Virus record (IMG/VR): IMGVR_UViG_3300037467_001324
Length of the DNA: 64,000 nucleotides
Strand: one strand, 5' to 3'
Source of the DNA: an uncultured virus (IMG/VR IMGVR_UViG_3300037467_001324)
Taxonomy: Duplodnaviria > Heunggongvirae > Uroviricota > Caudoviricetes
Shown here: in pieces, positions 1 to 64,000 of the stretch
Layout of the letters: every line of letters starts with the position of its first letter
Position numbering within the stretch: the stretch's first letter is position 1
Made by a program: the position numbers and the translations under genes
The notes under the pieces: generated by a model
The model's input: only the letters and a program-made list of their open reading frames with translations
What the model was told of the DNA's origin: nothing
Database searches by the model: none

Positions 1-887
1 GCACCTACGATGTGAAAATGCGTCGCTTCGAGCAGCACATCTTTCCGGAGATCGGTCGAAAAGACATTCGCACCATCGAACCGACCGAGATGCTCAAGGT
101 CATCCGGAAAATCGAAGAAAGAGGTGCGACGGACCTTCCGCGGCGAATGCGCGCCGACTGCGGCAGCATCTTTCGATTTGCGATCGCGAGCGGGTGGCAG
201 ACCCGAGATGCGACGGCGGACATCAAGGGCGCTCTCAAGAAGCAGAAGCAAGTCGAGCACAGAGCGTTCGTTCGACCTGCTGAGATTGGCGAGTTCCTGT
301 TGAAGCTCGAGGAGGACGACACCGAGCAGCAGGATACTAGGGACGCCCTGATGCTGACCATCTTAACCACAGTACGAACCGACGAGCTTAGGTTCGCTGA
401 TCGGCGCGAGTTCGAGGATATGGACAGCGACCGGCCCCTGTGGAGGATCCCGAAAGAGCGCATGAAAAAGCATCGCGAACACCTGGTTCCGTTGTCGAGT
501 CAGGCTGCGGCAATCGTCAAACGGCGCCTCGGCGATCTGCCGGAACGCCAGCGCTTACTATTCGGTCGACCGACGCGGAGCGGAACGATCAGCGAAAACA
601 CGATGCTCTATTGTCTCTATCGGCTCGGTTATCACAGCCGCGCGACTGTTCACGGGTTTCGGCGTACCTTCTCCACCATAGCCAACGAAGCGACGAAGGA
701 GGTTGAAGGCGAGGAGGTGCCAATGTGGCACCCCGATTGGGTCGAGCGCGCGCTCGCTCACGTTCCCGAGGATAAGGTTCGTGCCGCCTATAACGCTGCC
801 GAATATCTGCCGCAGCGACGCCGTCTGCTCCAGTGGTGGGCTGATTGGCTGGACGAGCAGCTCGAGCTGAAACGACTCGTTGGATAA
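1..887 (+). CDS. Tyrosine recombinase/integrase (P4-like), 5' truncated by the window
   Basis: Catalytic motifs R (VRTDEL), K (RMKK), HGFR, LAH, and Y (RAAYN). Confidence 0.95.
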   Translation, partial: TYDVKMRRFEQHIFPEIGRKDIRTIEPTEMLKVIRKIEERGATDLPRRMRADCGSIFRFAIASGWQTRDATADIKGALKKQKQVEHRAFVRPAEIGEFLLKLEEDDTEQQDTRDALMLTILTTVRTDELRFADRREFEDMDSDRPLWRIPKERMKKHREHLVPLSSQAAAIVKRRLGDLPERQRLLFGRPTRSGTISENTMLYCLYRLGYHSRATVHGFRRTFSTIANEATKEVEGEEVPMWHPDWVERALAHVPEDKVRAAYNAAEYLPQRRRLLQWWADWLDEQLELKRLVG

Positions 888-888
888 G

Positions 889-927
889 AAAAAGCCCTGG
901 CGGCGTGGGTTCGCGGCCAGGGCTTCT
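889..927. terminator. Stem-loop terminator after integrase
   Basis: AAGCCCTGGC (892-901) pairs with GCCAGGGCTT (916-925); A-run on the left side. Confidence 0.6.
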
Positions 928-1049
928 ATGTCATCAGTCCGGTGGGCTTCCGGATGCCAGCCATGCTTAGAGCATAACACCTCTCCCTTGTTGGCTCGGG
1001 CGCTTCTCTGAGCGTCCCATGCTGTTCCACCGACATAACAACATCGGGG

Positions 1050-1078
1050 TTGCAAATCAACTTTTGGTTGAGTAGAAC
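1050..1078 (+). promoter_or_regulatory. Sigma70-like promoter with a 19-bp operator in the spacer
   Basis: TTGCAA-N17-TAGAAC; AATCA-N9-TGAGT at 1055-1073. Confidence 0.6.
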
Positions 1079-1105
1079 CCCAAGCAGTTGATTAGGACGG
1101 GGCGG

Positions 1106-1348
1106 ATGACCGCAGAGCAACTGCTTTCAGAAGATGTTGAGTTCTGGCCGCTGGACACGGTGCTTCGCAAGGTCGGCCTGTCAAGGTCCGAGATTTACCG
1201 TCGCCAGCGCGACGGTAGCTTCCCCGCCTCAAGGAACTACCGCAACTCGAGCCGCCGATACTGGCTTTCAAGCGACGTCCGCCGCTGGCAAGCCGAGGAA
1301 CTGGCCGGCGCTCCGATTGGCGATGACGAGTTCGGGCTGATCGGATGA
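1106..1348 (+). CDS. AlpA-family regulator/excisionase
   Basis: VLRKVGLSRSEIYRRQRDGSFP...WLSSDV pattern; next to the integrase. Confidence 0.85.
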   Translation: MTAEQLLSEDVEFWPLDTVLRKVGLSRSEIYRRQRDGSFPASRNYRNSSRRYWLSSDVRRWQAEELAGAPIGDDEFGLIG

Positions 1349-3012
1349 GATTTGGCTCCGTGTGCTCAGGCGTTGAGGCCGCGAGCCTAGCTTGGTATCC
1401 TCTCGGTTGGCGCGCTGCGTGGCTGTCGGAAATCGACGCAGCTGCATCCGCGCTTCTCAAGCACCGCTTTCCGAATGTCCCCAACCTTGGCGACATGACT
1501 GCGATTGCGCCGATGATTGATGCGGGCATCGTTGAAGCTCCTGACATTATTGTCGGCGGCACACCCTGCCAAGGCTACTCGGTTGCCGGACGCCGCGGCG
1601 GTCTTTCGGATCCGCGCGGACAACTCACCCTCAGTTTCGTGGAGATTGCAGATGCTATCGACGACGCTCGTCGAGCAAACGGAGAGCCTGAGTGCGTCAT
1701 CGTTTGGGAAAATGTCCCCGGCGTCCTCTCGATGCGCGACAATTCGTTCGGCCATTTCCTTGCGTCGCTTGCCGGAGAAGATGATCCGCTCGAGCCACCA
1801 GGGAAAAAATGGCCGGACGCTGGTCTTGTGCTTGGACCCCAAAGAACAGTCGCGTGGCGATGCCTCGATTCCCAATTCTTCGGTTTGGCCCAACGACGCA
1901 AGCGTGTGTTCGTTGTCGCAAGTGCTCGTGACGGGTTCGATCCCGGAGAGATACTTTTTGAGTTCGACGGCGTGCGGCGGGATTCTCCGCCGAGCCGCGA
2001 AACGGGGCAAGAAATTGCCGGAACTCTTGATGCGCGCACTGAGGCGGGTGGCTTTCCCGGAACAGATGGTGCCTGTGCCAACCATGTCGTCCCCGCAGAT
2101 TTCGGAAATCGACTCACTAATCGGTTGAGTTCTGCCTTTGGCGGCGGCAACTGCAAAGGCCCAATTCCTGTCGCCACCGCGCTGAATGCGAACGAGAGGT
2201 TCGATTTCGACAGCGAGACTTTCATCGTCGAACCGCTGTGCGTCACGGATCCTGTGACGCACACGCTGACTGCCGAGGGCTTCGACGCGAGTGAGGATGG
2301 CACCGGTAGAGGGAATCCAATAGTGCCGATCGCCTTCACCGCGAAGGACTACGGTCAGGACGCAAGCGAAGATATTTCTCCGACGCTGAGGTCGGGCGGT
2401 CACGCCGACAGCCATGCAAACGGAGGCGTGATGCCCGCCGTCGCATATGGCTTTCAGCCGCGCATCGCTAGGAACGGTCGCGGTGACATGGGCGATGTCA
2501 TCAACGCGCTCACCGCCGAGGCAGGCACCACCGGCAAGGGCGACGCGGCACCGTGCGTTGCATACGCCATTCAGGAGAACCTGATTCATCACGAGGTCAT
2601 CCCGTTTGACACGACGCAACTGACGCATCCGGAGAACCGCAGCAACCCGCAGCCAGGCGACCCGTGTCACCCTCTCGCTGCGGCAGGCCACGCCCCGTCG
2701 ATCTGCGGCAGCAACATGGCAGTGCGGCGCCTGATGCCGGTCGAGTGCGAGCGGCTACAGGGCTTCCCCGACAACTGGACCCGGATCCCCGTCAAGTTTT
2801 TCACGACAAAGCAAGTCTCCAAGCTGAGACCAGAGGATATGTGGGAGGTGGGATTCGGGCCGAACGGTCGTCCCGGCTGGTGGCTCATGGCGGCGGACGG
2901 CCCTCGCTACAAGCAGTGCGGCAACTCGATGGCCCGTAACTGCATGGCCTGGATTGGCTGGCGTATCAAAGGTTGGCTCCAGCTCGAGCCGTTCAGGGAG
3001 TTGATCGGCTGA
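1345..3012 (+). CDS. DNA (cytosine-5) methyltransferase
   Basis: SVCSG motif I variant, GGTPCQ catalytic motif, ENVPG, QRRKR, RRLMPVECERLQGFP, RYKQCGNS. Confidence 0.95.
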   Translation: MRFGSVCSGVEAASLAWYPLGWRAAWLSEIDAAASALLKHRFPNVPNLGDMTAIAPMIDAGIVEAPDIIVGGTPCQGYSVAGRRGGLSDPRGQLTLSFVEIADAIDDARRANGEPECVIVWENVPGVLSMRDNSFGHFLASLAGEDDPLEPPGKKWPDAGLVLGPQRTVAWRCLDSQFFGLAQRRKRVFVVASARDGFDPGEILFEFDGVRRDSPPSRETGQEIAGTLDARTEAGGFPGTDGACANHVVPADFGNRLTNRLSSAFGGGNCKGPIPVATALNANERFDFDSETFIVEPLCVTDPVTHTLTAEGFDASEDGTGRGNPIVPIAFTAKDYGQDASEDISPTLRSGGHADSHANGGVMPAVAYGFQPRIARNGRGDMGDVINALTAEAGTTGKGDAAPCVAYAIQENLIHHEVIPFDTTQLTHPENRSNPQPGDPCHPLAAAGHAPSICGSNMAVRRLMPVECERLQGFPDNWTRIPVKFFTTKQVSKLRPEDMWEVGFGPNGRPGWWLMAADGPRYKQCGNSMARNCMAWIGWRIKGWLQLEPFRELIG

Positions 3013-3719
3013 TGTCTGCTACTGACGACGATGACATCGCCGCACTCATCGGAGGACACGGCTCGCAGCTAAAGCCGGATTCGCCACGCGAGGACACGCC
3101 CGATGAGGAGCGCGATCTTATCCTGAAACAGGTGGCGGGCGGCAAAGGTAGCTTTGTCGACGCCGGCGACCTCAAGCGCCCGGTCACTCAGAATTTCCTC
3201 GCCCAAGTGTTCGACATGGACCCTGCGACGGTTAAGAAACGTCTCCTTCGCGTGAAGCCGCTTGCCGAGATCGGTAAGGGCGTGCAGCCGCGCAAACTCT
3301 ACGATTTCAAGGAGGCAGTCGGATACCTCGTCGAGCCGAAGATCGATCTCGATGCGTACATCAAGTCAATCGACCCCCATAAGCTGCCGAACCACATCAA
3401 CAAATTCTATTGGGACGCGCAGTTAGTGAAGCTCAAGTTCATGGAGCGGGCGCGCGAGGCGTTTCTCGCTCCGGACATCCTCGCGGTGTTCGGTCGAGTT
3501 TTCATGCTCATCAAGGACCATGTCCAACTGTGGCCCGAGACTGCGCGCGATTCGCTGCGCCTCGACGACAAACAGACCGCAAAGCTCAAGCAGCTCGCCG
3601 ACGACCTCCAGAATGAGCTCTATAGTCGGCTGACCAAGCTGCCGGACGAGCAGGAAACGCCGAGCTACGCCGCCAAGTTCGAGGAAGGGACGGCACCCGA
3701 AGCCGAAGCTACGGAATGA
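3012..3719 (+). CDS. Terminase small subunit (gpNu1/DUF1441-like)
   Basis: N-terminal HTH-like segment, helical C-terminus, position upstream of TerL; ATG overlaps the upstream TGA. Confidence 0.75.
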   Translation: MSATDDDDIAALIGGHGSQLKPDSPREDTPDEERDLILKQVAGGKGSFVDAGDLKRPVTQNFLAQVFDMDPATVKKRLLRVKPLAEIGKGVQPRKLYDFKEAVGYLVEPKIDLDAYIKSIDPHKLPNHINKFYWDAQLVKLKFMERAREAFLAPDILAVFGRVFMLIKDHVQLWPETARDSLRLDDKQTAKLKQLADDLQNELYSRLTKLPDEQETPSYAAKFEEGTAPEAEATE

Positions 3720-5122
3720 CCGGAGTTATCCTGCAAGGCGATTCGCTCGAGCGTTTGCGCGAGCTTCGGGACAACAGTGTCCACATGGTCGTCACATCTC
3801 CGCCCTATTTTGGCTTGCGGGACTACGGCACGGGCAACTGGCAGGGTGGCGACCCCGACTGCGATCATGTGTCGCATCGCATCCGAACGGGCGACGGCCT
3901 CGCAGCGTTTAGCGCGAACCTCAAAGGCGGCGGTCACAAGGCCGGGTCGGAGGAGAAGGTCGTTCGCTTCAAGGGACAGTGTGGCAAATGCGGTGCCGTC
4001 CGTGAGGATCGGCAGCTTGGCCTTGAGGCGACACCAGAGGAATATATCGCGGCGATGGTCGTGCTGTTCCGCGAGGTGCGGCGTGTCTTGCGCGAGGACG
4101 GCACGTTATGGCTGAACATCGGCGACAGCTATTGCAGCTCCGGCTCTGGAAAGCAGGGCAAGAACGGGCAGATGGCTGACCGCGCCGTATCGCAAGTGCG
4201 CGGGAGTGAAGTGCCGCGAGCGGGACATTTCGACGGCATCAAGCACAAGGACCTCATCGGCATCCCTTGGATGCTCGCCTTCGCGCTGCGTGCCGATGGC
4301 TGGTATCTCCGTCAGGAAATTATTTGGGATAAACCCAACCCGATGCCGGAATCGGTGCGCGACCGCTTCACGAAGGCGCATGAGAACTTGTTCCTGCTGA
4401 CCAAATCACCGCGGTATTTCTTCGACGCCGAGGCGGTCAAAGAGGACATGGCTGAGAGCAGCCTAGCGCGGGTCGCGCAGCCCAACCTCGCCAACCAGGT
4501 CGACTCCGCCCGCGCGAACGGCGGAATGAAAACCAATGGCAACATTAAGCCCGCAGGCGATTTCGTGTCGGGGAAGCGCAATAAGCGGAGCGTTTGGCGC
4601 ATTTCGACGAAGCCATTCAAGGAAGCGCATTTCGCCACCTACCCACCCGAGCTTCCGGAGCCGTGCATTCTCGCCGGCACGTCTGAGGAGGGCGTCTGCG
4701 CTAAGTGCGGAACGCCGTGGCAGCGGATAATCGAGAAGGGCGAACCCCTGCTCGAGTGGCGACAGGCCTGCGGCGGCGATTTAAACGGCGAATACGATGG
4801 TCAGGCCATCAAGGAATACGAAGGCACAGGCGCGCAGAATGCTTCGGACGTCAAGCGCAGGATCCTCGCGGGTATGCGAGAGCGCATCAGCCGTTGGGAG
4901 CCGGGCTGCGATTGCAACGCTCAAACCGTTCCGGCGACCGTCCTCGACCCGTTCTTCGGTGCCGGGACGACAGCGCTCGTGGCCGAGAAGCATGGGCGTC
5001 GCTGGATCGGCATCGAACTAAATCCGGAATCGGTTGAAATTGCGCGCCGCCGTCTCGCTCGTGAGATGGTGCCGAACAAACGGGCTGCCTATCGCGTGCT
5101 CGCATTGGCACTGGCAGCATGA
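3716..5122 (+). CDS. DNA N4-C/N6-A methyltransferase (beta class) with Cys-rich inserts
   Basis: TSPPY, HFATYP, VLDPFFGAGTT, GIELN. Confidence 0.93.
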   Translation: MTGVILQGDSLERLRELRDNSVHMVVTSPPYFGLRDYGTGNWQGGDPDCDHVSHRIRTGDGLAAFSANLKGGGHKAGSEEKVVRFKGQCGKCGAVREDRQLGLEATPEEYIAAMVVLFREVRRVLREDGTLWLNIGDSYCSSGSGKQGKNGQMADRAVSQVRGSEVPRAGHFDGIKHKDLIGIPWMLAFALRADGWYLRQEIIWDKPNPMPESVRDRFTKAHENLFLLTKSPRYFFDAEAVKEDMAESSLARVAQPNLANQVDSARANGGMKTNGNIKPAGDFVSGKRNKRSVWRISTKPFKEAHFATYPPELPEPCILAGTSEEGVCAKCGTPWQRIIEKGEPLLEWRQACGGDLNGEYDGQAIKEYEGTGAQNASDVKRRILAGMRERISRWEPGCDCNAQTVPATVLDPFFGAGTTALVAEKHGRRWIGIELNPESVEIARRRLAREMVPNKRAAYRVLALALAA

Positions 5123-7332
5123 CCTTCCACAGCATCGAAGCGATGGTGGTGGCCTCAGCAGAGGCAGTGCGGCCGCCTGAGCGCCTGACCGTCAGTCAGG
5201 CTGCCGAGAAATATCACATCGTCAACAACCCAGGCACGCACGTTGGGCCGTTCTCGAATGAGCGGACGCCCTACCTCGTCGAGCCAATGGACGAGCTGCA
5301 AAGCCTCGAGTTCACGGGCGAGATTTTCTGCGGTCCTGCGCGCTGCGGCAAGTCGGTCATGGCGCTTAATTGGTTAGCCTCGACTGCCATCTGCGATCCT
5401 GCGGACATGATGTTCGTAAACATGACGCAGAACACCGCCCGAGACTGGTCTCAGGGCGACCTCGCCAAGATGGTTCGCTACTCGCCCGAGGTGAAGCGCC
5501 GCCTGGTTCCGGGTCGGCAGAACGACAATGTCCACGACAAGCGCTTCCTGAGCGGAATGCGGCTGCTCATCAAGTGGCCGACCATCAGCGAACTCTCCGG
5601 CAAGACCATTCCGCGGCTGTGGTTGTTCGATCGCGACCGCATGGATGACAACATCGACAAGGAGGGCGACCCGTTCGACCTCGCAAGGAAGCGCGCGCAG
5701 ACCTACCGCCGCTTCGGCATGACCGTCGCTGAGAGTTCGCCAGGGCGGGAGGTGACAAATTCCAAGTGGTTGCCGACGAGTCCGCACGAAGCACCGCCGA
5801 CGACCGGTATCCTCGCGCTTTACAATCGCGGTGATCGGCGCCGCTGGTACTGGCGCTGCCCCCAGTGCAACGACCCGTTCGAGGGCGATTTCAAGCTACT
5901 CCGCTGGCCGCAGTTGCCCGATCCGATGGAGGCAGCGCAGCAGGTCGTCATGGAATGTCCTTCCTGCGGCTTCCCGATTCCACACGAGATGAAGCACGAG
6001 CTCAATCAGGGCGGTAAGTGGATCAAGGAAGGGCAGACTTGGGAAAAGGACGGCTCGGTGAGCGGGATCCCGAGGCGTTCCGACATTGCTAGCTTCTGGC
6101 TTAAAGGTCCTGCCGCTGCATTCATCAGCTGGCCCGAGCTTGTGCTGAAATACCTAAACGCCCTCGACGATTACGAGCGCACGGGCAGCGAAGAAGCCCT
6201 TAAGGTCACGGTGAACGTCGACCAAGGCTTACCCTACACCTCGAAATCGGCCGAAGCCGGTCGACTCCCCGATGAGCTGCGTGCTCGAGCTCAGCATTAT
6301 TCGGACAAGGGCGAGGTTCCACCAGGAGTCGGTTTCCTCGTAACGACCATCGACGTTCAGGCCGGTGGACGCCCATCGTTCGTTTGCCATACCTACGGCA
6401 TCGGACCAGGCGTTTCGCAGGAGCAGCTCGAGCAGGGTATCATTCCGCCAGCAGCCGACATTTGGCACGTCGATATGTGGAAAATCCGCAAATCTAACCG
6501 CATCGACACTGACGGCGAGCGCAAGCTCATCGATCCCGCCTCGTATCCCGAGGATTGGGATTGCCTGATCGATGAGGTGTTGCTGCGTACCTACCCGCTC
6601 TCGGATGGCTCAGGCCGGCACATGGCCGTCAAGATCGTGGCGTGCGACTCGGGCGGTGCCGCAGCGCAGGGGAACGCGAAGAAAAACGACAACAAGGATG
6701 GGCCGAAGGTCAGCGTTACCGCGAACGCCTATGAGTTCTGGCGCCGGTTGAAGCGCGCCGAGCGGGCTAACGGCGAAAAGATTCCGGCATCCCTCCATCT
6801 TCGCTTCCACCTCGTCAAGGGTTCGCCGAGCAACAGCGCGCCGGAGATGCACCGCACCTATCCGGACAGCGGACAGAAAGACCGGTTCGCGATCGCCCGC
6901 GGCGACGTTCCCGTCTATCTGGTGAACTCGAACAAGGTGAAAGATCGCACCAGCAACCTGCTCGGGCGCACCGACCCTGGCGGGCAGATTCATTTCCCCG
7001 TCTGGTATGACGAGAACGAGAAGGTGCTCGACATCGGTTGGCTCTACACGCAGCTGACGACCGAGGTCAGAACGGCGCGCGGATGGGAGAACCCGAGCCG
7101 TCGCAAGAACGAAGCGTTCGACCTTCTCGCCTACTGCATCGCCATCTGTCTTACGCAGCAGATACGTCTCGAGCACATCGACTGGACCAAGCCGCCGCCG
7201 TGGGCGAATCCCGATTGGGACAACAACGACCTGGTCATCAATCCGGTCGACCATGATGCGGCCGATGTTTTGGCCGGCGCGAAGCCAAATGATGACCCCG
7301 ACATCGAGGATTTGGCGGAGCAGCTCGGCTGA
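5119..7332 (+). CDS. Terminase large subunit (lambda gpA family)
   Basis: RTPYL, Walker A GPARCGKS, ESSP, CPQC/CPSCG zinc motifs, TIDVQ nuclease motif, RKNEAFD. Confidence 0.95.
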   Translation: MTFHSIEAMVVASAEAVRPPERLTVSQAAEKYHIVNNPGTHVGPFSNERTPYLVEPMDELQSLEFTGEIFCGPARCGKSVMALNWLASTAICDPADMMFVNMTQNTARDWSQGDLAKMVRYSPEVKRRLVPGRQNDNVHDKRFLSGMRLLIKWPTISELSGKTIPRLWLFDRDRMDDNIDKEGDPFDLARKRAQTYRRFGMTVAESSPGREVTNSKWLPTSPHEAPPTTGILALYNRGDRRRWYWRCPQCNDPFEGDFKLLRWPQLPDPMEAAQQVVMECPSCGFPIPHEMKHELNQGGKWIKEGQTWEKDGSVSGIPRRSDIASFWLKGPAAAFISWPELVLKYLNALDDYERTGSEEALKVTVNVDQGLPYTSKSAEAGRLPDELRARAQHYSDKGEVPPGVGFLVTTIDVQAGGRPSFVCHTYGIGPGVSQEQLEQGIIPPAADIWHVDMWKIRKSNRIDTDGERKLIDPASYPEDWDCLIDEVLLRTYPLSDGSGRHMAVKIVACDSGGAAAQGNAKKNDNKDGPKVSVTANAYEFWRRLKRAERANGEKIPASLHLRFHLVKGSPSNSAPEMHRTYPDSGQKDRFAIARGDVPVYLVNSNKVKDRTSNLLGRTDPGGQIHFPVWYDENEKVLDIGWLYTQLTTEVRTARGWENPSRRKNEAFDLLAYCIAICLTQQIRLEHIDWTKPPPWANPDWDNNDLVINPVDHDAADVLAGAKPNDDPDIEDLAEQLG

Positions 7333-7405
7333 AAATCACTAATTAGTTGATTCGGTCACGCTCGGGTGTCATATAGGACGTCACCGATTTCACGCGGGCG
7401 AGGGA

Positions 7406-7618
7406 ATGGCGGCTACTCAGGCGCAACTGGATGAAGCGGAAGCAGCTTACCACTCCCTCTGTATCGGCAAGGGGATGGTCGAGTTTCGCGATTCGAACGG
7501 CGAGCTGGTGCGCTACAATGTCGCGTCGCTGCCGCGGCTCGCGCAATACATCCAGCAGCTCAAAATTGAGCTTGGTGTGTCGACCTGCAATGGTCCGATG
7601 AGGCCGCTGTTTCAGTGA
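7406..7618 (+). CDS. Head-tail joining protein gpW-like
   Basis: LDEAEAAYHSL..G..V...NGELVRY pattern; lies between TerL and portal. Confidence 0.85.
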   Translation: MAATQAQLDEAEAAYHSLCIGKGMVEFRDSNGELVRYNVASLPRLAQYIQQLKIELGVSTCNGPMRPLFQ

Positions 7619-9366
7619 GCACCGGCGACCCGAACATCGACGCCCTGATCGGTCCGGCTTCCTCCGGACCCGTAGCCCTGCCCGGACCCTCGGCCCCCAC
7701 CAGTCCCGGAGCAGCGTCGCCCGTCCCGGTCGTACACCTCCCGGCGACGGGCGACGAGAGGGGCATGGGCGCGTTCGAGGGAGCCGACCGTTTCGATGCG
7801 GGCTTTGCTCTGTGGGGACCGTCCTTGGCATCTGCCGACGCGGACATCCTTCCTGACAAGCTACTCATCGACGCTCGTGCGCGCGACATGCTGCGCAACG
7901 ACGCTTACATCCAGGGCGGCGCTAACCTCCACAAGGACAACATCGTTGGAGCGCATTTCCTCCTGATGACGCGGCCCGCTACGCGGACGCTATTCGGCAA
8001 GGACGACGATGTTTGGGAGGAGGAGTTCCAGGCCGAGGTCGAGGAACTCGCAGAGCTTTTCTTCGAGTCGCCAGATCATTGGGTCGATGCGGCGCGCTCG
8101 AACACGCTGACGCAGCTCGTTCGCATGGCAGTCGGCATTCACCTGGCGGCCGGCGAGGTGCTTGCGACCGCCGAATGGGATCGTCAGGGAGCCAGCGAGT
8201 TCAACACTTGCATCCAGATGGTCGATCTTGACCGCCTGTCGACCGACCCGATGTCGCGCATCGACCCGAGCGTGCGCATGGGGATCCGCTTCAATTCGCG
8301 CGGGGCGCCGATGGCGTACCAAATCCGCACGCAGCACCCGCGCGACATCGTTTGGCGGACGACCCTTCCCGAGTGGAAAGAGGTTCCGCTGCGCAAGCCT
8401 TGGGGTCGCCTCCAGGTCATTCATCTCAAGGAGCAAGTGCGTCCCGAGCAGAGCCGTGGCATTCCGGAGATGGCGGCTGCGCTCAAGGAAATGCGGATGA
8501 GTCACTCACTCCGCGGCATCAACTTGCAGCAAGCCGTGGCTCAGGCGATTTTCGCCGCCGCCATCACCTCCGAGCTGCCGAGCGACACAGTGTTCCAGCA
8601 GCTCGGCGGCGGTGAGGCGACACCAGAGCAGGTTCAGGCCGCAATCACCAGTTACGCGCAGGGCTACCTCGGCGCGATTGGCAAGTATGTTGGCAAGGCG
8701 CGCGGCCTGACCATTGATGGCGTTCGCATTCCGCACCTCTATCCCGGCACCAAGCTCGATTTGCTGTCGCCGAAGGTCAATCCAACTCAAGGCACCACAT
8801 TCGAGCAGTCGCTGCTCCGCTACATCGCATCGACGCTCGGCGTATCTTACGAGCAGCTGAGCCGCGATTATACGAACACGAACTACAGCTCGGCGCGCGC
8901 CGCGATGACCGAGACCTGGAAATTCATGCAGGCGCGCAAGAAGCTCATCGCCGACCGCTTCGCCACCATTGTTTTCCGGCTGTGGCTCGAGGAGGCCATC
9001 AACAACGGCAAGCTGTTCAGCTTCCCGAAGAAGAAGGCCGGAATGCTCTATTCGGGCGGCGTCCTGAACACCGCATTCGACGCCATCTCGCGGTGCGAAT
9101 GGATTGGCGCTTCGCGCGGCCAGATTGACGAGCTCAAGGAGACTCAGGCCGCGATCGCCCGCATCGAGGCCGGTCTGTCGACCCGCGAGGATGAGCTTGC
9201 CCGCCTCGGCAAGGATTGGCGGAAAGTGTTCCGGCAGCTCGAGCGCGAGGAGAAAGAGCGCGCAGCCCGCAACCTTGTTTTCACCTCGGATACTGCACGG
9301 GCTGCGGGCGCTCAGGACAACCAGAACGCCGACAATCAGGACGGCGAGCAGAAGAAGGCCGCATGA
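7615..9366 (+). CDS. Portal protein (lambda gpB family)
   Basis: ARARDMLRND, EQSRGIP, GVSYEQLSRDY..NYSSARA, IDELKE. Confidence 0.95.
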   Translation: MSTGDPNIDALIGPASSGPVALPGPSAPTSPGAASPVPVVHLPATGDERGMGAFEGADRFDAGFALWGPSLASADADILPDKLLIDARARDMLRNDAYIQGGANLHKDNIVGAHFLLMTRPATRTLFGKDDDVWEEEFQAEVEELAELFFESPDHWVDAARSNTLTQLVRMAVGIHLAAGEVLATAEWDRQGASEFNTCIQMVDLDRLSTDPMSRIDPSVRMGIRFNSRGAPMAYQIRTQHPRDIVWRTTLPEWKEVPLRKPWGRLQVIHLKEQVRPEQSRGIPEMAAALKEMRMSHSLRGINLQQAVAQAIFAAAITSELPSDTVFQQLGGGEATPEQVQAAITSYAQGYLGAIGKYVGKARGLTIDGVRIPHLYPGTKLDLLSPKVNPTQGTTFEQSLLRYIASTLGVSYEQLSRDYTNTNYSSARAAMTETWKFMQARKKLIADRFATIVFRLWLEEAINNGKLFSFPKKKAGMLYSGGVLNTAFDAISRCEWIGASRGQIDELKETQAAIARIEAGLSTREDELARLGKDWRKVFRQLEREEKERAARNLVFTSDTARAAGAQDNQNADNQDGEQKKAA

Positions 9367-10664
9367 CGAGCAACCCGCTTATCGCCCGCTTCGCCAACGA
9401 GCCGTCGCTGCTCGCGCCCGGCACCGAAGATCGCTTTCAGGCGCTGCTCAACGCTGCGGCGTCGCATCCGATGCTGGCTGAACTTGACACAATGGAACGT
9501 GCCGAGGGCGGCGATTTCTGGACTGAACTCGGGCCGCGCGCTTCGGCGATCCTGCGCCCCTACATCGTGCAGAACGGGATTCTCCTCATCCCCGTTCGCG
9601 GTGTCCTGCTCAACGATTTTCCTTACGCCTTCTACGACCTCGCCACGGGTTACGAATACATCACCGAGGCCTTCAAGCGGGGCATGGACGACTCCAATGT
9701 CAAGGGCATCGCCCTCGTCATCGACTCGCCTGGCGGAATGGTGGCAGGCTGCTTCGGCTGCGTCGACAAGATGTACGCCCGCCGTGGCGAGAAACCTGTC
9801 CGTGCTTATGCCTCGGAGAGCGCCTACTCGGCAGCTTACGCGATATTCTCGGTGGCCGAACATGGCACCGTCGCGCGCACAGGTGGAGTCGGCTCCATCG
9901 GCGTCGTCACTGCGCACATGGACCTGTCGAAGGCGCTCGAGGATTTCGGAATCAAGATCACTTTCATTTTCGCTGGTAAGCACAAGGTCGATGGTAACGC
10001 CTACGAGCCGCTGCCTGCCGATGTGAAGGCGCGCATCCAGACGCGCATTGACGAGCTTTACGGGATCTTCGTCCAGACGGTCGCGCGCAATCGCGGCCTC
10101 GACGAACAGGCTGTGCGGGACACGGAGGCGCTGACCTTCACCGCCAGCGAATCGCTGTCGAACGGGTTGGCCGACGAAATCGGCGAACTCGACGATGCCC
10201 TGGCCGCGTTCGCGGCCGATTTGTCCAACCCTCAAGGAGATGAGGAAATGTCCACTCAGGACAAGCCGGCCCTGACCCAGGCCGACATTGATAACGCTGT
10301 GGCAGCCGCCACCGCGAACCACGAATCGGCGCTCGCCACCGCGCGCACCGAAGCCGCGTCGGCGGAGCGCACGCGCATCGCCGCCATTCTCGGCAGCGAC
10401 GAGGCGAAGGGCCGCGAGGGTCTCGCCAATCACCTGGCGCTCGAGACCGACACTGCCTCCGAGGCTGCTGTCGCGATCCTCGCCAAGTCGCCGAAGGTCG
10501 AGGAAGGCGCCGAAACCCCGTTCAACAAGGAGATGTCGAAGGGCAATCCGGATGTTGGCGCAGGCGAAGGCGATGACGACGAGCAGGCCATCAGCAACCC
10601 CGTCGCCCTTGCGCGCGCTGCGGGCATCCGCGGCGTTCGCCCTGCTCCGGCTCCGGCGCAGTAA
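9363..10664 (+). CDS. S49 capsid maturation protease (gpC-like) with C-terminal scaffold region
   Basis: IDSPGG, AYSAAY, GSIGV, AGKHK; start at the ATGA overlap with the portal stop. Confidence 0.93.
   Translation: MTSNPLIARFANEPSLLAPGTEDRFQALLNAAASHPMLAELDTMERAEGGDFWTELGPRASAILRPYIVQNGILLIPVRGVLLNDFPYAFYDLATGYEYITEAFKRGMDDSNVKGIALVIDSPGGMVAGCFGCVDKMYARRGEKPVRAYASESAYSAAYAIFSVAEHGTVARTGGVGSIGVVTAHMDLSKALEDFGIKITFIFAGKHKVDGNAYEPLPADVKARIQTRIDELYGIFVQTVARNRGLDEQAVRDTEALTFTASESLSNGLADEIGELDDALAAFAADLSNPQGDEEMSTQDKPALTQADIDNAVAAATANHESALATARTEAASAERTRIAAILGSDEAKGREGLANHLALETDTASEAAVAILAKSPKVEEGAETPFNKEMSKGNPDVGAGEGDDDEQAISNPVALARAAGIRGVRPAPAPAQ
10248..10664 (+). CDS. Probable nested Nu3-like scaffolding protein
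   Basis: In-frame ATG preceded by AAGGAG/GAGG inside the S49 gene; Ala-rich ERTRIAAIL region. Confidence 0.6.
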   Translation: MSTQDKPALTQADIDNAVAAATANHESALATARTEAASAERTRIAAILGSDEAKGREGLANHLALETDTASEAAVAILAKSPKVEEGAETPFNKEMSKGNPDVGAGEGDDDEQAISNPVALARAAGIRGVRPAPAPAQ

Positions 10665-10698
10665 CCCCGAGTCACTAATTTAGGGAGTATCCCCGAAA

Positions 10699-11172
10699 AT
10701 GACCGACATTCCTGCCTCCTACCTCAACAGCGACGTGCGCGGCACGCCGTCTTTCGAGGCGCTCGACCAACTGGTCGACACCAATCTGCTCGCCGGCAGC
10801 TCACCCGGCCTTTCTTCGCCGGTGCGCATCCTGCTCGCCTCGAGCCTCGCCCTCGCGCAGTTCAGCGTGGTCGGCCTCGACGCGAACAACCACCTCGTGC
10901 TTGCCACGCACGACGCGGTCACTCCGGCCAACTCCATCACGCCGATTGGTGTTCTCGCGCACGCGGCCTCGAGCGGTGCAGCGAACACGACCATCCACGG
11001 CGAGGTATTCCTCACCGGCAATTTCAACGCCGGCGACGACGACGCGGGTGGCGACAGCCCGCTCGTTTGGGACGCTTCGTTCACGACGCTCGCCCTCAAG
11101 GTCGCGTCCGTGGTCGGCAATCCGAACCTCATTTTCCGTAGCCGCAAGGCGACGGGTTCACCCGCCGCTTAA
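10699..11172 (+). CDS. Head decoration protein (gpD-like)
   Basis: Between protease and capsid genes; IGVLA..., GNFN motifs. Confidence 0.8.
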   Translation: MTDIPASYLNSDVRGTPSFEALDQLVDTNLLAGSSPGLSSPVRILLASSLALAQFSVVGLDANNHLVLATHDAVTPANSITPIGVLAHAASSGAANTTIHGEVFLTGNFNAGDDDAGGDSPLVWDASFTTLALKVASVVGNPNLIFRSRKATGSPAA

Positions 11173-11196
11173 CGGCTAGAAAGGAACGACAGAGCA

Positions 11197-12294
11197 ATGA
11201 CCTCTCCTGTCACCGCTTACAATCTGTGGGACAGCCGCACCTCGCTCGGGGTGATGCGCGATACCCGTCCCGAACCGCGGCCTTTCAGCCGCTTCTTCAC
11301 GAACGGACTCCGCTCGACCGACGAGTGGATCGATTTCGAGAAGCTGCCCATCAAGGCGCGCCGTCTCGCTCCGTTCGTCAAGCCGCTCGGCCAGGGTCGC
11401 GGTATCTATACCGACAAGGCCAAGGGTCTCCGCTTCAAGCCGGCCTACATCAAGGTCGAGGAAGCGATCGATCCCCTGCGCCCGCTGACCTACCAACCGG
11501 GCATCGACCAGTCGATGTTCGACCCGAACAAGCTGTCGCCGACGCAGCGCACCGAACTGCTCAAGGTCGCCATGACGGTCGACGCGATGGACGCGATCGA
11601 GCGCCGGTGGGAGTGGATGCGCGCCAAGGCGCTCATCGACGGCAAGGTCACCTGCGTTTACGAGGACGGCGACTCCGTCTTGGTCGATTTCCAGCGCGCC
11701 GCAGGTCACACCGAGGTTCTGACGGCCGGCAACCGCTTCGGCGACGCCGGTGTGTCGATCACGGACAAGATCCAGGCCATCGTCGACACGATGAACGACG
11801 CCGAGTTCAGCGGTCTGCCCGTGCAGGTCGAGATGGGCGGCGGCGTCTGGTCGGTGCTCCGCAAGGACGCGGCGATCCTCGACAACCTCGACAAGTTCCG
11901 TCCGGTCGGTGGAGTCACCATCGAGCGCGGCGTGACGACCTCGGGTGACCGCTCGAAGCGGTACAAGGTTGGTGAGCTCCAGATCGGCGGCGGAAGCGGC
12001 ATCAGCATCGAGCTGTTCGTCAACAACGAAGCCTATGAGGCCGACGATGGCACGCAGGTTCGTTACGTTGGCAACAACGAGATGGTGTTCCTCGCCACGC
12101 CGGAGACCATCAACGGCTACGAGTGCTTCGGCATGATCGTCGACCGGGACGCGCAGTATCAGGCGCTCCCGATCTTCCCGAAGAATTTCGAGAAGGGCGA
12201 CGATGTCAAGATCGAGCACCTGTCGTTCAAGTCGGCGCCGCTCATGGTGCCGATCAACCCGAACGGCACCTACAAGCTGACGCCGATCGCCTAA
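11197..12294 (+). CDS. Major capsid protein (lambda gpE family)
   Basis: RRLAPFVKP, FKPAYIK, IERRWEWM, SAPLMVP. Confidence 0.93.
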   Translation: MTSPVTAYNLWDSRTSLGVMRDTRPEPRPFSRFFTNGLRSTDEWIDFEKLPIKARRLAPFVKPLGQGRGIYTDKAKGLRFKPAYIKVEEAIDPLRPLTYQPGIDQSMFDPNKLSPTQRTELLKVAMTVDAMDAIERRWEWMRAKALIDGKVTCVYEDGDSVLVDFQRAAGHTEVLTAGNRFGDAGVSITDKIQAIVDTMNDAEFSGLPVQVEMGGGVWSVLRKDAAILDNLDKFRPVGGVTIERGVTTSGDRSKRYKVGELQIGGGSGISIELFVNNEAYEADDGTQVRYVGNNEMVFLATPETINGYECFGMIVDRDAQYQALPIFPKNFEKGDDVKIEHLSFKSAPLMVPINPNGTYKLTPIA

Positions 12295-12312
12295 GCGACG
12301 GTGAGCCTTTTC

Positions 12313-12346
12313 GCCCGGAGGGTTCAGCTTCCCTCCGGGCTTTTTT
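12313..12346 (+). terminator. Rho-independent terminator after the capsid gene
   Basis: GCCCGGAGGG/CCCTCCGGGC 10-bp stem followed by TTTTTT. Confidence 0.9.
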
Positions 12347-12363
12347 CCAAGACGAGGTGTTGA

Positions 12364-12732
12364 ATGAGCAAGTCAATTCCCGCCGTTGTCGCGACGCAGC
12401 GCATCAACGGCACCATCCTTCCCGGTACGCTTTTCGTTCCGGCATCCGCCGACGATCATGCCGACTTGGTCAGGCTCGAGGCCGTCCGCGAGCCGACCGA
12501 GGCTGAGCTTCTCCTCCACGAGAAGATGCAGTCTAACGCGGCTGCGTCGGAAGCCTCCTCGAAGCCTGCCGGTGGCCGTGGCCGCGGCGGGCGCAAGGCC
12601 GCGCAGACCGGCAACGGCGATGACGCCGGCAACGGCGATGACGCCGGCAACGGCGATGACGCCGGCAGCGTCGTCGCCGGCAACGGCGATGACGCCGGCA
12701 ACGGCGACGACGCTGCGGCGGCGATCGGCTGA
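12364..12732 (+). CDS. Hypothetical virion/packaging protein with GNGDDA repeats
   Basis: ORF in the gpFI-like position after the capsid gene, with a low-complexity tail. Confidence 0.7.
   Translation: MSKSIPAVVATQRINGTILPGTLFVPASADDHADLVRLEAVREPTEAELLLHEKMQSNAAASEASSKPAGGRGRGGRKAAQTGNGDDAGNGDDAGNGDDAGSVVAGNGDDAGNGDDAAAAIG
12610..12714 (+). repeat. In-frame 18-bp tandem repeat GGCAACGGCGATGACGCC (3 + 2 copies)
   Basis: Copies at 12610, 12628, 12646, 12679 and 12697 (the last degenerate). Confidence 0.95.
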
Positions 12733-12734
12733 CC

Positions 12735-13106
12735 ATGTCTGCCGCACTCGACGCAGCGCGGCAACAAGCGCGCCGGGACCTTCATCGTGAGATGTCGGTC
12801 CCGGCGCTCTACATCGTTGGCACCGAGGACCCGGTCGACGTCACCGTGCGTCGGCAGACCCGTGTCGCCAAGACTGGCGACATCGAGGGACTCGACACTG
12901 CCGAAATCTCTGTTGAAACCGTTTTCCTGCGCTTTCTGATCGACGAGCTCGCACAACCGAAGCGCAACGCCATTGTGTCTGTAGCCGAGGGCGAAGCGTA
13001 TCGCATTGACCACGCCCTTGCTCCGCATGGTGTCACCATCGACGCGGCCGTCACCAGGCTGGACACCGCCGAAGCAACAGGGCTTCCCCTTCCGAGCGTG
13101 CCGTGA
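12735..13106 (+). CDS. Head-tail joining protein (gpFII-like)
   Basis: Synteny; ARRDLHREMSVPALY N-terminus resembles Chi-like head closure proteins. Confidence 0.65.
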   Translation: MSAALDAARQQARRDLHREMSVPALYIVGTEDPVDVTVRRQTRVAKTGDIEGLDTAEISVETVFLRFLIDELAQPKRNAIVSVAEGEAYRIDHALAPHGVTIDAAVTRLDTAEATGLPLPSVP

Positions 13107-13696
13107 GCGAGGCTTATGTCATTGCGGTCGAGGGCCTCACCGGAATCCCGGTGGACTCCGCGCGCATCGCCGAGAACGCGAGCAAGGCCATCAACCGCAC
13201 CGTCGAGCGGTCAAAGGCAGCTGCGTCGCGCCGGATGCGGCAACAGGTCGCGTTCAAGGCGGGCTACCTGTCGCGTCAGGACAGGCTTGGAATCACGAAG
13301 AAAGCATCGCGTAACGACCTTGAGGCGGTGATAACTGGACGCCACCGTCCGACAAGCCTGGCGCAGTTTGCTCGCGGCGCCCGCGCTACTGGTCGGCGCC
13401 GCAGTGGAGTCACCGTCGAGGTCCAACCCGGCCTCGTGCGCCGACTCGACAAGGCGTTTTTCATCAAGCTCAGGGCGGGCAACACCGACGCTGGCCCCGG
13501 CAACCTCGGTCTCGCCATTCGTCTGCCGGAAGGCAAGATCCCTGACCGTGCTTACAAGCCAACGCGCATCGGCAAAAACCTGTGGCTTCTTTATGGTCCT
13601 TCCATCGATCAAGTGTTTGACGATGTAGCGAATGACATTTCCCCCGAGGCTGCCGATTTCCTCGAGGCGGAGTTCGCTAGGCTGATGGGTCTCTGA
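13103..13696 (+). CDS. Minor tail/neck protein (gpZ-like)
   Basis: Basic protein, AINRT, RPTSLAQF, LYGPSIDQVF; synteny. Confidence 0.7.
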   Translation: MSEAYVIAVEGLTGIPVDSARIAENASKAINRTVERSKAAASRRMRQQVAFKAGYLSRQDRLGITKKASRNDLEAVITGRHRPTSLAQFARGARATGRRRSGVTVEVQPGLVRRLDKAFFIKLRAGNTDAGPGNLGLAIRLPEGKIPDRAYKPTRIGKNLWLLYGPSIDQVFDDVANDISPEAADFLEAEFARLMGL

Positions 13697-13697
13697 G

Positions 13698-14252
13698 ATG
13701 GCTGATCCAATCGCCTTCGCGGATATGCCGTTTCGTCTCAAAGTGCTCGTGCGGCTGACCGAGTTGCTCCAGGGCATCGAGCGTTCAATGCCGAGCGCTG
13801 CGGCGACCTACAGCTACAATCTCGCACCGGATGCCGATTTCCCCGATGGGCGCGTCCTCCGCGGTCGTGTCGCTTATGGCAGCGACGACCCATTGCCGAT
13901 GCTGTCGATCATCGAGGATCCCAAGCAGCTCGAGCGCGATGCCGTACCGCTGAGGGAAACCGATGCTTCGCCAGGCGATTGGGACTTGCTCATCCAGGGC
14001 TTCATCAAGGACGACCCCGTCCATCCGACCGACCCGGCCTATTTCCTCGCGGCTGACACCGTAGCGAAACTGACCGAGGCAGCGAGCGCGACCCGCAACA
14101 TTCTCGGCCTCGGCTACAAGAAGCCCGCCGTTGAGCAGCTCCACATCGGCGCGCCGATCATCCGGCCACCCGATGACATCTCCGCCACGACCTATTTCTG
14201 GTTGCCCGTGCGGCTACGTCTTGTGGAGGACACGAGCAACGCATTTACATGA
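13698..14252 (+). CDS. Tail terminator-like protein
   Basis: RGR..YG..DPLPMLSI, HPTDPAY; directly before the major tail gene. Confidence 0.65.
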   Translation: MADPIAFADMPFRLKVLVRLTELLQGIERSMPSAAATYSYNLAPDADFPDGRVLRGRVAYGSDDPLPMLSIIEDPKQLERDAVPLRETDASPGDWDLLIQGFIKDDPVHPTDPAYFLAADTVAKLTEAASATRNILGLGYKKPAVEQLHIGAPIIRPPDDISATTYFWLPVRLRLVEDTSNAFT

Positions 14253-14297
14253 ACCACGACTCACTATATTAGTGATTCCATCAACGGAGGTTGACCA

Positions 14298-15089
14298 ATG
14301 CCCGACCTGAACTCAATTCGAGACAATTTCTCCCTCGGCCGCGGCGACCTGTTCTTCGCGCAGCAGCGCGCAGACGGGACATTCGAGGGCGAGCGCCTGA
14401 TCGGCAACGTCCCCGATTTCAAGCTCGGCGTGACGAGCCAGTCGGTGAAGCACTACAGCTCGCGCCGCGGCATGAAGGTGCAGGATCGCGAGGTTCCAAC
14501 GCAGACTGACTACTCGGGCGACTTTATGACCGACGATGTCTCGCCGAAGAACCTGGCTGCGCTGTTCCTTGGTGATGCTGCCGTCGCAGCGCAGACTGCA
14601 CTCGCCGCGCAGAGCGAGGTGTTCAATGACGTCGACCAGGGCCTGACCTATCAGATCGGCGTCGGCGGTGCCGGACATCCTGCTGGCCTCCAGCAGATCA
14701 CCGTCACCTCAGTCAAGAGCGCCGATGATGTCACGACCTATGTCGCCGGCACGGATTACACTGCGGACGGCGCCCTCGGTCGTGTGACGATCGTCGTTGG
14801 CGGCGGTATCGCAGCCGGCGCGGACATCAAGGTTCACTACGACCGGCTCGCCGCGTCGCAGGAGCAGGTCGTGTCCAGCTCGAATGTCGTCGAGGGTTAT
14901 ATCCGCTTCATCGCCTACAACGCAGAAGGCGACAACATCGACTACTATCTGCCGGACGTGAAGCTGTACCCGAACGGCGATTTCGCCATCATCACCGACC
15001 AGGACTGGCAGAAGCTGTCGTTCAAGCTGGCGATCAACGCCGACGCGAACGGAACCGCGGTTTACGCCAACGGTCGCGCATACGTCTAA
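14298..15089 (+). CDS. Major tail tube protein
   Basis: LGRGDLFF, IGNVP, HYSSRRG; strong RBS (GGAGG); synteny. Confidence 0.85.
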   Translation: MPDLNSIRDNFSLGRGDLFFAQQRADGTFEGERLIGNVPDFKLGVTSQSVKHYSSRRGMKVQDREVPTQTDYSGDFMTDDVSPKNLAALFLGDAAVAAQTALAAQSEVFNDVDQGLTYQIGVGGAGHPAGLQQITVTSVKSADDVTTYVAGTDYTADGALGRVTIVVGGGIAAGADIKVHYDRLAASQEQVVSSSNVVEGYIRFIAYNAEGDNIDYYLPDVKLYPNGDFAIITDQDWQKLSFKLAINADANGTAVYANGRAYV

Positions 15090-15092
15090 GCC

Positions 15093-15554
15093 ATGACGGT
15101 GGGGATGGACCTCGAGGCGCTCCGCGCCGAGCTGGTAGTCACAGCGACGGTTCACATGGGAAAGCGGGAGGTTCCGTTGTCGGGCCTCCCGCTCGACGCC
15201 ATCGTGGACATCTGTCGACGCCACTGGAGCGATGTCGGCGGGCTGTTCGACAAACTGGTCGGACAAGTTGCGAGCGGCGACATCGACCCCGAGCTCAACA
15301 CGATGAATTGGCTCGGCGGTGCGCTTCTGGCTGCCCTTCCGCAGGTCGCTGCTGAAATCATCACGGTTTGCGCGGGCTGGTCGCTCGAGGCTGCCGAGGT
15401 TGTGCGAGCGCTCCCGGCGCCGGTGCAACTGGAAGCGCTCGATAAGATTGCCGCTCTGACCTTCACCTCGGAGATGCCGCCAAAAAAAGTCATGGAGACC
15501 GTCATCCGGATGCTCGGCGGCGTCACAAAGACGCTGATCGGAAGCGCCGCCTAA
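15093..15554 (+). CDS. Tail assembly chaperone (gpG-like)
   Basis: Between tube and tape measure genes; slippery CCAAAAAAAG at 15480-15489. Confidence 0.8.
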   Translation: MTVGMDLEALRAELVVTATVHMGKREVPLSGLPLDAIVDICRRHWSDVGGLFDKLVGQVASGDIDPELNTMNWLGGALLAALPQVAAEIITVCAGWSLEAAEVVRALPAPVQLEALDKIAALTFTSEMPPKKVMETVIRMLGGVTKTLIGSAA

Positions 15555-15796
15555 CGCTGGCGGAGTGGCTGTGGGGACTGCGCCGCAAACGGAGTCTCCT
15601 CCTAGCAAACGGCCACCCGAATGCCGGTCTCTACACCCTGGGAAAACTGAACGACGAGGCTGAGCTGGTGATCGAACGCGAGAACAACCGCCTGGCTACC
15701 GAAGCAGTGATGCTCAAGTCGGCTGCTGCGGCGGTTCTCTCCGAGGACGGACACAAGGAGTTCACGAAACTCGTCGCCACCCTGCGGGAGGAATAG
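15480..15796 (+). CDS. -1 frameshift extension of the chaperone (gpGT-like)
   Basis: The -1 frame stays open from the slippery site to TAG 15794-15796 (…WGLRRKRSLLLANGHPNAGLY…LREE). Confidence 0.75.
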
Positions 15797-15800
15797 GTAG

Positions 15801-18800
15801 ATGGCGACGCGCGACGTCCAATTTATCATCCGCGCCCGCGACGAGGCGAGCCGCGCGTTCGAGGGCATCACTAATGCTCTCCAGCAGATCACGAACTGGA
15901 ACGGCAAAGCCGGTGATTCCAGCAACCTTCTAAGCACCGACCTCGGCAAACTGGTCGAGGCGCTTGGTTCCGTTGACCAGGTCGCTCGGATGGTGACCGG
16001 CGCGTCCGACCGTGCAGCCGGCGCATTCGATCAGCAACGAGCGAAAGTCAACGCGCTCGAGAACGATCTCTCGAACCTCAAGGCGCAAGCTGAGTCCGCA
16101 CAAAGCGCCATGTCGAGCGTGAAGGCAGCAGGCGCAGCAACAGGCAACAGTGCTGAGACTGCCACGCAGGTCGAGGCCATCGAAGCCGCGCAGAAGCAGC
16201 TCAATACCCAAATCGAGCGAACGAGCAAGAACCTCACCACGGCGCGCGCCGACCTCGAGGCGCTTGGCACTGAATATCAGCGCGCCGCGAGCCTCGCCAA
16301 TGCTCTCGACGCGGCGCAGCCGAACATAAAATCGGGTCAGGAGCGTGCTGCCGCAGCGCAGGCATTGCAGGAACAGTCGGCGTGGCTGGAGCGGATCCGC
16401 GCGCAGATGAATCCCCTCGCCGGGATTCAGGAACATTATCGCATCGAGATTGAGAAGGCCAACGCCGCTCGAGCTGCCGGTCTCTATGCGAGCGAAAAGG
16501 AATTTCAGCAGGTCATCAAGCTACTCGAGGCCGAGAAGAAGCAAGCCCTCGCGCAGAGTGGCGTCGGTCCCGATGGGCGACCCTCCCTATTCGGATTGAA
16601 GCCGTGGCAGGCGACCAACCTGATGTATCAGGTGAACGATGTCGTCAGCGGCATCGCGATGGGTCAGAAGCCGTCGCAAATCATTGCGCAACAGCTCGGT
16701 CAGATTATCCAGCTGTTCCCGCGGCTCGGCAGCGGCATCATGGCCGCGTTCAGCAATCCGTATTTCCTCGGCGCCGCCGCGATTTTTGGAACGATCGCGT
16801 TCTCCATCAAGCAGGCTGCCGACCAGGCGGAGCGGCTACGCACCTTCGCCGGGATCCTGCGGGCCAATGCGGATGGCGCGCAATACAGCGCCACGGCGCT
16901 CAACGAGAACGTCAAGGCGCTCCAGCAATATCATCTGACCGCCGACCAGGCGGTGACGATCACCCGCACCTTCATCAAGGAAGGCCTCAACCCGAGCTAT
17001 TTCGAGAAATTCGGAATGGCCGCGAAGGATATGAGCCGAATCCTCGGCATTGATGTCAAGGACGCAGCTCAGCAGGTCGCGGAAGCATTCACGGGCGGTT
17101 ACGAGTCAATCGTCAAGCTCGACGATGCGACAAATTTCCTCACTGCTGCGGAGCGCGATCATATCCGCGCCTTGTTCGACAGCGGCCACGCAGCCGAAGC
17201 GCGCCAACTCGCTTTCGACAAGTTTCGCAAGAGCCAGCATGATGCGGCCGAGGAGATGCGCGGCCCTTGGACGCAGGCGGTTGAACATCTCGACCAAGCA
17301 TGGGAGCATTTCAAGGAGTCGCTCGGCGACAGCGATTTCGCCAACGCGGCGCTCGAGGGTCTCGATTCCCTCGCCACTATCGTCGAAAAGATCGCCGACG
17401 CCTGGGAACGCGCCAACTCCGCCCGCGAGCGTTACAAATCACTAGAAGGCGCCGGCTCTGTCGGTAGCGAGCAGGCTGCCGGTGGTGGGGGCGGAGGCGG
17501 TTGGGGCGGCGACGGTGACCCGCGCTCCGGCCAACAAGCCGATAACAAAGCGGCCGGCGACGCTCGCAAGGAGATTGAACTCCAGCGTCAACTGCTGAAC
17601 GCGAGCACCGACACAGCACGGATTCGCGTGGCCGGCGAGCAGGCGTATCGCTCAGAGATTGAGAAAACCGGCAACACGGCGGTCGCGCAACTCAAGCGCC
17701 AGGCTGCCGAGGAAGCCGAGCTCACCCGCATCCAGATGGAGCGGCGCAAGAGTCTGCTGAGTTCCGCCGCGCAGTTCCTCGGCAAGCGGGAGGGCAACCG
17801 CGAGGACGTCGCCGTTCTCGAGGGACTGTTCAACCAGTACGGCATCAAGACGCCCCAGGGAACCACGGTCGACCCGCAAAAGCTGGCCTGGTGCGCCGCC
17901 TTCGTCAACGCGATGTTGGCGTCCAAAGGGTTGCCGACGACCGGCTCGCTCGCCGCATCATCGTTCAAAGGTTACGGCACCGGCGTCAAGATCGAGGACG
18001 CGCAGCCTGGCGACATCGTCGTTCTCGATCACCATGTCGGCATCTTTGCTGGCTTCGGGCCGAACGGCACTGTCCGGATACTCGGCGGCAACCAGGGCAA
18101 ATCCGGTGCGGTCAGCATCGAGAATTTCAAGCGCAGCGCAGTCGAAGCTGTGCGCCGCCCCGGCAATATCGCCGAAGGCTATGACCAGCCCGATTCCGAG
18201 GCGCAGTACGCGATGCAGATTGCGTCCGCTCAGGACGCATTCAACAAGAAGCTCGAGGTGGAGGCCGCGCAGCGGGCGCTGGTCATCAATTTCATGCGCG
18301 AGCAGCTTGGTATGTCCGCGCAGCAGCTCTACGATTCACAGCGCGAAGAAGAAATTCAGAAGGCCATCCTCGCAGCCAAGCAGGAGGCAACCGACAAGCA
18401 TATCGGTTTCTCACCCGAGCAGGAAGCCGCGCTCAGGAAGCAGATCGGCGACCAGTTCGACCTTGAGCACGGTCTCCAGCTCGTCAACGACCGGATCAAG
18501 GAGCAGACCGAGCTTCGTGATGCGCTGATGCAGGGCGCGCAGAATGCGTCGCAGCGCGGTGACGACGCGACATTCTCGCGCCTGAAAGACCAAATCAACG
18601 CGATCACGCCGACGCTCAAAGCCGCCATCAAGGCGGCGGAGGAGTGGTGGCAGAAGCTCCCGGACTCACCGGCGAAGCAGGCCGCGCTCGAGGGCTTCCG
18701 TCAGCTCGATCAGGCCATCGACGACACGAAACACAAGCTGCAAGACCTCGAGCAGCAGCGGCTTGACCAGCGCATTAGCGGCCTCACCGACCTCCAGGGA

Positions 18801-19826
18801 TCACTGCGCAGTCAGATCGACCAGTCGCAGCTGCTCGGAGACAGCCGAGGCGCTCGCGCTGCTGAGGACCAACTCGATCTCGTGACCCTCAAGCTGATGG
18901 AGGTGCGCGAGCAGGCAATCGAGACGTGGAAAGCCGTGCTCGCGGATCCTGCGGCTCTGGCTGCCAAAGGCATGACCGCTGACCAGGTTCAAGCGATCAT
19001 CATGCAGCTCCAGCAGTTGCAGAATGAAGCGGCGATAACCGGTCGCCAGTTCCTGATGACCGGTCGCCAAATCAACGAAATGTTCGCCGACCAGTTGACC
19101 AGCGGGTTCGAGAATTTCCTACGCATGGTCTCGGAAGGCAAAAACGTCTTTTCCGCCCTCGGCATAGCCGCCGCGCAGACCGCAGCGAGCATCCTGATGG
19201 ACCTCGGAAAGATGATCCTCAAACAGGCTCTGTTCAACCTGATTGCTGGAAAATCGAAAAGCGGTGGTGGTGGTCTAGGCGGTTCGATCGCCACGTCGAT
19301 TGCCACGCTGTTCCCTGCTGCCGTCGCGATGAATACGGCAGGCGCAACGCTCGGTGCTGCCGGTGGCATCCTTACCGCTGCTGCGACCGGACTCGGCGTT
19401 TCGGCGGCCGCACTGGAAGCTGCGGCAACCACGCTGATGATCGCGAACAGCATGTCAGTGGTCGGCGCGGCACACGGTGGCGGCATCGCTGGTTCGCCGT
19501 CGATGTTCAAATCGGTTCACCCCGGCGTGTTCACCGCCGCTGCGCGCTATCACAGCGGCGGCATCGCCGGTCTCAGGCCGAACGAAATTCCGACTATCCT
19601 CGAGCGCGGCGAGGAAGTGCTGACGCGCAACGACCCTCGCCATCGCCGCAACATGCGCGGCAGCATGGACTCGGGTGGCGATGACCGCGGCATCAAGCAA
19701 GTGCTCCTCCTCGACAGGAAAGATGTCGTGGGAGCGATGGCTGACAGCGAAGGACGAAAGGTCGTCCTGACTCATATTTCCTCCGAACGGGCCGCGATCC
19801 GTCAGATTCTCGGTATCGGCCCATGA
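15801..19826 (+). CDS. Tape measure protein with an internal NlpC/P60/CHAP-like peptidoglycan hydrolase domain
   Basis: 1341 aa Ala/Gln-rich helical protein; AWCAAFVN…GDIVV..HHVGIF…LGGNQ; C-terminal RYHSGG..NEIPTILERGEEV. Confidence 0.92.
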   Translation: MATRDVQFIIRARDEASRAFEGITNALQQITNWNGKAGDSSNLLSTDLGKLVEALGSVDQVARMVTGASDRAAGAFDQQRAKVNALENDLSNLKAQAESAQSAMSSVKAAGAATGNSAETATQVEAIEAAQKQLNTQIERTSKNLTTARADLEALGTEYQRAASLANALDAAQPNIKSGQERAAAAQALQEQSAWLERIRAQMNPLAGIQEHYRIEIEKANAARAAGLYASEKEFQQVIKLLEAEKKQALAQSGVGPDGRPSLFGLKPWQATNLMYQVNDVVSGIAMGQKPSQIIAQQLGQIIQLFPRLGSGIMAAFSNPYFLGAAAIFGTIAFSIKQAADQAERLRTFAGILRANADGAQYSATALNENVKALQQYHLTADQAVTITRTFIKEGLNPSYFEKFGMAAKDMSRILGIDVKDAAQQVAEAFTGGYESIVKLDDATNFLTAAERDHIRALFDSGHAAEARQLAFDKFRKSQHDAAEEMRGPWTQAVEHLDQAWEHFKESLGDSDFANAALEGLDSLATIVEKIADAWERANSARERYKSLEGAGSVGSEQAAGGGGGGGWGGDGDPRSGQQADNKAAGDARKEIELQRQLLNASTDTARIRVAGEQAYRSEIEKTGNTAVAQLKRQAAEEAELTRIQMERRKSLLSSAAQFLGKREGNREDVAVLEGLFNQYGIKTPQGTTVDPQKLAWCAAFVNAMLASKGLPTTGSLAASSFKGYGTGVKIEDAQPGDIVVLDHHVGIFAGFGPNGTVRILGGNQGKSGAVSIENFKRSAVEAVRRPGNIAEGYDQPDSEAQYAMQIASAQDAFNKKLEVEAAQRALVINFMREQLGMSAQQLYDSQREEEIQKAILAAKQEATDKHIGFSPEQEAALRKQIGDQFDLEHGLQLVNDRIKEQTELRDALMQGAQNASQRGDDATFSRLKDQINAITPTLKAAIKAAEEWWQKLPDSPAKQAALEGFRQLDQAIDDTKHKLQDLEQQRLDQRISGLTDLQGSLRSQIDQSQLLGDSRGARAAEDQLDLVTLKLMEVREQAIETWKAVLADPAALAAKGMTADQVQAIIMQLQQLQNEAAITGRQFLMTGRQINEMFADQLTSGFENFLRMVSEGKNVFSALGIAAAQTAASILMDLGKMILKQALFNLIAGKSKSGGGGLGGSIATSIATLFPAAVAMNTAGATLGAAGGILTAAATGLGVSAAALEAAATTLMIANSMSVVGAAHGGGIAGSPSMFKSVHPGVFTAAARYHSGGIAGLRPNEIPTILERGEEVLTRNDPRHRRNMRGSMDSGGDDRGIKQVLLLDRKDVVGAMADSEGRKVVLTHISSERAAIRQILGIGP

Positions 19827-21595
19827 CGCCCGATTATCTGCTCCCGGTATTCAGCTTCCGGCCAAATTGGGCTGACGGCATCACGGAAACGCTCGAGTGG
19901 CTCACCGATCTCCTCGATGCGAAACGCAGCGGTGCCGAGCAACGCATCGCGCTCCGTCTCACCCCGCGACGCAGCTTCGAGGCGAAGCTCGATCTCCTCG
20001 ACCAGGAGCGCACGTTCGGCGACCTGTTCATCCGTCGCTTCCACGGCGCTGAGTTCATGCTGCCTTTGTGGCACGACCACGCGCAGCTCGACGCAACGGC
20101 TAATATCGGTTCAGGCAGCCTCAGCTTCGACACGACCGACCGCGAGTTCGTCGCCGGAGGAATGGCGCTGCTCATGGGGTCGGACGCGCTCAGTTGCGAG
20201 GCGGTGCGCGTCGACACGGTTACGGCAGGCGGACTAACGCTCGTCAATCCCGTAGCGAACCAAAATTGGCCCACTGGCACCTCGATTCACCCGCTGCGGC
20301 GATCGCGCTTCGACCCGCAACTGACGAAAAGTCAGATGACCGACAGCTTCGACCGCATCAATCTGCGGTTCGAGCTCAACCAGTCAAACGCACTGGACGG
20401 CGGCGCTGAGGAATTGGAACTCTATGCAGGGTTGCCGATCCTCGCTCCATCGCCGGACTGGAGCCGAACACTGGACTCGGACTGGCTTCGCAACCTGTTC
20501 ACGGTCGACAACAAGCTCGGCCTCAAGTTTGTCAACGACCCTGCCGGACGCGGCTTCCACAGCCAGCAGCACCGCTGGATGCTCGAGGGGCGCGCCGATC
20601 TCGCAGCGTTCCGCAGGCTACTTTACCGGTTGCGCGGTCGCCAGGGTTCCATCTGGTTGCCGAGCTTTACCAGCGACCTCACCCTCGCCGCAGACGCGGC
20701 TGCCGGAGCCTTGCATCTCGATGTCGTCAAGTGCGGCCTCAATTATACGGATTTCCCTGCTGCGGGCCGCGAGTATGCGATCACCGAGGCGGGTGAGGTG
20801 CTCAATTTTGCATCACTGGCAGCGCCGCCGAGCAGCTCGAGCGAACGACTGAACCTGGCGACGGCGCTCGCCGCACCGCTGAGCACGGGCGACGTTCTCT
20901 CCTGGGTCGATGTCGGGCGGCTCGATAACGACCGAATCGAGCTGTTCCATTTGACGGACAGCGACGGCGTCACGACCATCGAGGCTGTGTTCCGCACTTT
21001 CTCGAACACTCGCGACGGCTCGGCGGAAGGCGCCCTCGACCTGCCCGTGGCGGCGATGAATAGCGCAGCCTGCGGCGATACGCTGATCGGACTGTCGTGG
21101 CTCCTCCCCTGTCTTTCCGTCAGCGAGGTTGGCCCCAATCTCTGCGACTGCGCGGCTGCGTCGAACAACTCGGTCTTGATGCCTGGCGTAACCGGTCAGG
21201 ACTATGATGTGACCTTCCGGGTTCGCGGCGTCGTCGAGGTGCTTCCCTATATTGGCGGCACGGCGCTTTACGATCACGTTGTAAAAGACCCGACCGGTGC
21301 AGGCGGAACGGACGTCAATTACAACCACTACAAGCTAATCGTCAGCAACCCGGCTGCTGAATACTATCTCAACGCCAATGCGACCAATGTTGAGAACATG
21401 GCACTGGATTATGAAATCACTATTCCAATCAAAGGCGGTGCGACGCTTACGCTTGATGCTGTCAGTATAGACAGCCTAGAGTTCCAGAATGAAGGCAACC
21501 TTGCGGTCGCAGACGATGATCCGCTGAGGCCGGTCGTCGTCACTCAGCCTTACAACGGTCAGTTCATGCAGATAGATTTGCTGGAGGCCGTGTAA
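19823..21595 (+). CDS. Distal tail/baseplate protein with an extra C-terminal beta-rich domain
   Basis: PNWADGITETLEWLTD, EQRIALRLTPRR, LRGRQ..IWLPS; follows the TMP. Confidence 0.75.
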   Translation: MTPDYLLPVFSFRPNWADGITETLEWLTDLLDAKRSGAEQRIALRLTPRRSFEAKLDLLDQERTFGDLFIRRFHGAEFMLPLWHDHAQLDATANIGSGSLSFDTTDREFVAGGMALLMGSDALSCEAVRVDTVTAGGLTLVNPVANQNWPTGTSIHPLRRSRFDPQLTKSQMTDSFDRINLRFELNQSNALDGGAEELELYAGLPILAPSPDWSRTLDSDWLRNLFTVDNKLGLKFVNDPAGRGFHSQQHRWMLEGRADLAAFRRLLYRLRGRQGSIWLPSFTSDLTLAADAAAGALHLDVVKCGLNYTDFPAAGREYAITEAGEVLNFASLAAPPSSSSERLNLATALAAPLSTGDVLSWVDVGRLDNDRIELFHLTDSDGVTTIEAVFRTFSNTRDGSAEGALDLPVAAMNSAACGDTLIGLSWLLPCLSVSEVGPNLCDCAAASNNSVLMPGVTGQDYDVTFRVRGVVEVLPYIGGTALYDHVVKDPTGAGGTDVNYNHYKLIVSNPAAEYYLNANATNVENMALDYEITIPIKGGATLTLDAVSIDSLEFQNEGNLAVADDDPLRPVVVTQPYNGQFMQIDLLEAV

Positions 21596-22444
21596 ATGGG
21601 CTTCTCCACCTACGAACAGTCGAACACTGATGGGCGACCGATTAAGTTCTACGCTTTTCGGTGGGGCAACAGTTATTGGTATTACACATCGGCAGACGAG
21701 GAAAAGATTGTCGATGGCAATACTTATGTGCCGATCGCCATAGGTGACGAGGGACTAACACAAGGCACAGGAGCCGAGGCTAAAGAGTTCAACGTCAATA
21801 TGCCGGCGCTACTCGACGATGGCGCTGGAGGCACAATCCCGACTCCCGTAGTTGTGCTGTTCCGCGGCACGCCGCCGAGCGAGCCGGTCTATCTGACTGT
21901 TCGCAAGAAGCACGAGCAGGATCCTGAAACGCCGATTGAGTGGATCGGCAAAATCGTGAACGTGGTACGCACCGACGAAGGCGCTAACGCCAAAATCGTC
22001 TGCCGCAACCCCGGCTTGAAGCGCACCGGACTACGACTGACCTGGTGCCGCGAATGCCCGCATTTCGTGTTCGACACAGGGTGCGCGCTCGACAAGACGC
22101 TCTATGCGGTCACGCGAAACATAACGGCGCTGACCGGCAACAGCATCACAGTCGACGGCGCTGCACTCACTGCCGCTCCCTATTTCAACGGCGGCTTCAT
22201 CGAATGGGACGCGGACGGACTCGGCACGATTGAGCGCCGTGGAATCGAGAAGGATCTCGGCGGCAACGAGCTCCAATTGTTCGGGCGCAGCGACGGCCTG
22301 AGCATCGGCCAAGCTGTCACGATGTATCCAGGTTGCGACGGCAGCGCCGAGACCTGCGAAACAAAATTCAACAATTTGCCGAACTACGGCGGCGTGGATT
22401 TCATGCCCGGCAAATCTCCGTTCGACGGTCGGCAGGTGTTCTAA
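21596..22444 (+). CDS. Baseplate hub protein (DUF2163/BR0599 family)
   Basis: CPH..FD.GC and YPGCDG...C..KFNN..NYGG motifs. Confidence 0.88.
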   Translation: MGFSTYEQSNTDGRPIKFYAFRWGNSYWYYTSADEEKIVDGNTYVPIAIGDEGLTQGTGAEAKEFNVNMPALLDDGAGGTIPTPVVVLFRGTPPSEPVYLTVRKKHEQDPETPIEWIGKIVNVVRTDEGANAKIVCRNPGLKRTGLRLTWCRECPHFVFDTGCALDKTLYAVTRNITALTGNSITVDGAALTAAPYFNGGFIEWDADGLGTIERRGIEKDLGGNELQLFGRSDGLSIGQAVTMYPGCDGSAETCETKFNNLPNYGGVDFMPGKSPFDGRQVF

Positions 22445-22690
22445 ATGGACCCGGTAACCGCAATCGTCGTCGCTCTCGTGATGATGGCAGCGAGTCTGCT
22501 CATCAGCTCGATGCTTGTGAAGCACAACAGCGTAAAGCCTGCCGTGCTCGAGGATTTCGATTTCCCGCAGGTCGAAGAAGGCACGCCCCAAGCGGTTCTA
22601 TTCGGCCAGTGCTGGACTCCAGGTTGGCAGGTGCTCTGGTACGGCCAGCTGGCGACCACAAAAATCAAGTCGGACGCGAGCAAGAAATGA
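22445..22690 (+). CDS. Small tail assembly protein
   Basis: FDFPQVEEGTPQAVLFG motif; synteny. Confidence 0.75.
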   Translation: MDPVTAIVVALVMMAASLLISSMLVKHNSVKPAVLEDFDFPQVEEGTPQAVLFGQCWTPGWQVLWYGQLATTKIKSDASKK

Positions 22691-22905
22691 GCGAGCTTCG
22701 TGTCTATGTTCACCATGTTCGGGCGGCAAAGCTCTGCATGAGCGGCGCCCGCAAGTGGTTCGCCATGCGCGGCCTCGACTGGAATCGATTCCTCGAGGAA
22801 GGACTGTCGGCCGATTTCCTGCGCGAACTGAACGACCCGATTTCAAATCGCGCGCTCGCCCAAGCCGAGGCCGAAGCACAGGAGCTCGCAGATGGGCGGG
22901 AGTAA
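22687..22905 (+). CDS. Small tail assembly protein
   Basis: MSELRVYVHHVRAAKLCMSGARKWF…LDWNRFLEEG; ATGA overlap. Confidence 0.75.
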   Translation: MSELRVYVHHVRAAKLCMSGARKWFAMRGLDWNRFLEEGLSADFLRELNDPISNRALAQAEAEAQELADGRE

Positions 22906-25312
22906 GGGTGGCGACCAGACCATCGGTTACAACTATATTATGACCGTGCTTGCCGGCTTCGGTCGCGGGCCGGAGAACGGATGCCTCGCTGTCGAGGTTG
23001 ACGACAAAATTGCATGGGTCGGCGAGGTCACGGATTCAACGCCGACTCCCATCAACAAGCCTAACCTGTTCGGAGGTCAGCAGAAGGAAGGCGGCATCCA
23101 GGGCGCGTTCCGGTGGCTTTCCGGTGCGCGCGATCAGCTGCTGCCAGGCGCGGCGACCGTCAATGTTGGGTCCTTCGGGCCTGTGCCGACTGTCACGATT
23201 CCCAATATCAAGACGGCGATCGGAGGCAGGGTTTCGGAGCTCCGAGGCTTCACCTCTTTTCTGTACCGAGGCCTGGTCTCGTCAATGAATCCATATCCGA
23301 AGGAATGGCATTTCCTTCGGTGGCGCACGACGAACGGCTGGTTCGGCGGCACTGCCTGGTATCCTGAGAAAGCACAGATTCTGATGGCCGGCGACGGTCA
23401 CGAGCTGGAATCCGGTCGACCCGTTGGAAGCGGCGCCGTAGGCGGCATCATCGGATTTCTCCTCTATGTGATGAGGGGAGGTATGGGGCTGCGCCCCAAT
23501 GAACAGGTCGACAACAAGATCCGCGCGATGAACCCCGCGCACATGATTTACCAGGTGCTGACCGACCCGGAGTGGGGCGCGAACCGGCAGACCGCGGAAC
23601 TCGACGAGAACAGCTTCATCCTCGCGGCGAATACGCTTTGTGCGGAAGGATTCGGTCTCTGCATCCATTGGGTTCGCCAGGAGGACGTCGAAACATTCAT
23701 CCAGTCGGTCATCGATCACATCGTTGCCGTTCTTTACACCGACCGTGCGACAGGCAAGCTCGTCCTCAAGCTCGTCCGTAACGACTACGACCCCGCCACG
23801 GTGCCGCTCTATGACGCAAACAGCGGCCTTCTCGAAATAGAGGAGGACGATAGCGCCTCCGGCGACGAAGCGATCAACGAAATCATCCTCAAAGGCCGCG
23901 ATCACAGTGTTGCCGGACGCGGCAAAGATTTCGAGGTGCGCGTTCACAACGTCGCGGCGCGTCAAGCTGAGGGCGCAATCAGCCAAACGCTGAGTCTGCC
24001 TGGCATCCCGACACGCGCCTTGGGTCTCAGGCGTGCGCAGATGGAGCTCGCCATCCATGCTCCCGGCCTCAAGCGGTTCAAGCTCAAGCTCGATCGCCGT
24101 GCTTGGAAACTGACACCTGGGGCGGTCATCAGGGTTTCAGCACCGGGCAACGACATCGACAATATGATTCTGCGTATCGCAGAGGCTGACCACGGTGCAA
24201 GCGACGACACTGCGATCAATGTTCGCGCGGTCGAGGACGTCTTTGGTCTCCCGACATCGTCGTTCAAATCCCCCAATCAGACGGGCTGGACTCCGCCCGA
24301 TATGACAGCCACTCCGGCTGCGGCCGCGCGGCTTATCGAGGCGGGATATTACGACCTTCTCCGGCGCATAGGTGAGACTGGTTTTGCGGACGTTGAGCCT
24401 ACTGCTGCCTACATCGGCCAGTTGGCGATGTCGCCGGGATACGCCTACCAGTACGATCTCGCCTCGCGGGTGTCGGGCGAACCTGAGTTCACGGTGCGCG
24501 CTCGCGGTTCCTTCACGCCGCGCGGCCTCTTGGCGGTCGCCATTGCTGCGCTCGACACCGACATCATCCTTACCGATTCAACGGCGCTCGATGAGTTCGA
24601 GGTTGGTGAGGCGCTCATCCTCGAGGACGAGGTTCTACGGGTCGACGCCGTGAATGTCGCAACATTGACGGTCACGGTGGCGCGCGGCTGCCTGGACACG
24701 ATTCCAGCTTCGCACGATGCCGGCGCAGCTGTCTGGAGCCTGGATGACGACTTGGTCAGCGATCTGCGGGAATATGCGCAGACAGAGACTGTCGAAACCA
24801 AGGTGCTGACGCGCACGTCGAGCGACCTTCTCGACGAAGCAGACGCCCCAACGCTGTCGGTTACGCTCGTCGCGAGGCACGACAAGCCTTATCCGCCTGG
24901 CGATGTGAAGGTCGACGGTCAGTCGATTTACAGCATGAGCGGGGCGCATAGCGAGCCGGTTCTCACCTTCACTGACCGTGACCGCTTGAGCCAGGGCGAC
25001 CAGCTTATCGAGCATGGTGCTCCAAGTGTCGGACCCGAAGCGGGCGTCACCTACACGGTGCGGGTCAAAACGCCCGATGGCGTGACGACGCTGCGCACGG
25101 AAACCATCACCTCGGGGTGGACCTACACTGCCGCGATGCAGGCGGCGGATGGGGTAACGACATCGACGGTTGTCATCGAACTGGAGTCTGTCCGCGGCGG
25201 TGTCGTGTCGTGGCAGCATTACACTTTCACCATCGTCGTAGCGGGTCGGCTCACCGAAGATAGTTCGCTGCGGCTTACCGAGGACGGCAGCATAAGAGTG
25301 ACGGAGGATTAA
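22892..25312 (+). CDS. Tail tip/central tail protein
   Basis: MGGSKG N-terminus, NLFGG..KEGG, MNPAHMIY, ARGCLDT, PYPPG. Confidence 0.85.
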   Translation: MGGSKGGDQTIGYNYIMTVLAGFGRGPENGCLAVEVDDKIAWVGEVTDSTPTPINKPNLFGGQQKEGGIQGAFRWLSGARDQLLPGAATVNVGSFGPVPTVTIPNIKTAIGGRVSELRGFTSFLYRGLVSSMNPYPKEWHFLRWRTTNGWFGGTAWYPEKAQILMAGDGHELESGRPVGSGAVGGIIGFLLYVMRGGMGLRPNEQVDNKIRAMNPAHMIYQVLTDPEWGANRQTAELDENSFILAANTLCAEGFGLCIHWVRQEDVETFIQSVIDHIVAVLYTDRATGKLVLKLVRNDYDPATVPLYDANSGLLEIEEDDSASGDEAINEIILKGRDHSVAGRGKDFEVRVHNVAARQAEGAISQTLSLPGIPTRALGLRRAQMELAIHAPGLKRFKLKLDRRAWKLTPGAVIRVSAPGNDIDNMILRIAEADHGASDDTAINVRAVEDVFGLPTSSFKSPNQTGWTPPDMTATPAAAARLIEAGYYDLLRRIGETGFADVEPTAAYIGQLAMSPGYAYQYDLASRVSGEPEFTVRARGSFTPRGLLAVAIAALDTDIILTDSTALDEFEVGEALILEDEVLRVDAVNVATLTVTVARGCLDTIPASHDAGAAVWSLDDDLVSDLREYAQTETVETKVLTRTSSDLLDEADAPTLSVTLVARHDKPYPPGDVKVDGQSIYSMSGAHSEPVLTFTDRDRLSQGDQLIEHGAPSVGPEAGVTYTVRVKTPDGVTTLRTETITSGWTYTAAMQAADGVTTSTVVIELESVRGGVVSWQHYTFTIVVAGRLTEDSSLRLTEDGSIRVTED

Positions 25313-25315
25313 CGA

Positions 25316-27148
25316 ATGTCGAGTTCCTATATCAGCGGTCTGCTGGCGACGACCGGCCTGACTCCGGCAGCTCTGCTCGAGGTGTCGGAACTATCGACCA
25401 CGGTCAAAATAACTGCGAACACGATTAGCGCGCAGGCGTCCGACAATAGCTACAATGATTCCGCCAACGGCTTGGTCGCTGCTGGTTTTGCCGTCAACGA
25501 CCGCGTCCAGGTGACAGGCTTCACCGGGGATGTCGCCAACAACATCTTCGCTGGAACCATCACGGCGCTGACTGCCGGTAAAATGACCATCGGCGGCACT
25601 GACGGCGACGTCATCGTTGACGATGCAGCCGGCGAGTCCGTCACAATCACTAAATGGGTGACTCGCCGCACGACAGCGCAGGATATTGCCAACCTCGCGT
25701 CAGGTGGCGGAGGCTCCTGGAAAGAACCGGTGCGTGCGGCGACGACAGCACCCTTGCCAGCGAACACGTACGCCAACGGCACAAGTGGCGTCGGAGCAAC
25801 CCTTACTGGCAATGCTAACGGAGCGCTTTCTGCTCAGGATGGCGTGACCCTCGTCGCGGATGAGCGCTTGCTGGTCAAAGACGAGACGAGCGCAGCGCAC
25901 AATGGCGTTTATGTTGTGACGCAAGTCGGCGACGCATCGAATCCTTACATCCTGACCCGAGCGACAGACGCAGATCAGGGCAGCGAATTTCCTGGTGCCG
26001 CAGTCAAGGTGACCGAGGGGACCACGAACGCTGACACGGAGTTTGTCTGCACCACTGACGCGACCGTCACGATGGGAACGACTGGTCTTTCGTTCAGTCA
26101 GCGCGGCGGCTCGTCCATCACTGCAAAGGACGAAGGCTCGGCGCTGACGAGCGCAATGACGTCGGTCGACTTTGTCGGCGCCGGCGTCAGCGCGACGAAC
26201 AGCGGCGGCGCGGTCACAGTCACGATCCCCGGCGCCAGCAGCACATTGCCCCCGACCGGAGTTTTTTCAATTAGCAACAAGGCCGGCTCGCGGGCGCTCA
26301 ATACGGTGTATCAGAACACAACTGGACACCCCATCATTCTGGTAGTGAACGACTCGACCAATACGCCCGCTGTTCTATATGTCGGCGCCGTAAGCGCCGA
26401 TGTCACGGCAGGTGCAGCGAACACTTACGCATATTCTAATCAGACTTTCGGTACGGGCGGCGGAAACGCGCATTACGCGGTTGTTCCGCCTAACTACTAT
26501 TACAAAATGACCGGTGGCTCGCTTAATGGTTGGCTGGAAGTCGAATTTAATACGGGGACTTGCACTGACTCAGGCAACATTAGCGGAAGTCGTGCGCTGA
26601 ACACCGCCTATCAGAATACGTCAGGCGGCATGAGAATCGTCGAAGTTTCTGTTTCCGGCGTTTCAAATGGCGCCACTATTAGCGGTTTCAGCGATTCAGC
26701 GGCCGCGCCTGCGCTAGAAGTAGTTAAGAACTCTACCAGCTTTTCCGTGATGAGCGTTCTGATTATCGTGCCGAACAACTATTATTACAAAGTCACGGCG
26801 AGCGCGGGCGCAATCCAGTCATGGCATGAATATGATTTCAACCTGCAAGCGACGCAACTCGCGCCGTCAAATCGCAGTGTTGACAGATCGCTGGTTATGC
26901 CATGGGTGTTGAACAATACCGACAAGTCGTCCATCGACTTTGTGAAGGTCACTGCGCCGACAACTGGCACCTTCTTTCTAACCTCTGGAGTGTCGCCGAC
27001 GCATGGGTATGGGCCTGCGGGCGCATATTCGACAGGCCGAGTGCAAACTGCGATTGGCTTCACCGCACCGTTGCAAATCTTGAGCGCCTGGCAGGACAAC
27101 AGTACGGGTCCGACACTCAATGCGTGGTACCAATACCTGATAAATTAG
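25316..27148 (+). CDS. Tail fibre/receptor-binding protein
   Basis: WKEPVRAATT…DGVTL…RLLVKD…NGVYVV…LTRATD fibre module; duplicated SRALNT.YQNT..VPxNYYYK units; lower-GC 3' half. Confidence 0.8.
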   Translation: MSSSYISGLLATTGLTPAALLEVSELSTTVKITANTISAQASDNSYNDSANGLVAAGFAVNDRVQVTGFTGDVANNIFAGTITALTAGKMTIGGTDGDVIVDDAAGESVTITKWVTRRTTAQDIANLASGGGGSWKEPVRAATTAPLPANTYANGTSGVGATLTGNANGALSAQDGVTLVADERLLVKDETSAAHNGVYVVTQVGDASNPYILTRATDADQGSEFPGAAVKVTEGTTNADTEFVCTTDATVTMGTTGLSFSQRGGSSITAKDEGSALTSAMTSVDFVGAGVSATNSGGAVTVTIPGASSTLPPTGVFSISNKAGSRALNTVYQNTTGHPIILVVNDSTNTPAVLYVGAVSADVTAGAANTYAYSNQTFGTGGGNAHYAVVPPNYYYKMTGGSLNGWLEVEFNTGTCTDSGNISGSRALNTAYQNTSGGMRIVEVSVSGVSNGATISGFSDSAAAPALEVVKNSTSFSVMSVLIIVPNNYYYKVTASAGAIQSWHEYDFNLQATQLAPSNRSVDRSLVMPWVLNNTDKSSIDFVKVTAPTTGTFFLTSGVSPTHGYGPAGAYSTGRVQTAIGFTAPLQILSAWQDNSTGPTLNAWYQYLIN

Positions 27149-28334
27149 CCCGCTCGTATGACCGGACAACCGGCATCAAGACGTTCGGCTCAGTTCCGTA
27201 TCGTAGCTTGACATAACGCGTTATCAGCACGACGACCACGCCTGTCAGCAGGATCAGTGGATTCAGGACGACCTGCGGCGTTGTGGCGTCAGCGGTGCCG
27301 AACCCTTTGGGTAACAGCATGAGCAAGGACGCGATGATGCTCGCCAGGTTTGCATCCTCGAGCAACAGTGGCGCGACGAAGATCAGCAAGTGGTAGTCGG
27401 CGAAAACCGGCGTTGATAGCGCGGAGACCGCAGCGCAGATGAAGGCTTGGTCGCCGTAGCTCAAACGCTTCGTCCACGCTGCGTAGAGCATCGGCACCAA
27501 CAGCAGCAGCGGCAGGGCTGATATGATGCCCGGCCAGTGCGGCGACCCCAGGGCAGCTGCGGCGCCCCACAGTGACGAACCGAAGGCGACTCCGCGGCCG
27601 GCAGCCAATGTGTAATCGTTATAGAGCTTCAAACCGGCAAGGAATGCAGAAACCGTGTAATTCGGATCGATCAAGTGCGCTGCAATGAACGACGCCACGA
27701 GAATCGATGACGCCAAAGCTCCTGCTTTGATCGCGAAGCGCCAATCGAGGAAAAGCAGCGGCAGCGCGCAAATAACGAGATTCGGTCGCACGTTTACGGC
27801 GATGGCGAACAGCACGGCACCAATCCAGTCGGCTCGCCGACGCAGGAGTGCGGCGACCGCGCAGGTGCCTGAAACCGCAGCAAAGAGATTCCCGCGGTCG
27901 AGCAGGTAGATTGCCGGATAGCTGAGAACCGCGACGAACGCCCACGTCCAGGTTCTTGTGTGTCGCTCGACGATGGTCAGCAGAGCCATCACGAACGCGG
28001 TCGACAAGGTGACACCCAATATGAGCGGGCTGACGAGAGAGAATGCCGCCCTGAGCATCTGAGTCAGCAGCATCGTGAACGGCGGCACATGATAATATCC
28101 GATGACGCCGCTGTGATAGTCCGAGCTGCGACTGTAGATCGCACTGAGCTCGAACCCTGCGGGATCCGGCGCGAGCGGTGGTCCCGGCAATGCCGATACG
28201 AACTTGAAGAAATCGGCAAACCCGTCGCTCATCGGAAAGAACGGCGCCGCCCAACTGAGCCACGCCGCGACCAAAATTGCTATCCACGCAACGATGAGAA
28301 CTCCGAGAACGAACGACGCTCTTAACTCGCGCAT
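27117..28334 (-). CDS. Membrane glycosyltransferase, GT87/DUF2029-like (moron)
   Basis: Many hydrophobic segments, FADF..F, YHVPPF, LDRGN; AGGAGG before ATG 28334; opposite strand to the late operon. Confidence 0.75.
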   Translation of the reverse strand: MRELRASFVLGVLIVAWIAILVAAWLSWAAPFFPMSDGFADFFKFVSALPGPPLAPDPAGFELSAIYSRSSDYHSGVIGYYHVPPFTMLLTQMLRAAFSLVSPLILGVTLSTAFVMALLTIVERHTRTWTWAFVAVLSYPAIYLLDRGNLFAAVSGTCAVAALLRRRADWIGAVLFAIAVNVRPNLVICALPLLFLDWRFAIKAGALASSILVASFIAAHLIDPNYTVSAFLAGLKLYNDYTLAAGRGVAFGSSLWGAAAALGSPHWPGIISALPLLLLVPMLYAAWTKRLSYGDQAFICAAVSALSTPVFADYHLLIFVAPLLLEDANLASIIASLLMLLPKGFGTADATTPQVVLNPLILLTGVVVVLITRYVKLRYGTEPNVLMPVVRSYERANLSGIGTTH

Positions 28335-28462
28335 ACCCCTCCTAATCCGAGCGGCCACACACTTAACCAAAGTTAAACATGCGTCAACGGTCGCCTTTAT
28401 TGCCGAGTCACGGTCGCTGTGTTATCAAATCACCAATTTAGTGATTCGCTAGGGGTCGCCGC

Positions 28463-28732
28463 GTGACCGGAAGCAGCATTCTCGCCAGGATCCGGTCGCA
28501 CCTCGTCGATGACGTGCGCCGCGTCTGGACATGGGCCACGACCTACTGGCACCTGATTTTCGGCGCCGTTACCGCGTATTGCGCTGACCCCTCGAATTGG
28601 TCGGCCATCTCGTCGACCTTCTACTCGATCCCCGCAGAGTATCGGATGTTCGTGCCGTATGGCGTCGGATTCTTCATCGGCGTCATCCCGATCCTACTGC
28701 GCATCTGGAAGCAGCCGCGGCGCAATGGCTGA
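28463..28732 (+). CDS. Holin-like membrane protein
   Basis: Two hydrophobic segments, basic C-terminus (RIWKQPRR), directly upstream of the endolysin. Confidence 0.7.
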   Translation: MTGSSILARIRSHLVDDVRRVWTWATTYWHLIFGAVTAYCADPSNWSAISSTFYSIPAEYRMFVPYGVGFFIGVIPILLRIWKQPRRNG

Positions 28733-29300
28733 GGCAAAGCGACCGAAGAAAACCCTTATCGGGGTTCTCGGCCTGTCCGCTGCGGTGCTCCTCATGCAGG
28801 CGGTTCCGCGCGAGGAAAGCGGTCGCACAGTCGTCGCTAAGCCGACTGCGGACGGGCATGTCCGGCTGCAACACATCTCGGGCCACCAGTATCTCAAGAC
28901 CTACCTCGACCTCATTGGCGTGGCGACGGCCTGCGACGGCCTCACGCGCGACCGCGACGGCCGCGCCATCAAGCTCGGCCAGCAGTTCACCGAAGCGCAA
29001 TGCTCGGCGATGCTTGAGGAATCACTGGTCGACACCGCCGACCATGTGATGCGTTGCACACCTGGCCTTGAGGGACATGACGGGCCGAAGGTCGCCTCTG
29101 TGCTGCTGGCGCACAACATAGGCTGGCCGACTTACTGCAAATCGAGCATCTCAAAGCTATTCAACGCGCGGGCCTACAGCGCCGCGTGCGTCCGCTTCCC
29201 GCTCTACGACATGGCCGGCGGTCAACACCTTCCGGGCCTCAAGAAGCGCCGCAACCGCGAGAAATTCATCTGTCTCACAGGACGACTCCCATATGCTTAG
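28725..29300 (+). CDS. Endolysin, GH24 lysozyme with possible SAR N-terminus
   Basis: Basic then hydrophobic N-terminus; E…YLD.IGVATAC.G.T, HNIG, LPGLKKRR..E. Confidence 0.88.
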   Translation: MAEAKRPKKTLIGVLGLSAAVLLMQAVPREESGRTVVAKPTADGHVRLQHISGHQYLKTYLDLIGVATACDGLTRDRDGRAIKLGQQFTEAQCSAMLEESLVDTADHVMRCTPGLEGHDGPKVASVLLAHNIGWPTYCKSSISKLFNARAYSAACVRFPLYDMAGGQHLPGLKKRRNREKFICLTGRLPYA

Positions 29301-29724
29301 CTTCATCACATCGCGGCTCGCCGGCCCGATCTTCGGCGGCTTGCTGCTTCTGTCGGTCGTCGGCAACGCCTACCAGGGCATCACCAACCATTTCGCGGTG
29401 AAGGGTCTCAAGGACCAGATCTCGACCCTGACCACGGCAAACAGCAACCTCACCCGCGACAATCAAACGCTGCGGTTGAATCAGGCAAACCTGCAATCGG
29501 CGATCACCACTCAGAACGCGGCGGTCGACGGCCTCAAAGCCGCTGCCGACCTCGCCGCCGCACAGGCGAAGGCGAACCAGGCGAATTTCAATGCGGTCGC
29601 CTCGGTGCTCGACAGTCAGGCTGCGGCAATCGGGAAGCTGCCGCCGCTGCCCGCTGGTGCTGACCGCTGCGCTGCGGCCTCCGCGCTCATCCGTAACACC
29701 CTTGCTCAGGAGCACAGCAAGTGA
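29293..29724 (+). CDS. i-spanin (Rz-like)
   Basis: N-terminal TM segment followed by coiled coil; after the endolysin. Confidence 0.7.
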   Translation: MLSFITSRLAGPIFGGLLLLSVVGNAYQGITNHFAVKGLKDQISTLTTANSNLTRDNQTLRLNQANLQSAITTQNAAVDGLKAAADLAAAQAKANQANFNAVASVLDSQAAAIGKLPPLPAGADRCAAASALIRNTLAQEHSK

Positions 29725-30017
29725 ATCGTCGCCTGAGACTCGCAGCCTTCGCGCTACTGCTCGGCTTGAGCGCCTGCACACACACACCGCCTCCCGAACC
29801 GCAGATCAAGGTCGTTGAGACCAAAGTTCCTGTCCAGGTTCCGTGCCACGTGACAGTTGAGGTTCACAAGAACTACTCCGACGCGGCCGCCGAGCTCATC
29901 ACCGACATTTACGAGCAGGCTAAGGCGCTGCTCCAAGGGCGCAAGGAGCGCATGGCTGACCAGAAGCGGCTCGAGGGAGGCGTCGTCAGCTGCGGCGGCA
30001 CGGTGACCGCGAAATGA
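29721..30017 (+). CDS. o-spanin (Rz1-like lipoprotein)
   Basis: Lipobox LSAC followed by a Pro-rich segment. Confidence 0.75.
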   Translation: MNRRLRLAAFALLLGLSACTHTPPPEPQIKVVETKVPVQVPCHVTVEVHKNYSDAAAELITDIYEQAKALLQGRKERMADQKRLEGGVVSCGGTVTAK

Positions 30018-30328
30018 GCGGCGAAATGACGCCGTGGATGGCGCTGTTTGCTGCCGGCTCGCTGATTCTCGCCGGCGCGACCTTCTACGCAGGATGGGTG
30101 ACTCGCATCGTCAAGGGCGAAGGCGCCGCCGAAGCTGTCAAGCGGCAGCAGGAGCATCTCGAGCGCGTCGAACGCGAACTCGCGCAATTCAAGGAGCACG
30201 TCGCGGCAACTTACGCCTCCAACCAAACAATTGAACAGCTCGAGCGCCGCGTGGTGGCGGCGATCGACCGCCTTGGTGATCGGCTCGATAAATTGTTCGA
30301 GCCGCGAAGGCCGACAACGCGGAGCTGA
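30014..30328 (+). CDS. Membrane-anchored coiled-coil protein
   Basis: N-terminal TM segment, FKEHVAATYAS, coiled coil. Confidence 0.65.
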   Translation: MSGEMTPWMALFAAGSLILAGATFYAGWVTRIVKGEGAAEAVKRQQEHLERVERELAQFKEHVAATYASNQTIEQLERRVVAAIDRLGDRLDKLFEPRRPTTRS

Positions 30329-30335
30329 TGCCCTT

Positions 30336-32003
30336 TTGGCCGGCAAACCTCGACACAGCGATGAGGTGGTAATCGCAGCCTATAACGACCGTCGCTCATT
30401 CCCGACGCTCGAGGCCCTGCGCGATCACCTCGGCTATGGCGACGTCCGCAACATGGTGGTGCGGCTGACGAAGCTCCGCCGCCAGTATCCGGGACGACTG
30501 ATCGATCGCAAGCGGATTTACCATCAGGCAAACGCAGCAGGCGAGACGGCGTCAGCACGCAGCATCGGCCAAGTGCTGCCAACCGCGACCGGCGACAGTC
30601 GGGTCAGGCGATGGCTGCTCACCGCGGCTCAGGACGAAACCCAGGTTCACGAAGCATTCTGGACGAACCTCCTTGCCTACGGGGAGAAGATCGGCGCCGA
30701 GGTGCTCGTTGGCGGCTTCACCTACAACAAATCGCTGTTCGAGGACCACGCTTCGAGGACAGCCGTGTTCGCCGCAGCGGTGCAACCATATCTGATTCAC
30801 GACGACCGGATGCTCGGACCGCTGCTGTTCTCGGGCCGCATGAATATATTGCCGACAGCGGTGCGCCCGCTGTCCGGCCTGACCAACTATGGTCGCGGTG
30901 CCTGGACGGTGTTTCCTCACGCGAAGGTGCAACTGGATTCGGTCGCCTCCCTACCTGGCCGTCACCCCGCGATGGTGATGACCACCGGCGCCTGCACGGT
31001 TCCGAACTACATCGAGAAGAAGGCCGGCCTCAAAGCCGAGTTCCACCACCAGATCGGTGCGACCATAGTCGAGGTGGACGGCGCCGACCGAACATTCTGC
31101 CGACAGATCGGCGCGACGAGCGATGGCAGCTTCCAGGACCTCGACGCGATCGTGCGCAATGGTGAGGTGACATTCGGCAATCGCGTCGAAGGGATCACTT
31201 GGGGCGACATTCACCGCGAGCAGATCGATCCGCAAGTGGCGCTCACCTGTTGGGGCTTCGACGTCGCGAGCGGTGAGGTTGTCGCCGAGGAATCGCTCAT
31301 CAATGCGCTGCGGCCGCGCCATCAGTTTTTCCACGACCTGCTCGATTTCCGCGCCCGCAACCATCACCGCCGCGGCGACCACATCCACGCGAAGCGGATG
31401 CTCACCCTCGGTGCTGAAAGCGTGGCCGGTGAGCTAGCCGACTGTGCGCATTTCCTCCGGGCAACGCAGCGCGACTATTGTCAAAGCGTTGTCGTCGCCT
31501 CGAACCACAATGATGCGCTGCTGCGCTGGCTGCGGGAGACAGACCCTCGGTTCGATGCGCTGAACCTTGAGACATGGTGCGAACTCAACCTCGAGTGGCA
31601 TCGGCAAATTCGCGCTAATCCGGACGGCCATTTCGACCTTTTCCGGTTTGCGCTCAGCCGCCATGACTCGCGGCTACTCGACGATATCACGTTCGTACCG
31701 CGCAATGGCTCATATCTCATCTGCCAGGATCGCGGCGGCATTGAATGCGGCCTCCACGGCGACGAAGGGCCGAACGGCGCTCGAGGATCGGTGCTCAACC
31801 TCAACCAAGTCGGCATTCGGATGACGGTCGGTCACGGACACTCGCCGAAGATCCTGGACGGCGTTCACATGGTTGGCCTCTGCGGTCTGCTCGAGCAGGG
31901 ATACAATAGCGGACCGAGCGGGTGGGCGCATACCCAAGGCATCACCTATCCGAACAGCCGGCGCACGCTCCTCACCATCATCGACGGAAAGTATCGAGCC
32001 TGA
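30336..32003 (+). CDS. Large calcineurin-like metallophosphoesterase/nuclease (T5 A1-like); start uncertain
   Basis: GDIH, HD, SNH, HGD.G.NG.RGS, GHGHSP motifs; TTG start after GGAG. Confidence 0.7.
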   Translation: MAGKPRHSDEVVIAAYNDRRSFPTLEALRDHLGYGDVRNMVVRLTKLRRQYPGRLIDRKRIYHQANAAGETASARSIGQVLPTATGDSRVRRWLLTAAQDETQVHEAFWTNLLAYGEKIGAEVLVGGFTYNKSLFEDHASRTAVFAAAVQPYLIHDDRMLGPLLFSGRMNILPTAVRPLSGLTNYGRGAWTVFPHAKVQLDSVASLPGRHPAMVMTTGACTVPNYIEKKAGLKAEFHHQIGATIVEVDGADRTFCRQIGATSDGSFQDLDAIVRNGEVTFGNRVEGITWGDIHREQIDPQVALTCWGFDVASGEVVAEESLINALRPRHQFFHDLLDFRARNHHRRGDHIHAKRMLTLGAESVAGELADCAHFLRATQRDYCQSVVVASNHNDALLRWLRETDPRFDALNLETWCELNLEWHRQIRANPDGHFDLFRFALSRHDSRLLDDITFVPRNGSYLICQDRGGIECGLHGDEGPNGARGSVLNLNQVGIRMTVGHGHSPKILDGVHMVGLCGLLEQGYNSGPSGWAHTQGITYPNSRRTLLTIIDGKYRA

Positions 32004-32140
32004 TGCTGGCTTGGCTGTGCGACTGGCGCGGCCACCCGCTGACGGAGCGCACCCTGCTATTCCATACTCGCCGGATGCACCTTTACCGGTTCTCGTGCAG
32101 TTGCGGCCATCGGCACGAGCTCAGGCGCCGCTTCTCATAA
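32003..32140 (+). CDS. Small Cys/His-rich hypothetical protein
   Basis: MLAWLCDWRGH…CSCGH; start overlaps the upstream stop. Confidence 0.5.
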   Translation: MLAWLCDWRGHPLTERTLLFHTRRMHLYRFSCSCGHRHELRRRFS

Positions 32141-32146
32141 GAAAGG

Positions 32147-32184
32147 AAAAAGGGGCGATCGGCCCAAGGAAACCGATCGCCCCT
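32147..32184 (-). terminator. Rho-independent terminator (minus strand, possibly bidirectional)
   Basis: AGGGGCGATCGG/CCGATCGCCCCT stem with an A-run on the + strand left side. Confidence 0.75.
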
Positions 32185-32261
32185 CGGCACTCCGCAGCCC
32201 TATAGAGCCGCGCGATTCAGGCCGTCAGGGATGGGGAAGGGCGACGGCCCGACCGTCTCAT

Positions 32262-32651
32262 TCATGCCACTGCGGCAGCCTTGGCATCGCCGTTGTCAGA
32301 AACCACCACTGCGAGCGGTCCATGCTTCCTACCGAGTCGGAATTGCCGCTCTGGTGGCACGCTGACGAACTCGACGATTTTCTCAGGGTTCAGCAGCTCG
32401 AGCGAGAGACCGTGGAAGAATCCGATCTCCATGCCTCCAAACTGCCCCTTTTTCGCGATTGTCTCGAACACATGGGTCAGTAAGACGACCGATCCGGTAC
32501 GCCGTATGACGTCGATGAGTTCCTGGGCGCGTGTTCGCCCGATAGCGTTGGCCTCGCTATAGTTTCCGGTTGGTGATCCGGGCCAGAGGTCAACGGTGTC
32601 GCCGTCATCAAGACAGGTAAACGGCGGTAATGACGCGAGCTTTTGCTCCAT
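32262..32651 (-). CDS. Hypothetical protein, divergent from the HTH gene
   Basis: Clean ORF with an AGGA/AAGA purine-rich leader and its own terminator. Confidence 0.65.
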   Translation of the reverse strand: MEQKLASLPPFTCLDDGDTVDLWPGSPTGNYSEANAIGRTRAQELIDVIRRTGSVVLLTHVFETIAKKGQFGGMEIGFFHGLSLELLNPEKIVEFVSVPPERQFRLGRKHGPLAVVVSDNGDAKAAAVA

Positions 32652-32873
32652 TTCTTGATTTCCTACTCGATTCCAATTTGCACCTAATTGCGTTTTTTCA
32701 ATTTGACGCGGTGCCTAGCCGGACCTCATTGCGTATTCCCCCACTCCCCGACCGATTCGGCCCCGCGAATCGATGCTCCTGTGAACCGAGCGAATCGAAT
32801 GTGGCTGCAAACTTGCAGCTTCGTCAATCGAAAATTGCAGGTTTTCTATATGACCGAGATTAAATAAGCTGCA

Positions 32874-33317
32874 TTGATGCGGGGGGAACAACGAATCATA
32901 GTCGCGTGGATGGAGCGCCAGCTCGCTCGGCTGCGCTGGAAACCCGAACGATGGGCGCGTGAAGCGGGTTTGGCGCCGACCACGGTCACGCGAGCAATGG
33001 CGGCAAATTATGAATCGGTGAGCTCTGTTCACACGCTTCATGTGCTCGCCCGTGCTGCCGGTGTTCCCTCGATTCTGGATTTCCTCGACGGTCAGGCGAC
33101 GATTTCCGTTCGCTATCCGATCATCACGGTGATGCTGGCCGAACTGCTGCCCGCGGTCGGCTGCGTGATTGATGAAACCAGCCTTGCGCGGCTCGGCGAG
33201 GCCTTGGCGCAAAGCCTTCTCGGAATGACGCACCAAGACGAAAGCGCGAGAACGGATCCGGAAGTTGCGCGACTGGTTGCTCGAGCGGCAAAGGCTGCGA
33301 TGCTCGACGAAAGGTGA
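32874..33317 (+). CDS. XRE-like HTH DNA-binding protein
   Basis: PERWAREAGLAPTTVTRAM…TLHVLARAAG. Confidence 0.7.
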   Translation: MMRGEQRIIVAWMERQLARLRWKPERWAREAGLAPTTVTRAMAANYESVSSVHTLHVLARAAGVPSILDFLDGQATISVRYPIITVMLAELLPAVGCVIDETSLARLGEALAQSLLGMTHQDESARTDPEVARLVARAAKAAMLDER

Positions 33318-33376
33318 CCGACGACTCATGGGCGGTGTTCTGGTTTTGTTCTCATTCCTCGTCAAGAGGAATTTTC

Positions 33377-33805
33377 CTACGCAGTGCCTTTAAGTTTCCT
33401 ATCGAAAATCTCAAGCGCACCTAGTGACAGACGGTAACCGCGGCCGCGGACCGTCTCGATTGCGTCCTCGCCGAGCTTCGCCCGAATCTTGCAAATCATC
33501 ACGGACACGATGTTGGACTCGAGCGAGCAGCCGCGTTCCTCGTCGAGCATTCCTTCGAGTCTGAGCGACGACATCAACTTTTCCCGCCGCTGGTATAGAG
33601 CCGTGCAAATCATCGCCTCGGTCGCGCTCAGGTCGAAACGTGCCTGGATCGCATCGCAGAGGTCCTCCTCGATTAGTTGGCACGCCTCGCGTTTCCAGTG
33701 CTCGACCTCGTACTCGAGCTGCTCGATTCGCTCGCGCAGCTGCGCATTCTCAGCCTCCATCCGGCGATAGTCGCCGATGCAATGGATGCTCGTCGGCGCG
33801 TTCAT
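33377..33805 (-). CDS. Coiled coil plus OmpR/CtrA-type winged-helix protein, no receiver domain
   Basis: LSATE…NIVSVMICKIRAKLG..IETVRGRGY. Confidence 0.85.
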   Translation of the reverse strand: MNAPTSIHCIGDYRRMEAENAQLRERIEQLEYEVEHWKREACQLIEEDLCDAIQARFDLSATEAMICTALYQRREKLMSSLRLEGMLDEERGCSLESNIVSVMICKIRAKLGEDAIETVRGRGYRLSLGALEIFDRKLKGTA

Positions 33806-34413
33806 CCGATGAGCTCGAGGAGGGGATCAGGCAGGAACTTGTCGACCTCGTTGCCCCACGCGTCCCAACCGTCGCGGCGCTTGCGTGCGAACATTTCCAG
33901 AAAAGGACCTTCGCTGAGCCGTTGGATACGCTCGTACTGTTGGTCGGGCTTGCGGCTATGCTCGCGCCTCGGCGCATAGATGACGTTTTCTCCGGTCTCG
34001 ATCAGCTGCCGGACACCGGCGTCGAGACGCGAAGGCTTTCCCCGCGTGAACAGGAGGCTGTATTCGACCTGCTTGCGGAACCATTTCCCCATGCTGATGG
34101 GGCGCACAGTCGGATCGTTCTTGCCCGTTTTCACCCAAACAAGGCCGTCGCTCTTGAAGGCGAAGCCCCAATGACGACCGAGTTCGATCGCTTGGTCAAG
34201 GTGGCTGCCGATGACCCACATATGGAGGACGCAGTCCTTCGCCGCGATGTCGGCCACAGGCAGCGCCCGCAGTTCCTCCATGCTCATCACATCATAAGGC
34301 GCGTCCTCCGTGCGGTGCGGTGCGCTCGCCTTGCCGGCGTAGCTGACCCACGCCCACGGCGGGTCGGCGACGATGCAACCATACGGGCCGGAGGGCAGCG
34401 GCGGAGTAGTCAT
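33802..34413 (-). CDS. MT-A70 family adenine methyltransferase
   Basis: ADPPW, WVK, RREHSRKP, LEMFAR, WGNE. Confidence 0.93.
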   Translation of the reverse strand: MTTPPLPSGPYGCIVADPPWAWVSYAGKASAPHRTEDAPYDVMSMEELRALPVADIAAKDCVLHMWVIGSHLDQAIELGRHWGFAFKSDGLVWVKTGKNDPTVRPISMGKWFRKQVEYSLLFTRGKPSRLDAGVRQLIETGENVIYAPRREHSRKPDQQYERIQRLSEGPFLEMFARKRRDGWDAWGNEVDKFLPDPLLELIG

Positions 34414-35039
34414 CCGATGAGGCTTTCGATTTCGTTGCTCGGGAACGGGACGAGGAGTCCGCGATGTTGCCCGAGCGGGTTGGAGTTCATGCGCTCGAGC
34501 GCAGCGACGCAGTCATTGCCCCACGCGACCAGCATCGACCCGGCTCCGGCGCCAGATTTGCGCTTCTTGCCATCTTTCCCGACGACTATCGGCGGCTTGC
34601 CGGTCTTATCGACGAACTTGAGTCGCGCGTTCAGGAACAGGATGGCGTCGGCCGAGGCGGCAGTCTCGTGGAACCATTCGGTGTCGGTGCGCGCGAACAC
34701 GAGAGCGATGCCGCAGCGATGTTCGCCCATCCGGCGCAGCCATTGCTTCGTTTCAGGGCCGTAGGGCGGGTTGCACCATATCATGCCATCGTCCGGCCAC
34801 GGCAGATCGAGACCGTTGTCCGGCAGCGAATAGAATCGCTTGGCCGGGATCCACGGCAACCCTCCTGACGGCGCGCACGGGTCCAAGTCGAACTCGAGAC
34901 CGAGCTCGGCGAATATGGACGGCGGCGTGTACCACTCGACGGTCTCGCCATCGAAGGGCTTCTCGTGGCTGAATCCTGTCTTGGCCTCGCTGATCGGCGT
35001 GGCACCGATGAGCGCGTCGATGTCGAGCGGCGCGTTCAC
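34410..35039 (-). CDS. Phage DNA N6-adenine methyltransferase (Dam-like)
   Basis: EWYTP, FDLDPC, WCNPPYG, ARTDTEWFH; GTG start overlapping the upstream TGA. Confidence 0.9.
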   Translation of the reverse strand: MNAPLDIDALIGATPISEAKTGFSHEKPFDGETVEWYTPPSIFAELGLEFDLDPCAPSGGLPWIPAKRFYSLPDNGLDLPWPDDGMIWCNPPYGPETKQWLRRMGEHRCGIALVFARTDTEWFHETAASADAILFLNARLKFVDKTGKPPIVVGKDGKKRKSGAGAGSMLVAWGNDCVAALERMNSNPLGQHRGLLVPFPSNEIESLIG

Positions 35040-35320
35040 CCGATGAGCCTCTCGATGAGGTCGGCGTAAAAGGCGCCGTCCAGCTGCGGCTCCTCGCGCA
35101 GTGTCGGATGCGGCTGAGGCCACGCATTCGCGGTGACAGATTCCGCAAAGCGCCACATTTCGAGTTCGCTGAGATGCTGCGTAACCGGGTGACGCTTGAG
35201 GGCGAAAACGACCGCTTCCTCGAGCTCATCCGGGCCTATGTCCGAGCCGCAGCATTCCTCGAACGGCCAACCCGAGCCGCACGGGCAATCGCACTCCTTG
35301 ATGGGTATTTCCTCGGTCAC
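35036..35320 (-). CDS. SEC-C motif protein
   Basis: CPCGSGWPFEECCG. Confidence 0.75.
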   Translation of the reverse strand: MTEEIPIKECDCPCGSGWPFEECCGSDIGPDELEEAVVFALKRHPVTQHLSELEMWRFAESVTANAWPQPHPTLREEPQLDGAFYADLIERLIG

Positions 35321-35586
35321 CCGATGAGGTCCGCGAGGTCGTCCGGTCCGATGGGGTCAGTCCGCCGCTGCCGCTCGAGCATCGCGCCGAAGCGGATGCG
35401 CAGCACCTTGGTGATCGCCTCGAGCGGATCCTCGTCGTAATCTATCGTCCAGCCATGTCCCGAGTTGGCGAGATTCGCCTGGTGCTTGCGACCGTTCTCT
35501 CGCGCGCCGAACCACACGTTCAGGCGCATCTGTCCCTGGCCGCACGCTAGGCGCAGCAAATCCGGCAGATCGGGCGGAAAGGTCAC
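35317..35586 (-). CDS. Hypothetical protein
   Basis: GTG start overlapping the upstream stop; ends DDLADLIG. Confidence 0.6.
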   Translation of the reverse strand: MTFPPDLPDLLRLACGQGQMRLNVWFGARENGRKHQANLANSGHGWTIDYDEDPLEAITKVLRIRFGAMLERQRRTDPIGPDDLADLIG

Positions 35587-35932
35587 AGCGCACCTGTTGC
35601 GAGGTAGCAGCCGGCGAAAATCGACAGGATGCCTGCGCAGAGCAGCAGGTCGTCGCTCCAGGTGCGCAGCTCGATATGACGCCGCAGACGCTGCGCTGAC
35701 GAGACGACGAAGCCGCCACAATAGACCGCGGCGCCGCCGAACAGGAGCAGGCCGACCGTGTTCATCAGATGAACAGCCACCAGGCAAACGCGCCGAAGAA
35801 GCAGGCAATGCCGACATAGACGAGCGTGTCGCCGATGAGCCTGCGTTTCGGCGGTGACGAGCGCGGAAAGGCCACAACAGCCCCGCCGAACTGGAGGGCG
35901 GCGCCGATGACGGCGAGATGGCCCGCGTTCAT
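35583..35932 (-). CDS. Two tandem small membrane proteins (35583-35765 and 35765-35932)
   Basis: Coupled ORFs MNTVGLLLFGG… and [10 protein letters not shown]…, each with two hydrophobic segments. Confidence 0.55.
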
Positions 35933-36183
35933 CAGATCGCAAGTCCGAGAGCAGCGCAGTAGGTCTCAAGGATCGCCTGTTGCTCTTGGCGGACATGCGT
36001 TTCCATTCTGCGGAGCCGCACGACCTGCCGCATGATTTTCGTATCGTATCCGTTGGCTTTCGCCTCGGCGTACACGTCCTTGATGTCGTCAAGAATGCCG
36101 CGCTTCTCCTCCTCGAGCCGTTCCACGCGCTCGATGAACAGGCGGAGCTGGTCAGGTGCCGTATGGTTGTCGCCGGATGCCAT
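35932..36183 (-). CDS. gapR: GapR/DUF2312 nucleoid-associated protein
   Basis: [44 protein letters not shown] signature. Confidence 0.92.
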
Positions 36184-36211
36184 TTCCTCGCTAACTCCCT
36201 AACTTAGTGAT

Positions 36212-36745
36212 TCAAGTAATCGGCTCGAGCGCGTGCTGGCAGTGCTCGCAGCGGAGCACCGGACGCTCGACCAGGTTGTCGGTGATGCGGCGGAACTCGT
36301 GATCGTCGGCGCGCAGTTGCTCGGCGCGGCGCACGGCTTTGATGACCGTACTGCGGTCGCTGGCACGAAAGGCCGCCGCGAGCTGCCCGTCGCTCCAGTA
36401 TTTGAGCCGCTTGCTTGCGACCCACATCGCTGCGGCGCGAACGCGGCTGACCGCCTTCGTCTGGTGCGACATATTGACGACCTCGGAGTGTTTCGTTCCG
36501 CCGAACGCGCCGCAGACCTCCATGACGATGGCATCGACCGGCGAAGCGATTCCCTGAACGCCTTGGCGAATGTCCATCTGGATAGAGATGTTCGAGGCCT
36601 GAGCGCGGAGGACGTCAGCGACATCCTTGTGGCCCTTCACCTCGAACGAGGTCGCCTGGTCGTGCAGATAACCGACGATGCTCCCGCGGTGGTCATAAGC
36701 GAGAAACTGGAGTGCGGCGGCATGGTCGATTGGCTGGTCGGACAT
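36212..36745 (-). CDS. Protein with a DnaA C-terminal-type HTH domain
   Basis: SRVRAAAMWVA…QLAAAF..SDRSTVIKAVRR resembles DnaA domain IV; terminal CEHC. Confidence 0.75.
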   Translation of the reverse strand: MSDQPIDHAAALQFLAYDHRGSIVGYLHDQATSFEVKGHKDVADVLRAQASNISIQMDIRQGVQGIASPVDAIVMEVCGAFGGTKHSEVVNMSHQTKAVSRVRAAAMWVASKRLKYWSDGQLAAAFRASDRSTVIKAVRRAEQLRADDHEFRRITDNLVERPVLRCEHCQHALEPIT

Positions 36746-36804
36746 GGGTTCCCTGATTGACTGGCGTTATTTCTTCGGGGTGACGGTCGGCGATCGTCGA
36801 ATCA

Positions 36805-37443
36805 CTAAGTTGGTGAGTGTCGATAAAGCAGCGCCACGATTGCGTCCAGATCGCTGTATAAGTCGGCGAGCGTGCCGTTGTTCTCCACGACGAAATCGGG
36901 TTTCAGACGGTCGACACGCTCACTGTCATGGACGCCCCACATGATGCCGAAGGCATGGTAGAGCGTCTTGCCGAGCCAGCCCCATTTGAATGCGGCCGGA
37001 TGCGTTCCCTTGCGCCGGATGAGGATGGTCGCGCCGCCAATGCTGCGAATCTCCCGTTCCTCGTTCGGGAAGCGGACGCTGTCATTCATCGGTTTCGCGA
37101 GTTTCAACACCTCGTGCGCCCACAGCCGCGCCCACAGGTCAGCATCAATCTGCTCCCTGCCCCATTCGGTTCCAAGCGCAATCTGCGCCCATCGGCTTGT
37201 GACGCCGAGGCATGGAATCACCTCCTCCTTGAGGTCGCCGGTGAGGTAGCGATCGATAAGCGCAGTCGGCATATCGAAGCGACGCAGTAACGTGCGCAGC
37301 ATGTCCCGAAGCGGCTCAGCAATGTGGTGGCGCTTATAGCCGTGACACCGCTCAAGATAGTTCGCAGCTGTCGTTTTCCCTGACTGCGCGAAGCCGCTCA
37401 GGCCAATCGCCGGCACGGTGCGGATCATTGTTGGCGCGTTCAT
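36805..37443 (-). CDS. Deoxynucleoside monophosphate kinase
   Basis: GLSGFAQSGKTT, LGTEWGR, DSVRFPNE, HDSE. Confidence 0.88.
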   Translation of the reverse strand: MNAPTMIRTVPAIGLSGFAQSGKTTAANYLERCHGYKRHHIAEPLRDMLRTLLRRFDMPTALIDRYLTGDLKEEVIPCLGVTSRWAQIALGTEWGREQIDADLWARLWAHEVLKLAKPMNDSVRFPNEEREIRSIGGATILIRRKGTHPAAFKWGWLGKTLYHAFGIMWGVHDSERVDRLKPDFVVENNGTLADLYSDLDAIVALLYRHSPT

Positions 37444-38108
37444 GCGTCACCTAGAACGCGGTCAAGTTCCGCCGCCGCGGTGCCGACAGCTTTGCCGAGC
37501 TCCTCGTTGCCGCGGTCGGCGAGATAGGCGCGCTGCGCGGCGCGAAGGTTGCGCGCGGCGGTCGCTATCTCACGCCGAGCGAAAACCTCGCGATTGTTGG
37601 CTTCGAGAAGCTCCGTGATGCGGCGGTCGTGCGCCTCGCGTGAAATTGGTCCGCTCGCCTGGGACAAAGCCGATGCTGCCAGAGATTTGACTTGGTCGAA
37701 TAGATCGGAGGGTATCTGCCGCGCCCGTTGCATGAAATGCTCAGGCTTCATGCTCAGGAACTCGCTCGCAAGCGTCGCCACCTCGTCACTGGTTTCCCTA
37801 GACGACTGGCCGATGCCGAGTTTCGTCGCCGTTCCAGGTTCGATGCCGAGCGCATCGCGGAAGCGTGTCCACAACGCAGCCGCATCGACGTCGCTCTCGC
37901 AATTCCAGCGGCCAGCAAAGTATAACGCCCGCCCCGCCTCGCGAAGCTCATCAAGTTCGGCGGCAAACGCGATGAACGCATTGGAGCCTTGGAAACCTGG
38001 TCCCACCCAATCCTCGCCGTAACGCAAGATCCGAACCTGATCGTTGTGGCGCATGACTAGGACATATTTACCGTCGAGGGTTCCTACCCTCATCAGTTCT
38101 TCACTCAT
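37440..38108 (-). CDS. Hypothetical protein
   Basis: Coupled ORF in the operon (ATGA overlaps). Confidence 0.65.
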   Translation of the reverse strand: MSEELMRVGTLDGKYVLVMRHNDQVRILRYGEDWVGPGFQGSNAFIAFAAELDELREAGRALYFAGRWNCESDVDAAALWTRFRDALGIEPGTATKLGIGQSSRETSDEVATLASEFLSMKPEHFMQRARQIPSDLFDQVKSLAASALSQASGPISREAHDRRITELLEANNREVFARREIATAARNLRAAQRAYLADRGNEELGKAVGTAAAELDRVLGDA

Positions 38109-38647
38109 GCTTGTGTCCTCAGTCGGTGAAAGGCTTCCATGACGCCAAGCGCCTGGCTGATCGCGTCGTCGAGCGCGTTGTGCTCGGTGCCGACGAGCGG
38201 GAAATCACTGGTCGGGTTCATCCCCGCCGCTTCGAGCATCGTCCGCGTGTCGCGCGGCGCCCGGTAGTGCCACGGCACCGGCAGCTTGACGGCGCGATAA
38301 GCAGTCTCGACGATGGGGCAGTCGAAATGCGGCCCGTGCGCCCACACGCGGATCGTCTCAGGATCCTCAGCGGCTTTGCGGAACCATTGGCTGAACCGCA
38401 CCAGCGCGACGCTGAGATCGAGCTGCTTCTTGTTGAAGGCCTCGCGAGCATGGAATGACTGCTTCGACCACCGGAGCCGCGTCCCCTCGTCGGAGGTGAG
38501 GCCGTAGGCCGGCGCAGCTGCGATATTGCAGTAGAACTTATCGCCGAGCGATCCTTCATAGGGGTCGAACACGACCGCGCCGATGGAGCGGACATGGCTG
38601 CCTGGCGTCAGGCCCCAGGTCTCGGTGTCGAGCATGACATGAGTCAC
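38105..38647 (-). CDS. DEDDh 3'-5' exonuclease
   Basis: MLDTET, SIGAV, WAHG..FD, HNALDDA. Confidence 0.9.
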   Translation of the reverse strand: MTHVMLDTETWGLTPGSHVRSIGAVVFDPYEGSLGDKFYCNIAAAPAYGLTSDEGTRLRWSKQSFHAREAFNKKQLDLSVALVRFSQWFRKAAEDPETIRVWAHGPHFDCPIVETAYRAVKLPVPWHYRAPRDTRTMLEAAGMNPTSDFPLVGTEHNALDDAISQALGVMEAFHRLRTQA

Positions 38648-39303
38648 AGATGCTGCGCTCCAATGACGTCAGCGAGATCGGGGAACTGCTTGACGAGGAT
38701 GGCGCGGCAGCCCTCAGCGATCTCGCGGTGCTCCTTCTGAGTTTTGCGATCACAGCGCAGATCGCAGTAGTGAATCCAGCTGCGGAGCGTTCCCGCCATG
38801 TAAAGGCGTGACGGCGTCATGCCCTCCGGCAGGACTGCGCGGGCGACCTCCTTGGCGATGCCGAGGCCAAGGGCCATGTCGTAAACTGAAACAGCGTGAC
38901 GCCATATGTCATCCTGCGCGCGCAGCCATGCTCCGTGCAGTTTCCTGTCATTCGCTTCGATGCTGTTCTGACGATCTTTCAGATCCTGTAGCCGGGCCTC
39001 CCGCAACACCGCTTCGCCATCGACTTTTGAGTATCGTTGGCTGAACTCCTGGAAGCTGAAAGAGCGATGGCGAAGAATCTGCCGCGCGATGTCGCGCGTC
39101 GTGACAATTTCCATCGTTAAGGAAACCATCTCGAGCGGCGACCATTCCTTACGCCGCACGAGCGAGCGCAACAGCTTGCCACCGGTCTCGTGATTGAGCT
39201 GGTTCGCGGTCGATGACACTCTCGCACAGAATGCGAGCAGCGCGGAGGAGTCCGGCACCTCGTCAATGACAGGTCGGGTGACGCCGATAAGGCGAACGCT
39301 CAT
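38644..39303 (-). CDS. thyX: FAD-dependent thymidylate synthase
   Basis: RHRSFSFQEFSQRY, KEVARAVLP, TQKEHR. Confidence 0.95.
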   Translation of the reverse strand: MSVRLIGVTRPVIDEVPDSSALLAFCARVSSTANQLNHETGGKLLRSLVRRKEWSPLEMVSLTMEIVTTRDIARQILRHRSFSFQEFSQRYSKVDGEAVLREARLQDLKDRQNSIEANDRKLHGAWLRAQDDIWRHAVSVYDMALGLGIAKEVARAVLPEGMTPSRLYMAGTLRSWIHYCDLRCDRKTQKEHREIAEGCRAILVKQFPDLADVIGAQHL

Positions 39304-39539
39304 GCGAACAATCCTTTGAGAGCTTGCCACGGGGAGCGCCCGTCAAATACGCGGCGGAGAACGTATTGCCGCGCGATGGAAACGACCGTGAAGATTCCGA
39401 TAATTTCGAGATTCGTGCTGAGCGGCATCGGGATGCCGAATGCCATCGCAACGAAATGCCATGTGACCGCCGAGATGACGAACCCGATCGCCGTATTCGT
39501 CAGGGCCTCCATGAGGCTGTCGGTACGCAACTGACTCAT
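39300..39539 (-). CDS. Small two-TM phage membrane protein
   Basis: SLMEALTNTAIGF…FTVVSIARQYVLRRVF. Confidence 0.7.
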   Translation of the reverse strand: MSQLRTDSLMEALTNTAIGFVISAVTWHFVAMAFGIPMPLSTNLEIIGIFTVVSIARQYVLRRVFDGRSPWQALKGLFA

Positions 39540-39964
39540 CCGATAAGCTCCATGTAATCGTCCTCACGAGGCGGCGTCGTTTCGGAGACGTTTTTCAGCA
39601 GAATTTCCTCGAGGCCGTGCGACACCGGGTCGCCTCGCTCGATCGCGTTCTGATAGGCTGCGATTACGGCTTCGACTGGCCCCTGTCCTGTGCCGCGACC
39701 GCGGAACTCCTGAATGTCGAAGCCGCCTTTGTCCTTGCCGACGCGGAAGGCGATCGCCTGATAACCGCGACCGCGCATTTTGTCGGTTACGGCTTCCTTG
39801 CTGTAGTCATCGTTGATCGGGTCGATGTCGTCGAAGAACAGCCCTTCACGGCCGCACGCCCGGTGGAACGCGACCCATCGGGGGTCACGCAGCAGCGCCT
39901 TCAATTTCTCATCCGCGCGCCAGAACATCGTGTTCTTGGAGCGGTGGCGCTGCCCCGTTTGCAT
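39536..39964 (-). CDS. Hypothetical protein
   Basis: Operonic ORF ending DDYMELIG. Confidence 0.65.
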   Translation of the reverse strand: MQTGQRHRSKNTMFWRADEKLKALLRDPRWVAFHRACGREGLFFDDIDPINDDYSKEAVTDKMRGRGYQAIAFRVGKDKGGFDIQEFRGRGTGQGPVEAVIAAYQNAIERGDPVSHGLEEILLKNVSETTPPREDDYMELIG

Positions 39965-40258
39965 TTACAGCTCGGCGCCGGGGCGGTTCAGATGTGGGGC
40001 GAGAAAGCGCGGAGGAATGGTCGGCTGCGGCGCGACCTTCCGCTCGATGTAATCGACGAGGCCGCTGATGCGACCGAGCTCGGGGCGGTCGACATCCTCG
40101 TCCGGAATCTCGATGCCGAACTGCTCCTCGAGTTCCATTGCCAACTGAACACGGTCGAGGCTGTCCAGCTCGAGATCATCGACGAGGTCGCTGTCGATAT
40201 AGGCTTCCTTGCCGGACAGGTTCTCGGCGACGGCAATAACGCGGTCGGAGACACTCAT
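39965..40258 (-). CDS. Acyl carrier protein-like
   Basis: DDLELDSLDRVQLAMELEEQFGIEIPDED with the DSL phosphopantetheine site. Confidence 0.88.
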   Translation of the reverse strand: MSVSDRVIAVAENLSGKEAYIDSDLVDDLELDSLDRVQLAMELEEQFGIEIPDEDVDRPELGRISGLVDYIERKVAPQPTIPPRFLAPHLNRPGAEL

Positions 40259-40770
40259 GCTGATTTCTCCTGATTGTCTTTGGCGGCGCGGTAGTCGCGC
40301 CACGGAACGAAGCCGTCATCGAGCCAGAAGCCCCATTCGCGAACCTTCGGGCCGGTGATGAACAGTGAGATGGTTCCTGGTTCGACGCTCCTGATCGCGT
40401 GGCGCACATCGGCGCCGCGGATGACTACGTCGCCAGGGTTGCGAACCGCTTCGCTGATGCCCCACACAGGCCGTCCACCGAGCTCGGTATAGGTTCCCGA
40501 CAGCAGGATGCTCGCGTTGGCCCACGGGTGGTCGTGCAGGTCCTCGGGGTCGGAGCGGACGAAGCGGTGGAGATAGATGTTCTCGATGCCGCTCAGCTGG
40601 TTCTTCCGCAGCAGATGCCACCGCCCCATGTAGGGATCGACGTCGCGCGACTGCTTGCCGCGCCGACCAATCACCTCGTCGGGTTCACGCTGCCGGATGA
40701 TTTCCTGCGCGTGAGCGAGCGCCCATGACAGGAGCGGCGGCGGGACGCTCTGCGGATAGACCTGGAGCAC
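40255..40770 (-). CDS. Cupin-fold protein
   Basis: YLHRF..SD…LHDHPW…L.G.Y.E…H.I…LFITGP..REWGF. Confidence 0.75.
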   Translation of the reverse strand: MLQVYPQSVPPPLLSWALAHAQEIIRQREPDEVIGRRGKQSRDVDPYMGRWHLLRKNQLSGIENIYLHRFVRSDPEDLHDHPWANASILLSGTYTELGGRPVWGISEAVRNPGDVVIRGADVRHAIRSVEPGTISLFITGPKVREWGFWLDDGFVPWRDYRAAKDNQEKSA

Positions 40771-40773
40771 GGC

Positions 40774-41154
40774 TCAAGCCTTGCGGTAAGCGGCGTCGTT
40801 GTTTTTCGAGGGGAGACCTTGTCGCCAATCGAAAACCATCCGCTCGGGTGGGAGCTTCGAGGCGACCAGTCGGATGGCCGAGTTCTGGATGGTCTCGACG
40901 CTGACCGATCCGGTGGCGAGCTTTTCCGCGTTTTCGATCATCAGCTCGGCAAAGGCAGTTTGCACCTGCGCGCTGACTCGCTTGTTGATGACCGGCGTGA
41001 ATCCGCGGACGCGAGTACGCTGGACAGCGCGGCGCAACTGCATTTCGATGCGGTGAGCTTCGCGGCATTGTCGCCTGGTGAGCGGTCCCGCGGGACGCTT
41101 GCACGCGCACGGCGGCAGTTGGTTCGTCATGGCGGTAGCGACGTTCGTTGACAT
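40774..41154 (-). CDS. Hypothetical protein, first gene of the operon
   Basis: GGGGA RBS; operator boxes upstream. Confidence 0.6.
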   Translation of the reverse strand: MSTNVATAMTNQLPPCACKRPAGPLTRRQCREAHRIEMQLRRAVQRTRVRGFTPVINKRVSAQVQTAFAELMIENAEKLATGSVSVETIQNSAIRLVASKLPPERMVFDWRQGLPSKNNDAAYRKA

Positions 41155-41249
41155 TTCCCCGACCCCTTCGGTTTCGATTCGATGGAGTCAACCGTATGTT
41201 GATTCGCTCAACCGTGCAAGAGGTGAGCCACTAAAAAAGTGACTAGCCG

Positions 41250-43490
41250 CTACTCAATCGGCATTTTGAGGAGCAGCTCGAGCACGCGCCCGTTCGAGGT
41301 GGTCACTGATGCAACAATCTGTGCTGTCCGACCCGCGACGCCTCCGGATAGCGTAGCGACGGTTTTCGTCCCGTCGATCACCTTGTTCGCTGCGGTTACG
41401 CCACTCCCATCGTCGGCGGTGAAGCTGTATCCAGCGATAGTTTCGCCCTCGTCGAGCTCATATTTCCAGTTGACGCCGCGGTAGTCGACCTCGCCGGCGC
41501 GCTTCGCCGCCCAGGCTCTCGTCGTGTTATTCATCGGGATAATCCTTGCTACGATGGTTCGAGGGGTGCGGGTGCGGTCGACCACGCGGCAGCGGCCGCA
41601 TACGGGTACGCATCGTGATTTGACGCGCGGCCGCGCTATGAATTTCTCCGGGAGAACGAACGGTCCACTAAGGACCGAGGTCGCCGAGAAATCCGAGATA
41701 CTGGCAGACATCGTCGCCTTGATGCGCACCCGCGCCGAAGCCTGAATGGCGAACGCATTGAGCGTGCCGCTGCCTGTGCCTTCGACAAGCGCCTGAGCGG
41801 CCGCACTCGAGATGAACGCGTCGAGCGTCGGCGACGCGACTGCGGTGATCGGCAAGCTGCCGGCGATTTCTCCGGTGGCCGTGAAGGCATCCAGTGTGGG
41901 CGACGCGCTGGCCGATACCCTGACGCGCGCTGTTGATTCGAGCGCGAACGGGCTGAGGATCCCGGCACCAAACCCTTCCACGGGAGCGCGCATCGCTGCG
42001 TCGGATACGAACGGGTCCAGGTCGGCATCACCGCTGAGCCTGACACGCACCTTGACGGCCGACACACTGGCGAACGCATCGAAAGTGACCTGTCCGTTCG
42101 TCTTGACGATGACCTTAGCATTGCCACTCGAGCTAAACGGATTGAGCGTGCCGCTACCGATTCCTTCGATGAGTGCCTTGGCAGCAGCTGCGCTGGTAAA
42201 TGCAGAGAGCACGGGAACTGCCGCCGCTTTGACCTTCACCGCAGCGGTAGCATTGGTCGTGAAGGTCGACAGGGCCGGAGACGCGGCAGCTTTGACCTTG
42301 ACCTGCGCCGCAGAAGCCGCCGCGAAAGCATTCAGCGTGCCGCTACCGATTCCTTCGATGAGTGCCTTGGCAGCAGCTGCGCTGGTAAATGCAGAGAGCA
42401 CGGGAGCTGCCGCCGCTTTGACCTTCACGGCTGCTGCGGCGTTGGCAGTGAAGCTCGACAGGGTCGGAGACGCTGTGGTTTTGACTTTGACTTGAGCCGA
42501 AGATGTCGAACCGAAGGCATTGAGCGTCCCGCTACCGACGCCCTCTACCAGTGCTTTCGCGGCTGCGGCGGACAGGAAGGAATCCAAGGTCGCAGATGCC
42601 GTCGCGGTAATCGGGGAGACAGTCGTCACGGTTGCCGTAGCGGACGCTGTGAAAGGATTGAGTGTCCCGCTGCCGACGCCCTTTACTTTCGCTGTGACTG
42701 CTGCGGCGGACAGGAACACATCTAGAGTCGGAGATGCGCTAGCCTTGGCGATCGGACGCAACACGAAGCTGAGTGCTGCCCAGGAAGCCGTGTTCGCAGA
42801 GCTGGATCCTCCGCAGGCACTGGCATCGAATGCAGTGCTTGCCCCGAGTCCTGTCTTTGCACCCATGCCGGACACGGCGCGCGACCCGGTCGACGAGGTG
42901 TTAATGGCCGACCTGAATACGTTCGTCGTGCTGTCATAGGGAGCAGTCGTCGGAGCAGTAAAAGCGGTGGTTGTTCCACTGGCGGTCGCGGCGCCGAACA
43001 TTCCGATAACGACAACGCCGCCAGGGCTTGCCGGAGTCGTGATGGACGGAGCATTGGCCTGACCGCCGTTAATGCCCGAGGCTGTCGTAGGCGTGACTGC
43101 GCTGAGGGGAGTTGTCGGGTCGACGCCGCGCCACGCTTCAACGGTGACGCTGACCGATGTGGAGCCTGCCGTTGCCGCTGCGGGAATGCTGACAGCCGTG
43201 TCGGGGACGGCACCCATCTTCTTGTAGAAGCCGCCGAACGATGTGATGTTCGTATCGCTCGACGTCAGAACTGTCGGGTTGATGCTCGTGTAGTCGCTAC
43301 CGGTTCCGGGAGTGACCTGCGCCAGTGTTCGTGTCGTCGTCCCCGCATGAGCGACGGCAATGAAAACATAGTCGCCTTGCTGCAACGCCGCCGCAGCGCC
43401 GCTACTGTCGAGCAGGTCAGTTAGGGAGCATGACTGCGCCGCCGCAAGGCTATGCGTGAAAGTCTTGGAACCAACGAAGCTGAGGGCCAT
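41250..43490 (-). CDS. Repetitive fibre-like virion protein with a C-terminal adaptor-like domain
   Basis: Beta-rich N-domain, about 21-aa Ala/Ser/Thr repeats, C-terminal K..GEVDYRGVNW…SGG..G domain. Confidence 0.7.
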   Translation of the reverse strand: MALSFVGSKTFTHSLAAAQSCSLTDLLDSSGAAAALQQGDYVFIAVAHAGTTTRTLAQVTPGTGSDYTSINPTVLTSSDTNITSFGGFYKKMGAVPDTAVSIPAAATAGSTSVSVTVEAWRGVDPTTPLSAVTPTTASGINGGQANAPSITTPASPGGVVVIGMFGAATASGTTTAFTAPTTAPYDSTTNVFRSAINTSSTGSRAVSGMGAKTGLGASTAFDASACGGSSSANTASWAALSFVLRPIAKASASPTLDVFLSAAAVTAKVKGVGSGTLNPFTASATATVTTVSPITATASATLDSFLSAAAAKALVEGVGSGTLNAFGSTSSAQVKVKTTASPTLSSFTANAAAAVKVKAAAAPVLSAFTSAAAAKALIEGIGSGTLNAFAAASAAQVKVKAAASPALSTFTTNATAAVKVKAAAVPVLSAFTSAAAAKALIEGIGSGTLNPFSSSGNAKVIVKTNGQVTFDAFASVSAVKVRVRLSGDADLDPFVSDAAMRAPVEGFGAGILSPFALESTARVRVSASASPTLDAFTATGEIAGSLPITAVASPTLDAFISSAAAQALVEGTGSGTLNAFAIQASARVRIKATMSASISDFSATSVLSGPFVLPEKFIARPRVKSRCVPVCGRCRVVDRTRTPRTIVARIIPMNNTTRAWAAKRAGEVDYRGVNWKYELDEGETIAGYSFTADDGSGVTAANKVIDGTKTVATLSGGVAGRTAQIVASVTTSNGRVLELLLKMPIE
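42145..42428. repeat. 95-bp near-identical direct repeat, period 189 bp
   Basis: 42145-42239 and 42334-42428 differ at one base. Confidence 0.9.
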
Positions 43491-43543
43491 TGCGTCAATC
43501 CCTCAGAGGAGGCGCGCGGGACGCGCCTCTGAGCATTGCAGGG

Positions 43544-43957
43544 CTAGCCCTGGTTTGCGGCAGGGAAATTGATGGCGAAGCTCGTCACGTCGATCTCCTG
43601 GCCGGCGTTGACGTTGGTATTGTCAACCGTCATGTCGCCGCCGCCGCCGTTCGCCGTGATCGAACCCTGAACTTTCGTGACGCCGCCACTAGTCTTGATT
43701 CGAAAATGACCGAGGATACCCTGAGCGTCCGCCGATAGATCGGAAAGGGCGGCAGTGATCGCCTTCGCCCAATTGGCAGCGTTGCTGAACGCATCGGCAG
43801 CCATCGCAACTGTCGAAATCAGCGTTCCGGAGTCGGCGGCGCCACACGTCGCCGGCTGCGCTCCCGACCGGAGGTAGAGAACAGGCGAAGCGCCGAGGTC
43901 GGTCTCGATGGCGTCGAGCATGGCGTGAGCCGTGGATTGGGCGAATTGCAAGGTCAT
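43544..43957 (-). CDS. Small fibre-subunit-like structural protein
   Basis: AMLDAI…LYLRSGAQPA…HFRIK…QGSI…GGGDM…N..AGQ.I.VTSF pattern. Confidence 0.6.
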   Translation of the reverse strand: MTLQFAQSTAHAMLDAIETDLGASPVLYLRSGAQPATCGAADSGTLISTVAMAADAFSNAANWAKAITAALSDLSADAQGILGHFRIKTSGGVTKVQGSITANGGGGDMTVDNTNVNAGQEIDVTSFAINFPAANQG

Positions 43958-44039
43958 ACAGTGTCTCCGATTCGGAGGAGAGACTCACTAAACTAGTGAG
44001 TCTTACTGCAAGCGTGCAGCAGAATCAACAAACGGTTGA

Positions 44040-44507
44040 CTATGGTTGAAATGAGTAACCGTGCTTGGTGACCAGCTCCTGCTCTGTCATCAGTTGGTTC
44101 TTGAAATTGTTGTCGAGGATTGCGGACTCCCCGTCGCCAAGCGGCACCTCGAGAACGACATGGCCGACCTCTGCTTTCCCATCGGTGGTTCTGATGCTGA
44201 CCACCCGGAGCTTGCCGACCAGGAGCATCGCCAGTTTGGACAGCGCATAATCTTCGCAGTCGCCCCTGCGGTCTGCCGGCCAAGAGACCCAAACGTCCGT
44301 CAGACCGTAATGCCCGCTGTCATATTGATAGGTGATGGCGTGATTCACATACCTGTTCACCCACGCGATCTCGTCAACGAACAACGGGTTGGCGTGAGGG
44401 AAGGCCTTACGCGCCGCCTTGTCGACCGGAATGGATGATGGGAGTGCCGGTGCCTCTGTGGAAACGGGCGTGGCAATGGCCGCTAGGAGAAGCAGCGGCC
44501 CGAGCAT
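44040..44507 (-). CDS. Secreted transglutaminase-like cysteine proteinase (BTLCP/LapG-like)
   Basis: Signal peptide; VNRYVN, GDCEDYALSK, GHVVL, ILDN (Cys-His-Asp triad). Confidence 0.88.
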   Translation of the reverse strand: MLGPLLLLAAIATPVSTEAPALPSSIPVDKAARKAFPHANPLFVDEIAWVNRYVNHAITYQYDSGHYGLTDVWVSWPADRRGDCEDYALSKLAMLLVGKLRVVSIRTTDGKAEVGHVVLEVPLGDGESAILDNNFKNQLMTEQELVTKHGYSFQP

Positions 44508-45154
44508 CAGAATTTTTTGCCGCCCGCAGCGCGACGGTTCTCGGGCTTGTGGTCATTTCTCGTGCGGTTGAACTCCCGCTTCTCCGCGATCGCCGTAGGG
44601 ACGTCACAGAAGCTCATTTCTCCGATGGCGTAAATGCGCAGCAGCGCGGCTGCCACGCGAACCTCGAGCGCCGGGCGGTCGGTGATAACCTGGTCCGGAG
44701 CGTTCTTGCGGTCGCCCTCGAGCGCCTTCGCGAGTTCCTTTACGATGGGGAACAGGCCGACATTGAACTGGAGCCGTTCAGGATCCCCGAGCAGCTCGTC
44801 CGCGGCGCCGCCGATGTCCAGGTCGCGCGAGCCAGCGATGTCGAACAACCGGATTGCGGCGTCGGCGAGCTCAACCTCGAACCCGGCCCGGTGGGTCAGC
44901 TTGTCGTCGGCGCGACCGTCAGCCGCATCATGCGCCTCGTCGATTTCCGTGACCGTGAGCATGAGCAGCTCGCCCATGTTGCGGTTCAGCCGTTCGCCCG
45001 TGGTCAGGTCGTTCCACCACCCCGCCGCGACATTGTCGGCGTGGACGGATTCGCCCATTGCGTTGAAGGTCGAGACGTGGCTCATCAGATTGAGGCGCAG
45101 CGTTGCGTCCTGCATCCCCACGGCGGTCGAATTGATATTGAATGGAGGGTTCAC
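44507..45154 (-). CDS. MazG-like nucleotide pyrophosphohydrolase
   Basis: LMLTVTEIDEA, EVELADAAIR, KREFNRTR.DH. Confidence 0.8.
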   Translation of the reverse strand: MNPPFNINSTAVGMQDATLRLNLMSHVSTFNAMGESVHADNVAAGWWNDLTTGERLNRNMGELLMLTVTEIDEAHDAADGRADDKLTHRAGFEVELADAAIRLFDIAGSRDLDIGGAADELLGDPERLQFNVGLFPIVKELAKALEGDRKNAPDQVITDRPALEVRVAAALLRIYAIGEMSFCDVPTAIAEKREFNRTRNDHKPENRRAAGGKKF

Positions 45155-45528
45155 GCGGCTAGTCTTTCCTGGTCGGGGCGGAGCCAAGTGAAGCCGCGTC
45201 CCCAAATGGTTGAGAGGCGGTCGAACTCAGGGTCGACCTTCTTGAATTTGTCCCGGAGGCGGCAGACGATGACGTCCAGTTGCTTGTCGTCGCAGTCCTC
45301 GTCGAGGATGCTGATGAAGAACGAGTAGCGCGGTACGAGTCTGCCGGAGCGGAGCACGAGCAGCTCGAGACACTGGAACTGCTGGCTGGTCATGCGAATC
45401 TTCTGTCCGCGCCAGGAGACGGCCTGAAACTCCCGGTTGATGACCAGTTCACCCTGCTCGATGACCAGTCGCCCATCGTCGATGATCGAGCCGCAGCAAT
45501 CGCAGGATCGAACACCGACTCGAGTCAC
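45151..45528 (-). CDS. OmpR/CtrA-type winged-helix protein, no receiver domain
   Basis: MTSQQFQCLELLVLRSG…LDVIVCRLRDKF…STIWGRGF; N-terminal CDCC. Confidence 0.85.
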   Translation of the reverse strand: MTRVGVRSCDCCGSIIDDGRLVIEQGELVINREFQAVSWRGQKIRMTSQQFQCLELLVLRSGRLVPRYSFFISILDEDCDDKQLDVIVCRLRDKFKKVDPEFDRLSTIWGRGFTWLRPDQERLAA

Positions 45529-45560
45529 GTCATAAGCCTCCGACTCACTAAATAGTTGAT

Positions 45561-45953
45561 TTATGGGTCCACTGACAAGACGGCAAAGTTTCTTTTTAGT
45601 GCCTGAGCAACCATGTGCGCTGTACCCGGTCCGCCCGGAAAGGCGATCACCAGTTGAGGCGCGCCCTCGAGCAGCATCCGGATATTTCTCCGGAACCCCG
45701 CCGTCGCGTCATATGGTCGCCCGCGATTCATGCGGATCTTCGCGCCGGGAAGGTCGATGTTGTCCCAATGGGCCGGATAAGCGGAAATCGGGATGCCCTT
45801 GCGTCCGGCCCACTCTGCTGCGAGGCGATCGGCGCCGCGGCAGTCGCCGTGCATGAGCTCCTCGATGGGCGTTGCGGCGTGGACGGTCTCGAGCGCCTCG
45901 AACACGCGGCGTCGGTCACTGAAATTGCGACCGCCGCAGACGGCGACACGCAT
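45561..45953 (-). CDS. SLOG-family (DUF2493/YspA-like) protein
   Basis: VCGGRNF, HGDCRGAD, AG.RRN..M, AFPGGPGT..M. Confidence 0.88.
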   Translation of the reverse strand: MRVAVCGGRNFSDRRRVFEALETVHAATPIEELMHGDCRGADRLAAEWAGRKGIPISAYPAHWDNIDLPGAKIRMNRGRPYDATAGFRRNIRMLLEGAPQLVIAFPGGPGTAHMVAQALKRNFAVLSVDP

Positions 45954-45956
45954 CGG

Positions 45957-47212
45957 TCAGCGCCCGACAAACCGAACAGACCAGAGCACGCCGCATAGCC
46001 AAAGGACTAAGGCAACCCCGAGCGAGCTGAACCCTACCTTGTCGGCGAGCGATTGGTTACCGGTTTGTTGGATCACTCCTGCAATGGTGCATCCACCAGC
46101 TGCCACCATCGCCGCGACGTATGTGGCGACGAGAATCGCAAATAATCGCATCATGCTGATTTCTCCGAGGACAGAGCTTCGTCTATCAGGTCCATTGATG
46201 CGTTTGCATAATTGCGGAGACCTGGCCGCTCGTTCTCGTCGGCGGACAATGACAGCCACCGATTGCGCTGCTGCTCCAGCGCCTCCCGCATAATCTCGCT
46301 GGCGTCGGGGTTAGGGCGCAGCGCCGCGAGAGCGTCGGCAATGTCGCGCAAGTCGTCTTTCGACAACGGTGGCAAGTCGATGTTGCGAAAGGCCCGCTCA
46401 ATAAAGCGCAGCGCCTCCGCATCGGTCACAATCGGTTTGGGTGTCGGAGGGGGTTGGGTCATGCGTCCGCTCCGTTCTTGAAACCGGGCAGGAATTGGAC
46501 GCCGACCGTTGGGCCGATTGCCGGTCGCCAAACCATGCCGCAATGCTGACAGGCGTGGGTGTGGTGCGGCTTGGTCGCGAACTCGCCCTCGTCAATATGC
46601 CGTCCGCCGCAAGAAGGGCATGTGAGCACCATCGGGATACCGAGAGTTGGGTCAGGCGGCATGTGCCGTTGCGCTGCCTTCAGTCCGGCTATACGCGATA
46701 GTGTCGCGCAGTCGCTCTGCCCCGGAGTGAAGCAGACACCGCCCTCAAGGCAGTATGCGTCGTGCGCCGCGCGCCAATCTTTGTGCGGGTCGTCGCTCAC
46801 TGTTCCTGCTCCTTGTTCGATGCGCGGAGAGCGGCTGCGATTTCGTCGCAGGCTTCAGCGTAGCCCCGCCAGTAGTTTTGGTAGTCGCGGGCGCATTCGG
46901 TCTTGCGAGCGCTTTTCGCCTTCGCCGCGAATTGCTCGGCAAGCTCCAGCAATGATGGTTTCATCGATCCTGTCTTATCCTGCGCCATCACGCGGCCTCC
47001 GCCGTCATGCGACCGCTCCAGGCGAGCGGCGCCGGCGCAGGATCCCGCGTCAGCGGCGCAGCGAGCGGCAGCGCGGTCGAGCAGAACGCGCATTCAGCGC
47101 TCATCCGCCCGATATGCCAGTGCGTGTTGCCGCAGCCTGGGCAGTGGTTCACCTCGCCCTCGACATAAGCGGCGTGATAGCCGCGGCGTCGTAGCATTTC
47201 TCCGGTGTGCAT
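45957..47212 (-). other. Five small coupled hypothetical genes (45957-46154 membrane; 46151-46462; 46459-46800 Zn-finger; 46797-46988; 46988-47212 Zn-ribbon)
   Basis: Stop/start overlaps; CPSC..CQHC and CPGC..CAFC motifs. Confidence 0.6.
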
Positions 47213-47245
47213 TTCTCCGATGTCCCCTTGTTGATTCGATGGTGC

Positions 47246-47287
47246 ACCGTAACGCCCTGCACAAATGCAGTCAACTCTTAGTTGATT
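47246..47287 (-). promoter_or_regulatory. Leftward promoter overlapped by an operator
   Basis: Minus strand TTGACT-N17-TACGGT; AGTCA-N9-TGATT at 47269-47287. Confidence 0.65.
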
Positions 47288-47329
47288 TAACTACTTTGCA
47301 GTTGAGCCGGAATCAGATTTCTCTGAGGT

Positions 47330-47731
47330 CTATTTCTCTGAGGCCTCGAGCGCCCGAAGCGCCGCGATCGCTTTGGCCTGGTCGCGTCCAATGGAACAGC
47401 CGAGCGCGGCGAAACGCTCCGCCAGCTCTCCGCGTTCGCGCCAATGACCCTCAGATGTGGGGAAATCATACAGGAGCGCGCCCGTTGCGGAGCTCCAAGC
47501 GAACGGCGCGGCGCCGGTGTACCCGCCGAAGCCGTTACGGGCGTTCACGGTGCCGCATACAGCGCCGCCGCGGCCGTGTGTGAACGGTCCGAACCTTGCG
47601 CTTTCGGGATCCCGTAGCCGTGATGTGACGGCGGCGCGCGCCTGGTTAAACTCGGTGCCGGCTGCCGGCGACTCGGTTTCAGTGCGCTGACAACCGGCAA
47701 CTAATAGAACGATAAGAGCGGCGCGTTTCAT
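47330..47731 (-). CDS. Lipoprotein
   Basis: Lipobox VAGC; LRDPESARF…VCG.VNARN.FGGY.G. Confidence 0.75.
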   Translation of the reverse strand: MKRAALIVLLVAGCQRTETESPAAGTEFNQARAAVTSRLRDPESARFGPFTHGRGGAVCGTVNARNGFGGYTGAAPFAWSSATGALLYDFPTSEGHWRERGELAERFAALGCSIGRDQAKAIAALRALEASEK

Positions 47732-47761
47732 CCGGCACGCGCGTCTAAGCGGCTTGCGCGC

Positions 47762-47790
47762 AAAAGAAAAGGGGCGCTCCAGCGCCCCTT
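47762..47790 (-). terminator. Rho-independent terminator
   Basis: AAGGGGCGCT/AGCGCCCCTT stem with an A-tract on the + strand left side. Confidence 0.8.
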
Positions 47791-47971
47791 AGTTAGTGCC
47801 GTGCCAGCCTTTGAGCCATTCGACTCCAGCCTGGATTCCCCATTTGCTGTCGGGCGGCGCTGCGGGCGTATAGGGACAATCCGCGACCGGAACACCGGCG
47901 CTGCGTGCCGCCCTGCCTTCCTCCCGATAATGTTCGCGCAGGCGCTTTCGACCTTCTTCGCGTGTCATCAT
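47789..47971 (-). CDS. Rmf/CrpP-like small protein
   Basis: Y.EEG.AA..AG…CPY…W..GW pattern. Confidence 0.55.
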   Translation of the reverse strand: MMTREEGRKRLREHYREEGRAARSAGVPVADCPYTPAAPPDSKWGIQAGVEWLKGWHGTN

Positions 47972-48152
47972 TTCAGCGCCGCGACGTTAGCAAGACGAAG
48001 GCGAGTTGAATGATTATCAGGGCAATGAACACCGGGTTCCAACGGGCGAATTTTCGCCGCGCCTCCTGCCTCTGTTGCTTCGTCGTTAGCATACAGCTGA
48101 CGAGGCCAAGCATGGCAATTAGGACGATTGCTGCGGTCATATGCGCCGCCTT

Positions 48153-51100
48153 TTACCGGAAAAACAGGGCGCGCGGGTAGTCCTCGCGGACGGCGTCCTT
48201 AGCGGCTTCGCGGCTTCCGTCGCGCCACCAGTGCGGGAATCGTTTGGCGAACTCATCATGGCCCGGCGACCCGAGCGGCGCGCCGCTGCGCGCGACAAAT
48301 GCAGCTGCGCGGTCCTTTGGATAAATGCGAACCGTCATAAAGTCGCCCGCGCCGTTCCAGGCTTCGAACAATTCTCCACCGTGTCCCCAATAGGCGCCGC
48401 CTGGGTCATAGCCTCCGGAATCGAGCGCCACTTTGCGCAGATGAAAGCGGCGATCGGAAGCGCGCGCCTCCAATGATTCCAATTCCTCGCGGGCGTCGGT
48501 TAGCAGCTTTTCACGGTGCGCCACATAATCCGCATGAGTCGGAAAATTTGGCGTGAAACTAACAACTCCGCTTTCGCGGTCGGTTTCATACCAGCCGGGA
48601 TTAAAGCCGTCGCGCGCCTCTTTTAGGTCGCGTTCCATATCTGCAACCCTTTCGCGAGCGTCGGCTAGCAAGGAATCCGCGTGGCGGTTGCCGCGGCCCA
48701 TGCTGGCGCCGCGCCTCCGATCTCCCATGTAGCCGCGATCCGGCGTTGTGCATGTTTCAAGTTGAATCATTGACGAACTCCCCTTTTTAGTGAGTCGAGT
48801 AGCCGCCAGAAACCGAGAACGGCCACGGCGGCTACTCCGAAACCTATTGCTGTTGGCGAGATGTAACCCGCGGCTAGTGCGATGGCGGCAGCGCCGCCGA
48901 CTGCGATTGCGCGGGTCATTCGTCTGTTTCCTCGAACGGGAAACATTCGATCCAGGCCGGAGCGTCGCCAGAGTCGTCCCCTAGCAATTTCCAAGGGTTG
49001 TCGATCCGCAACAGGTCCTCACGGCAATCGCCGCCAAAGTCTGCCGGATGGAACGCACAGCAGCCGCCGCACTCATAAAGGACCGGAGTGACTCCCTGCC
49101 CGAAATAAGCAGTGATCGCGGCGCGTTGTTCGTCCGCCGTTGGCGGGCGGTAGTGGCCTGCGCGGTCGACTGGATAATCGGGAAAGACGCGCCCGAACGG
49201 GACAACGGGTTGTAGCGTCATCCCACTGCCTCCCCGTTCAGCTCGAGCCGTTCAACGGTTGCTGTCAGCCGCGCCGCCCGATTCAGGAAATAGTCCGCCG
49301 CGCGTCCGTATGCCTCCCGCAACAGGTCAGCTGCGGCAATCAGCCGCCCGCTGCGAGCGCAACCGGTGAAACCGTCCAGGCCGCTCAGGATCCGCTCGGG
49401 CGGGACGCAACCGCAACAGAGATAGGCGACTGCAATGTGGTCGCTGAGGTCCATCCCGCCACCCGTCAACGCAATGCCATATTCCGGCGTATCGCTGGCG
49501 AACTCCGGCCCGAACGGGTTGTGGCCCTCGCTGAATGAAACGAGCGTACACGCGCCAGCGTAGCGGTTGACCAGCTCGACGGCTTCCTCGAGCGACGGCC
49601 CGCCATAGGCGAGCGACACCGGCCAGGCGTAATTCATCATCGGCTGAAAGGAGTCGGCCCATTCGTGAAAAGCGTCGGTGTTCCAGAATGACTCGGCGTG
49701 TTCGTCGCTGAGCTGCGCTTCATCGTTGAATCGCTCGAACTCGGACAATGGGCGCCCTTCGGCGTGGCAGCGCTCCTCCTCCCAATCGTTCAACAGGTCG
49801 GGGGCGCGTTCTCTGACATCGCCGTAAGTCGGTTTCGGCAACGCGACATCATATTCGTCGCCGTCTTGATAGAGGTCCGACCAGTCAATCCAAGCGGCAT
49901 CGGCAGTTAGAAATTGCAGGCTTAAGCCGTGCTGCGGTGCTTTCAACTGTGTCATCGTCAATTCCCCTTTTTAGTGATTCGTTTAGTTGTCGGTGCCTAC
50001 ATAGGAATAGACAGACTCGTCCTCGGCTCGTGCCGCGATCGCCGCGCGTAGCGCATCCTCGAAATGGTCGCCGCGCCAGCGATTCAGCGGGTTGTCCGGC
50101 TGAACGACAGCACAGACTCCGCTTTCCTCGAATACCGTTGCCAGGAAGCGGCGGTCGCGCCGGTCACCTTTGACACGCGCCCGGAACTCGACCAGGTGAA
50201 ACGGTGCGCCGCAACAGCCGTTGCGGTGAAAGCGGATTCGGTCGATTTTCAGTTTCATTTCAACAGCTCCATTTGCGCGCGGACTAGGTGAAACGCCGCA
50301 GCTGTGACGGGCGGAACCTGCGTGATCAGGCCGACGACGATTCCGCCTAGCGCGTACATCGCCAAGCCCAAGCCGAGCCGCTTCACGGCGCGCCCGAGGC
50401 TCACTGTCTCGCTTTCGGATTGTGGCGAGGATCGCCGTGCAACCGATCATGGGCGTCGCGGGCGGCAATCCAACGGTCAACCGCAGCATCGCCGACGCGG
50501 CGGCGCAATTCGCCTTCCTTACCGTCGACGATGAACACCCGAATCAGGCTGCTGCCGTGCAAGTCGATAAGGCGAGACCGCAGCAAATCGTCCGGCCCGA
50601 ACAAAACCTTTTCGGTAACGATGTCCGATTCGGCTCGGCTGTATTCGAGTTGCGCTGCGCGCATCTGGCGACTGAAACCGGCGCGGCGCATTATGCTGCC
50701 TCCGTCACCGCGCCAGCGCGCAGCTCGGCTAGGTATTCGCCGATGAACGGGAAGCGCGATTCAATCTCCGCCCATGTAGGCTTCGTGTCGCCGCGGAAGC
50801 TGTCCAGGTAGCCATTGAAGCCCTGATACAATTCCTTGTAATCGCGGCGCAGATCCATGATGCGCTGAAAGAAAGCGTCGGTCTCAGGTGGCAGCGCGTT
50901 CGCCTCGAGCTCGTCAAAATACCGCTCGTTATTGGCGCAGATTTCCTCCCATTTCCCCTCAGCCTTGTGCCTAGCCTGCCACTCCGGAGAGACTCCGTAT
51001 GGCGCCGATTTGCGCGCGGCACGGGCGTTAGCGGTGAGCTCCGAACGGCTGCCGAAGCCTCCAGAGCCTGCGACGCGAACGGATCGCGCCGGTTCGACTC

Positions 51101-54100
51101 CTACGCCCTCCCAATTGTCCGAATGCGGGTTGTAGGCTCGCACGTTGATTTTGCGCAGTTTCCCTGTCGGCACCTCGCGACGCTCGCCCGTGTGCAAGCC
51201 GGTCTCAGGGTTGCGGAGATATTCAGTTTCAGTCTCCGGTTTTCCCTCGACATGGGTCAGCCCGTACCGCTCAAGCACGTCCATGTCGGCAACCGGAAAG
51301 CGGCGCTCGAGCTCGGTTGAAACAATTTCGCCGATGCGCTTGCGCTCATCCTCGGGAAACTGGCGCTCCTGGTGGCGCTGCCAGGCAGCGTCCAGGATGC
51401 GCCTAGCCAAGTTGCCTTGCTTCTTCGGCATGTAGCGCGACTGCGGCGCTGGAATCTCGTGCGGGTAAATAGTGGTCATCTCAAATCCCCTTTTTAGTGA
51501 TTCGTTTTCTAGTCAACTCTGCGGTTGTAAGTCAACTAAGAGTTGACTTGCGTCATTCGCTTTCGATCTGCCACTTGCCCTTGACCTGGTCGCCGGGTGG
51601 ATTGGCGCGCCATTGTTCCTCCGTCTGCATTTTGTTGAACAGCTTAACCACGGTTGCGCCCTCAGACCCATCAGCCTTTATGCGTTGGATATACGCTTCG
51701 CCGATGTCAGGGCGTTGCCATGCTTTCAATTCGAGTGGGAGCCGAGTGTTGGCTCGCCTCACGCGGATTATTCCGCGCTCAGTGATTTTCCGGCGCTTCC
51801 AAGAATAGCCTGTTTCATAGGTACGGAACACACGTCTACCCTCGAGCGGATGCTTCACAATTGAATCGAGATAGGCCACGCGCGCCGCTTCAGCTTCACG
51901 CCAGTTATCGGTTAATTTGCGCATTTCATCAGCGTGTCGGCGCCGCACATCCTGTTCGGCAGCGCGCGCCGCTTCCCGTGCTTCGGCGTCAATCTTATCT
52001 TGACGCATCCGCATCGCAGCGCGCGCCGCTTCCTGTGCTTCGGTCAATCGCTCTAATTCGTTCATGTCTGTGACTCCTGTCATTCCGGCGTGCTTTCTCT
52101 GAGTCGGGCGATCGCGGCCAGGACGGCGTTGCGCTGGAACTCCTGCAACTCCGCCCCTTCGCTGAGAAACCGCTCCGCCAGCTCGAGCACGCGCTCGAGG
52201 TCGCTAGGTTGCTCGGGACCTTCGTGAAACCGAATCAACTCATAGAGGTCGACTTTCACAGCCGGAGACGCGGCAAGCATGTCGTCTATTGCTCGCACAT
52301 CGCGAGGCGTCGCAAAGTCGCGCTCCTTTAGACGATAGAGAACGCCTTCGACAACCTCGAGCTTGCGCTCGTCATCGGTAAGCGTTTCTTCGTTCGGCTC
52401 GAGCTCAATGTGGACGCGCGTCAACCGGTAATGCTCAGCGCAATCGCGCATCTCGCCGGCAAGCCGCTGCCTATCAGTGATCGGCAACAGGTCGCCGTGC
52501 GATTCCGCTATAGGTAGGCCTTCGATCCCGTTGGCGAGGTCTCGCAACCCCTGCGGATCCAGCGTTAGAATTGTCATGGCTCAGCCCTCCATTGCATCGT
52601 TAAACTCGCCAACCGCATCCGCGCTCAGCGTGTCCAGGTCGCGCGCCTCGATTGCTATGGCATCGCAGTGACAGCCGAGATTGCACGGCGCGCCCCATGC
52701 AAGCCAACGCTGGCCGCGCGAGTCGCATATGATGCGAACCCATTTTCCGCGACTAGGTATCGGGTCGGAGGTCGGCGACAGATCGAGCTGCAACCGTTCG
52801 TCCGTTTTGGCGTGGCGTGGCGTGAAGAGTCGACTGTTGTCCATCATGCTTCATCCCCTTCCCGCTTGTCGCCGCGCTCCCATGTGACCTGATCGCGGCG
52901 GTTCACGATTGCGACGCGCCGGAACGCGCCCGTTTTCCAAAGCAGTTTCGCAAAGGCCTTCGCATCGCTGGCGAAATGGAACCGCGGAGCAAAAAGCCGT
53001 CCTGGTCGACCGGATAGCAATAGACGTTGTTTTTCACGTCAGGCCTCACATTCGATCTGGTGACGGATAATCGCGGCGGCGCGCCGATGCGCTTTCGCGC
53101 TGCGGACTAGGGCGCCGTCCGCAGCGCCTTCAATGCCTTCGCTCACATAGCGGGCGGCAGTGCCTTCATAGATTCCGGCGCGGCGCTCTAGGTCACTGGC
53201 GATGGACTCGAGCGTTTCGCTTTCCGACAGATCCGTGGGCCGCTCGTCGACCGCGCCGCAATGCGGACAATGGTCGGAGTCGTGCGGCACCTCCTGTTTG
53301 CAGCTCGAGCACAGATAGCCGTCGCGCGCTGCGAGCGTGGCAATTTCCTCGTCGATTTCCTCAAGCAACGGCTCGAGACCGTCGCGCGCGAACTTGTCCA
53401 GGCGCTGCCCTGCCTCATAGCGGAGGTGGCACAGTAGATCGATCGTCGGGCGCTTCATCTCATTTCCCCTTCCATCCTCAGCGACATCGCCAACACCTCA
53501 CGCAACCGCTGCCGCGCGGCTTCCCGTGCGCGCTCGGTAGCCCGATTGTCGTTTGCGGCGCTGCGCATCATCAAAGCCAAATCGCGGCGCTGCCATCGCG
53601 GCGCACGGTTACCTCGGGACGCGGTTGCAGCTCCAGGTTTTCAGCTTGGGTGGCGACAATCGGCGAATCCCAATCCTGGTCGAGCAGGCTCAGAGAAATC
53701 GAGCCGCATATCGTGCGACCAACGACTAGGGCTGAGCGCCCCTTCCAGCGACCGCCAATTATCTGGACATGGTCACCCTTGCGGATGCGACGCGCGGTCA
53801 CAGTCCGATCCCCATGATTGCGTTGCCGTGAGCGAAGCCGCGCGTTAGCCGATAACCCAACTCGCGAGCTGCGGCGGCGCTTGGCGGATAGCCGCATCCG
53901 ATCAGGTGAGCGAGGCGGCGCGCGTCTGTGGCGTCAGTTGCCCTGCCCGTCCATTCGGAGAACAGCCTTACTGCCTCCGCTACTCGTTCGGGCTGAGTGT
54001 CGACCGCTCGAGCGATGCGGCCCCACACGTTGTTGATGTAGGATCCGTCCGCGCGGACGCCGGGCCGATAGTCGAATGCGGCGGCGCTCACTTGCCGGAC

Positions 54101-54964
54101 TCCAGCCGCTCGAGCAGCGAATCGACGTGGGCGCATATCTCGTTCAGGCTTGGCCGTTCGTCGCCAAGCGCCTCCTGCCAATCGCGGCACTCCTCGCGAA
54201 GCGTCCGCAGATCGTCGCGCATCTCAGGCGCGGCTGCGATAAGCCTTCCGTTGGCCGCGATCTCTGCCTCTGGCAGCGCGAACGCTGGATCGACGTGACC
54301 GCCGTCTAGCAGCAACGCTAGGCAGGCGTCGGACGCTTCTTCGCGAATGTAGCGGCGGTCATCCTCACCGGTGATGTACCAAGGGCCGGGTGTGTGCGGC
54401 ATCTCAATTCCCCTATTTAGTGATTGCTGACGAAATCCGCCGCGTAGTAAATCGCGGCTAGGATCAGCCCGATTATCAAAGCGACTGCGCCCATCATCTC
54501 AGCGCCTGCCTTCCAGCAGCACGGCTGCCAGCGTCACGAACAGAACGGAGCCGAGGAACGGCACTGCTAGAACCGCATCCCATGCCTGCCGTTGCGCTTC
54601 CTCCAGCGCGCCAACGGGATAGGCTGAGAATGCGGACACTGCGACTGCGGCACATCCGATTGCGATGAGACCACACACCGCAGCTGCGGTCATGCGTTCG
54701 ACATAGGCGACACGGCGGCGCTTCATCTCAGAAGCCTTCCGTTTCAACTGCGGTTAGCATGGGAAATCGATCCGCCGTGTGGTCCGCATTGAACAGACGG
54801 AACGTGCGCCCGATCTTCCCGCGATAGCGCTCGGCTAGGCGCTCGGCCATCTGGCGGCGCGGCTGCGCTATGCTCTCAACCGTGCCATCGCTGAATCGAA
54901 GCACAGTGACGAACGGCTTAGGCGCTTTAGCAAGGCGCTCTAGCAAGGCTACTGCGTCTGACAT
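48153..54964 (-). other. Early arm of about 18 small hypothetical genes (e.g. 48153-48770, 48916-49221, 49218-49955, 49983-50258, 50401-50691, 50691-51479, 51553-52083, 52080-52577, 52581-52847, 53039-53458, 54088-54402, 54728-54964)
   Basis: Tightly packed co-oriented ORFs, several preceded by AGGGGA RBS; 54088-54402 has the common phage HTPGPW…ANGRLIAAAP motif. Confidence 0.7.
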
Positions 54965-54992
54965 TGCGACTCACTCCCTAGTGGTTGATTCG

Positions 54993-55033
54993 ACACTAGA
55001 GATTCCTGCGCTCTAGTCAACTCTTAGTTGACT
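54993..55033 (-). promoter_or_regulatory. Putative main leftward early promoter with operator
   Basis: Minus strand TTGACT-N16-TAGTGT; AGTCA-N9-TGACT at 55015-55033. Confidence 0.55.
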
Positions 55034-55110
55034 GCATCAACCTCGGTTCGTCGCATCCGATTGCCCTGGCGACAGCTGCTCGAGGCTGCTGTTGTTACGC
55101 CGGCAATACG

Positions 55111-55200
55111 GAGACAGCATGGGACAGCATGGCACGGCTGCCCTGCTACGCTGCGACCTGTGGCACAGCATGAGACGCTATGGGACAACATGAGACAGTG
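55111..55200 (+). repeat. 10-bp-period repeats, consensus G(A/G)(G/C)ACAGCAT
   Basis: GAGACAGCAT GGGACAGCAT GGCAC… and GGCACAGCAT GAGACGCTAT GGGACAACAT GAGACAG; another copy at 55367-55381. Confidence 0.85.
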
Positions 55201-55275
55201 CATCGATCCGCTCGAACAGTCGCGCTGGCACTCCGCTGCCTGGCCGACGCGCATCCCCGTAACCCTTTGAATTGC

Positions 55276-55322
55276 GGGTCCTTTCTAGGCGCAACCGGGC
55301 GGGCGGGAGGCGCTGAGCCCCG
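55276..55322 (+). other. Candidate cos site (cosQ plus cosN)
   Basis: GGGTCCT (lambda cosQ sequence) at 55276-55282, then a GC-rich 12-mer GAGGCGCTGAGC at 55307-55318 flanked by GG/CC; gpA-type terminase. Confidence 0.6.
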
Positions 55323-55415
55323 AAAAAACAGCGTTTTCGGAGGACCTATTAGGCCATAGTGAGCCTGAGACAGCATGGGACGCCTGGGGACGGTGACCTC
55401 GAGGCGATTGAGCGC

Positions 55416-55733
55416 ACCGTCACACCCTCCGAGCCTGTGACGCACCTGTGACGGTAGCCTGTGACGGTCATTTTCCGCAGAAATCCGCCGCAAAAGGGGC
55501 AATCGTCACAGGATCACAGGTGTTTCCCTAAGAAACATTATGAATCCAGGGACTCAAGCCTGACGGCATTGAAATGGACGAGCTCGAGCGCGCAAAATCA
55601 CCCCTGCTACGATAAGTTATACAAGGAGGAGCCTGTGATCCTGTGACGATGCGACCTAAAGCTCTGAAATTGCTCGGAAAAAGGCGGCACAGGTAGCCTG
55701 TGACGACCGTCACAGGTAAACAGGGGTGTGACG
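55416..55733. repeat. CCTGTGA iteron-like cluster in both orientations
   Basis: Forward at 55434, 55445, 55458, 55632, 55640, 55697; reverse at 55506, 55514, 55710; 19-bp inverted repeat 55502-55520/55632-55650. Confidence 0.9.
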
Positions 55734-55734
55734 A

Positions 55735-56184
55735 TTAGCGGCCTAAGCCAGCAATGACGCTCCAACCGTTGCATTCGGTTACGCGGTCGCGCCGCCGCGG
55801 CGTTTTCGAGCCTCGCGACCGGCGATCGTCCAAGAACATCCAGCAGATTTCGGGTCGACCATTGACCTCCGGAGTGCGTGACCAGAGCTCGGGGTCGAGC
55901 CAGAAAGCGGGGTCGCCAGGCTGCCACGGGGCGCTCAGTTCGAGTCCCGATTTGACCGCAGGGAGTGGCTTCGGCTCAGCTCGAGCGGCCCAACCGAGCT
56001 TCCATCCATATTGCTCGGTCCAGATGCGATAGCAGCCGCCGAAGCAGTCGTTGATGTTCTCCTCGCACCAGAACCGCTGACAGGTCTCGCAGCCCATCAC
56101 GCTGAGGCCGCAGTTGTACAGCTTCGTGCCGCACGCCGGGCAGCGCATCATGTCGAGGATCTGGTCGAACGCATCGTAGTTCAT
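55735..56184 (-). CDS. Cys-rich hypothetical protein
   Basis: CPACG…CETC…C…C..GC; start uncertain. Confidence 0.5.
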   Translation of the reverse strand: MNYDAFDQILDMMRCPACGTKLYNCGLSVMGCETCQRFWCEENINDCFGGCYRIWTEQYGWKLGWAARAEPKPLPAVKSGLELSAPWQPGDPAFWLDPELWSRTPEVNGRPEICWMFLDDRRSRGSKTPRRRDRVTECNGWSVIAGLGR

Positions 56185-56279
56185 GGGGAAGCCGCGGCGC
56201 GCGACCCATTGCCGGCGACGTCGCTCGAGGGAGGACAGAAGGCTCAACATGGACGCAAGCATAAGCGAAAAAGTGAGCC

Positions 56280-56321
56280 GGTCAATTCTTTGTTGACTGA
56301 CGGTTGAGTCGGACATATACC
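56280..56321 (+). promoter_or_regulatory. Rightward promoter for the putative ncRNA, with a near-consensus operator over the -35
   Basis: TTGACT (56293-98)-N17-TATACC (56316-21); GGTCA-N9-TGACT at 56280-56298. Confidence 0.6.
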
Positions 56322-56327
56322 GATTCG

Positions 56328-57160
56328 CAGGTCATGGCACTGCTGCTTGAGCAGCTAGGTCGACACGGTACACCCGCCCGAGGCGGGGACTCCGGCATCT
56401 CCCCGAGGCCACAAGGGAGTTGCACAACAGCGCCGCTGCGGGGTCCTCCCCTTTGCCTTGCAGCGGCGCTTAGAGTTTCAGACTGCCCTGAGTTCCACGA
56501 CGAAGCGGCGACGGCCAAATCGTGAGATGGAGCAGGAGCGGCTAGGGCGGCGGGAACCTTGTTCAAGCGAATCGCCGCCCTACGAGTTTGCCGGAGCGTC
56601 CTTTGCGTGTCCAACGGGACCGGGTCGTTAGGCGAAAGCGGGTTCCGACCGCGAAATCGGACGCCTTACCGGACCGCGAGACCCGGTATGACAGCCGGAA
56701 AGAACGGTGCTGCGGTTCCGGAGCCGTAGTCGAGGCGGGAGAGGCAAACCTTCGCGGTCTCGACCAGTTTCAGAGGTGAGCCTCCCCACGGCGCCGGAAT
56801 CGAACCCCGCCGTTACCGGGCTTACCGCCTCCCACGGGGACAAGAGGCGGGCTGTGTTCGGCCAGTCAATCTATCGAGACCGCAGGAGCTCGATTAGACC
56901 GAACAACTCCTGCTCATTTGCAGGTCGCAGCGGACGAGGCTTAGGCGCGATTGCTTCGCAGCTGACGTGGAAACGCTCAGGGGCGGTGCAAACCGGAAAC
57001 GGTCACAAAGCGGTGGGTAGCGTGCGGCTGACCAGACTTGCGGTGACCCTGGTCCGCGAGGTTAAAGCTCGACTGGTCAGTCATCCCCTACGGAGAACGC
57101 AGTCCGCCAGGGTCACCTTAAAAATTGGTCCCTGGGCCGCGTCGCTAACCCGCGAAAATT
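56328..57160 (+). ncRNA. Candidate large structured non-coding RNA (about 830 nt)
   Basis: No credible ORF; many helices, GNRA loops, G-U pairs that only work on the + strand, long-range pairings. Confidence 0.65.
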
Positions 57161-57214
57161 CGGAAATCTAACACCTTGAGTCGCAATCTTGCATACATTT
57201 TTGGGACAATCGGC

Positions 57215-59713
57215 TCACCCGATGAGATCGGCTTCCTCGAGCGGCGTCACCCTGACATAGGTGCGCTGCCGACCGTAAGCGCCGTGAACGACAGGACTCG
57301 CCTGCTGCCAACTGGACGCGATGGCAGCCTTTGACATGGCGCGCGCGATCGCTTGCTGGTTGGCAGCTGTGTAGCTGCGTAGATCGCCGCGGAGACACTC
57401 GACCCAAATCTGCGGGAGGCACACCTTGTCGCGGTAGCGCGGCTTCTGGTCCTTATCGAGGTCGTCGAAGCCGCCATCATTGATCGGTGCTGCCAGCCAG
57501 GCAGCAATGACGCCGGCCATCCCATCGTCGCTCGTTTCCATGCGACGTGATTCTTGAAGCCCTGCGGCAATGGCGCGCGATTCATCGTCGCGCAGATGCA
57601 GCGGCAGCGTGCCAACGGGTTGAGCAGCCCGCATCTGCCGGTAGAACAGCACTGCCTCAGCCCATAACTGGTCGACATTGCGCTCCAGCTTCGCGGTATC
57701 GATCTCAGCGACGTGGCACGGCATCGGCCAGAAGCGGCGGCCGCCCGTGTCGTCCTTGAGATATTCGCGGTCGTTGGTCGAGCCGATGAAAATGCACTGC
57801 CGCGGGAACTCGCCGGCGCGACGGGCATAGGCGAGGCGCGCGCGGTCCTTCTTGCGGCTGATGAACGCCTTGATGGCGCGCACGTCCGACCGCTGGAAGC
57901 CGGTCAGCTCCGGCAGTTCGAGGATCCACGCGCCCTGCATTAGCTCGATCATCATTTTTGGGTCGTGGAAATCGCCGTCGAGCTCGGCGAACCACTTGCG
58001 GCCGAGTATCTCGATGAAGGTCGACTTGCGCTTGCCTTGGAGACCCTCGAGGATGACGGCAAAATCGAACTTGTGGCCGGGTTCGAAGATGCGTGTAACC
58101 GCGGCAGTCATCATCAATCGCGCGATGTCCAGTGTGTACGGGTTCGGCTCCGCGGCGAGATAGTCGACGAACAGGCGCTCGACGCGCCGCGTGCCGTCCC
58201 ATTTGAGGCCGTTGAGGTACTCACGCACCGGATGAAAGGCGTGGTCGTTCGCCGCAATGACGATCGCCGCTTTGAGATCGCGGTCTGACACCTTGATGCC
58301 GTAACCGCCCTGGGTCCGCGGCGCTTCGATCAGCGCCCGCATTGCGAAATCACGGTCGTCGGACCACAGGCTGCCATTCAGCGGGTCGGCGACGTCCCAA
58401 ATGCGGCCCTCGAGCTGCACAACAGGCTTCGCCTGGTTCTTGCGCCGCGGTTCCTTGTAGCCGGGCGAGATGCGCTGGACGGTCTCCTGTGTGAACTCAT
58501 TGATTTGCGCGAGGCCGACGAACCGAGGGTCGTTGCGGACGATCAGTTTGACGTTGTGAAGGGTCGGCCGGAACGCGCCTTCCTCGTTCACCTCCATCAG
58601 CGAAATCCACCCGAGACCGGCCTCGGCGCCGGCAGCGAGCACGGACTCGAAATCGTTCCCGGTGGATGGTCCGCCGATCAACGCATCGATGTCGTCGTCG
58701 GCTTCCTCCTCATCCTCATCCTCGTCGGCACCTGGCTCATCGTCGTCGATGTCGTCGAAGGCCTGGAACATCCGGACCTGGTTGGCGACCGCCTTGAGCG
58801 TTGCCATGCGCACGGAGTTGGGTTTTTGACGGAAGCTGTTCCAGACGACTCGCTGGTCCTTCTCGTCGAATTTCGCCGACTGCTCCGAGAACTCCTTCCA
58901 GATGTCATAACCGATCTCGTCGCCGCCGAACTCGTGGTGCAGCGCCATGCCGACCGTCAGCCAACCGTCGCGATCCTCGCAGTATTCCTCGATTGGCAGA
59001 TCATCGAGGATAGCTTGAGCCTCGTCCTCGGTGAGACCGAGCGGCGGCTTTAGGTCGAGGCTGTCCGCGGATGCCGCGTTGTCGAGCATCCCCAATTCTT
59101 CAAGCCGTGCGGCCGGGATGCGTGGAAATAGCCCGAGCATGAGCTCGTCGAGATCGACAGCACGTTCCCAAAGATAAGGTTTGCCCGTGTCGGGGTGAAT
59201 CGACGGCGGCATAGCAACTTGCTTGCCGGTGCCGAACAGCTCGATTTCCCAATCGCGTTTCTTGACCTCACGCCCGAGCTTCTCATCATAGACCATCTTG
59301 AAGGTCTCGCTGCGGGCGAGCTTCTTCGACGGGAACGCCTTCTCACAGGCAAAATAATAGTGGCGCGACGGTCCGCCTGATCCGGAGATGACGCTCGGAA
59401 CGCTGTCGGCGATCGCCGGAAACAGCTCGTCGAGTTTTGCGCGAGCCTCGTCAGCGTAAGCAGGATCGCGGATGTCCAGGTCGATGGCATGGAGGTAGGA
59501 GCCATCCACCAACTGCGAGACCTCGCCGAGGCGCACGCCGACATTAACGCCGGGCGAGTGCCGTCGCCGAAGCTGCTCGAGCGTGGCGACCGGCTTGGTT
59601 GACCAATCCTCGCCGATAGGGCGCTTCGATTTGGGATGCAGCCAGTGAATCGCAAAGCCGGCCTCACGGAGAGGGCCGATTTCTGCCAACACCTGTTCGT
59701 CAAAGGCAGTCAT
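57215..59713 (-). CDS. Bifunctional primase-polymerase/PriCT-2/VapE-type helicase
   Basis: SKRP…W, NVGVRLG, IDLD, HYYF, PPSIHPDTG; WLTVGMALHHE; Walker A GLQGKRKST; GSTN..YLKDDTGGRRFWP. Confidence 0.93.
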   Translation of the reverse strand: MTAFDEQVLAEIGPLREAGFAIHWLHPKSKRPIGEDWSTKPVATLEQLRRRHSPGVNVGVRLGEVSQLVDGSYLHAIDLDIRDPAYADEARAKLDELFPAIADSVPSVISGSGGPSRHYYFACEKAFPSKKLARSETFKMVYDEKLGREVKKRDWEIELFGTGKQVAMPPSIHPDTGKPYLWERAVDLDELMLGLFPRIPAARLEELGMLDNAASADSLDLKPPLGLTEDEAQAILDDLPIEEYCEDRDGWLTVGMALHHEFGGDEIGYDIWKEFSEQSAKFDEKDQRVVWNSFRQKPNSVRMATLKAVANQVRMFQAFDDIDDDEPGADEDEDEEEADDDIDALIGGPSTGNDFESVLAAGAEAGLGWISLMEVNEEGAFRPTLHNVKLIVRNDPRFVGLAQINEFTQETVQRISPGYKEPRRKNQAKPVVQLEGRIWDVADPLNGSLWSDDRDFAMRALIEAPRTQGGYGIKVSDRDLKAAIVIAANDHAFHPVREYLNGLKWDGTRRVERLFVDYLAAEPNPYTLDIARLMMTAAVTRIFEPGHKFDFAVILEGLQGKRKSTFIEILGRKWFAELDGDFHDPKMMIELMQGAWILELPELTGFQRSDVRAIKAFISRKKDRARLAYARRAGEFPRQCIFIGSTNDREYLKDDTGGRRFWPMPCHVAEIDTAKLERNVDQLWAEAVLFYRQMRAAQPVGTLPLHLRDDESRAIAAGLQESRRMETSDDGMAGVIAAWLAAPINDGGFDDLDKDQKPRYRDKVCLPQIWVECLRGDLRSYTAANQQAIARAMSKAAIASSWQQASPVVHGAYGRQRTYVRVTPLEEADLIG

Positions 59714-59758
59714 TCACGCTCCTGTCGACCCAAACCCAATCACTCTGCGGACGGGTCG

Positions 59759-60067
59759 TCAGGAGAGCAGGAAGCGTGCAAAATCCTGCTTGGTCGGAGG
59801 CGCGATTCCGCGTTCCGCGAGATGGTTGCTATATGGCTCCCTGTTCGCGAGCTCGATCAGACGCTCGACGCCCTTCTTCGACAGGATGCGGCCGTCGCGG
59901 AGCCACTTATAGAGGCCCTCCTTGGTCATGCCGATTTCCTTGGCGAGCTGCTCGACGTCGAGCACGTTCTGCTTCTTCGTGCGAAGCGTTGGAAAGACGT
60001 GACAGAGGGTCTTGTAGAGCTCCGTTCCAGTCCAGCTGAAACGCTGCGGTGCATCGGCTACTTGCAT
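59759..60067 (-). CDS. Cro-like HTH regulator
   Basis: VEQLAKEIGMTKEGLYKWLR; GGAGG RBS; operator at 60136-60154 in the divergent intergenic region. Confidence 0.75.
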   Translation of the reverse strand: MQVADAPQRFSWTGTELYKTLCHVFPTLRTKKQNVLDVEQLAKEIGMTKEGLYKWLRDGRILSKKGVERLIELANREPYSNHLAERGIAPPTKQDFARFLLS

Positions 60068-60219
60068 TCGATTCGTCCCTCCGGTTGCCCCGACATTAAC
60101 GAACGGCGTTCGCCAAATCAACCGGCTATTGTTTAAATCACTAAACAGTTGACTGAAACGGCGCACGAGGGCAAAACAAGCGCCGACTCGCCGGTGGGGT
60201 GAGGTTCAGAGGAGCGAAC

Positions 60220-60780
60220 ATGAGCATTGAAACAGCGTTGGCGGAACTGACCGCCGCCGTGGTTGCCAATACGGCGATCCTGGAGAAACTCGAAGCCGGA
60301 CGCGAAGCAGCGCTTGCGCAGCTCGAGGCGAAGGGTGAAACCAAGACAACCCGAACTCGTAAGCCGAAGGCCTCCGACGATAGTGCAGGGGATGCGGCGG
60401 GAAACGCCAGCGGCGCCGAAGGTGCAAGCACGGGGTCTCAGGCGGGCGGTGCCACAGCTGCTGTTAAGAGCACCGCGCCGACCGCCGACGAGGCGCTCGT
60501 TCGCCAAGTCGCCACTGACTACATCAAGGGCGCCGGCGACAACGCCGAGGAACGCAAGGCGCGCGCAGGCAACATCAAACGCATCACCGATCATTTCGGA
60601 ACCGCGGCGCTAGCCGGCGACAACGGCATCAAGGACGCAGAGCAACGCGCCCAGGCGGTGTTCTACCTCAAGCGGTATGATGCTGGCCTCGAGGTCAATT
60701 TCAGCGCCGAATATGACTTCACCGGCGACCCCACCCAGGGCGCCGCGGAAGCGGAGGATTCGTTCGACGGAATCGGCTGA
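60220..60780 (+). CDS. Hypothetical replication-module protein
   Basis: MSIETALAELTAAV N-terminus, low-complexity linker; GAGGAG RBS. Confidence 0.75.
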   Translation: MSIETALAELTAAVVANTAILEKLEAGREAALAQLEAKGETKTTRTRKPKASDDSAGDAAGNASGAEGASTGSQAGGATAAVKSTAPTADEALVRQVATDYIKGAGDNAEERKARAGNIKRITDHFGTAALAGDNGIKDAEQRAQAVFYLKRYDAGLEVNFSAEYDFTGDPTQGAAEAEDSFDGIG

Positions 60781-60806
60781 CGAATCACTAACTTAGGGAG
60801 TCCAAG

Positions 60807-61569
60807 ATGGACCAGAACACGCTTACGAACAAAGAGAAGGCGATCATCTCCGCCATCAGTTCGGCAGTTACAGGTGGCGTTGGCTACGGTCTGCTGCCGC
60901 CCGGTACGCCAGAGGTCGTCAGTCTTATCGGCGCTGCCGTGCTCGCTGTGACGGCTGCGGTTTACGCCGTGAAGCATCTTCTCAATCCGACCGCGTAACT
61001 CGATGGAACCGACCATCGAAATCACGCGCTCGAAGCTCATCGCTGCGCTGGCGCAGTGGGAGGCGGACAGCAAGGCTAACAACTGGCCTGAGCGCGCCGA
61101 CGAGGAGCGTCACGCGGACAACGCGGACTACCTCCTCGAGCTGATGGGCGTGAATTGAGATGGGCGCCGCCATCTCCGCTGAGGTGGCCGAGCAGCGAGC
61201 TCGGGAGATGGCGACGCTCGACCCCGCCGACCGCGATGTCCGCATCGTGTTCGGTATCCTCTCAGGCGTGGTGACTGACGGGCGCTCGCGGTTCGCCGCG
61301 GGACGGCCCGTCAGCATCGCCGCGAGGTGCGCATGAACCGGGAACTTAATCCCTGCACAGATTGCCCGTTTCGGGCTGAACTGAATATCGAGCACGCAAT
61401 GCTGCGTTCGCAGGTCGAAGCCGGTCAATGGGTTCCCTGCAAGAACACCCTTCGAGCTCCTGCTGACGGCAGCTTCCAGGCGAAGATCGAAGCCTGGCGA
61501 CAGGAGGAAGAATGCGCTGGCGCTCGGATGTGGCGGCGTGATCGACAGCTGCCCGCTATCGCCGCGTGA
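60807..61569 (+). other. Four small genes (60807-60998 membrane; 61003-61158; 61160-61336; 61333-61569 Cys-rich)
   Basis: Contiguous + strand ORFs; PCTDCPFR motif in the last. Confidence 0.55.
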
Positions 61570-62750
61570 TCGCACACGCGAAACTGTCGCCCTCCGGCGC
61601 TGACCGATGGATGGTCTGCCCCGGTAGCGTTGCCGCCGAGGAAGGCCTCCCCGACGAAACCAGCGAGGAAGCCGCCGAAGGCACCTTCGCGCACATGATT
61701 AGCGAGGACTGCCTCGCGCTAGGCTTGGACCCTTACGATTTCATCGGTCACCGAGCTACCGTCGAAGGCCATTCATTCGAGTGGGACGAGGAGGACGCAG
61801 ACAACCTCGCGTTCGGCATTTCGCAGATTCGCTCGTTCGGTGGGCAATTGTACGGCGAGCAGCGCGTCGATCTCACTCACTGGCTTGGCGACGATCAGTT
61901 TGGCACACTGGACCGCGCAATCATTCTGCCCGACCTCATCGTCATCGACGACCTGAAATGGGGTCGCGGGATCCCGGTCAGCCCGGTCGAGAACCGACAA
62001 CTGTCGCTATATGGACTCGGCTTCTGGCGTGACATCGCCCGCCATCAGACCAACGCAACTGATTTCCTCATCATCATCGATCAGCCCCGATGCAGTGGCG
62101 GCGGAGGCGAATGGCGGACGACACTCGATCAGCTGCTCGCGTTCGGCGAGGAAGCGCGCGGTGCCGCTGAGCGTACCCGCGATCCCAACGCACCGCGCGT
62201 CGCGAGCGAGAAGGGGTGCCGCTTTTGCAAGCGCCGCGAAGCACCCGGTGGATGTTCGACGCTCGATATGTTCATGCTCGATTTGTTCGGAAAGCAGTTC
62301 GACGACCTGGACGACGAAATTATGGTTGGCGGACCAATGGAGCTGCCGGTCGTCGTTACGCCCGAACGCAGGAGCTTCATTCTCGATAACCGCAAGCTGT
62401 GCGAATCGTGGTTCGACAAGCTCCATGCTCAGGCGCTCGATGATGCGCTCCACGGGCGCCCATGCGGCGGCAAGAAAGCAGTCGAGGGCCGCAAGTTGGC
62501 CGACAAATGGAAGAACCTAGACGACGCTGACATCGCGCTCCTGCTGATGCTCGGCGACGGCCGCCACAATCTCAAGCTCAAGACACCGACTCAGGTGACG
62601 AAAGAACTCAAGCTCAAGGACAACATTCCGCCTGAGCTGGAGCAGCTGATCGAACGCGGACAGCGAAAGCCGACGCTCGTCAGCGAGCAGGATGCTCGAC
62701 CTGCAATGCTGATTAACCTCGAGCAGATGTTCGACGACCTGGACACTTAG
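61566..62750 (+). CDS. DUF2800 Cas4-like PD-(D/E)XK nuclease
   Basis: HAKLSPS..RW..CPGS, EGT.AH, FGTLD, DLKWGRG, QL.LY, CRFC. Confidence 0.9.
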   Translation: MIAHAKLSPSGADRWMVCPGSVAAEEGLPDETSEEAAEGTFAHMISEDCLALGLDPYDFIGHRATVEGHSFEWDEEDADNLAFGISQIRSFGGQLYGEQRVDLTHWLGDDQFGTLDRAIILPDLIVIDDLKWGRGIPVSPVENRQLSLYGLGFWRDIARHQTNATDFLIIIDQPRCSGGGGEWRTTLDQLLAFGEEARGAAERTRDPNAPRVASEKGCRFCKRREAPGGCSTLDMFMLDLFGKQFDDLDDEIMVGGPMELPVVVTPERRSFILDNRKLCESWFDKLHAQALDDALHGRPCGGKKAVEGRKLADKWKNLDDADIALLLMLGDGRHNLKLKTPTQVTKELKLKDNIPPELEQLIERGQRKPTLVSEQDARPAMLINLEQMFDDLDT

Positions 62751-62803
62751 GCCAACGGACAACCGACGCAACCGACATCACCGAGAAAAACCAGGAGTTT
62801 GAA

Positions 62804-63502
62804 ATGAGTGAAGCACCGAAGCCCGCCGATCCGCGGACAGTTCGCCTGAAAATGGTGAGGCTGTCCTTCACGGATTCGCTCAAGGACAAGAAGGCTACCG
62901 TCGAGAACGGCACGCCCAAGCACAGTTGTAACCTCATCGTCGTGCAGACGCCCGGTGAGGACAAGTTGTCGCAACAGGCCGCAGCCCTGTATAAGGACAA
63001 CCTCGCCAAGATTCAGTCGGCCATCAAAGCAGCCTGCATCGAGCAGTGGAGCAAAGAGGACACCTGGAAGGAAATCCAGGAGGATAGCCCGAAGCGGCTT
63101 TGCTTCCGCAAAGGCGAGCGGTTCAAGAACAGCGATGGCGAGGTCTATAAGGGCTACGCCGGCAATTGGGGCATCAGCGCCAGCGGCCCGAAGGGTGGCG
63201 AGCACCGTCCGCTGCTGCTCGATCGCTACAAGCGCCAGGTCGAGGAGAAGGACATCCTCGAGGTGATGGCGGGCGGCTACTACGGCGATGTCGTCGTGTC
63301 GTTCTTTGGCACCGATAAGGGCGGCAAGGGCTTGTTCTGCTCGGTCGAAGCCATTCGATCGCGCCAGGAAGGCGAACGCCTTGGCGGCGGGCCGCGCGCG
63401 AGCGCCGACGATTTCGACGATCTCGACGACGACGATTCGTTCAGCGGCACCGCTGCTGGCGGCAGCTCGTCGGGTGGCGACGATTTCGACGGCATCGGCT
63501 GA
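62804..63502 (+). CDS. ssDNA-binding protein (DUF2815/T7 gp2.5-like)
   Basis: VRLSF, GE, GERLGGG, acidic tail DDFDDLDDDD. Confidence 0.88.
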   Translation: MSEAPKPADPRTVRLKMVRLSFTDSLKDKKATVENGTPKHSCNLIVVQTPGEDKLSQQAAALYKDNLAKIQSAIKAACIEQWSKEDTWKEIQEDSPKRLCFRKGERFKNSDGEVYKGYAGNWGISASGPKGGEHRPLLLDRYKRQVEEKDILEVMAGGYYGDVVVSFFGTDKGGKGLFCSVEAIRSRQEGERLGGGPRASADDFDDLDDDDSFSGTAAGGSSSGGDDFDGIG

Positions 63503-63508
63503 GGAGGT

Positions 63509-63553
63509 TCGGCCACCGCGGGGTTCGGAGCCATCATCTCCCGCGGTGGCCGA
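63509..63553 (+). other. 14-bp perfect stem-loop between the SSB and polymerase genes
   Basis: TCGGCCACCGCGGG/CCCGCGGTGGCCGA; no T-tract. Confidence 0.7.
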
Positions 63554-63562
63554 CACTGCTGA

Positions 63563-64000
63563 ATGACGAAGCAGCCCGTCGCTTGCGACATTGAATGCTA
63601 TCGGAACTATTTCCTCGTCGGTCTCAAGCGGATCAGCGACGGCACGCTGCTGCAATTTGAGTTTTCCGAGCGGTCGCCGCTCGACAAGGAGCGGCTCAAG
63701 CGAATCCTGCTCAACCACCGAGTCATCACCTTCAACGGTCTGACCTATGATGTCCCGCTGATTTACTACGCGCTCGAGGGCGCGACCAACGAGCAACTCA
63801 AGCGGGCGAGCGACCGCATCATTCAGGGCAATGTCAAGTATTGGGACGTCGAGGACCTGCTCGGCATCCGCATTCCGCGCGAGCTCGATCATATCGATCT
63901 TATCGAGCCTCAACCGAACGCCTTCGCGGCGTTGAAGCTGCTCGCCGGTCGACTGCACTCGCGCACGTTGCAGGACTTGCCTTACGAGCACGACACGATC
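63563..64000 (+). CDS. DNA polymerase, N-terminal 3'-5' exonuclease domain; 3' truncated
   Basis: MTKQPVACDIECYRNYFL…ITFNGLTYDVPLI…DHIDLIE; follows the SSB. Absent from the ORF track because no stop codon lies in the window. Confidence 0.85.
   Translation, partial: MTKQPVACDIECYRNYFLVGLKRISDGTLLQFEFSERSPLDKERLKRILLNHRVITFNGLTYDVPLIYYALEGATNEQLKRASDRIIQGNVKYWDVEDLLGIRIPRELDHIDLIEPQPNAFAALKLLAGRLHSRTLQDLPYEHDTI

What the first reader, a model, noticed from the sequence alone, without database searches (positions are those of the whole stretch)
860..63502. Shared acidic-x-x-L-I-G peptide tag at the ends of many unrelated phage proteins
Seen: eight proteins end exactly in LIG-stop: AlpA (DDEFGLIG, 1348), C5 MTase (FRELIG, 3012), MT-A70 (DPLLELIG, 33802), Dam-like (NEIESLIG, 34410), SEC-C (DLIERLIG, 35036), 35317 ORF (DDLADLIG), 39536 ORF (DDYMELIG) and primase (EEADLIG, 57215). 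Variants end the integrase (LKRLVG), TerL (DIEDLAEQLG), 12732 ORF (DDAAAAIG), 60780 ORF (EDSFDGIG), SSB (DDFDGIG), ThyX (DLADVIGAQHL) and 61158 ORF (DYLLELMGVN). The motif also occurs at N-termini or in linkers: TerS (DDDDIAALIGG), portal (DPNIDALIG), Dam-like (DIDALIG), primase linker (DDDIDALIGG). Codons vary (CTG/TTG/CTC/CTT; GGA/GGC/GGG/GGT), which points to protein-level selection. The tag is concentrated on DNA-acting and packaging proteins and is absent from the termini of capsid, tail tip and lysis proteins. Inference: a short linear motif docking many proteins on one hub (replisome or packaging factor, protease/chaperone adaptor, localisation scaffold) or a C-terminal Gly conjugation/stability tag. 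I know of no description of it.
Basis: partly seen in the sequence, partly recalled or inferred. Interest (0 to 1): 0.88.

Follow-up and report, generated by a model that had tools for sequence, protein, structure and literature searches.

The report
Shared docking tag on phage proteins
About fifteen unrelated DNA-handling and DNA-packaging proteins of this phage carry the same short acidic peptide ending in Leu-Ile-Gly at one end, a portable label that selection keeps in many related phages and that one still unidentified partner presumably reads.

Summary
In 86 called genes, 8 of 22 LIG tripeptides lie exactly at the C-terminus (0.10 expected). Four more copies (I-[AD]-A-L-I-G) lie at the N-termini of TerS, portal and the Dam-like methylase and in the primase linker.

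The signal is at the protein level:
- Against a 70-83% identical relative (G002), the three tail codons show 7 synonymous and 1 conservative change. The nine codons before them show 13 synonymous and 28 non-synonymous.
- Other relatives keep the tail behind non-overlapping stops.
- 62 of 120 MT-A70 homologues end hydrophobic-hydrophobic-Gly.
- 26 of 30 TerS homologues start with the motif.

The stop/start overlap (GGRTGA) explains only the choice of Gly codon.

The cap differs between related phages on many proteins at once: LIG here, [IV]LG, LLG or LLV elsewhere. The portal copy aligns with the cleaved leader peptide of lambda gpB.

My best reading is a helical docking motif on disordered ends, an enlarged version of the T7 and T4 shared-tail systems. 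The reader protein was not identified. I found no published description. Earlier notes of this scan describe the same phenomenon in Chi-like relatives.

The parts
1322..1345 (+). C-terminal tag DDEFGLIG of the AlpA-like regulator/excisionase (gene 1106..1348)
   Evidence: identical peptide in G002 with 3 synonymous changes upstream
2986..3009 (+). C-terminal tag EPFRELIG of the C5 DNA methyltransferase (gene 1345..3012)
   Evidence: GGC to GGT synonymous change in G002
3024..3056 (+). N-terminal tag DDDDIAALIGG of the small terminase (gene 3012..3719, residues 5-15)
   Evidence: 26 of 30 database homologues and 22 of 33 prophage homologues carry it
7627..7653 (+). N-terminal tag DPNIDALIG of the lambda-family portal (gene 7615..9366, residues 5-13)
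   Evidence: short helix (res 6-11) in an otherwise low-confidence 68-residue leader; aligns with the lambda gpB leader TLLGP
33805..33828 (-). C-terminal tag DPLLELIG of the MT-A70 methyltransferase (gene 33802..34413)
   Evidence: 62 of 120 best homologue clusters end hydrophobic-hydrophobic-Gly
34413..34436 (-). C-terminal tag NEIESLIG of the Dam-like methyltransferase (gene 34410..35039)
35004..35027 (-). N-terminal tag LDIDALIG of the same Dam-like methyltransferase (residues 5-12)
   Evidence: G002 has LDIEALIGG at the same place
35039..35062 (-). C-terminal tag DLIERLIG of the 94-aa Cys-rich (SEC-C-like) protein (gene 35036..35320)
35320..35343 (-). C-terminal tag DDLADLIG of an 89-aa ORF (gene 35317..35586)
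39539..39562 (-). C-terminal tag DDYMELIG of a 142-aa ORF (gene 39536..39964)
57218..57241 (-). C-terminal tag LEEADLIG of the primase-polymerase/VapE-type helicase (gene 57215..59713)
   Evidence: EEIDVIG in G002
58670..58699 (-). Internal tag DDDIDALIGG in the acidic linker between the primase and helicase halves (residues 339-348)
   Evidence: conserved in G002. In RHph_X2_30 and AchV4 the tblastn match to this protein covers only its N-terminal 36-38%, although the RHph gene is itself 810 aa
861..884 (+). Variant tail QLELKRLVG of the integrase (gene cut at window start, ends 887)
   Evidence: RIIG in G002; DLLG on 4 of 20 prophage integrases
7306..7329 (+). Variant tail IEDLAEQLG of the large terminase
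   Evidence: a family-wide L-A-x-x-L-[GA] end; may be a separate, older motif
12706..12729 (+). Variant tail GDDAAAAIG of the ORF that follows the capsid gene (lambda FI position)
   Evidence: the ORFs at this position end GEDLLG, GENALV and GEEDI in three relatives
60754..60777 (+). Variant tail AEDSFDGIG of the 186-aa ORF that heads the replication block
63476..63499 (+). Variant tail GGDDFDGIG of the gp2.5/Enc34-type SSB
   Evidence: residues 195-232 have low confidence in the fold
38647..38679 (-). Near-terminal copy DLADVIG(AQHL) of ThyX
61126..61155 (+). Near-terminal copy DYLLELMG(VN) of a 51-aa ORF

Best explanation
The peptide is a portable short linear motif. It has an acidic run, then hydrophobic-x-x-[LIVM]-[ILF]-Gly, and is predicted to form one short amphipathic helix capped by Gly on a disordered end or linker. 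In this Casjensviridae-like phage of an alphaproteobacterium it is attached to at least 12, and with variants about 18, otherwise unrelated proteins that act on phage DNA. These are the integrase, the AlpA-like regulator, three methyltransferases, the primase-helicase, SSB, small early proteins, the small and large terminase, the portal and the ORF after the capsid gene. Shown: selection acts on the peptide and not on the DNA; the motif works at either end of a protein; the tail recurs on homologues from many other sources (metagenomic protein clusters, prophages, isolated phages); and its cap differs from phage to phage on many proteins together. Inferred: all copies plug into the same groove of one phage-encoded partner. 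Replication, DNA modification, integration/excision and packaging enzymes would then be held at one place, as the acidic tails of T7 gp2.5 and gp4 are held by the T7 DNA polymerase. My candidates are the family-A DNA polymerase (the T7 precedent, and the one replisome protein without a tail) and the large terminase (its three known lambda partners Nu1, B and FI are exactly the head-module proteins tagged here).
For: Enrichment: 8 terminal LIG against 0.10 expected in the window, and 7 against 0.095 in the relative G002. In 79 unrelated phage loci that encode Dam homologues there are only 14 such ends, at most 2 per locus. Protein-level selection: for the 8 orthologous pairs of window and G002, the last 3 codons are 16 identical, 7 synonymous and 1 non-synonymous (L to V). 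The preceding 9 codons are 31, 13 and 28 (Fisher p = 0.005 on the changed codons). Independence from gene overlap: RHph_X2_30 has D[IV]LG ends followed by TGA or TAA and a gap. Portability: N-terminal, linker and C-terminal copies occur. 62 of 120 MT-A70 homologue clusters end hydrophobic-hydrophobic-Gly and 17 more end acidic hydrophobic-hydrophobic-X. 26 of 30 TerS homologues carry the N-terminal copy. In prophage relatives the counts are TerS 22 of 33, portal 27 of 64, integrase 4 of 20 and AlpA 2 of 8. Cap changes in step: x-[LGV]IG here and in G002; D[IV]LG on 6 proteins of RHph_X2_30; D[LI]LG on the ORF in the SSB position and on the exonuclease, primase and two other ORFs of DSS3-P1; and tails ending in V (LLV, LFV, LIV, ALV) on 9 proteins of RcMcDreamy. 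In 70 polymerase-anchored loci the tails likewise differ from locus to locus (DLF, DDI, DDL, LLG, LLV); in some loci two or more proteins share the cap, in others the exonuclease keeps its own FDDLD-type end. Disorder: the portal residues 1-68 have pLDDT under 50 except a helix at 6-11, which is the motif. The SSB tail has low confidence. Precedents read in papers: T7 gp4 tails on gp5 basic patches (PMC12593628, passages); acidic tails of T7-type SSBs including Enc34 (PMC5686142, passages); interchangeable hydrophobic-acidic C-terminal clamp-binding motifs of T4 gp43, gp33 and gp55 (PMC2988020, passages); lambda A-Nu1, A-B and A-FI interactions (PMC3224144, passages).
Against: No partner has been shown, so the common reader is inferred only from sharing and from the cap changing in step. 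The motif may be two systems. In RHph_X2_30 the replisome proteins end in DDDI while methylases, small ORFs, portal and TerS use D[IV]LG. In RcMcDreamy the C-terminal tails end in V while the portal N-terminus keeps DLLG. The portal and TerS N-terminal copies are nearly constant (xLLG or xLIG) across very distant relatives including lambda. That fits a conserved head-assembly contact better than a fast co-evolving hub. The N-terminal enrichment by the loose pattern is weak on its own (3 against 0.67). The gene calls are my own codon-bias caller and not a curated annotation.
Confidence: 0.6

Rival explanations
1. Nucleotide-level junction element: CTSATCGGRTGA is kept because it carries the ribosome-binding region and the overlapping start of the next gene (translational coupling), and the peptide is a by-product.
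For: Seven of 8 LIG stops overlap the next start as GG[AG]TGA and the eighth as TGATG. GAG, GGAG or GAGAGG lies about 8 nt upstream of several of these starts. The tail Gly codons are GGA or GGG in 7 of 8, while GGC makes up 57% of Gly codons in the genes. Two junctions share about 20 nt.
Against: The Leu and Gly codons drift synonymously while the peptide stays. RHph_X2_30, the G002 primase and both SSBs keep the tail with non-overlapping TGA or TAA stops. The same peptide occurs at N-termini and inside the primase, where no start follows. Late-gene ATGA overlaps in the same window end in other residues. 62 of 120 MT-A70 homologue clusters from many contigs end hydrophobic-hydrophobic-Gly.
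Confidence: 0.04
2. Head-assembly address or protease-docking signal: the motif is the ancestral lambda-type portal leader element, read by the S49 protease/scaffold or the procapsid. Other proteins that carry it are drawn into procapsids or trimmed, like the capsid-targeting sequence of T4 internal proteins (recalled).
For: The lambda gpB leader (22 residues, annotated as removed) contains TLLGP at the place of ALIGP here. [quoted passage not shown] An S49 protease gene follows the portal gene. TerS, TerL, portal and the ORF after the capsid gene all carry the motif or a variant.
Against: Terminase subunits, SSB and the primase-helicase act outside the capsid and in bulk. No virion proteome is available here. 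Polymerase-anchored loci whose head genes I did not examine also show shared acidic-hydrophobic tails on replication proteins.
Confidence: 0.1
3. The reader is a host hub and not a phage protein, for example the beta sliding clamp, GroEL (which lambda portal assembly needs) or another conserved host factor. The phage tags its proteins to borrow it.
For: The DLLG form is nearly constant in prophage relatives from several alphaproteobacterial genera and some other MAGs. Placement at termini or in linkers is typical of clamp-binding motifs (recalled; review PMC11139829 seen only as a search listing and abstract). Lambda portal needs GroES/EL (PMC3224144, passages).
Against: The C-terminal cap differs between related phages, which a conserved host pocket would not favour. 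There is no Gln at the position that defines bacterial clamp motifs (recalled consensus). In three host genomes the pattern D-hydrophobic-hydrophobic-G-TGA is near its control count in two (6 against 4; 4 against 3; 11 against 1). The clear gene ends among its hits are an integrase and an AlpA-like gene inside the prophage-derived loci and two ORFs on the same contig as one of them. So I see no sign that host proteins use this tail; only TGA stops were tested and the other hits were not annotated.
Confidence: 0.12
4. There is no common partner. Each acidic tail folds back on its own protein's DNA-binding surface as a DNA mimic or autoinhibitor, or the tail is a degradation signal.
For: Nearly all carriers bind DNA. 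The T7 gp2.5 tail competes with ssDNA for its own binding surface (a title in the reference list of PMC5686142). In the Enc34 crystal the tail lies on a neighbouring molecule, and removing it changes DNA selectivity (PMC5686142, passages). A hydrophobic C-terminus can act as a degron (recalled).
Against: Unrelated folds would not all demand the same hydrophobic-hydrophobic-Gly cap, nor change it together between phages. The tag sits on stable, essential late proteins (portal, terminase). N-terminal and internal copies lack a free carboxylate.
Confidence: 0.08

Closest known systems
Phage T7 acidic C-terminal tails of gp2.5 (SSB) and gp4 (primase-helicase), read by basic patches of gp5 DNA polymerase
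   Same: There is a gp2.5/Enc34-type SSB and a primase-helicase, each with a disordered acidic tail ending in a hydrophobic tip, next to a family-A polymerase gene that has no tail (PMC12593628 and PMC5686142, passages).
   Different: Here about 12-18 proteins carry it instead of two, including methylases, integrase, regulator and packaging proteins. The tip is hydrophobic-hydrophobic-Gly and not a terminal Phe (the T7 tip is recalled). Copies also sit at N-termini and in a linker.
Phage T4 sliding-clamp-binding C-terminal motifs of gp43, gp33 and gp55
   Same: A short hydrophobic and acidic terminal peptide is shared by unrelated proteins, can be interchanged, and links replication to another process through one hub (PMC2988020, passages).
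   Different: No clamp family was detected among the 88 window proteins or the 6 further G002 proteins scanned. There are many more clients. N-terminal copies exist.
Lambda gpB (portal) N-terminal leader peptide
   Same: It is the same portal family (Phage_portal_2). The motif hydrophobic-x-x-L-[LI]-G-P lies within the first 13 residues, ahead of the Pfam domain. An S49 protease gene lies downstream.
   Different: In lambda the leader is cut off and it is not known how that affects the portal's interactions (PMC3224144, passages). Cleavage here is untested. In lambda I saw only loose look-alikes on other head proteins (Nu1 and gpC C-termini).
Bacterial SSB C-terminal tip (DDDIPF) and beta-clamp-binding motifs (QL[SD]LF)
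   Same: They are acidic or hydrophobic terminal peptides that plug into a pocket. Two polymerase-anchored relatives have ORFs ending DDIPF and DEIPF.
   Different: For SSB one tail meets many readers, whereas here many tails presumably meet one reader. The consensus differs (no Q, no IPF). Both consensus strings are recalled and not taken from a call.
Earlier notes of this scan on Chi-like (Casjensviridae) phages: shared acidic tails ending -EV, -DV, -I or -L
   Same: It is the same virus family and the same set of client types, and the cap changes together across clients (notes e1-249347, e1-174210, e1-5982020 and others; AI notes, used as leads).
   Different: This branch uses a hydrophobic-hydrophobic-Gly cap. 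It adds N-terminal and linker copies, integrase and AlpA clients, the lambda leader link and database-wide counts for MT-A70 and TerS.

Membership tests
T7-type shared acidic C-terminal tail system | gp2.5-type SSB with a disordered acidic C-terminal tail | tested here: met
   PF10991 Enc34_ssDNA-bd, E 7e-18; phrog_112 Gp2.5-like; residues 195-232 mostly pLDDT under 50
T7-type shared acidic C-terminal tail system | Replicative primase-helicase with an acidic C-terminal tail | tested here: met
   Prim-Pol + PriCT_2 + VapE-like protein ending LEEADLIG
T7-type shared acidic C-terminal tail system | Tail tipped by an aromatic residue (terminal Phe; recalled) | tested here: not met
   The tips are LIG or GIG
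T7-type shared acidic C-terminal tail system | Tails bind basic patches of the family-A DNA polymerase | not tested
   The polymerase gene is cut by the window end (63563..64000). The polymerase job could not be placed and my one complex job went to TerL + TerS
Sliding-clamp-binding motif (bacterial beta or T4 gp45 ligands) | A clamp is available as reader and encoded by the phage | tested here: not met
   No clamp family among the window proteins scanned against Pfam and PHROGs, nor among 6 G002 proteins from the part missing in the window. A host clamp remains possible
Sliding-clamp-binding motif (bacterial beta or T4 gp45 ligands) | Consensus QL[SD]LF / QLxLxL with Gln at position 1 (recalled) | tested here: not met
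   The motif is acidic-hydrophobic-x-x-[LIVM][ILF]G with no Gln preference
Sliding-clamp-binding motif (bacterial beta or T4 gp45 ligands) | Location at extreme termini or in flexible linkers of DNA-acting proteins | tested here: met
C-terminal Gly conjugation tag (ubiquitin-like, Pup-like) | A free C-terminal Gly is required, on a small modifier fold, with an activating enzyme nearby | tested here: not met
   The motif is also internal and N-terminal. The carriers are enzymes of unrelated folds. In relatives the last residue is V, A, S or I. No E1-like or ubiquitin-like family was found
Translational-coupling junction element | The stop overlaps the next start | tested here: met
   7 of 8 GG[AG]TGA, 1 of 8 TGATG
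Translational-coupling junction element | Conservation is at nucleotide level and not at peptide level | tested here: not met
   7 synonymous against 1 non-synonymous change in the tail codons; tails behind non-overlapping stops in relatives
Lambda-type portal leader peptide | N-terminal segment ahead of the Phage_portal_2 domain containing hydrophobic-x-x-L-[LI]-G | tested here: met
   The domain starts at residue 65. The motif is at residues 8-13. Lambda has TLLGP at residues 8-12 of its annotated 22-aa leader. See also alignment A4
Lambda-type portal leader peptide | The leader is removed by the head protease during maturation | not testable with these tools
   Needs N-terminal sequencing or mass spectrometry of virion portal

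The most novel reading that the evidence does not exclude
One phage-encoded reader (large terminase or DNA polymerase) binds the same helical address label on some fifteen proteins. Integration/excision, DNA methylation, replication and packaging would then be physically coupled on one tool-belt. The long-unexplained cleaved leader peptide of lambda-type portals would be the oldest copy of this label, acting as a built-in ligand or plug that is removed when the procapsid matures.
Probability: 0.25. Interest if true: 0.85.

Novelty: new variant of a known kind. Interest (0 to 1): 0.68.

Why it matters
If one reader binds all these tags, this phage group organises its whole DNA metabolism through a single short peptide-pocket contact. 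That covers integrase, methylases, replisome and packaging motor, and is far broader than the two-protein T7 case or the three-protein T4 case. The tag is short, transferable and easy to test by pull-down, tag swap or deletion. It could serve to find the hub, to predict which orphan phage proteins belong to the DNA-handling machinery, and to give the cleaved lambda portal leader a function. It also matters for annotation: the tag marks true gene ends and starts. Here it fixed the start of the Dam-like gene.

Tried and rejected
1. Complex prediction. Large terminase (alignment A6, 41 rows) plus TerS residues 1-34 gave the verdict 'no answer' (score 0.00, controls not run). This is not evidence for or against binding. 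Two earlier designs were never accepted because the queue was full, so the polymerase was not tested: G002 DNA polymerase alignment A2 with the primase linker, and A2 with the primase C-terminal tail.

2. Single-chain folds as a proxy for docking in cis. The SSB tail and the portal leader are not packed on their own bodies in the models. This is uninformative about binding in trans.

3. Column-by-column association between the tip of the SSB tail and polymerase residues. Only 11 nearest-neighbour pairs were available, at 47-100% identity (the only 100% pair has the same cap), and few were informative. Abandoned.

4. Finding the window's own record. No whole genome is held and there was no exact match in viral contigs. 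G001 is an identical 18.7-kb fragment and G002 a 68-kb relative.

5. First genome-contig scan with TerL alone found nothing. The alignment-based scan worked.

6. Alternative-frame ORF 1517..2128, which also ends SLIG in both phages. Rejected as a gene: frame 0 has 36 synonymous and 53 non-synonymous changes, the alternative frame 16 and 70. Frame 0 holds the methylase motifs at both ends.

7. Host-wide use of the tail. I saw no sign of it in three host genomes. Only TGA stops were tested and most hits were not annotated.

8. Rfam and tRNA scans of the window. There are no tRNAs and one sub-threshold chance hit.

9. Literature. Six full-text searches listed no paper whose title or abstract describes a shared tag of this kind in Casjensviridae or lambda-like phages. 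I read passages of four papers only. Supplements were not consulted.

Full report
**What the window is.** The window is about 64 kb of a roughly 69-kb tailed-phage genome with 61% G+C.
- It has a lambda-type head module: gpA-type terminase, gpW, Phage_portal_2 portal, S49 protease and E-type capsid protein.
- Its replication block matches Chi/Enc34-like phages: Prim-Pol/VapE primase-helicase, DUF2800 exonuclease, Enc34/gp2.5-type SSB and the start of a family-A polymerase.
- It also encodes four DNA methyltransferases, ThyX, a GapR homologue and an integrase with an AlpA-like gene.
- TerL and primase searches place it near Casjensviridae phages of alphaproteobacteria: Rhizobium phage RHph_X2_30, Ruegeria phage DSS3-P1 and the Rhodobacter RcMcDreamy group.
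- No whole genome is held. G001 is an identical 18.7-kb fragment. G002 is a complete 68-kb relative, 70-83% identical in DNA and syntenic.

**The observation.** All eight LIG-stop ends exist at the stated places.
- Among 974 six-frame open frames, LIG is the commonest terminal tripeptide (10). Eight are genes and two are alternative frames. One of those two (1517..2128) I showed not to be under coding selection.
- In 86 called genes there are 22 LIG tripeptides, and 8 are terminal against 0.10 expected.
- G002 repeats the pattern: 94 genes, 20 LIG, 7 terminal against 0.095 expected.
- In 79 unrelated phage loci that merely share a Dam homologue, the looser pattern (acidic, then hydrophobic-hydrophobic-Gly-stop) occurs 14 times in all, at most twice per locus. 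The window has 11, and 13.6 kb of G002 has 5.
- The Dam-like gene starts at the GTG that overlaps the preceding LIG stop (35039), so its DIDALIG is N-terminal.

**Peptide or DNA?** Seven of the eight stops overlap the next start as GG[AG]TGA and the eighth as TGATG. An acidic codon often supplies GAG about 8 nt upstream. This explains why the tail Gly is GGA or GGG in 7 of 8 although GGC is 57% of Gly codons in the genes. So the tail does double duty at overlapping junctions. It is not the cause, for these reasons:
- Between window and G002, the last three codons of the eight genes are 16 identical, 7 synonymous and 1 non-synonymous (Leu to Val). The nine codons before them are 31, 13 and 28 (Fisher p = 0.005 on changed codons).
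- RHph_X2_30 has six proteins ending D-[IV]-L-G (two with one more residue) whose stops are TGA or TAA followed by a gap.
- Both SSBs and the G002 primase keep the tail without an ATGA overlap.
- The same peptide occurs where no start follows.
- Late-gene ATGA overlaps in the window end in other residues.

**How widespread it is.**
- Of the 120 best cluster representatives homologous to the MT-A70 methylase (57-100% identity), 62 end hydrophobic-hydrophobic-Gly. Two more have that 1-4 residues from the end, 17 end acidic hydrophobic-hydrophobic-X, and 39 are 'other', several of which visibly carry F-x-x-L-L near the end.
- Of 30 TerS homologues, 26 start with D-I-D-A-L-I-G-G-like peptides by my pattern. 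One more has it just outside the pattern, and one is a truncated form.
- In 79 prophage or MAG loci anchored on TerL, the motif opens 22 of 33 TerS and 27 of 64 portals. It closes 4 of 20 integrases and 2 of 8 AlpA-like proteins, and 0 of 72 TerL by the strict pattern. Hosts named in the records include Bradyrhizobium, Mesorhizobium, Gemmobacter, Asticcacaulis, Shimia and Sphingopyxis.
- Host chromosomes show no sign of using it. The pattern D-hydrophobic-hydrophobic-G-TGA is near its control in two of three genomes. The clear gene ends it hits are an integrase and an AlpA-like gene inside the prophage-derived loci and two ORFs on the same contig as one of them. Only TGA stops were tested.

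**The cap changes in step.** Within a genome the tips agree across unrelated proteins, and between genomes they differ.
- Window and G002: x-LIG, with GIG on SSB and on the 186-aa ORF that heads the replication block.
- RHph_X2_30: D[IV]LG on a methylase, four small ORFs and a 229-aa ORF, and at the N-termini of portal, TerS and a PAPS-reductase-like protein. The ORF in the SSB position, the primase and the ORF in the position of the window's 186-aa ORF end DDDDI, DDDI and DDEI.
- DSS3-P1: D[LI]LG on the ORF in the SSB position, the exonuclease, the primase-helicase, a 203-aa ORF (stop at 54473) and the ORF after the capsid gene, and at the N-termini of portal and TerS.
- RcMcDreamy: tails ending in V (ELLV, GLLV, ALLV, DLFV, GLIV, NALV, DALV) on nine proteins, including two methylases and the integrase. 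The portal starts with DLSDLLG.
- In 70 loci anchored on the polymerase, the tails again differ from locus to locus (DLF, DDI, DDL, LLG, LLV). Two loci have ORFs ending DDIPF and DEIPF. The exonuclease often keeps its own FDDLD-type end.

This is the pattern expected if one pocket reads many tails. It also hints at two classes: a rather constant N-terminal portal/TerS form and a fast-changing C-terminal form. In this window both take the same spelling.

**Link to lambda.**
- The portal alignment (41 sequences) shows hydrophobic-x-x-hydrophobic-L-G at the extreme N-terminus across the family, including enterobacterial members.
- Lambda gpB begins MKTPTIPTLLGPDG, inside the 22 residues annotated as a removed leader.
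- A curated review of lambda interactions says that this peptide is cut off and that its effect on the portal's interactions is not known. It lists A-Nu1, A-B and A-FI as terminase contacts (PMC3224144, passages).
- Here TerS, the portal and the ORF at the FI position are exactly the head-module proteins that carry the tag. This makes the large terminase a candidate reader.
- By the T7 precedent the other candidate is the DNA polymerase, the one replisome protein without a tail in all five genomes (PMC12593628, passages).

**Structure.** In the AlphaFold2 model of the portal (mean pLDDT 76.9), residues 1-68 are below 50 except a short helix at residues 6-11, which is NIDALI. In the SSB model (mean pLDDT 84.0) the core is confident and residues 195-232 are mostly below 50. 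The tags therefore sit on flexible segments, as short linear motifs do. The pattern hydrophobic(i), hydrophobic(i+3), hydrophobic(i+4), Gly fits one amphipathic turn with a Gly cap (inference).

**What remains open.** I cannot say whether the N-terminal and C-terminal forms share a reader. I also cannot say whether the portal leader is cleaved here, or whether any tagged enzyme enters the capsid.

**Novelty.** Shared terminal docking peptides are known for two T7 proteins, three T4 proteins and the bacterial SSB tip. A label on about fifteen proteins that spans integration, modification, replication and packaging, at either end of the protein, was not described in anything my six searches listed. 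Earlier notes of this scan report the same phenomenon with other caps in Chi-like phages. This report adds the hydrophobic-hydrophobic-Gly branch, the N-terminal and linker copies, the lambda leader link and the database-wide counts.

Noticed in passing
window 12364-12732 (+): The ORF after the capsid gene (lambda FI position; no family hit) has five tandem GNGDDA repeats just before its AAAAIG end. A sub-threshold Rfam miRNA hit (12619-12687) falls on these repeats and is chance.
   Followed up: partly
window 1517-2128 (+), inside the C5 methylase gene: An alternative-frame ORF of 203 aa also ends SLIG-stop, and does so in G002 too. Substitution counts favour frame 0 (36 synonymous, 53 non-synonymous) over the alternative frame (16, 70), so it is probably not a gene.
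   Followed up: yes
window 1345-3012 (+): The C5 methylase matches the Pfam model only at positions 1-160 and 270-300, with a long, poorly conserved insert between (22-57% identity to G002 over residues 201-320). This looks like a large, fast-evolving target-recognition region.
   Followed up: partly
window 33794-33813 and 35028-35047 (-): Two gene junctions share about 20 nt (CTCATCGG[AG]TGAACGCGCCG). The downstream proteins both begin M/V-N-A-P. This may be a trace of junction recombination or may be chance.
   Followed up: no
window 61566-62750 (+) and relatives: The DUF2800 exonuclease ends in its own motif, F-D-D-L-D-[TD]. In relatives the end is FDDL(D/N), FDEID, FEDLD or FEDFDD; in some loci (for example DSS3-P1) the exonuclease carries the local shared tail instead. 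This looks like a third terminal motif.
   Followed up: partly
loci L141 and L151 (polymerase-anchored viral contigs): ORFs there end DLGDDIPF and DPDDEIPF. This is the tip I recall for bacterial SSB, which suggests some relatives copy the host SSB tail. I did not identify the proteins.
   Followed up: no
TerS homologues P0121-P0148; window 3012-3719: Many TerS homologues carry a second conserved acidic element, TPQ[DH]E[IV]D, some 20-30 residues after the N-terminal tag.
   Followed up: no
locus L264 (lambda 191-5737): Lambda Nu1 ends ..ALDELIPGLLSEYIEQSG and gpC ends ..AVNDLLNTPV. Both loosely resemble the tag. The Nu1 C-terminus is the known gpA-binding part.
   Followed up: no
window 35932-36183 (-): A phage GapR homologue sits just upstream of the run of four consecutive LIG-ended genes. 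In RHph_X2_30 an ORF with the same N-terminal sequence (17229-17513) lies in the same position and ends in an acidic tail (EDDDDGEV).
   Followed up: no
G002 33273-33608 (locus L085 13273-13608, -): A 111-aa ORF beside the superfamily-2 helicase gene, in the part of the genome missing from the window, ends EQALLIG. It has no Pfam hit.
   Followed up: partly

Follow-up and report, generated by a model that had tools for sequence, protein, structure and literature searches.

A predicted new family of modular structured non-coding RNA with a conserved pseudoknotted core in soil phages

Introduction

To our knowledge, only few large structured phage RNAs have been described; they include GOLLD and ROOL, and what they do is not yet settled. 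Both are thought to act in trans as folded RNAs, both self-assemble into closed homo-oligomeric RNA nanocages, and the phi29-type pRNA is a further phage-encoded structured RNA, with its gene near the genome end. PMC12286853 divides GOLLD into one part conserved in all members and another that is less so, the linker between them being able to accommodate further elements, places it frequently (but not obligatorily) beside tRNA islands, and characterizes ROOL as a phage- or prophage-encoded RNA with a complex pseudoknotted structure and without known protein partner or function.

In the present study, we followed up an earlier note on a 64,000-nt stretch of DNA from an uncultured phage (hereafter, the window), which had proposed a large, promoter-driven structured RNA at positions 56328-57160, either a member of a GOLLD/ROOL-like class or a representative of a new one. 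This phage possesses terminase, portal, capsid and tail genes, including a conventional large terminase; the contigs come from soil and have ~62% GC, and their closest named relatives infect an alphaproteobacterium. Comparison with known RNA families retained only the second of these options: the absence of any Rfam match supports a new class, while membership in GOLLD or ROOL was not borne out. The whole window yielded 0 matches at gathering score against Rfam 15 (cmscan), positions 56000-57500 searched with E values up to 10 gave no GOLLD, ROOL, OLE, HEARO, 6S, intron, RNase P or ribozyme match, and the L021, L016 and L007 loci described below, compared with the same collection, gave no GOLLD or ROOL match and nothing common to the homologous loci. 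The only three matches, to MIR7510, Giardia RNase MRP and SCARNA2, were at chance level, with E values of 0.54-5.3 and scores well short of the gathering threshold, and each fell on or beside a single hairpin at 56429-70. ARAGORN detected 0 tRNA/tmRNA genes in the 64-kb window, and a GGTTCGATTCC-like minus-strand string near 56797-56807 forms no T arm and has no conserved counterpart in L007 or L016. Among the papers listed by literature searches, none relevant to an RNA of the kind reported here appeared.

Results

Coding potential and folding energy

Two open reading frames occur in the region, one of 154 aa on the plus strand (56707-57171) and one of 110 aa on the minus strand (56282-56614). 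Neither has a Pfam or PHROG match, the 110-aa protein is not conserved in the closest relative, and indels of 1, 4 and 25 nt inside conserved blocks are frame-breaking. The claim of the earlier note that no credible gene is present thus agrees with the lack of family matches and of protein conservation as well as with the broken frames, and the region reads as non-coding. The hairpins listed in that note are all present, including the smaller ones and the GGAA and GAAA loops, which were read from the sequence; a repeat search recovered the larger ones as perfect inverted repeats (56429-39/56460-70, 11 bp; 56543-52/56573-82, 10 bp; 57042-52/57107-17, 11 bp). Its proposed long-range pairing of 56530-38 with 56907-15 survived only in part: the 9-nt complementarity exists, but it is at the level expected by chance for a region of this size (by estimate) and is not accompanied by conservation.

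The predicted plus-strand fold has an energy of -387.3 kcal/mol, with a z-score of -5.96 against 20 dinucleotide shuffles (-2.61 for the minus strand, likewise with 20 shuffles). The fold energy is, however, not exceptional for the genome of origin, in which 6 of 212 equal-length windows at 62% GC fold at least as well. Since these windows match it, the GC-corrected residual among the 212 is only z -1.8 and the strand asymmetry of -24 kcal/mol lies inside the background (mean +4.5, sd 19), fold energy alone is weak evidence, and the claim of a structured RNA is carried, in our reading, by covariation among homologues and not by thermodynamics. High-GC DNA folds well by chance, and together with the presence of the 154- and 110-aa frames this could suggest a decayed coding sequence or a functionless spacer that happens to be rich in hairpins. 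Such an origin is scarcely credible given the compensatory changes and near-invariant junctions, described below, across phages with genes about 76% identical or less, and given that neither frame has a family match or protein-level conservation.

Homologous loci and search scope

A homologous non-coding region lies downstream of the primase gene in two further phages, L007 (shared blocks with 75% and 84% identity) and L016. A third record, G002 (locus L021), holds only part of it, between a GpA-type terminase gene and gpW/portal, co-directional with these genes and far from primase; the shared part lies upstream of gpW, with ~390 nt of other non-coding sequence between them. A long hairpin that follows it in G002 was considered as a canonical terminator and rejected, being unlisted in the terminator scan and having a T-run that starts 8 nt past the stem.

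Broader searches added little. The window, L016 and G002 regions had no blastn match in 50,697 phage records, and one 37-nt match among plasmids (E 6e-3), inside a Ralstonia gene, was taken as chance. Among the virus records searched, the nearest one, G001 (an 18.7-kb fragment), is without the region. Exact-pattern scans of viral contigs returned nothing, or the L007 contig only; a gapped pattern found two known contigs only and nothing in 185,579 species genomes. Metagenome matches to a 21-mer in two related contigs were discarded as chance, because an unrelated gene begins with this 21-mer in both. A primase search of genome contigs gave no match; viral contigs were searched with the C-terminal half of primase. 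The gap of Rhodobacter phage RcCWillis was considered as another site of the same RNA, and it proved to be a cos region with repeats, with a best score of 6 bits for the core model R1; weak R1 matches in G004 and G005, which covered a single hairpin at E 0.2-0.34, were regarded as noise.

A pseudoknotted core with covariation

The part common to all four loci is a core of ~150 nt on the plus strand (56766-56921, "block 2"), captured by model R1, which scores 185.5 bits in the window, 177.5 in L007, 150.5 in L016 and 24.7 in G002/L021 (E 3e-5). It is predicted to consist of P1 (56775-83/56818-26), P1a (56789-93/56808-12), P2 (56827-31/56844-48), a closing helix (56849-52/56912-15), P3 (56855-61/56899-905) and P3a (56870-81/56886-98), with a pseudoknot between the internal loop of P1 and the loop of P2 (56784-87 with 56836-39). 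The window, L007, L016 and L021 all have the leader GUUUMAGAGGUGAGC, CGGGCUUAC and every core helix.

Among the first three sequences, RNAalifold gave 41 pairs, 8 of them with double changes. With all four sequences and the pseudoknot included, 161 of 166 cells are paired (97.0%) over 43 pairs, of which 17 are double-changed; the alignment comprises only four sequences, three of them from closely related phages, and the alignment of the fourth (G002) came from the model itself and is thereby biased towards its structure. None of 500 shuffles reached any of the five measures, and slid controls were 32-41% paired. P2 differs in sequence in all four members and is fully complementary in each, P3a shows covariation at 5 pairs, and in the pseudoknot G002 has CGGC/GCCG where the other three members have CCCC/GGGG. 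The preference of G-U pairs for the plus strand, another proposal of the earlier note, was reproduced in the core, where 17 cells are G-U (two in pairs invariant across all four sequences) and pairing drops from 161 to 145 of 166 cells when the opposite strand is read. Thus, compensatory changes in three other phage records together with conserved G-U pairs support a plus-strand structured non-coding RNA, which we take to represent a new family of phage RNAs with an evolutionarily conserved fold.

As the sole part common to all four loci, the core is most likely the working part of this RNA. Its compact pseudoknotted fold with invariant unpaired stretches, and the strongly conserved single-stranded leader directly 5' of P1 in the four sequences, would also suit an RNA with self-cleaving or other catalytic activity, directed at the transcript that contains it; we consider this very unlikely, the resemblance being general only and the ribozyme models of Rfam giving no match at E up to 10. 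The two strands of P1 (GGUGAGCC/GGCUUACC) present what we take to be a resemblance to helix P4 of RNase P, and they lie ~35 nt apart, not ~280 as in that comparison. No other module was found to be a diverged copy of the core by R1 with filters off.

Conserved 5' domain, promoter-like and operator-like sites

Upstream, a second block of ~105 nt (56322-56427, plus strand) is common to the window, L007 and L016. This 5' domain is predicted to form helices 56331-38/56359-64, 56366-68/56392-94 with 56373-76/56384-87, and 56395-403/56415-23, and contains an inner hairpin (56342-46/56351-55) replaced by a different hairpin at the same position in each phage. Its RNAalifold consensus over the three sequences has 25 pairs; as the sequence hardly varies, double changes are seen in none of them (0/25). 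The corresponding model, R2, matches only these three primase-linked loci and detected no 5' domain with the core of G002. Conservation of this domain could partly stem from DNA-level signals beside the operator. Its possible role as a cos site (via GGGGACTCCGGC, which resembles the RcD overhang) was dismissed, as the L017 contig end aligns to 55306-55317 instead.

Directly before this domain, the promoter-like TTGACT-N17-TATACC announced in the earlier note is present on the plus strand (56293-56321; TTGACT 56293-98, TATACC 56316-21), with both hexamers and the 17-nt spacer as described, and points into the RNA. A strict consensus promoter scan did not list it, and it is not among the only 2 sites that fit a strict TTGAC-N-TA-CGAWTC pattern, tried as one common to the phage promoters. 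From 56283 to 56344 only 3 bases differ from L007, against ~76% identity in flanking genes; L016 keeps TTGACT and the spacing, with GTAGGT as second hexamer. A divergent promoter-like site on the minus strand, TTGACC-N16-TATGCT (56258-56285; 9/12 matches in the consensus scan), faces a 193-aa ORF. The -35 hexamers of both sites are overlapped by a palindromic operator-like site, GTCAATTCTTTGTTGAC (56281-56297), in which one base differs in L007. The pattern GTCAAN7TTGAC (<=1 mismatch) occurs 8 times in the window vs. 1.34 expected, a count reached in 0/100 shuffles; six of the other sites lie in the minus-strand gene block, mostly between its ORFs. Because the palindrome overlaps the -35 and 8 sites stand against ~1.3 expected, control of the RNA promoter by a phage operator is plausible.

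Variable linker, 3' extension and modularity

Between the two conserved blocks the sequence is hypervariable. It starts with a strong hairpin (56429-56470, plus strand; -30.8 kcal/mol, its minimum-energy fold having 16 bp of which two are G-U), which L007 keeps with one U-A to C-G and two G-U to G-C changes and L016 lacks; with no U-run after it, it was rejected as an intrinsic terminator. The following 283 nt (56483-56765), bounded by the 9-nt direct repeat AGTTTCAGA (56474-82 and 56766-74), are absent in L007, where the flanking blocks abut, and one soil contig has 197 other letters in place of 56445-56775. Module M3 (56584-56765) is homologous to L016 4500-4700, with 50 pairs, 100 of 100 cells paired and 10 double changes (matched by 1/500 shuffles), and lies 5' of the core in the window and 3' of it in L016, where a 185-nt module stands on the opposite side of the core.

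Downstream of the core, the variable 3' extension M4 (56925-57160) contains helices 57042-52/57107-17 and about 57010-28/57136-53. Its junction, CGGACGAGGCTTAGGC (56931-46) with GGTGGGTAGCGTGCGGCTGACCAG (57012-35), is common to L016 and flanks a replaceable hairpin cluster; a soil contig has both junction halves with an 18-nt hairpin replacing 67 nt and with different flanks, and L007 is devoid of M4. Variable hairpins between invariant junctions thus recur three times, inside the 5' domain, in the linker and at the M4 junction, and further linker and 3' variants are joined to the same conserved parts in soil metagenome contigs. No terminator-like site marks the RNA 3' end in the window, and L016 has no canonical terminator either.

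The earlier note had treated the 830 nt as one unit. As the RNA is modular, its full length is not conserved in that manner: the 5' domain occurs in three loci and the core in four, while the 283 nt and the 3' domain are absent in L007. Moreover, because module order varies and one junction motif has other flanks, several separate RNAs would fit as well as one large RNA. A rather unlikely, though considerably more probable, alternative than the catalytic one is therefore an array of cassettes, in which several small RNAs (5' domain, M3, core and M4), each with its own role, would be cut from one precursor at single-stranded linkers, perhaps at recurring AGUUU, and exchanged between phages. AGUUU is a motif that we assume to be linked to RNase E, and each of the three regions (window, L016 and G002) has 3 copies of AGTTT, where base composition predicts ~0.4; most of the copies sit at borders between modules. 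The switch of M3 from one side of the core to the other, the M4 junction amid unrelated flanks, the G002 core without detectable 5' domain and the direct repeats (9 nt around the 283-nt segment; 13 nt around a second, 257-nt non-coding segment in G002) all point the same way. Against such an array, three loci and one soil contig combine the 5' domain with the core in an unchanged order, the loose end of another soil contig suggests a variant with a 24-nt linker (which may lack the AGTTTCAGA leader), and a single promoter-like site is seen.

Genomic context

The RNA is convergent with a minus-strand Prim-Pol / PriCT-2 / VapE-like primase gene (57215-59713; PF09250, PF08707, PF05272) in the window and with its counterpart in L007, and in L016 with a phrog_5429 gene followed by primase; most of 57215-61575 in the window is occupied by genes on the minus strand, namely primase, an HTH protein gene and additional ORFs. 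With no terminator-like site between the RNA and the primase stop codon, head-on transcription could tune primase expression or fire a nearby replication origin, the RNA being a cis-acting or antisense regulator. We regard this as unlikely: the core of G002 sits co-directionally between packaging genes and far from primase, such roles need no pseudoknotted covarying fold, and M4, which adjoins primase, is the least conserved part and is absent in L007.

The position beside a genome end, also put forward in the earlier note, is supported by contig ends of relatives. A predicted cohesive-end (cos) site, GGAGGCGCTGAG (55306-55317), lies about 1.0 kb left of the RNA start; the L017 contig ends exactly at the position aligned to it, the L002, L005 and L006 contigs also stop at ends of similar form, and ends of this type resemble the left end of Rhodobacter phage RcMcDreamy. 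Table 3 of PMC8601537 lists 12-base 5' overhangs for the RcMcDreamy cluster. The corresponding gap of RcD-type relatives from Rhodobacter contains cos together with repeats that bind protein, and the region studied here lies between the predicted cos and the primase gene, so that its hairpins might act as DNA, whether as single-strand initiation signals, as an origin or as packaging-accessory sites near cos. This appears highly improbable, since the 17 G-U cells, like the G-U (G-T) pairs that do not vary, speak for RNA on one strand, and the compensatory change in the pseudoknot is hard to explain for DNA. Iteron-like repeats are found in the cos region (55100-55720) and none in the RNA region, and the G002 core is far from both cos and primase.

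Discussion

Overall, sequence comparison establishes the conservation, covarying secondary structure and pseudoknot of the core, its strand preference, the modularity of the region, its absence from Rfam and the two genomic contexts in which the core occurs. The explanation that we favour, and hold to be probable without being close to certain, is a stand-alone plus-strand gene for a modular structured non-coding RNA of a family not in Rfam, probably acting in trans. Such an RNA would run from the 5' domain (56322-56427) through a hypervariable linker (56429-56765), which accepts or loses whole folded modules, to the core (56766-56921) and an optional 3' extension to about 57160. Transcription would probably start from the TTGACT-N17-TATACC promoter, which shares its putative palindromic operator with the divergent minus-strand promoter ~1 kb from the predicted genome end, and the folded product may bind a protein, a ligand or its own copies in trans; it would not regulate a downstream gene.

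More tentatively, and with distinctly less confidence than in a trans-acting RNA as such, this locus may be the founding example of a new cassette-type class of ornate phage RNAs, in which activity would reside in the ~150-nt core, be it as a ribozyme, as a trap for a ligand or protein or as a scaffold that assembles itself, modules would be inserted, lost and reordered at short direct repeats, and expression from an operator-controlled promoter beside the genome end could provide an early take-over or anti-defence RNA.

A structured RNA of this kind would enlarge the short list of large ornate phage RNAs by a new example from an unrelated family, found in soil phages that are rich in GC and have cultivable Rhodobacter phages as relatives. 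Its small pseudoknotted core with clear covariation offers a compact target for structure determination and biochemistry, while the exchangeable modules could give insight into the evolution of such RNAs through shuffling of domains. The position by a predicted genome end and the putative operator-controlled promoter suggest that it might be expressed early in infection. In more general terms, gene-free phage gaps can hide conserved RNA genes missed by current annotation and Rfam.

A comparison with known systems helps to place this RNA. With riboswitches and cis-acting leaders it shares a domain of 100-150 nt that is compact, contains a pseudoknot, shows covariation and has junction nucleotides that do not vary; unlike them, it is followed by no same-strand gene in the window, L007 or L016, where primase or phrog_5429 lies antisense instead, and the Rfam riboswitch models had no match in the window region or the homologous loci. 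The likeness to phi29 pRNA is one of location only (~1 kb from the predicted cos, and between terminase and gpW/portal in G002), with no Rfam match and with a conventional large terminase and portal in the phage, an arrangement not known to require an RNA. ROOL is likewise encoded in phages and has a complex pseudoknotted structure; the RNA described here differs from it in architecture, in the absence of a match to its Rfam model and in having no tRNA islands near. It departs from GOLLD in the lack of an Rfam model match, of tRNA genes in the window and of a conserved core larger than ~150 nt, and yet, as in GOLLD, we find a phage-borne RNA of several hundred nt with many helices and pseudoknots, in which a universal core is combined with a lineage-specific 5' domain and a hypervariable linker.

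Locus Organization and Promoter-Like Elements

The window holds a tailed-phage genome, with terminase, portal, capsid, tape-measure and tail genes on the + strand in its first half and a long block of minus-strand genes at 32–61 kb. The candidate RNA region (+ strand, 56328..57160) lies in a gap of ~900 nt with a minus-strand gene on either side, a 193-aa ORF (55735–56316) and an 832-aa primase with Prim-Pol, PriCT-2 and VapE-like domains (57215–59713). All hairpins described in an earlier note, as well as its TTGACT-N17-TATACC site, were found at the locus. Two ORFs (154 and 110 aa) overlapping the RNA region yielded no family match in Pfam or PHROG searches, and no protein conservation of the 110-aa ORF was found in the closest relative. 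The flanking 193-aa ORF is rich in cysteine and matches neither Pfam nor PHROG, and its sole relative in IMG/VR is found in a related phage contig, L007 (55% identity); since its first 20–45 codons share sequence with the operator and with both promoter-like sites, its true start is probably further downstream (e.g., Met at ~56241 or 56184). The window also carries at least four DNA methyltransferase-like genes by PHROG (1345–3012, 3716–5122, 33802–34413 and 34410–35156).

The −35 element of the + strand promoter-like site lies within a palindrome, GTCAATTCTTTGTTGAC, which also supplies the −35 of a divergent minus-strand promoter-like site (TTGACC-N16-TATGCT). Sites matching GTCAAN7TTGAC number 8 in the window vs. 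1.34 expected; most are in the minus-strand gene block, largely in the spaces separating its ORFs. The palindrome GTCAAC-N5-GTTGAC and near variants (at 41187, 44024, 47270, 51531, 51988, 55016, 56281 and 17904), several of which have a −10-like hexamer and then CGAATCA after them, probably represent an operator/promoter element common to sites in this phage. As the palindrome at the RNA promoter recurs in the minus-strand gene block, the RNA would be co-regulated with this block. Another site, TTGATT-N17-CATATA (7347–7375), located upstream of a gpW-like ORF (start 7407), within the 75 nt that separate this ORF from the terminase gene, bears a loose likeness to the RNA promoter-like site (spacing to CATATA differs, 17 vs. 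15).

Conservation and Covariation of the Core

Searching with the proteins that flank the RNA gap yielded related phage contigs, a comparison of which shows a conserved, pseudoknotted and modular RNA structure, encoded on the + strand and absent from Rfam. Of 14 phage genomes or genome fragments, four have the core (56766–56921), namely the window and 3 of 13 records; nine loci (L001–L006, L015, L017 and L018) have no homology to the RNA region. RNAalifold applied to three core sequences gave 41 pairs, eight of them with compensatory double changes, and a covariance model built from this structure (R1), run over the 13 phage records and the window, recovered its three training sequences plus a single further locus, the latter at full length (G002:8794–8936, or L021:1501–1643; 24.7 bits, E ~3e-5). 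The G002 core retains the leader GUUUCAGAGGUGAGC and CGGGCUUAC, and its P2, P3 and P3a helices are swapped for different complementary sequences. A pseudoknot (56784–87 with 56836–39), which is CCCC/GGGG in three sequences and CGGC/GCCG in G002, was added to the alignment by hand. In the resulting set of four sequences, comprising three close kin and a fourth aligned by R1 itself, 161 of 166 cells in 43 pairs are paired and 17 pairs are changed on both sides, values that none of 500 shuffles reached by any measure; sliding the partners by 1–3 columns left 32–41% paired and 2–4 pairs changed on both sides. Covariation among homologues, which the earlier note had named as a check, is thus present in the core.

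An unlikely rival explanation takes the hairpins to be DNA-level signals. The core contains 17 G-U cells, and two of its G-U pairs are the same in each of the four sequences; read on the other strand just 145 of the 166 cells would pair; for these reasons the alignment favors a + strand RNA over both a DNA hairpin and a minus-strand RNA, in line with the strand preference proposed earlier.

Folding energy gave a more mixed answer as to whether the pairing exceeds chance. For the + strand the energy is −387.3 kcal/mol (z −5.96), a value matched by none of 20 shuffles, and the minus strand gives z −2.61, so that pairing beyond chance stands against shuffles. The signal is modest against the phage's own DNA: among 212 windows of 833 nt, taken at 106 positions on both strands, six equal or exceed the + strand in stability. 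After correction for GC, the + strand residual against this background is z −1.8 and the minus strand is average; the strand difference of −24 kcal/mol falls inside the spread of the background, which has a mean of +4.5 (sd 19). Energy by itself would not establish an RNA. By a wide margin, folding is strongest at 10201–13400, where windows of 833 nt reach −437 kcal/mol and both strands are affected, overlapping the major head protein gene and its neighbors; it may reflect GC-rich repeats or something else.

Modular Architecture

The closest homologous locus, L007 (the same contig as L014), has genes ~76% identical to those of the window at the DNA level, and only ~530 nt separate its primase from the homologue of the 193-aa ORF. 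It retains 55962–56482 (75%) and 56766–56907 (84%) and is devoid of 56483–56765 and of most sequence beyond 56907; the missing 283 nt are bounded in the window by a direct repeat, AGTTTCAGA (56474–82 and 56766–74). Only three bases differ between the two phages over 56283–56344, which spans the palindrome and promoter-like site and reaches ~17 nt into the putative RNA. A second locus, L016, has both the 5' domain and the core, together with the 3'-domain junction motifs and a homologue of 56584–56768. This module is 3' of the core in L016 vs. 5' in the window; the L016 linker is occupied by other sequence. In L016 an extra phrog_5429 gene, annotated as a DNA repair protein and absent from the window and L007, adjoins the primase, between it and the RNA region (3619–4347, + in the locus).

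The 5' domain (56322–56427) has no double change in any of its 25 pairs, as its sequence is almost invariant; one C-G pair becomes U-G in L016, and the hairpin found at one inner position differs from phage to phage. Its covariance model (R2) matches only the window, L007 and L016. For the linker module M3, all 100 cells are paired with 10 double-changed pairs (1 of 500 shuffles reaches this), the structure being derived from the same two sequences used to test it. Soil and rhizosphere metagenome contigs, which include L007-type contigs, provided further variants: one links 56368–56444 to 56776–56805 via 197 unrelated letters, another keeps 56920–46 and 57014–37 with an 18-nt hairpin replacing 67 nt and flanks unlike the window, and one loose contig end hints at a variant whose 5' domain and core are just 24 nt apart.

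These comparisons point to a layout of conserved 5' domain, linker of 24 to ~340 nt, conserved core and optional 3' extension, with entire folded modules gained, lost or moved between phages; the 830 nt do not behave as the single unit that was initially proposed. A less likely alternative is that the region is a cassette array of separate RNAs. A reading of the other modules as diverged copies of the core was rejected. AGTTT occurs at module borders (3 per region vs. ~0.4 expected) and may mark processing sites, recombination joints or neither.

Predicted Genome End, Genomic Context and Proposed Mode of Action

By primase, the closest named relatives (~46% identity) are Rhodobacter capsulatus RcD-cluster phages; their primase, gene 1, is separated by ~690 nt from a cohesive end that has a 12-base 5' overhang (PMC8601537, Table 3). 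The contig ends of L002, L005, L006 and L017 have sequences of similar form. Since the L017 end, resembling the RcD-phage left end, aligns to 55306–55317 (GGAGGCGCTGAG), a cos region is predicted at 55100–55730 and the genome end ~1.0 kb to the left of where the RNA would start, in agreement with the earlier placement of the RNA beside the genome end. Flanking 55306–55317 are CATGGGAC-like repeats (~55110–55400) and CCTGTGAC repeats (~55400–55720), which may be binding sites for terminase or an accessory protein. The ~1-kb unannotated gap downstream of primase in RcD-cluster phages (2342–3319 in RcCWillis, L026; L010 1–690/L011 4670–5245 in RcMcDreamy) is a cos region unrelated to the RNA; it has several short direct repeat families and lower GC.

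L017 has neither RNA nor 193-aa ORF and L016 has the RNA without the ORF; both look like accessory insertions between cos and primase in this lineage. In G002, ~790 nt of non-coding DNA containing the core separate a GpA-type terminase gene from gpW/portal, genes that are 75 nt apart in the window; from this position, the core is best described as a movable unit rather than an adjunct of the primase gene. Right after the G002 core and before gpW, a 13-nt direct repeat, AATCAGTTTTTAC (L021: 1696–1708 and 1953–1965), bounds a second, 257-nt non-coding segment that looks like another inserted cassette.

We infer that this folded RNA would be transcribed from the conserved promoter-like site and would act in trans. 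A competing, less likely explanation is antisense or interference control of the adjacent, oppositely oriented primase, against which stand the least conservation in the part nearest primase and the recurrence of the core in an unrelated context in G002; action in trans is preferred on these two grounds and because no same-strand gene lies downstream in three loci.

Comparison With Known RNA Families

At gathering scores, Rfam 15 gave no match in the entire window, and at E up to 10 just three chance-level matches, on or beside one hairpin; ARAGORN found no tRNA or tmRNA in the window, and homologous loci of three other phages had no Rfam match in common. These results exclude GOLLD, ROOL, OLE, HEARO, group I and II introns, RNase P and tmRNA, as far as covariance models see; of the two options in the earlier note, a member of such a class or a new one, they point to the second. 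Known ribozymes and riboswitches are excluded to the same extent, and that the RNA is a ribozyme is an unlikely alternative. GOLLD and ROOL, described in PMC12286853 as phage RNAs of unknown function, each with a conserved and a variable part, are the closest analogues, not relatives, of the phage RNA reported here.
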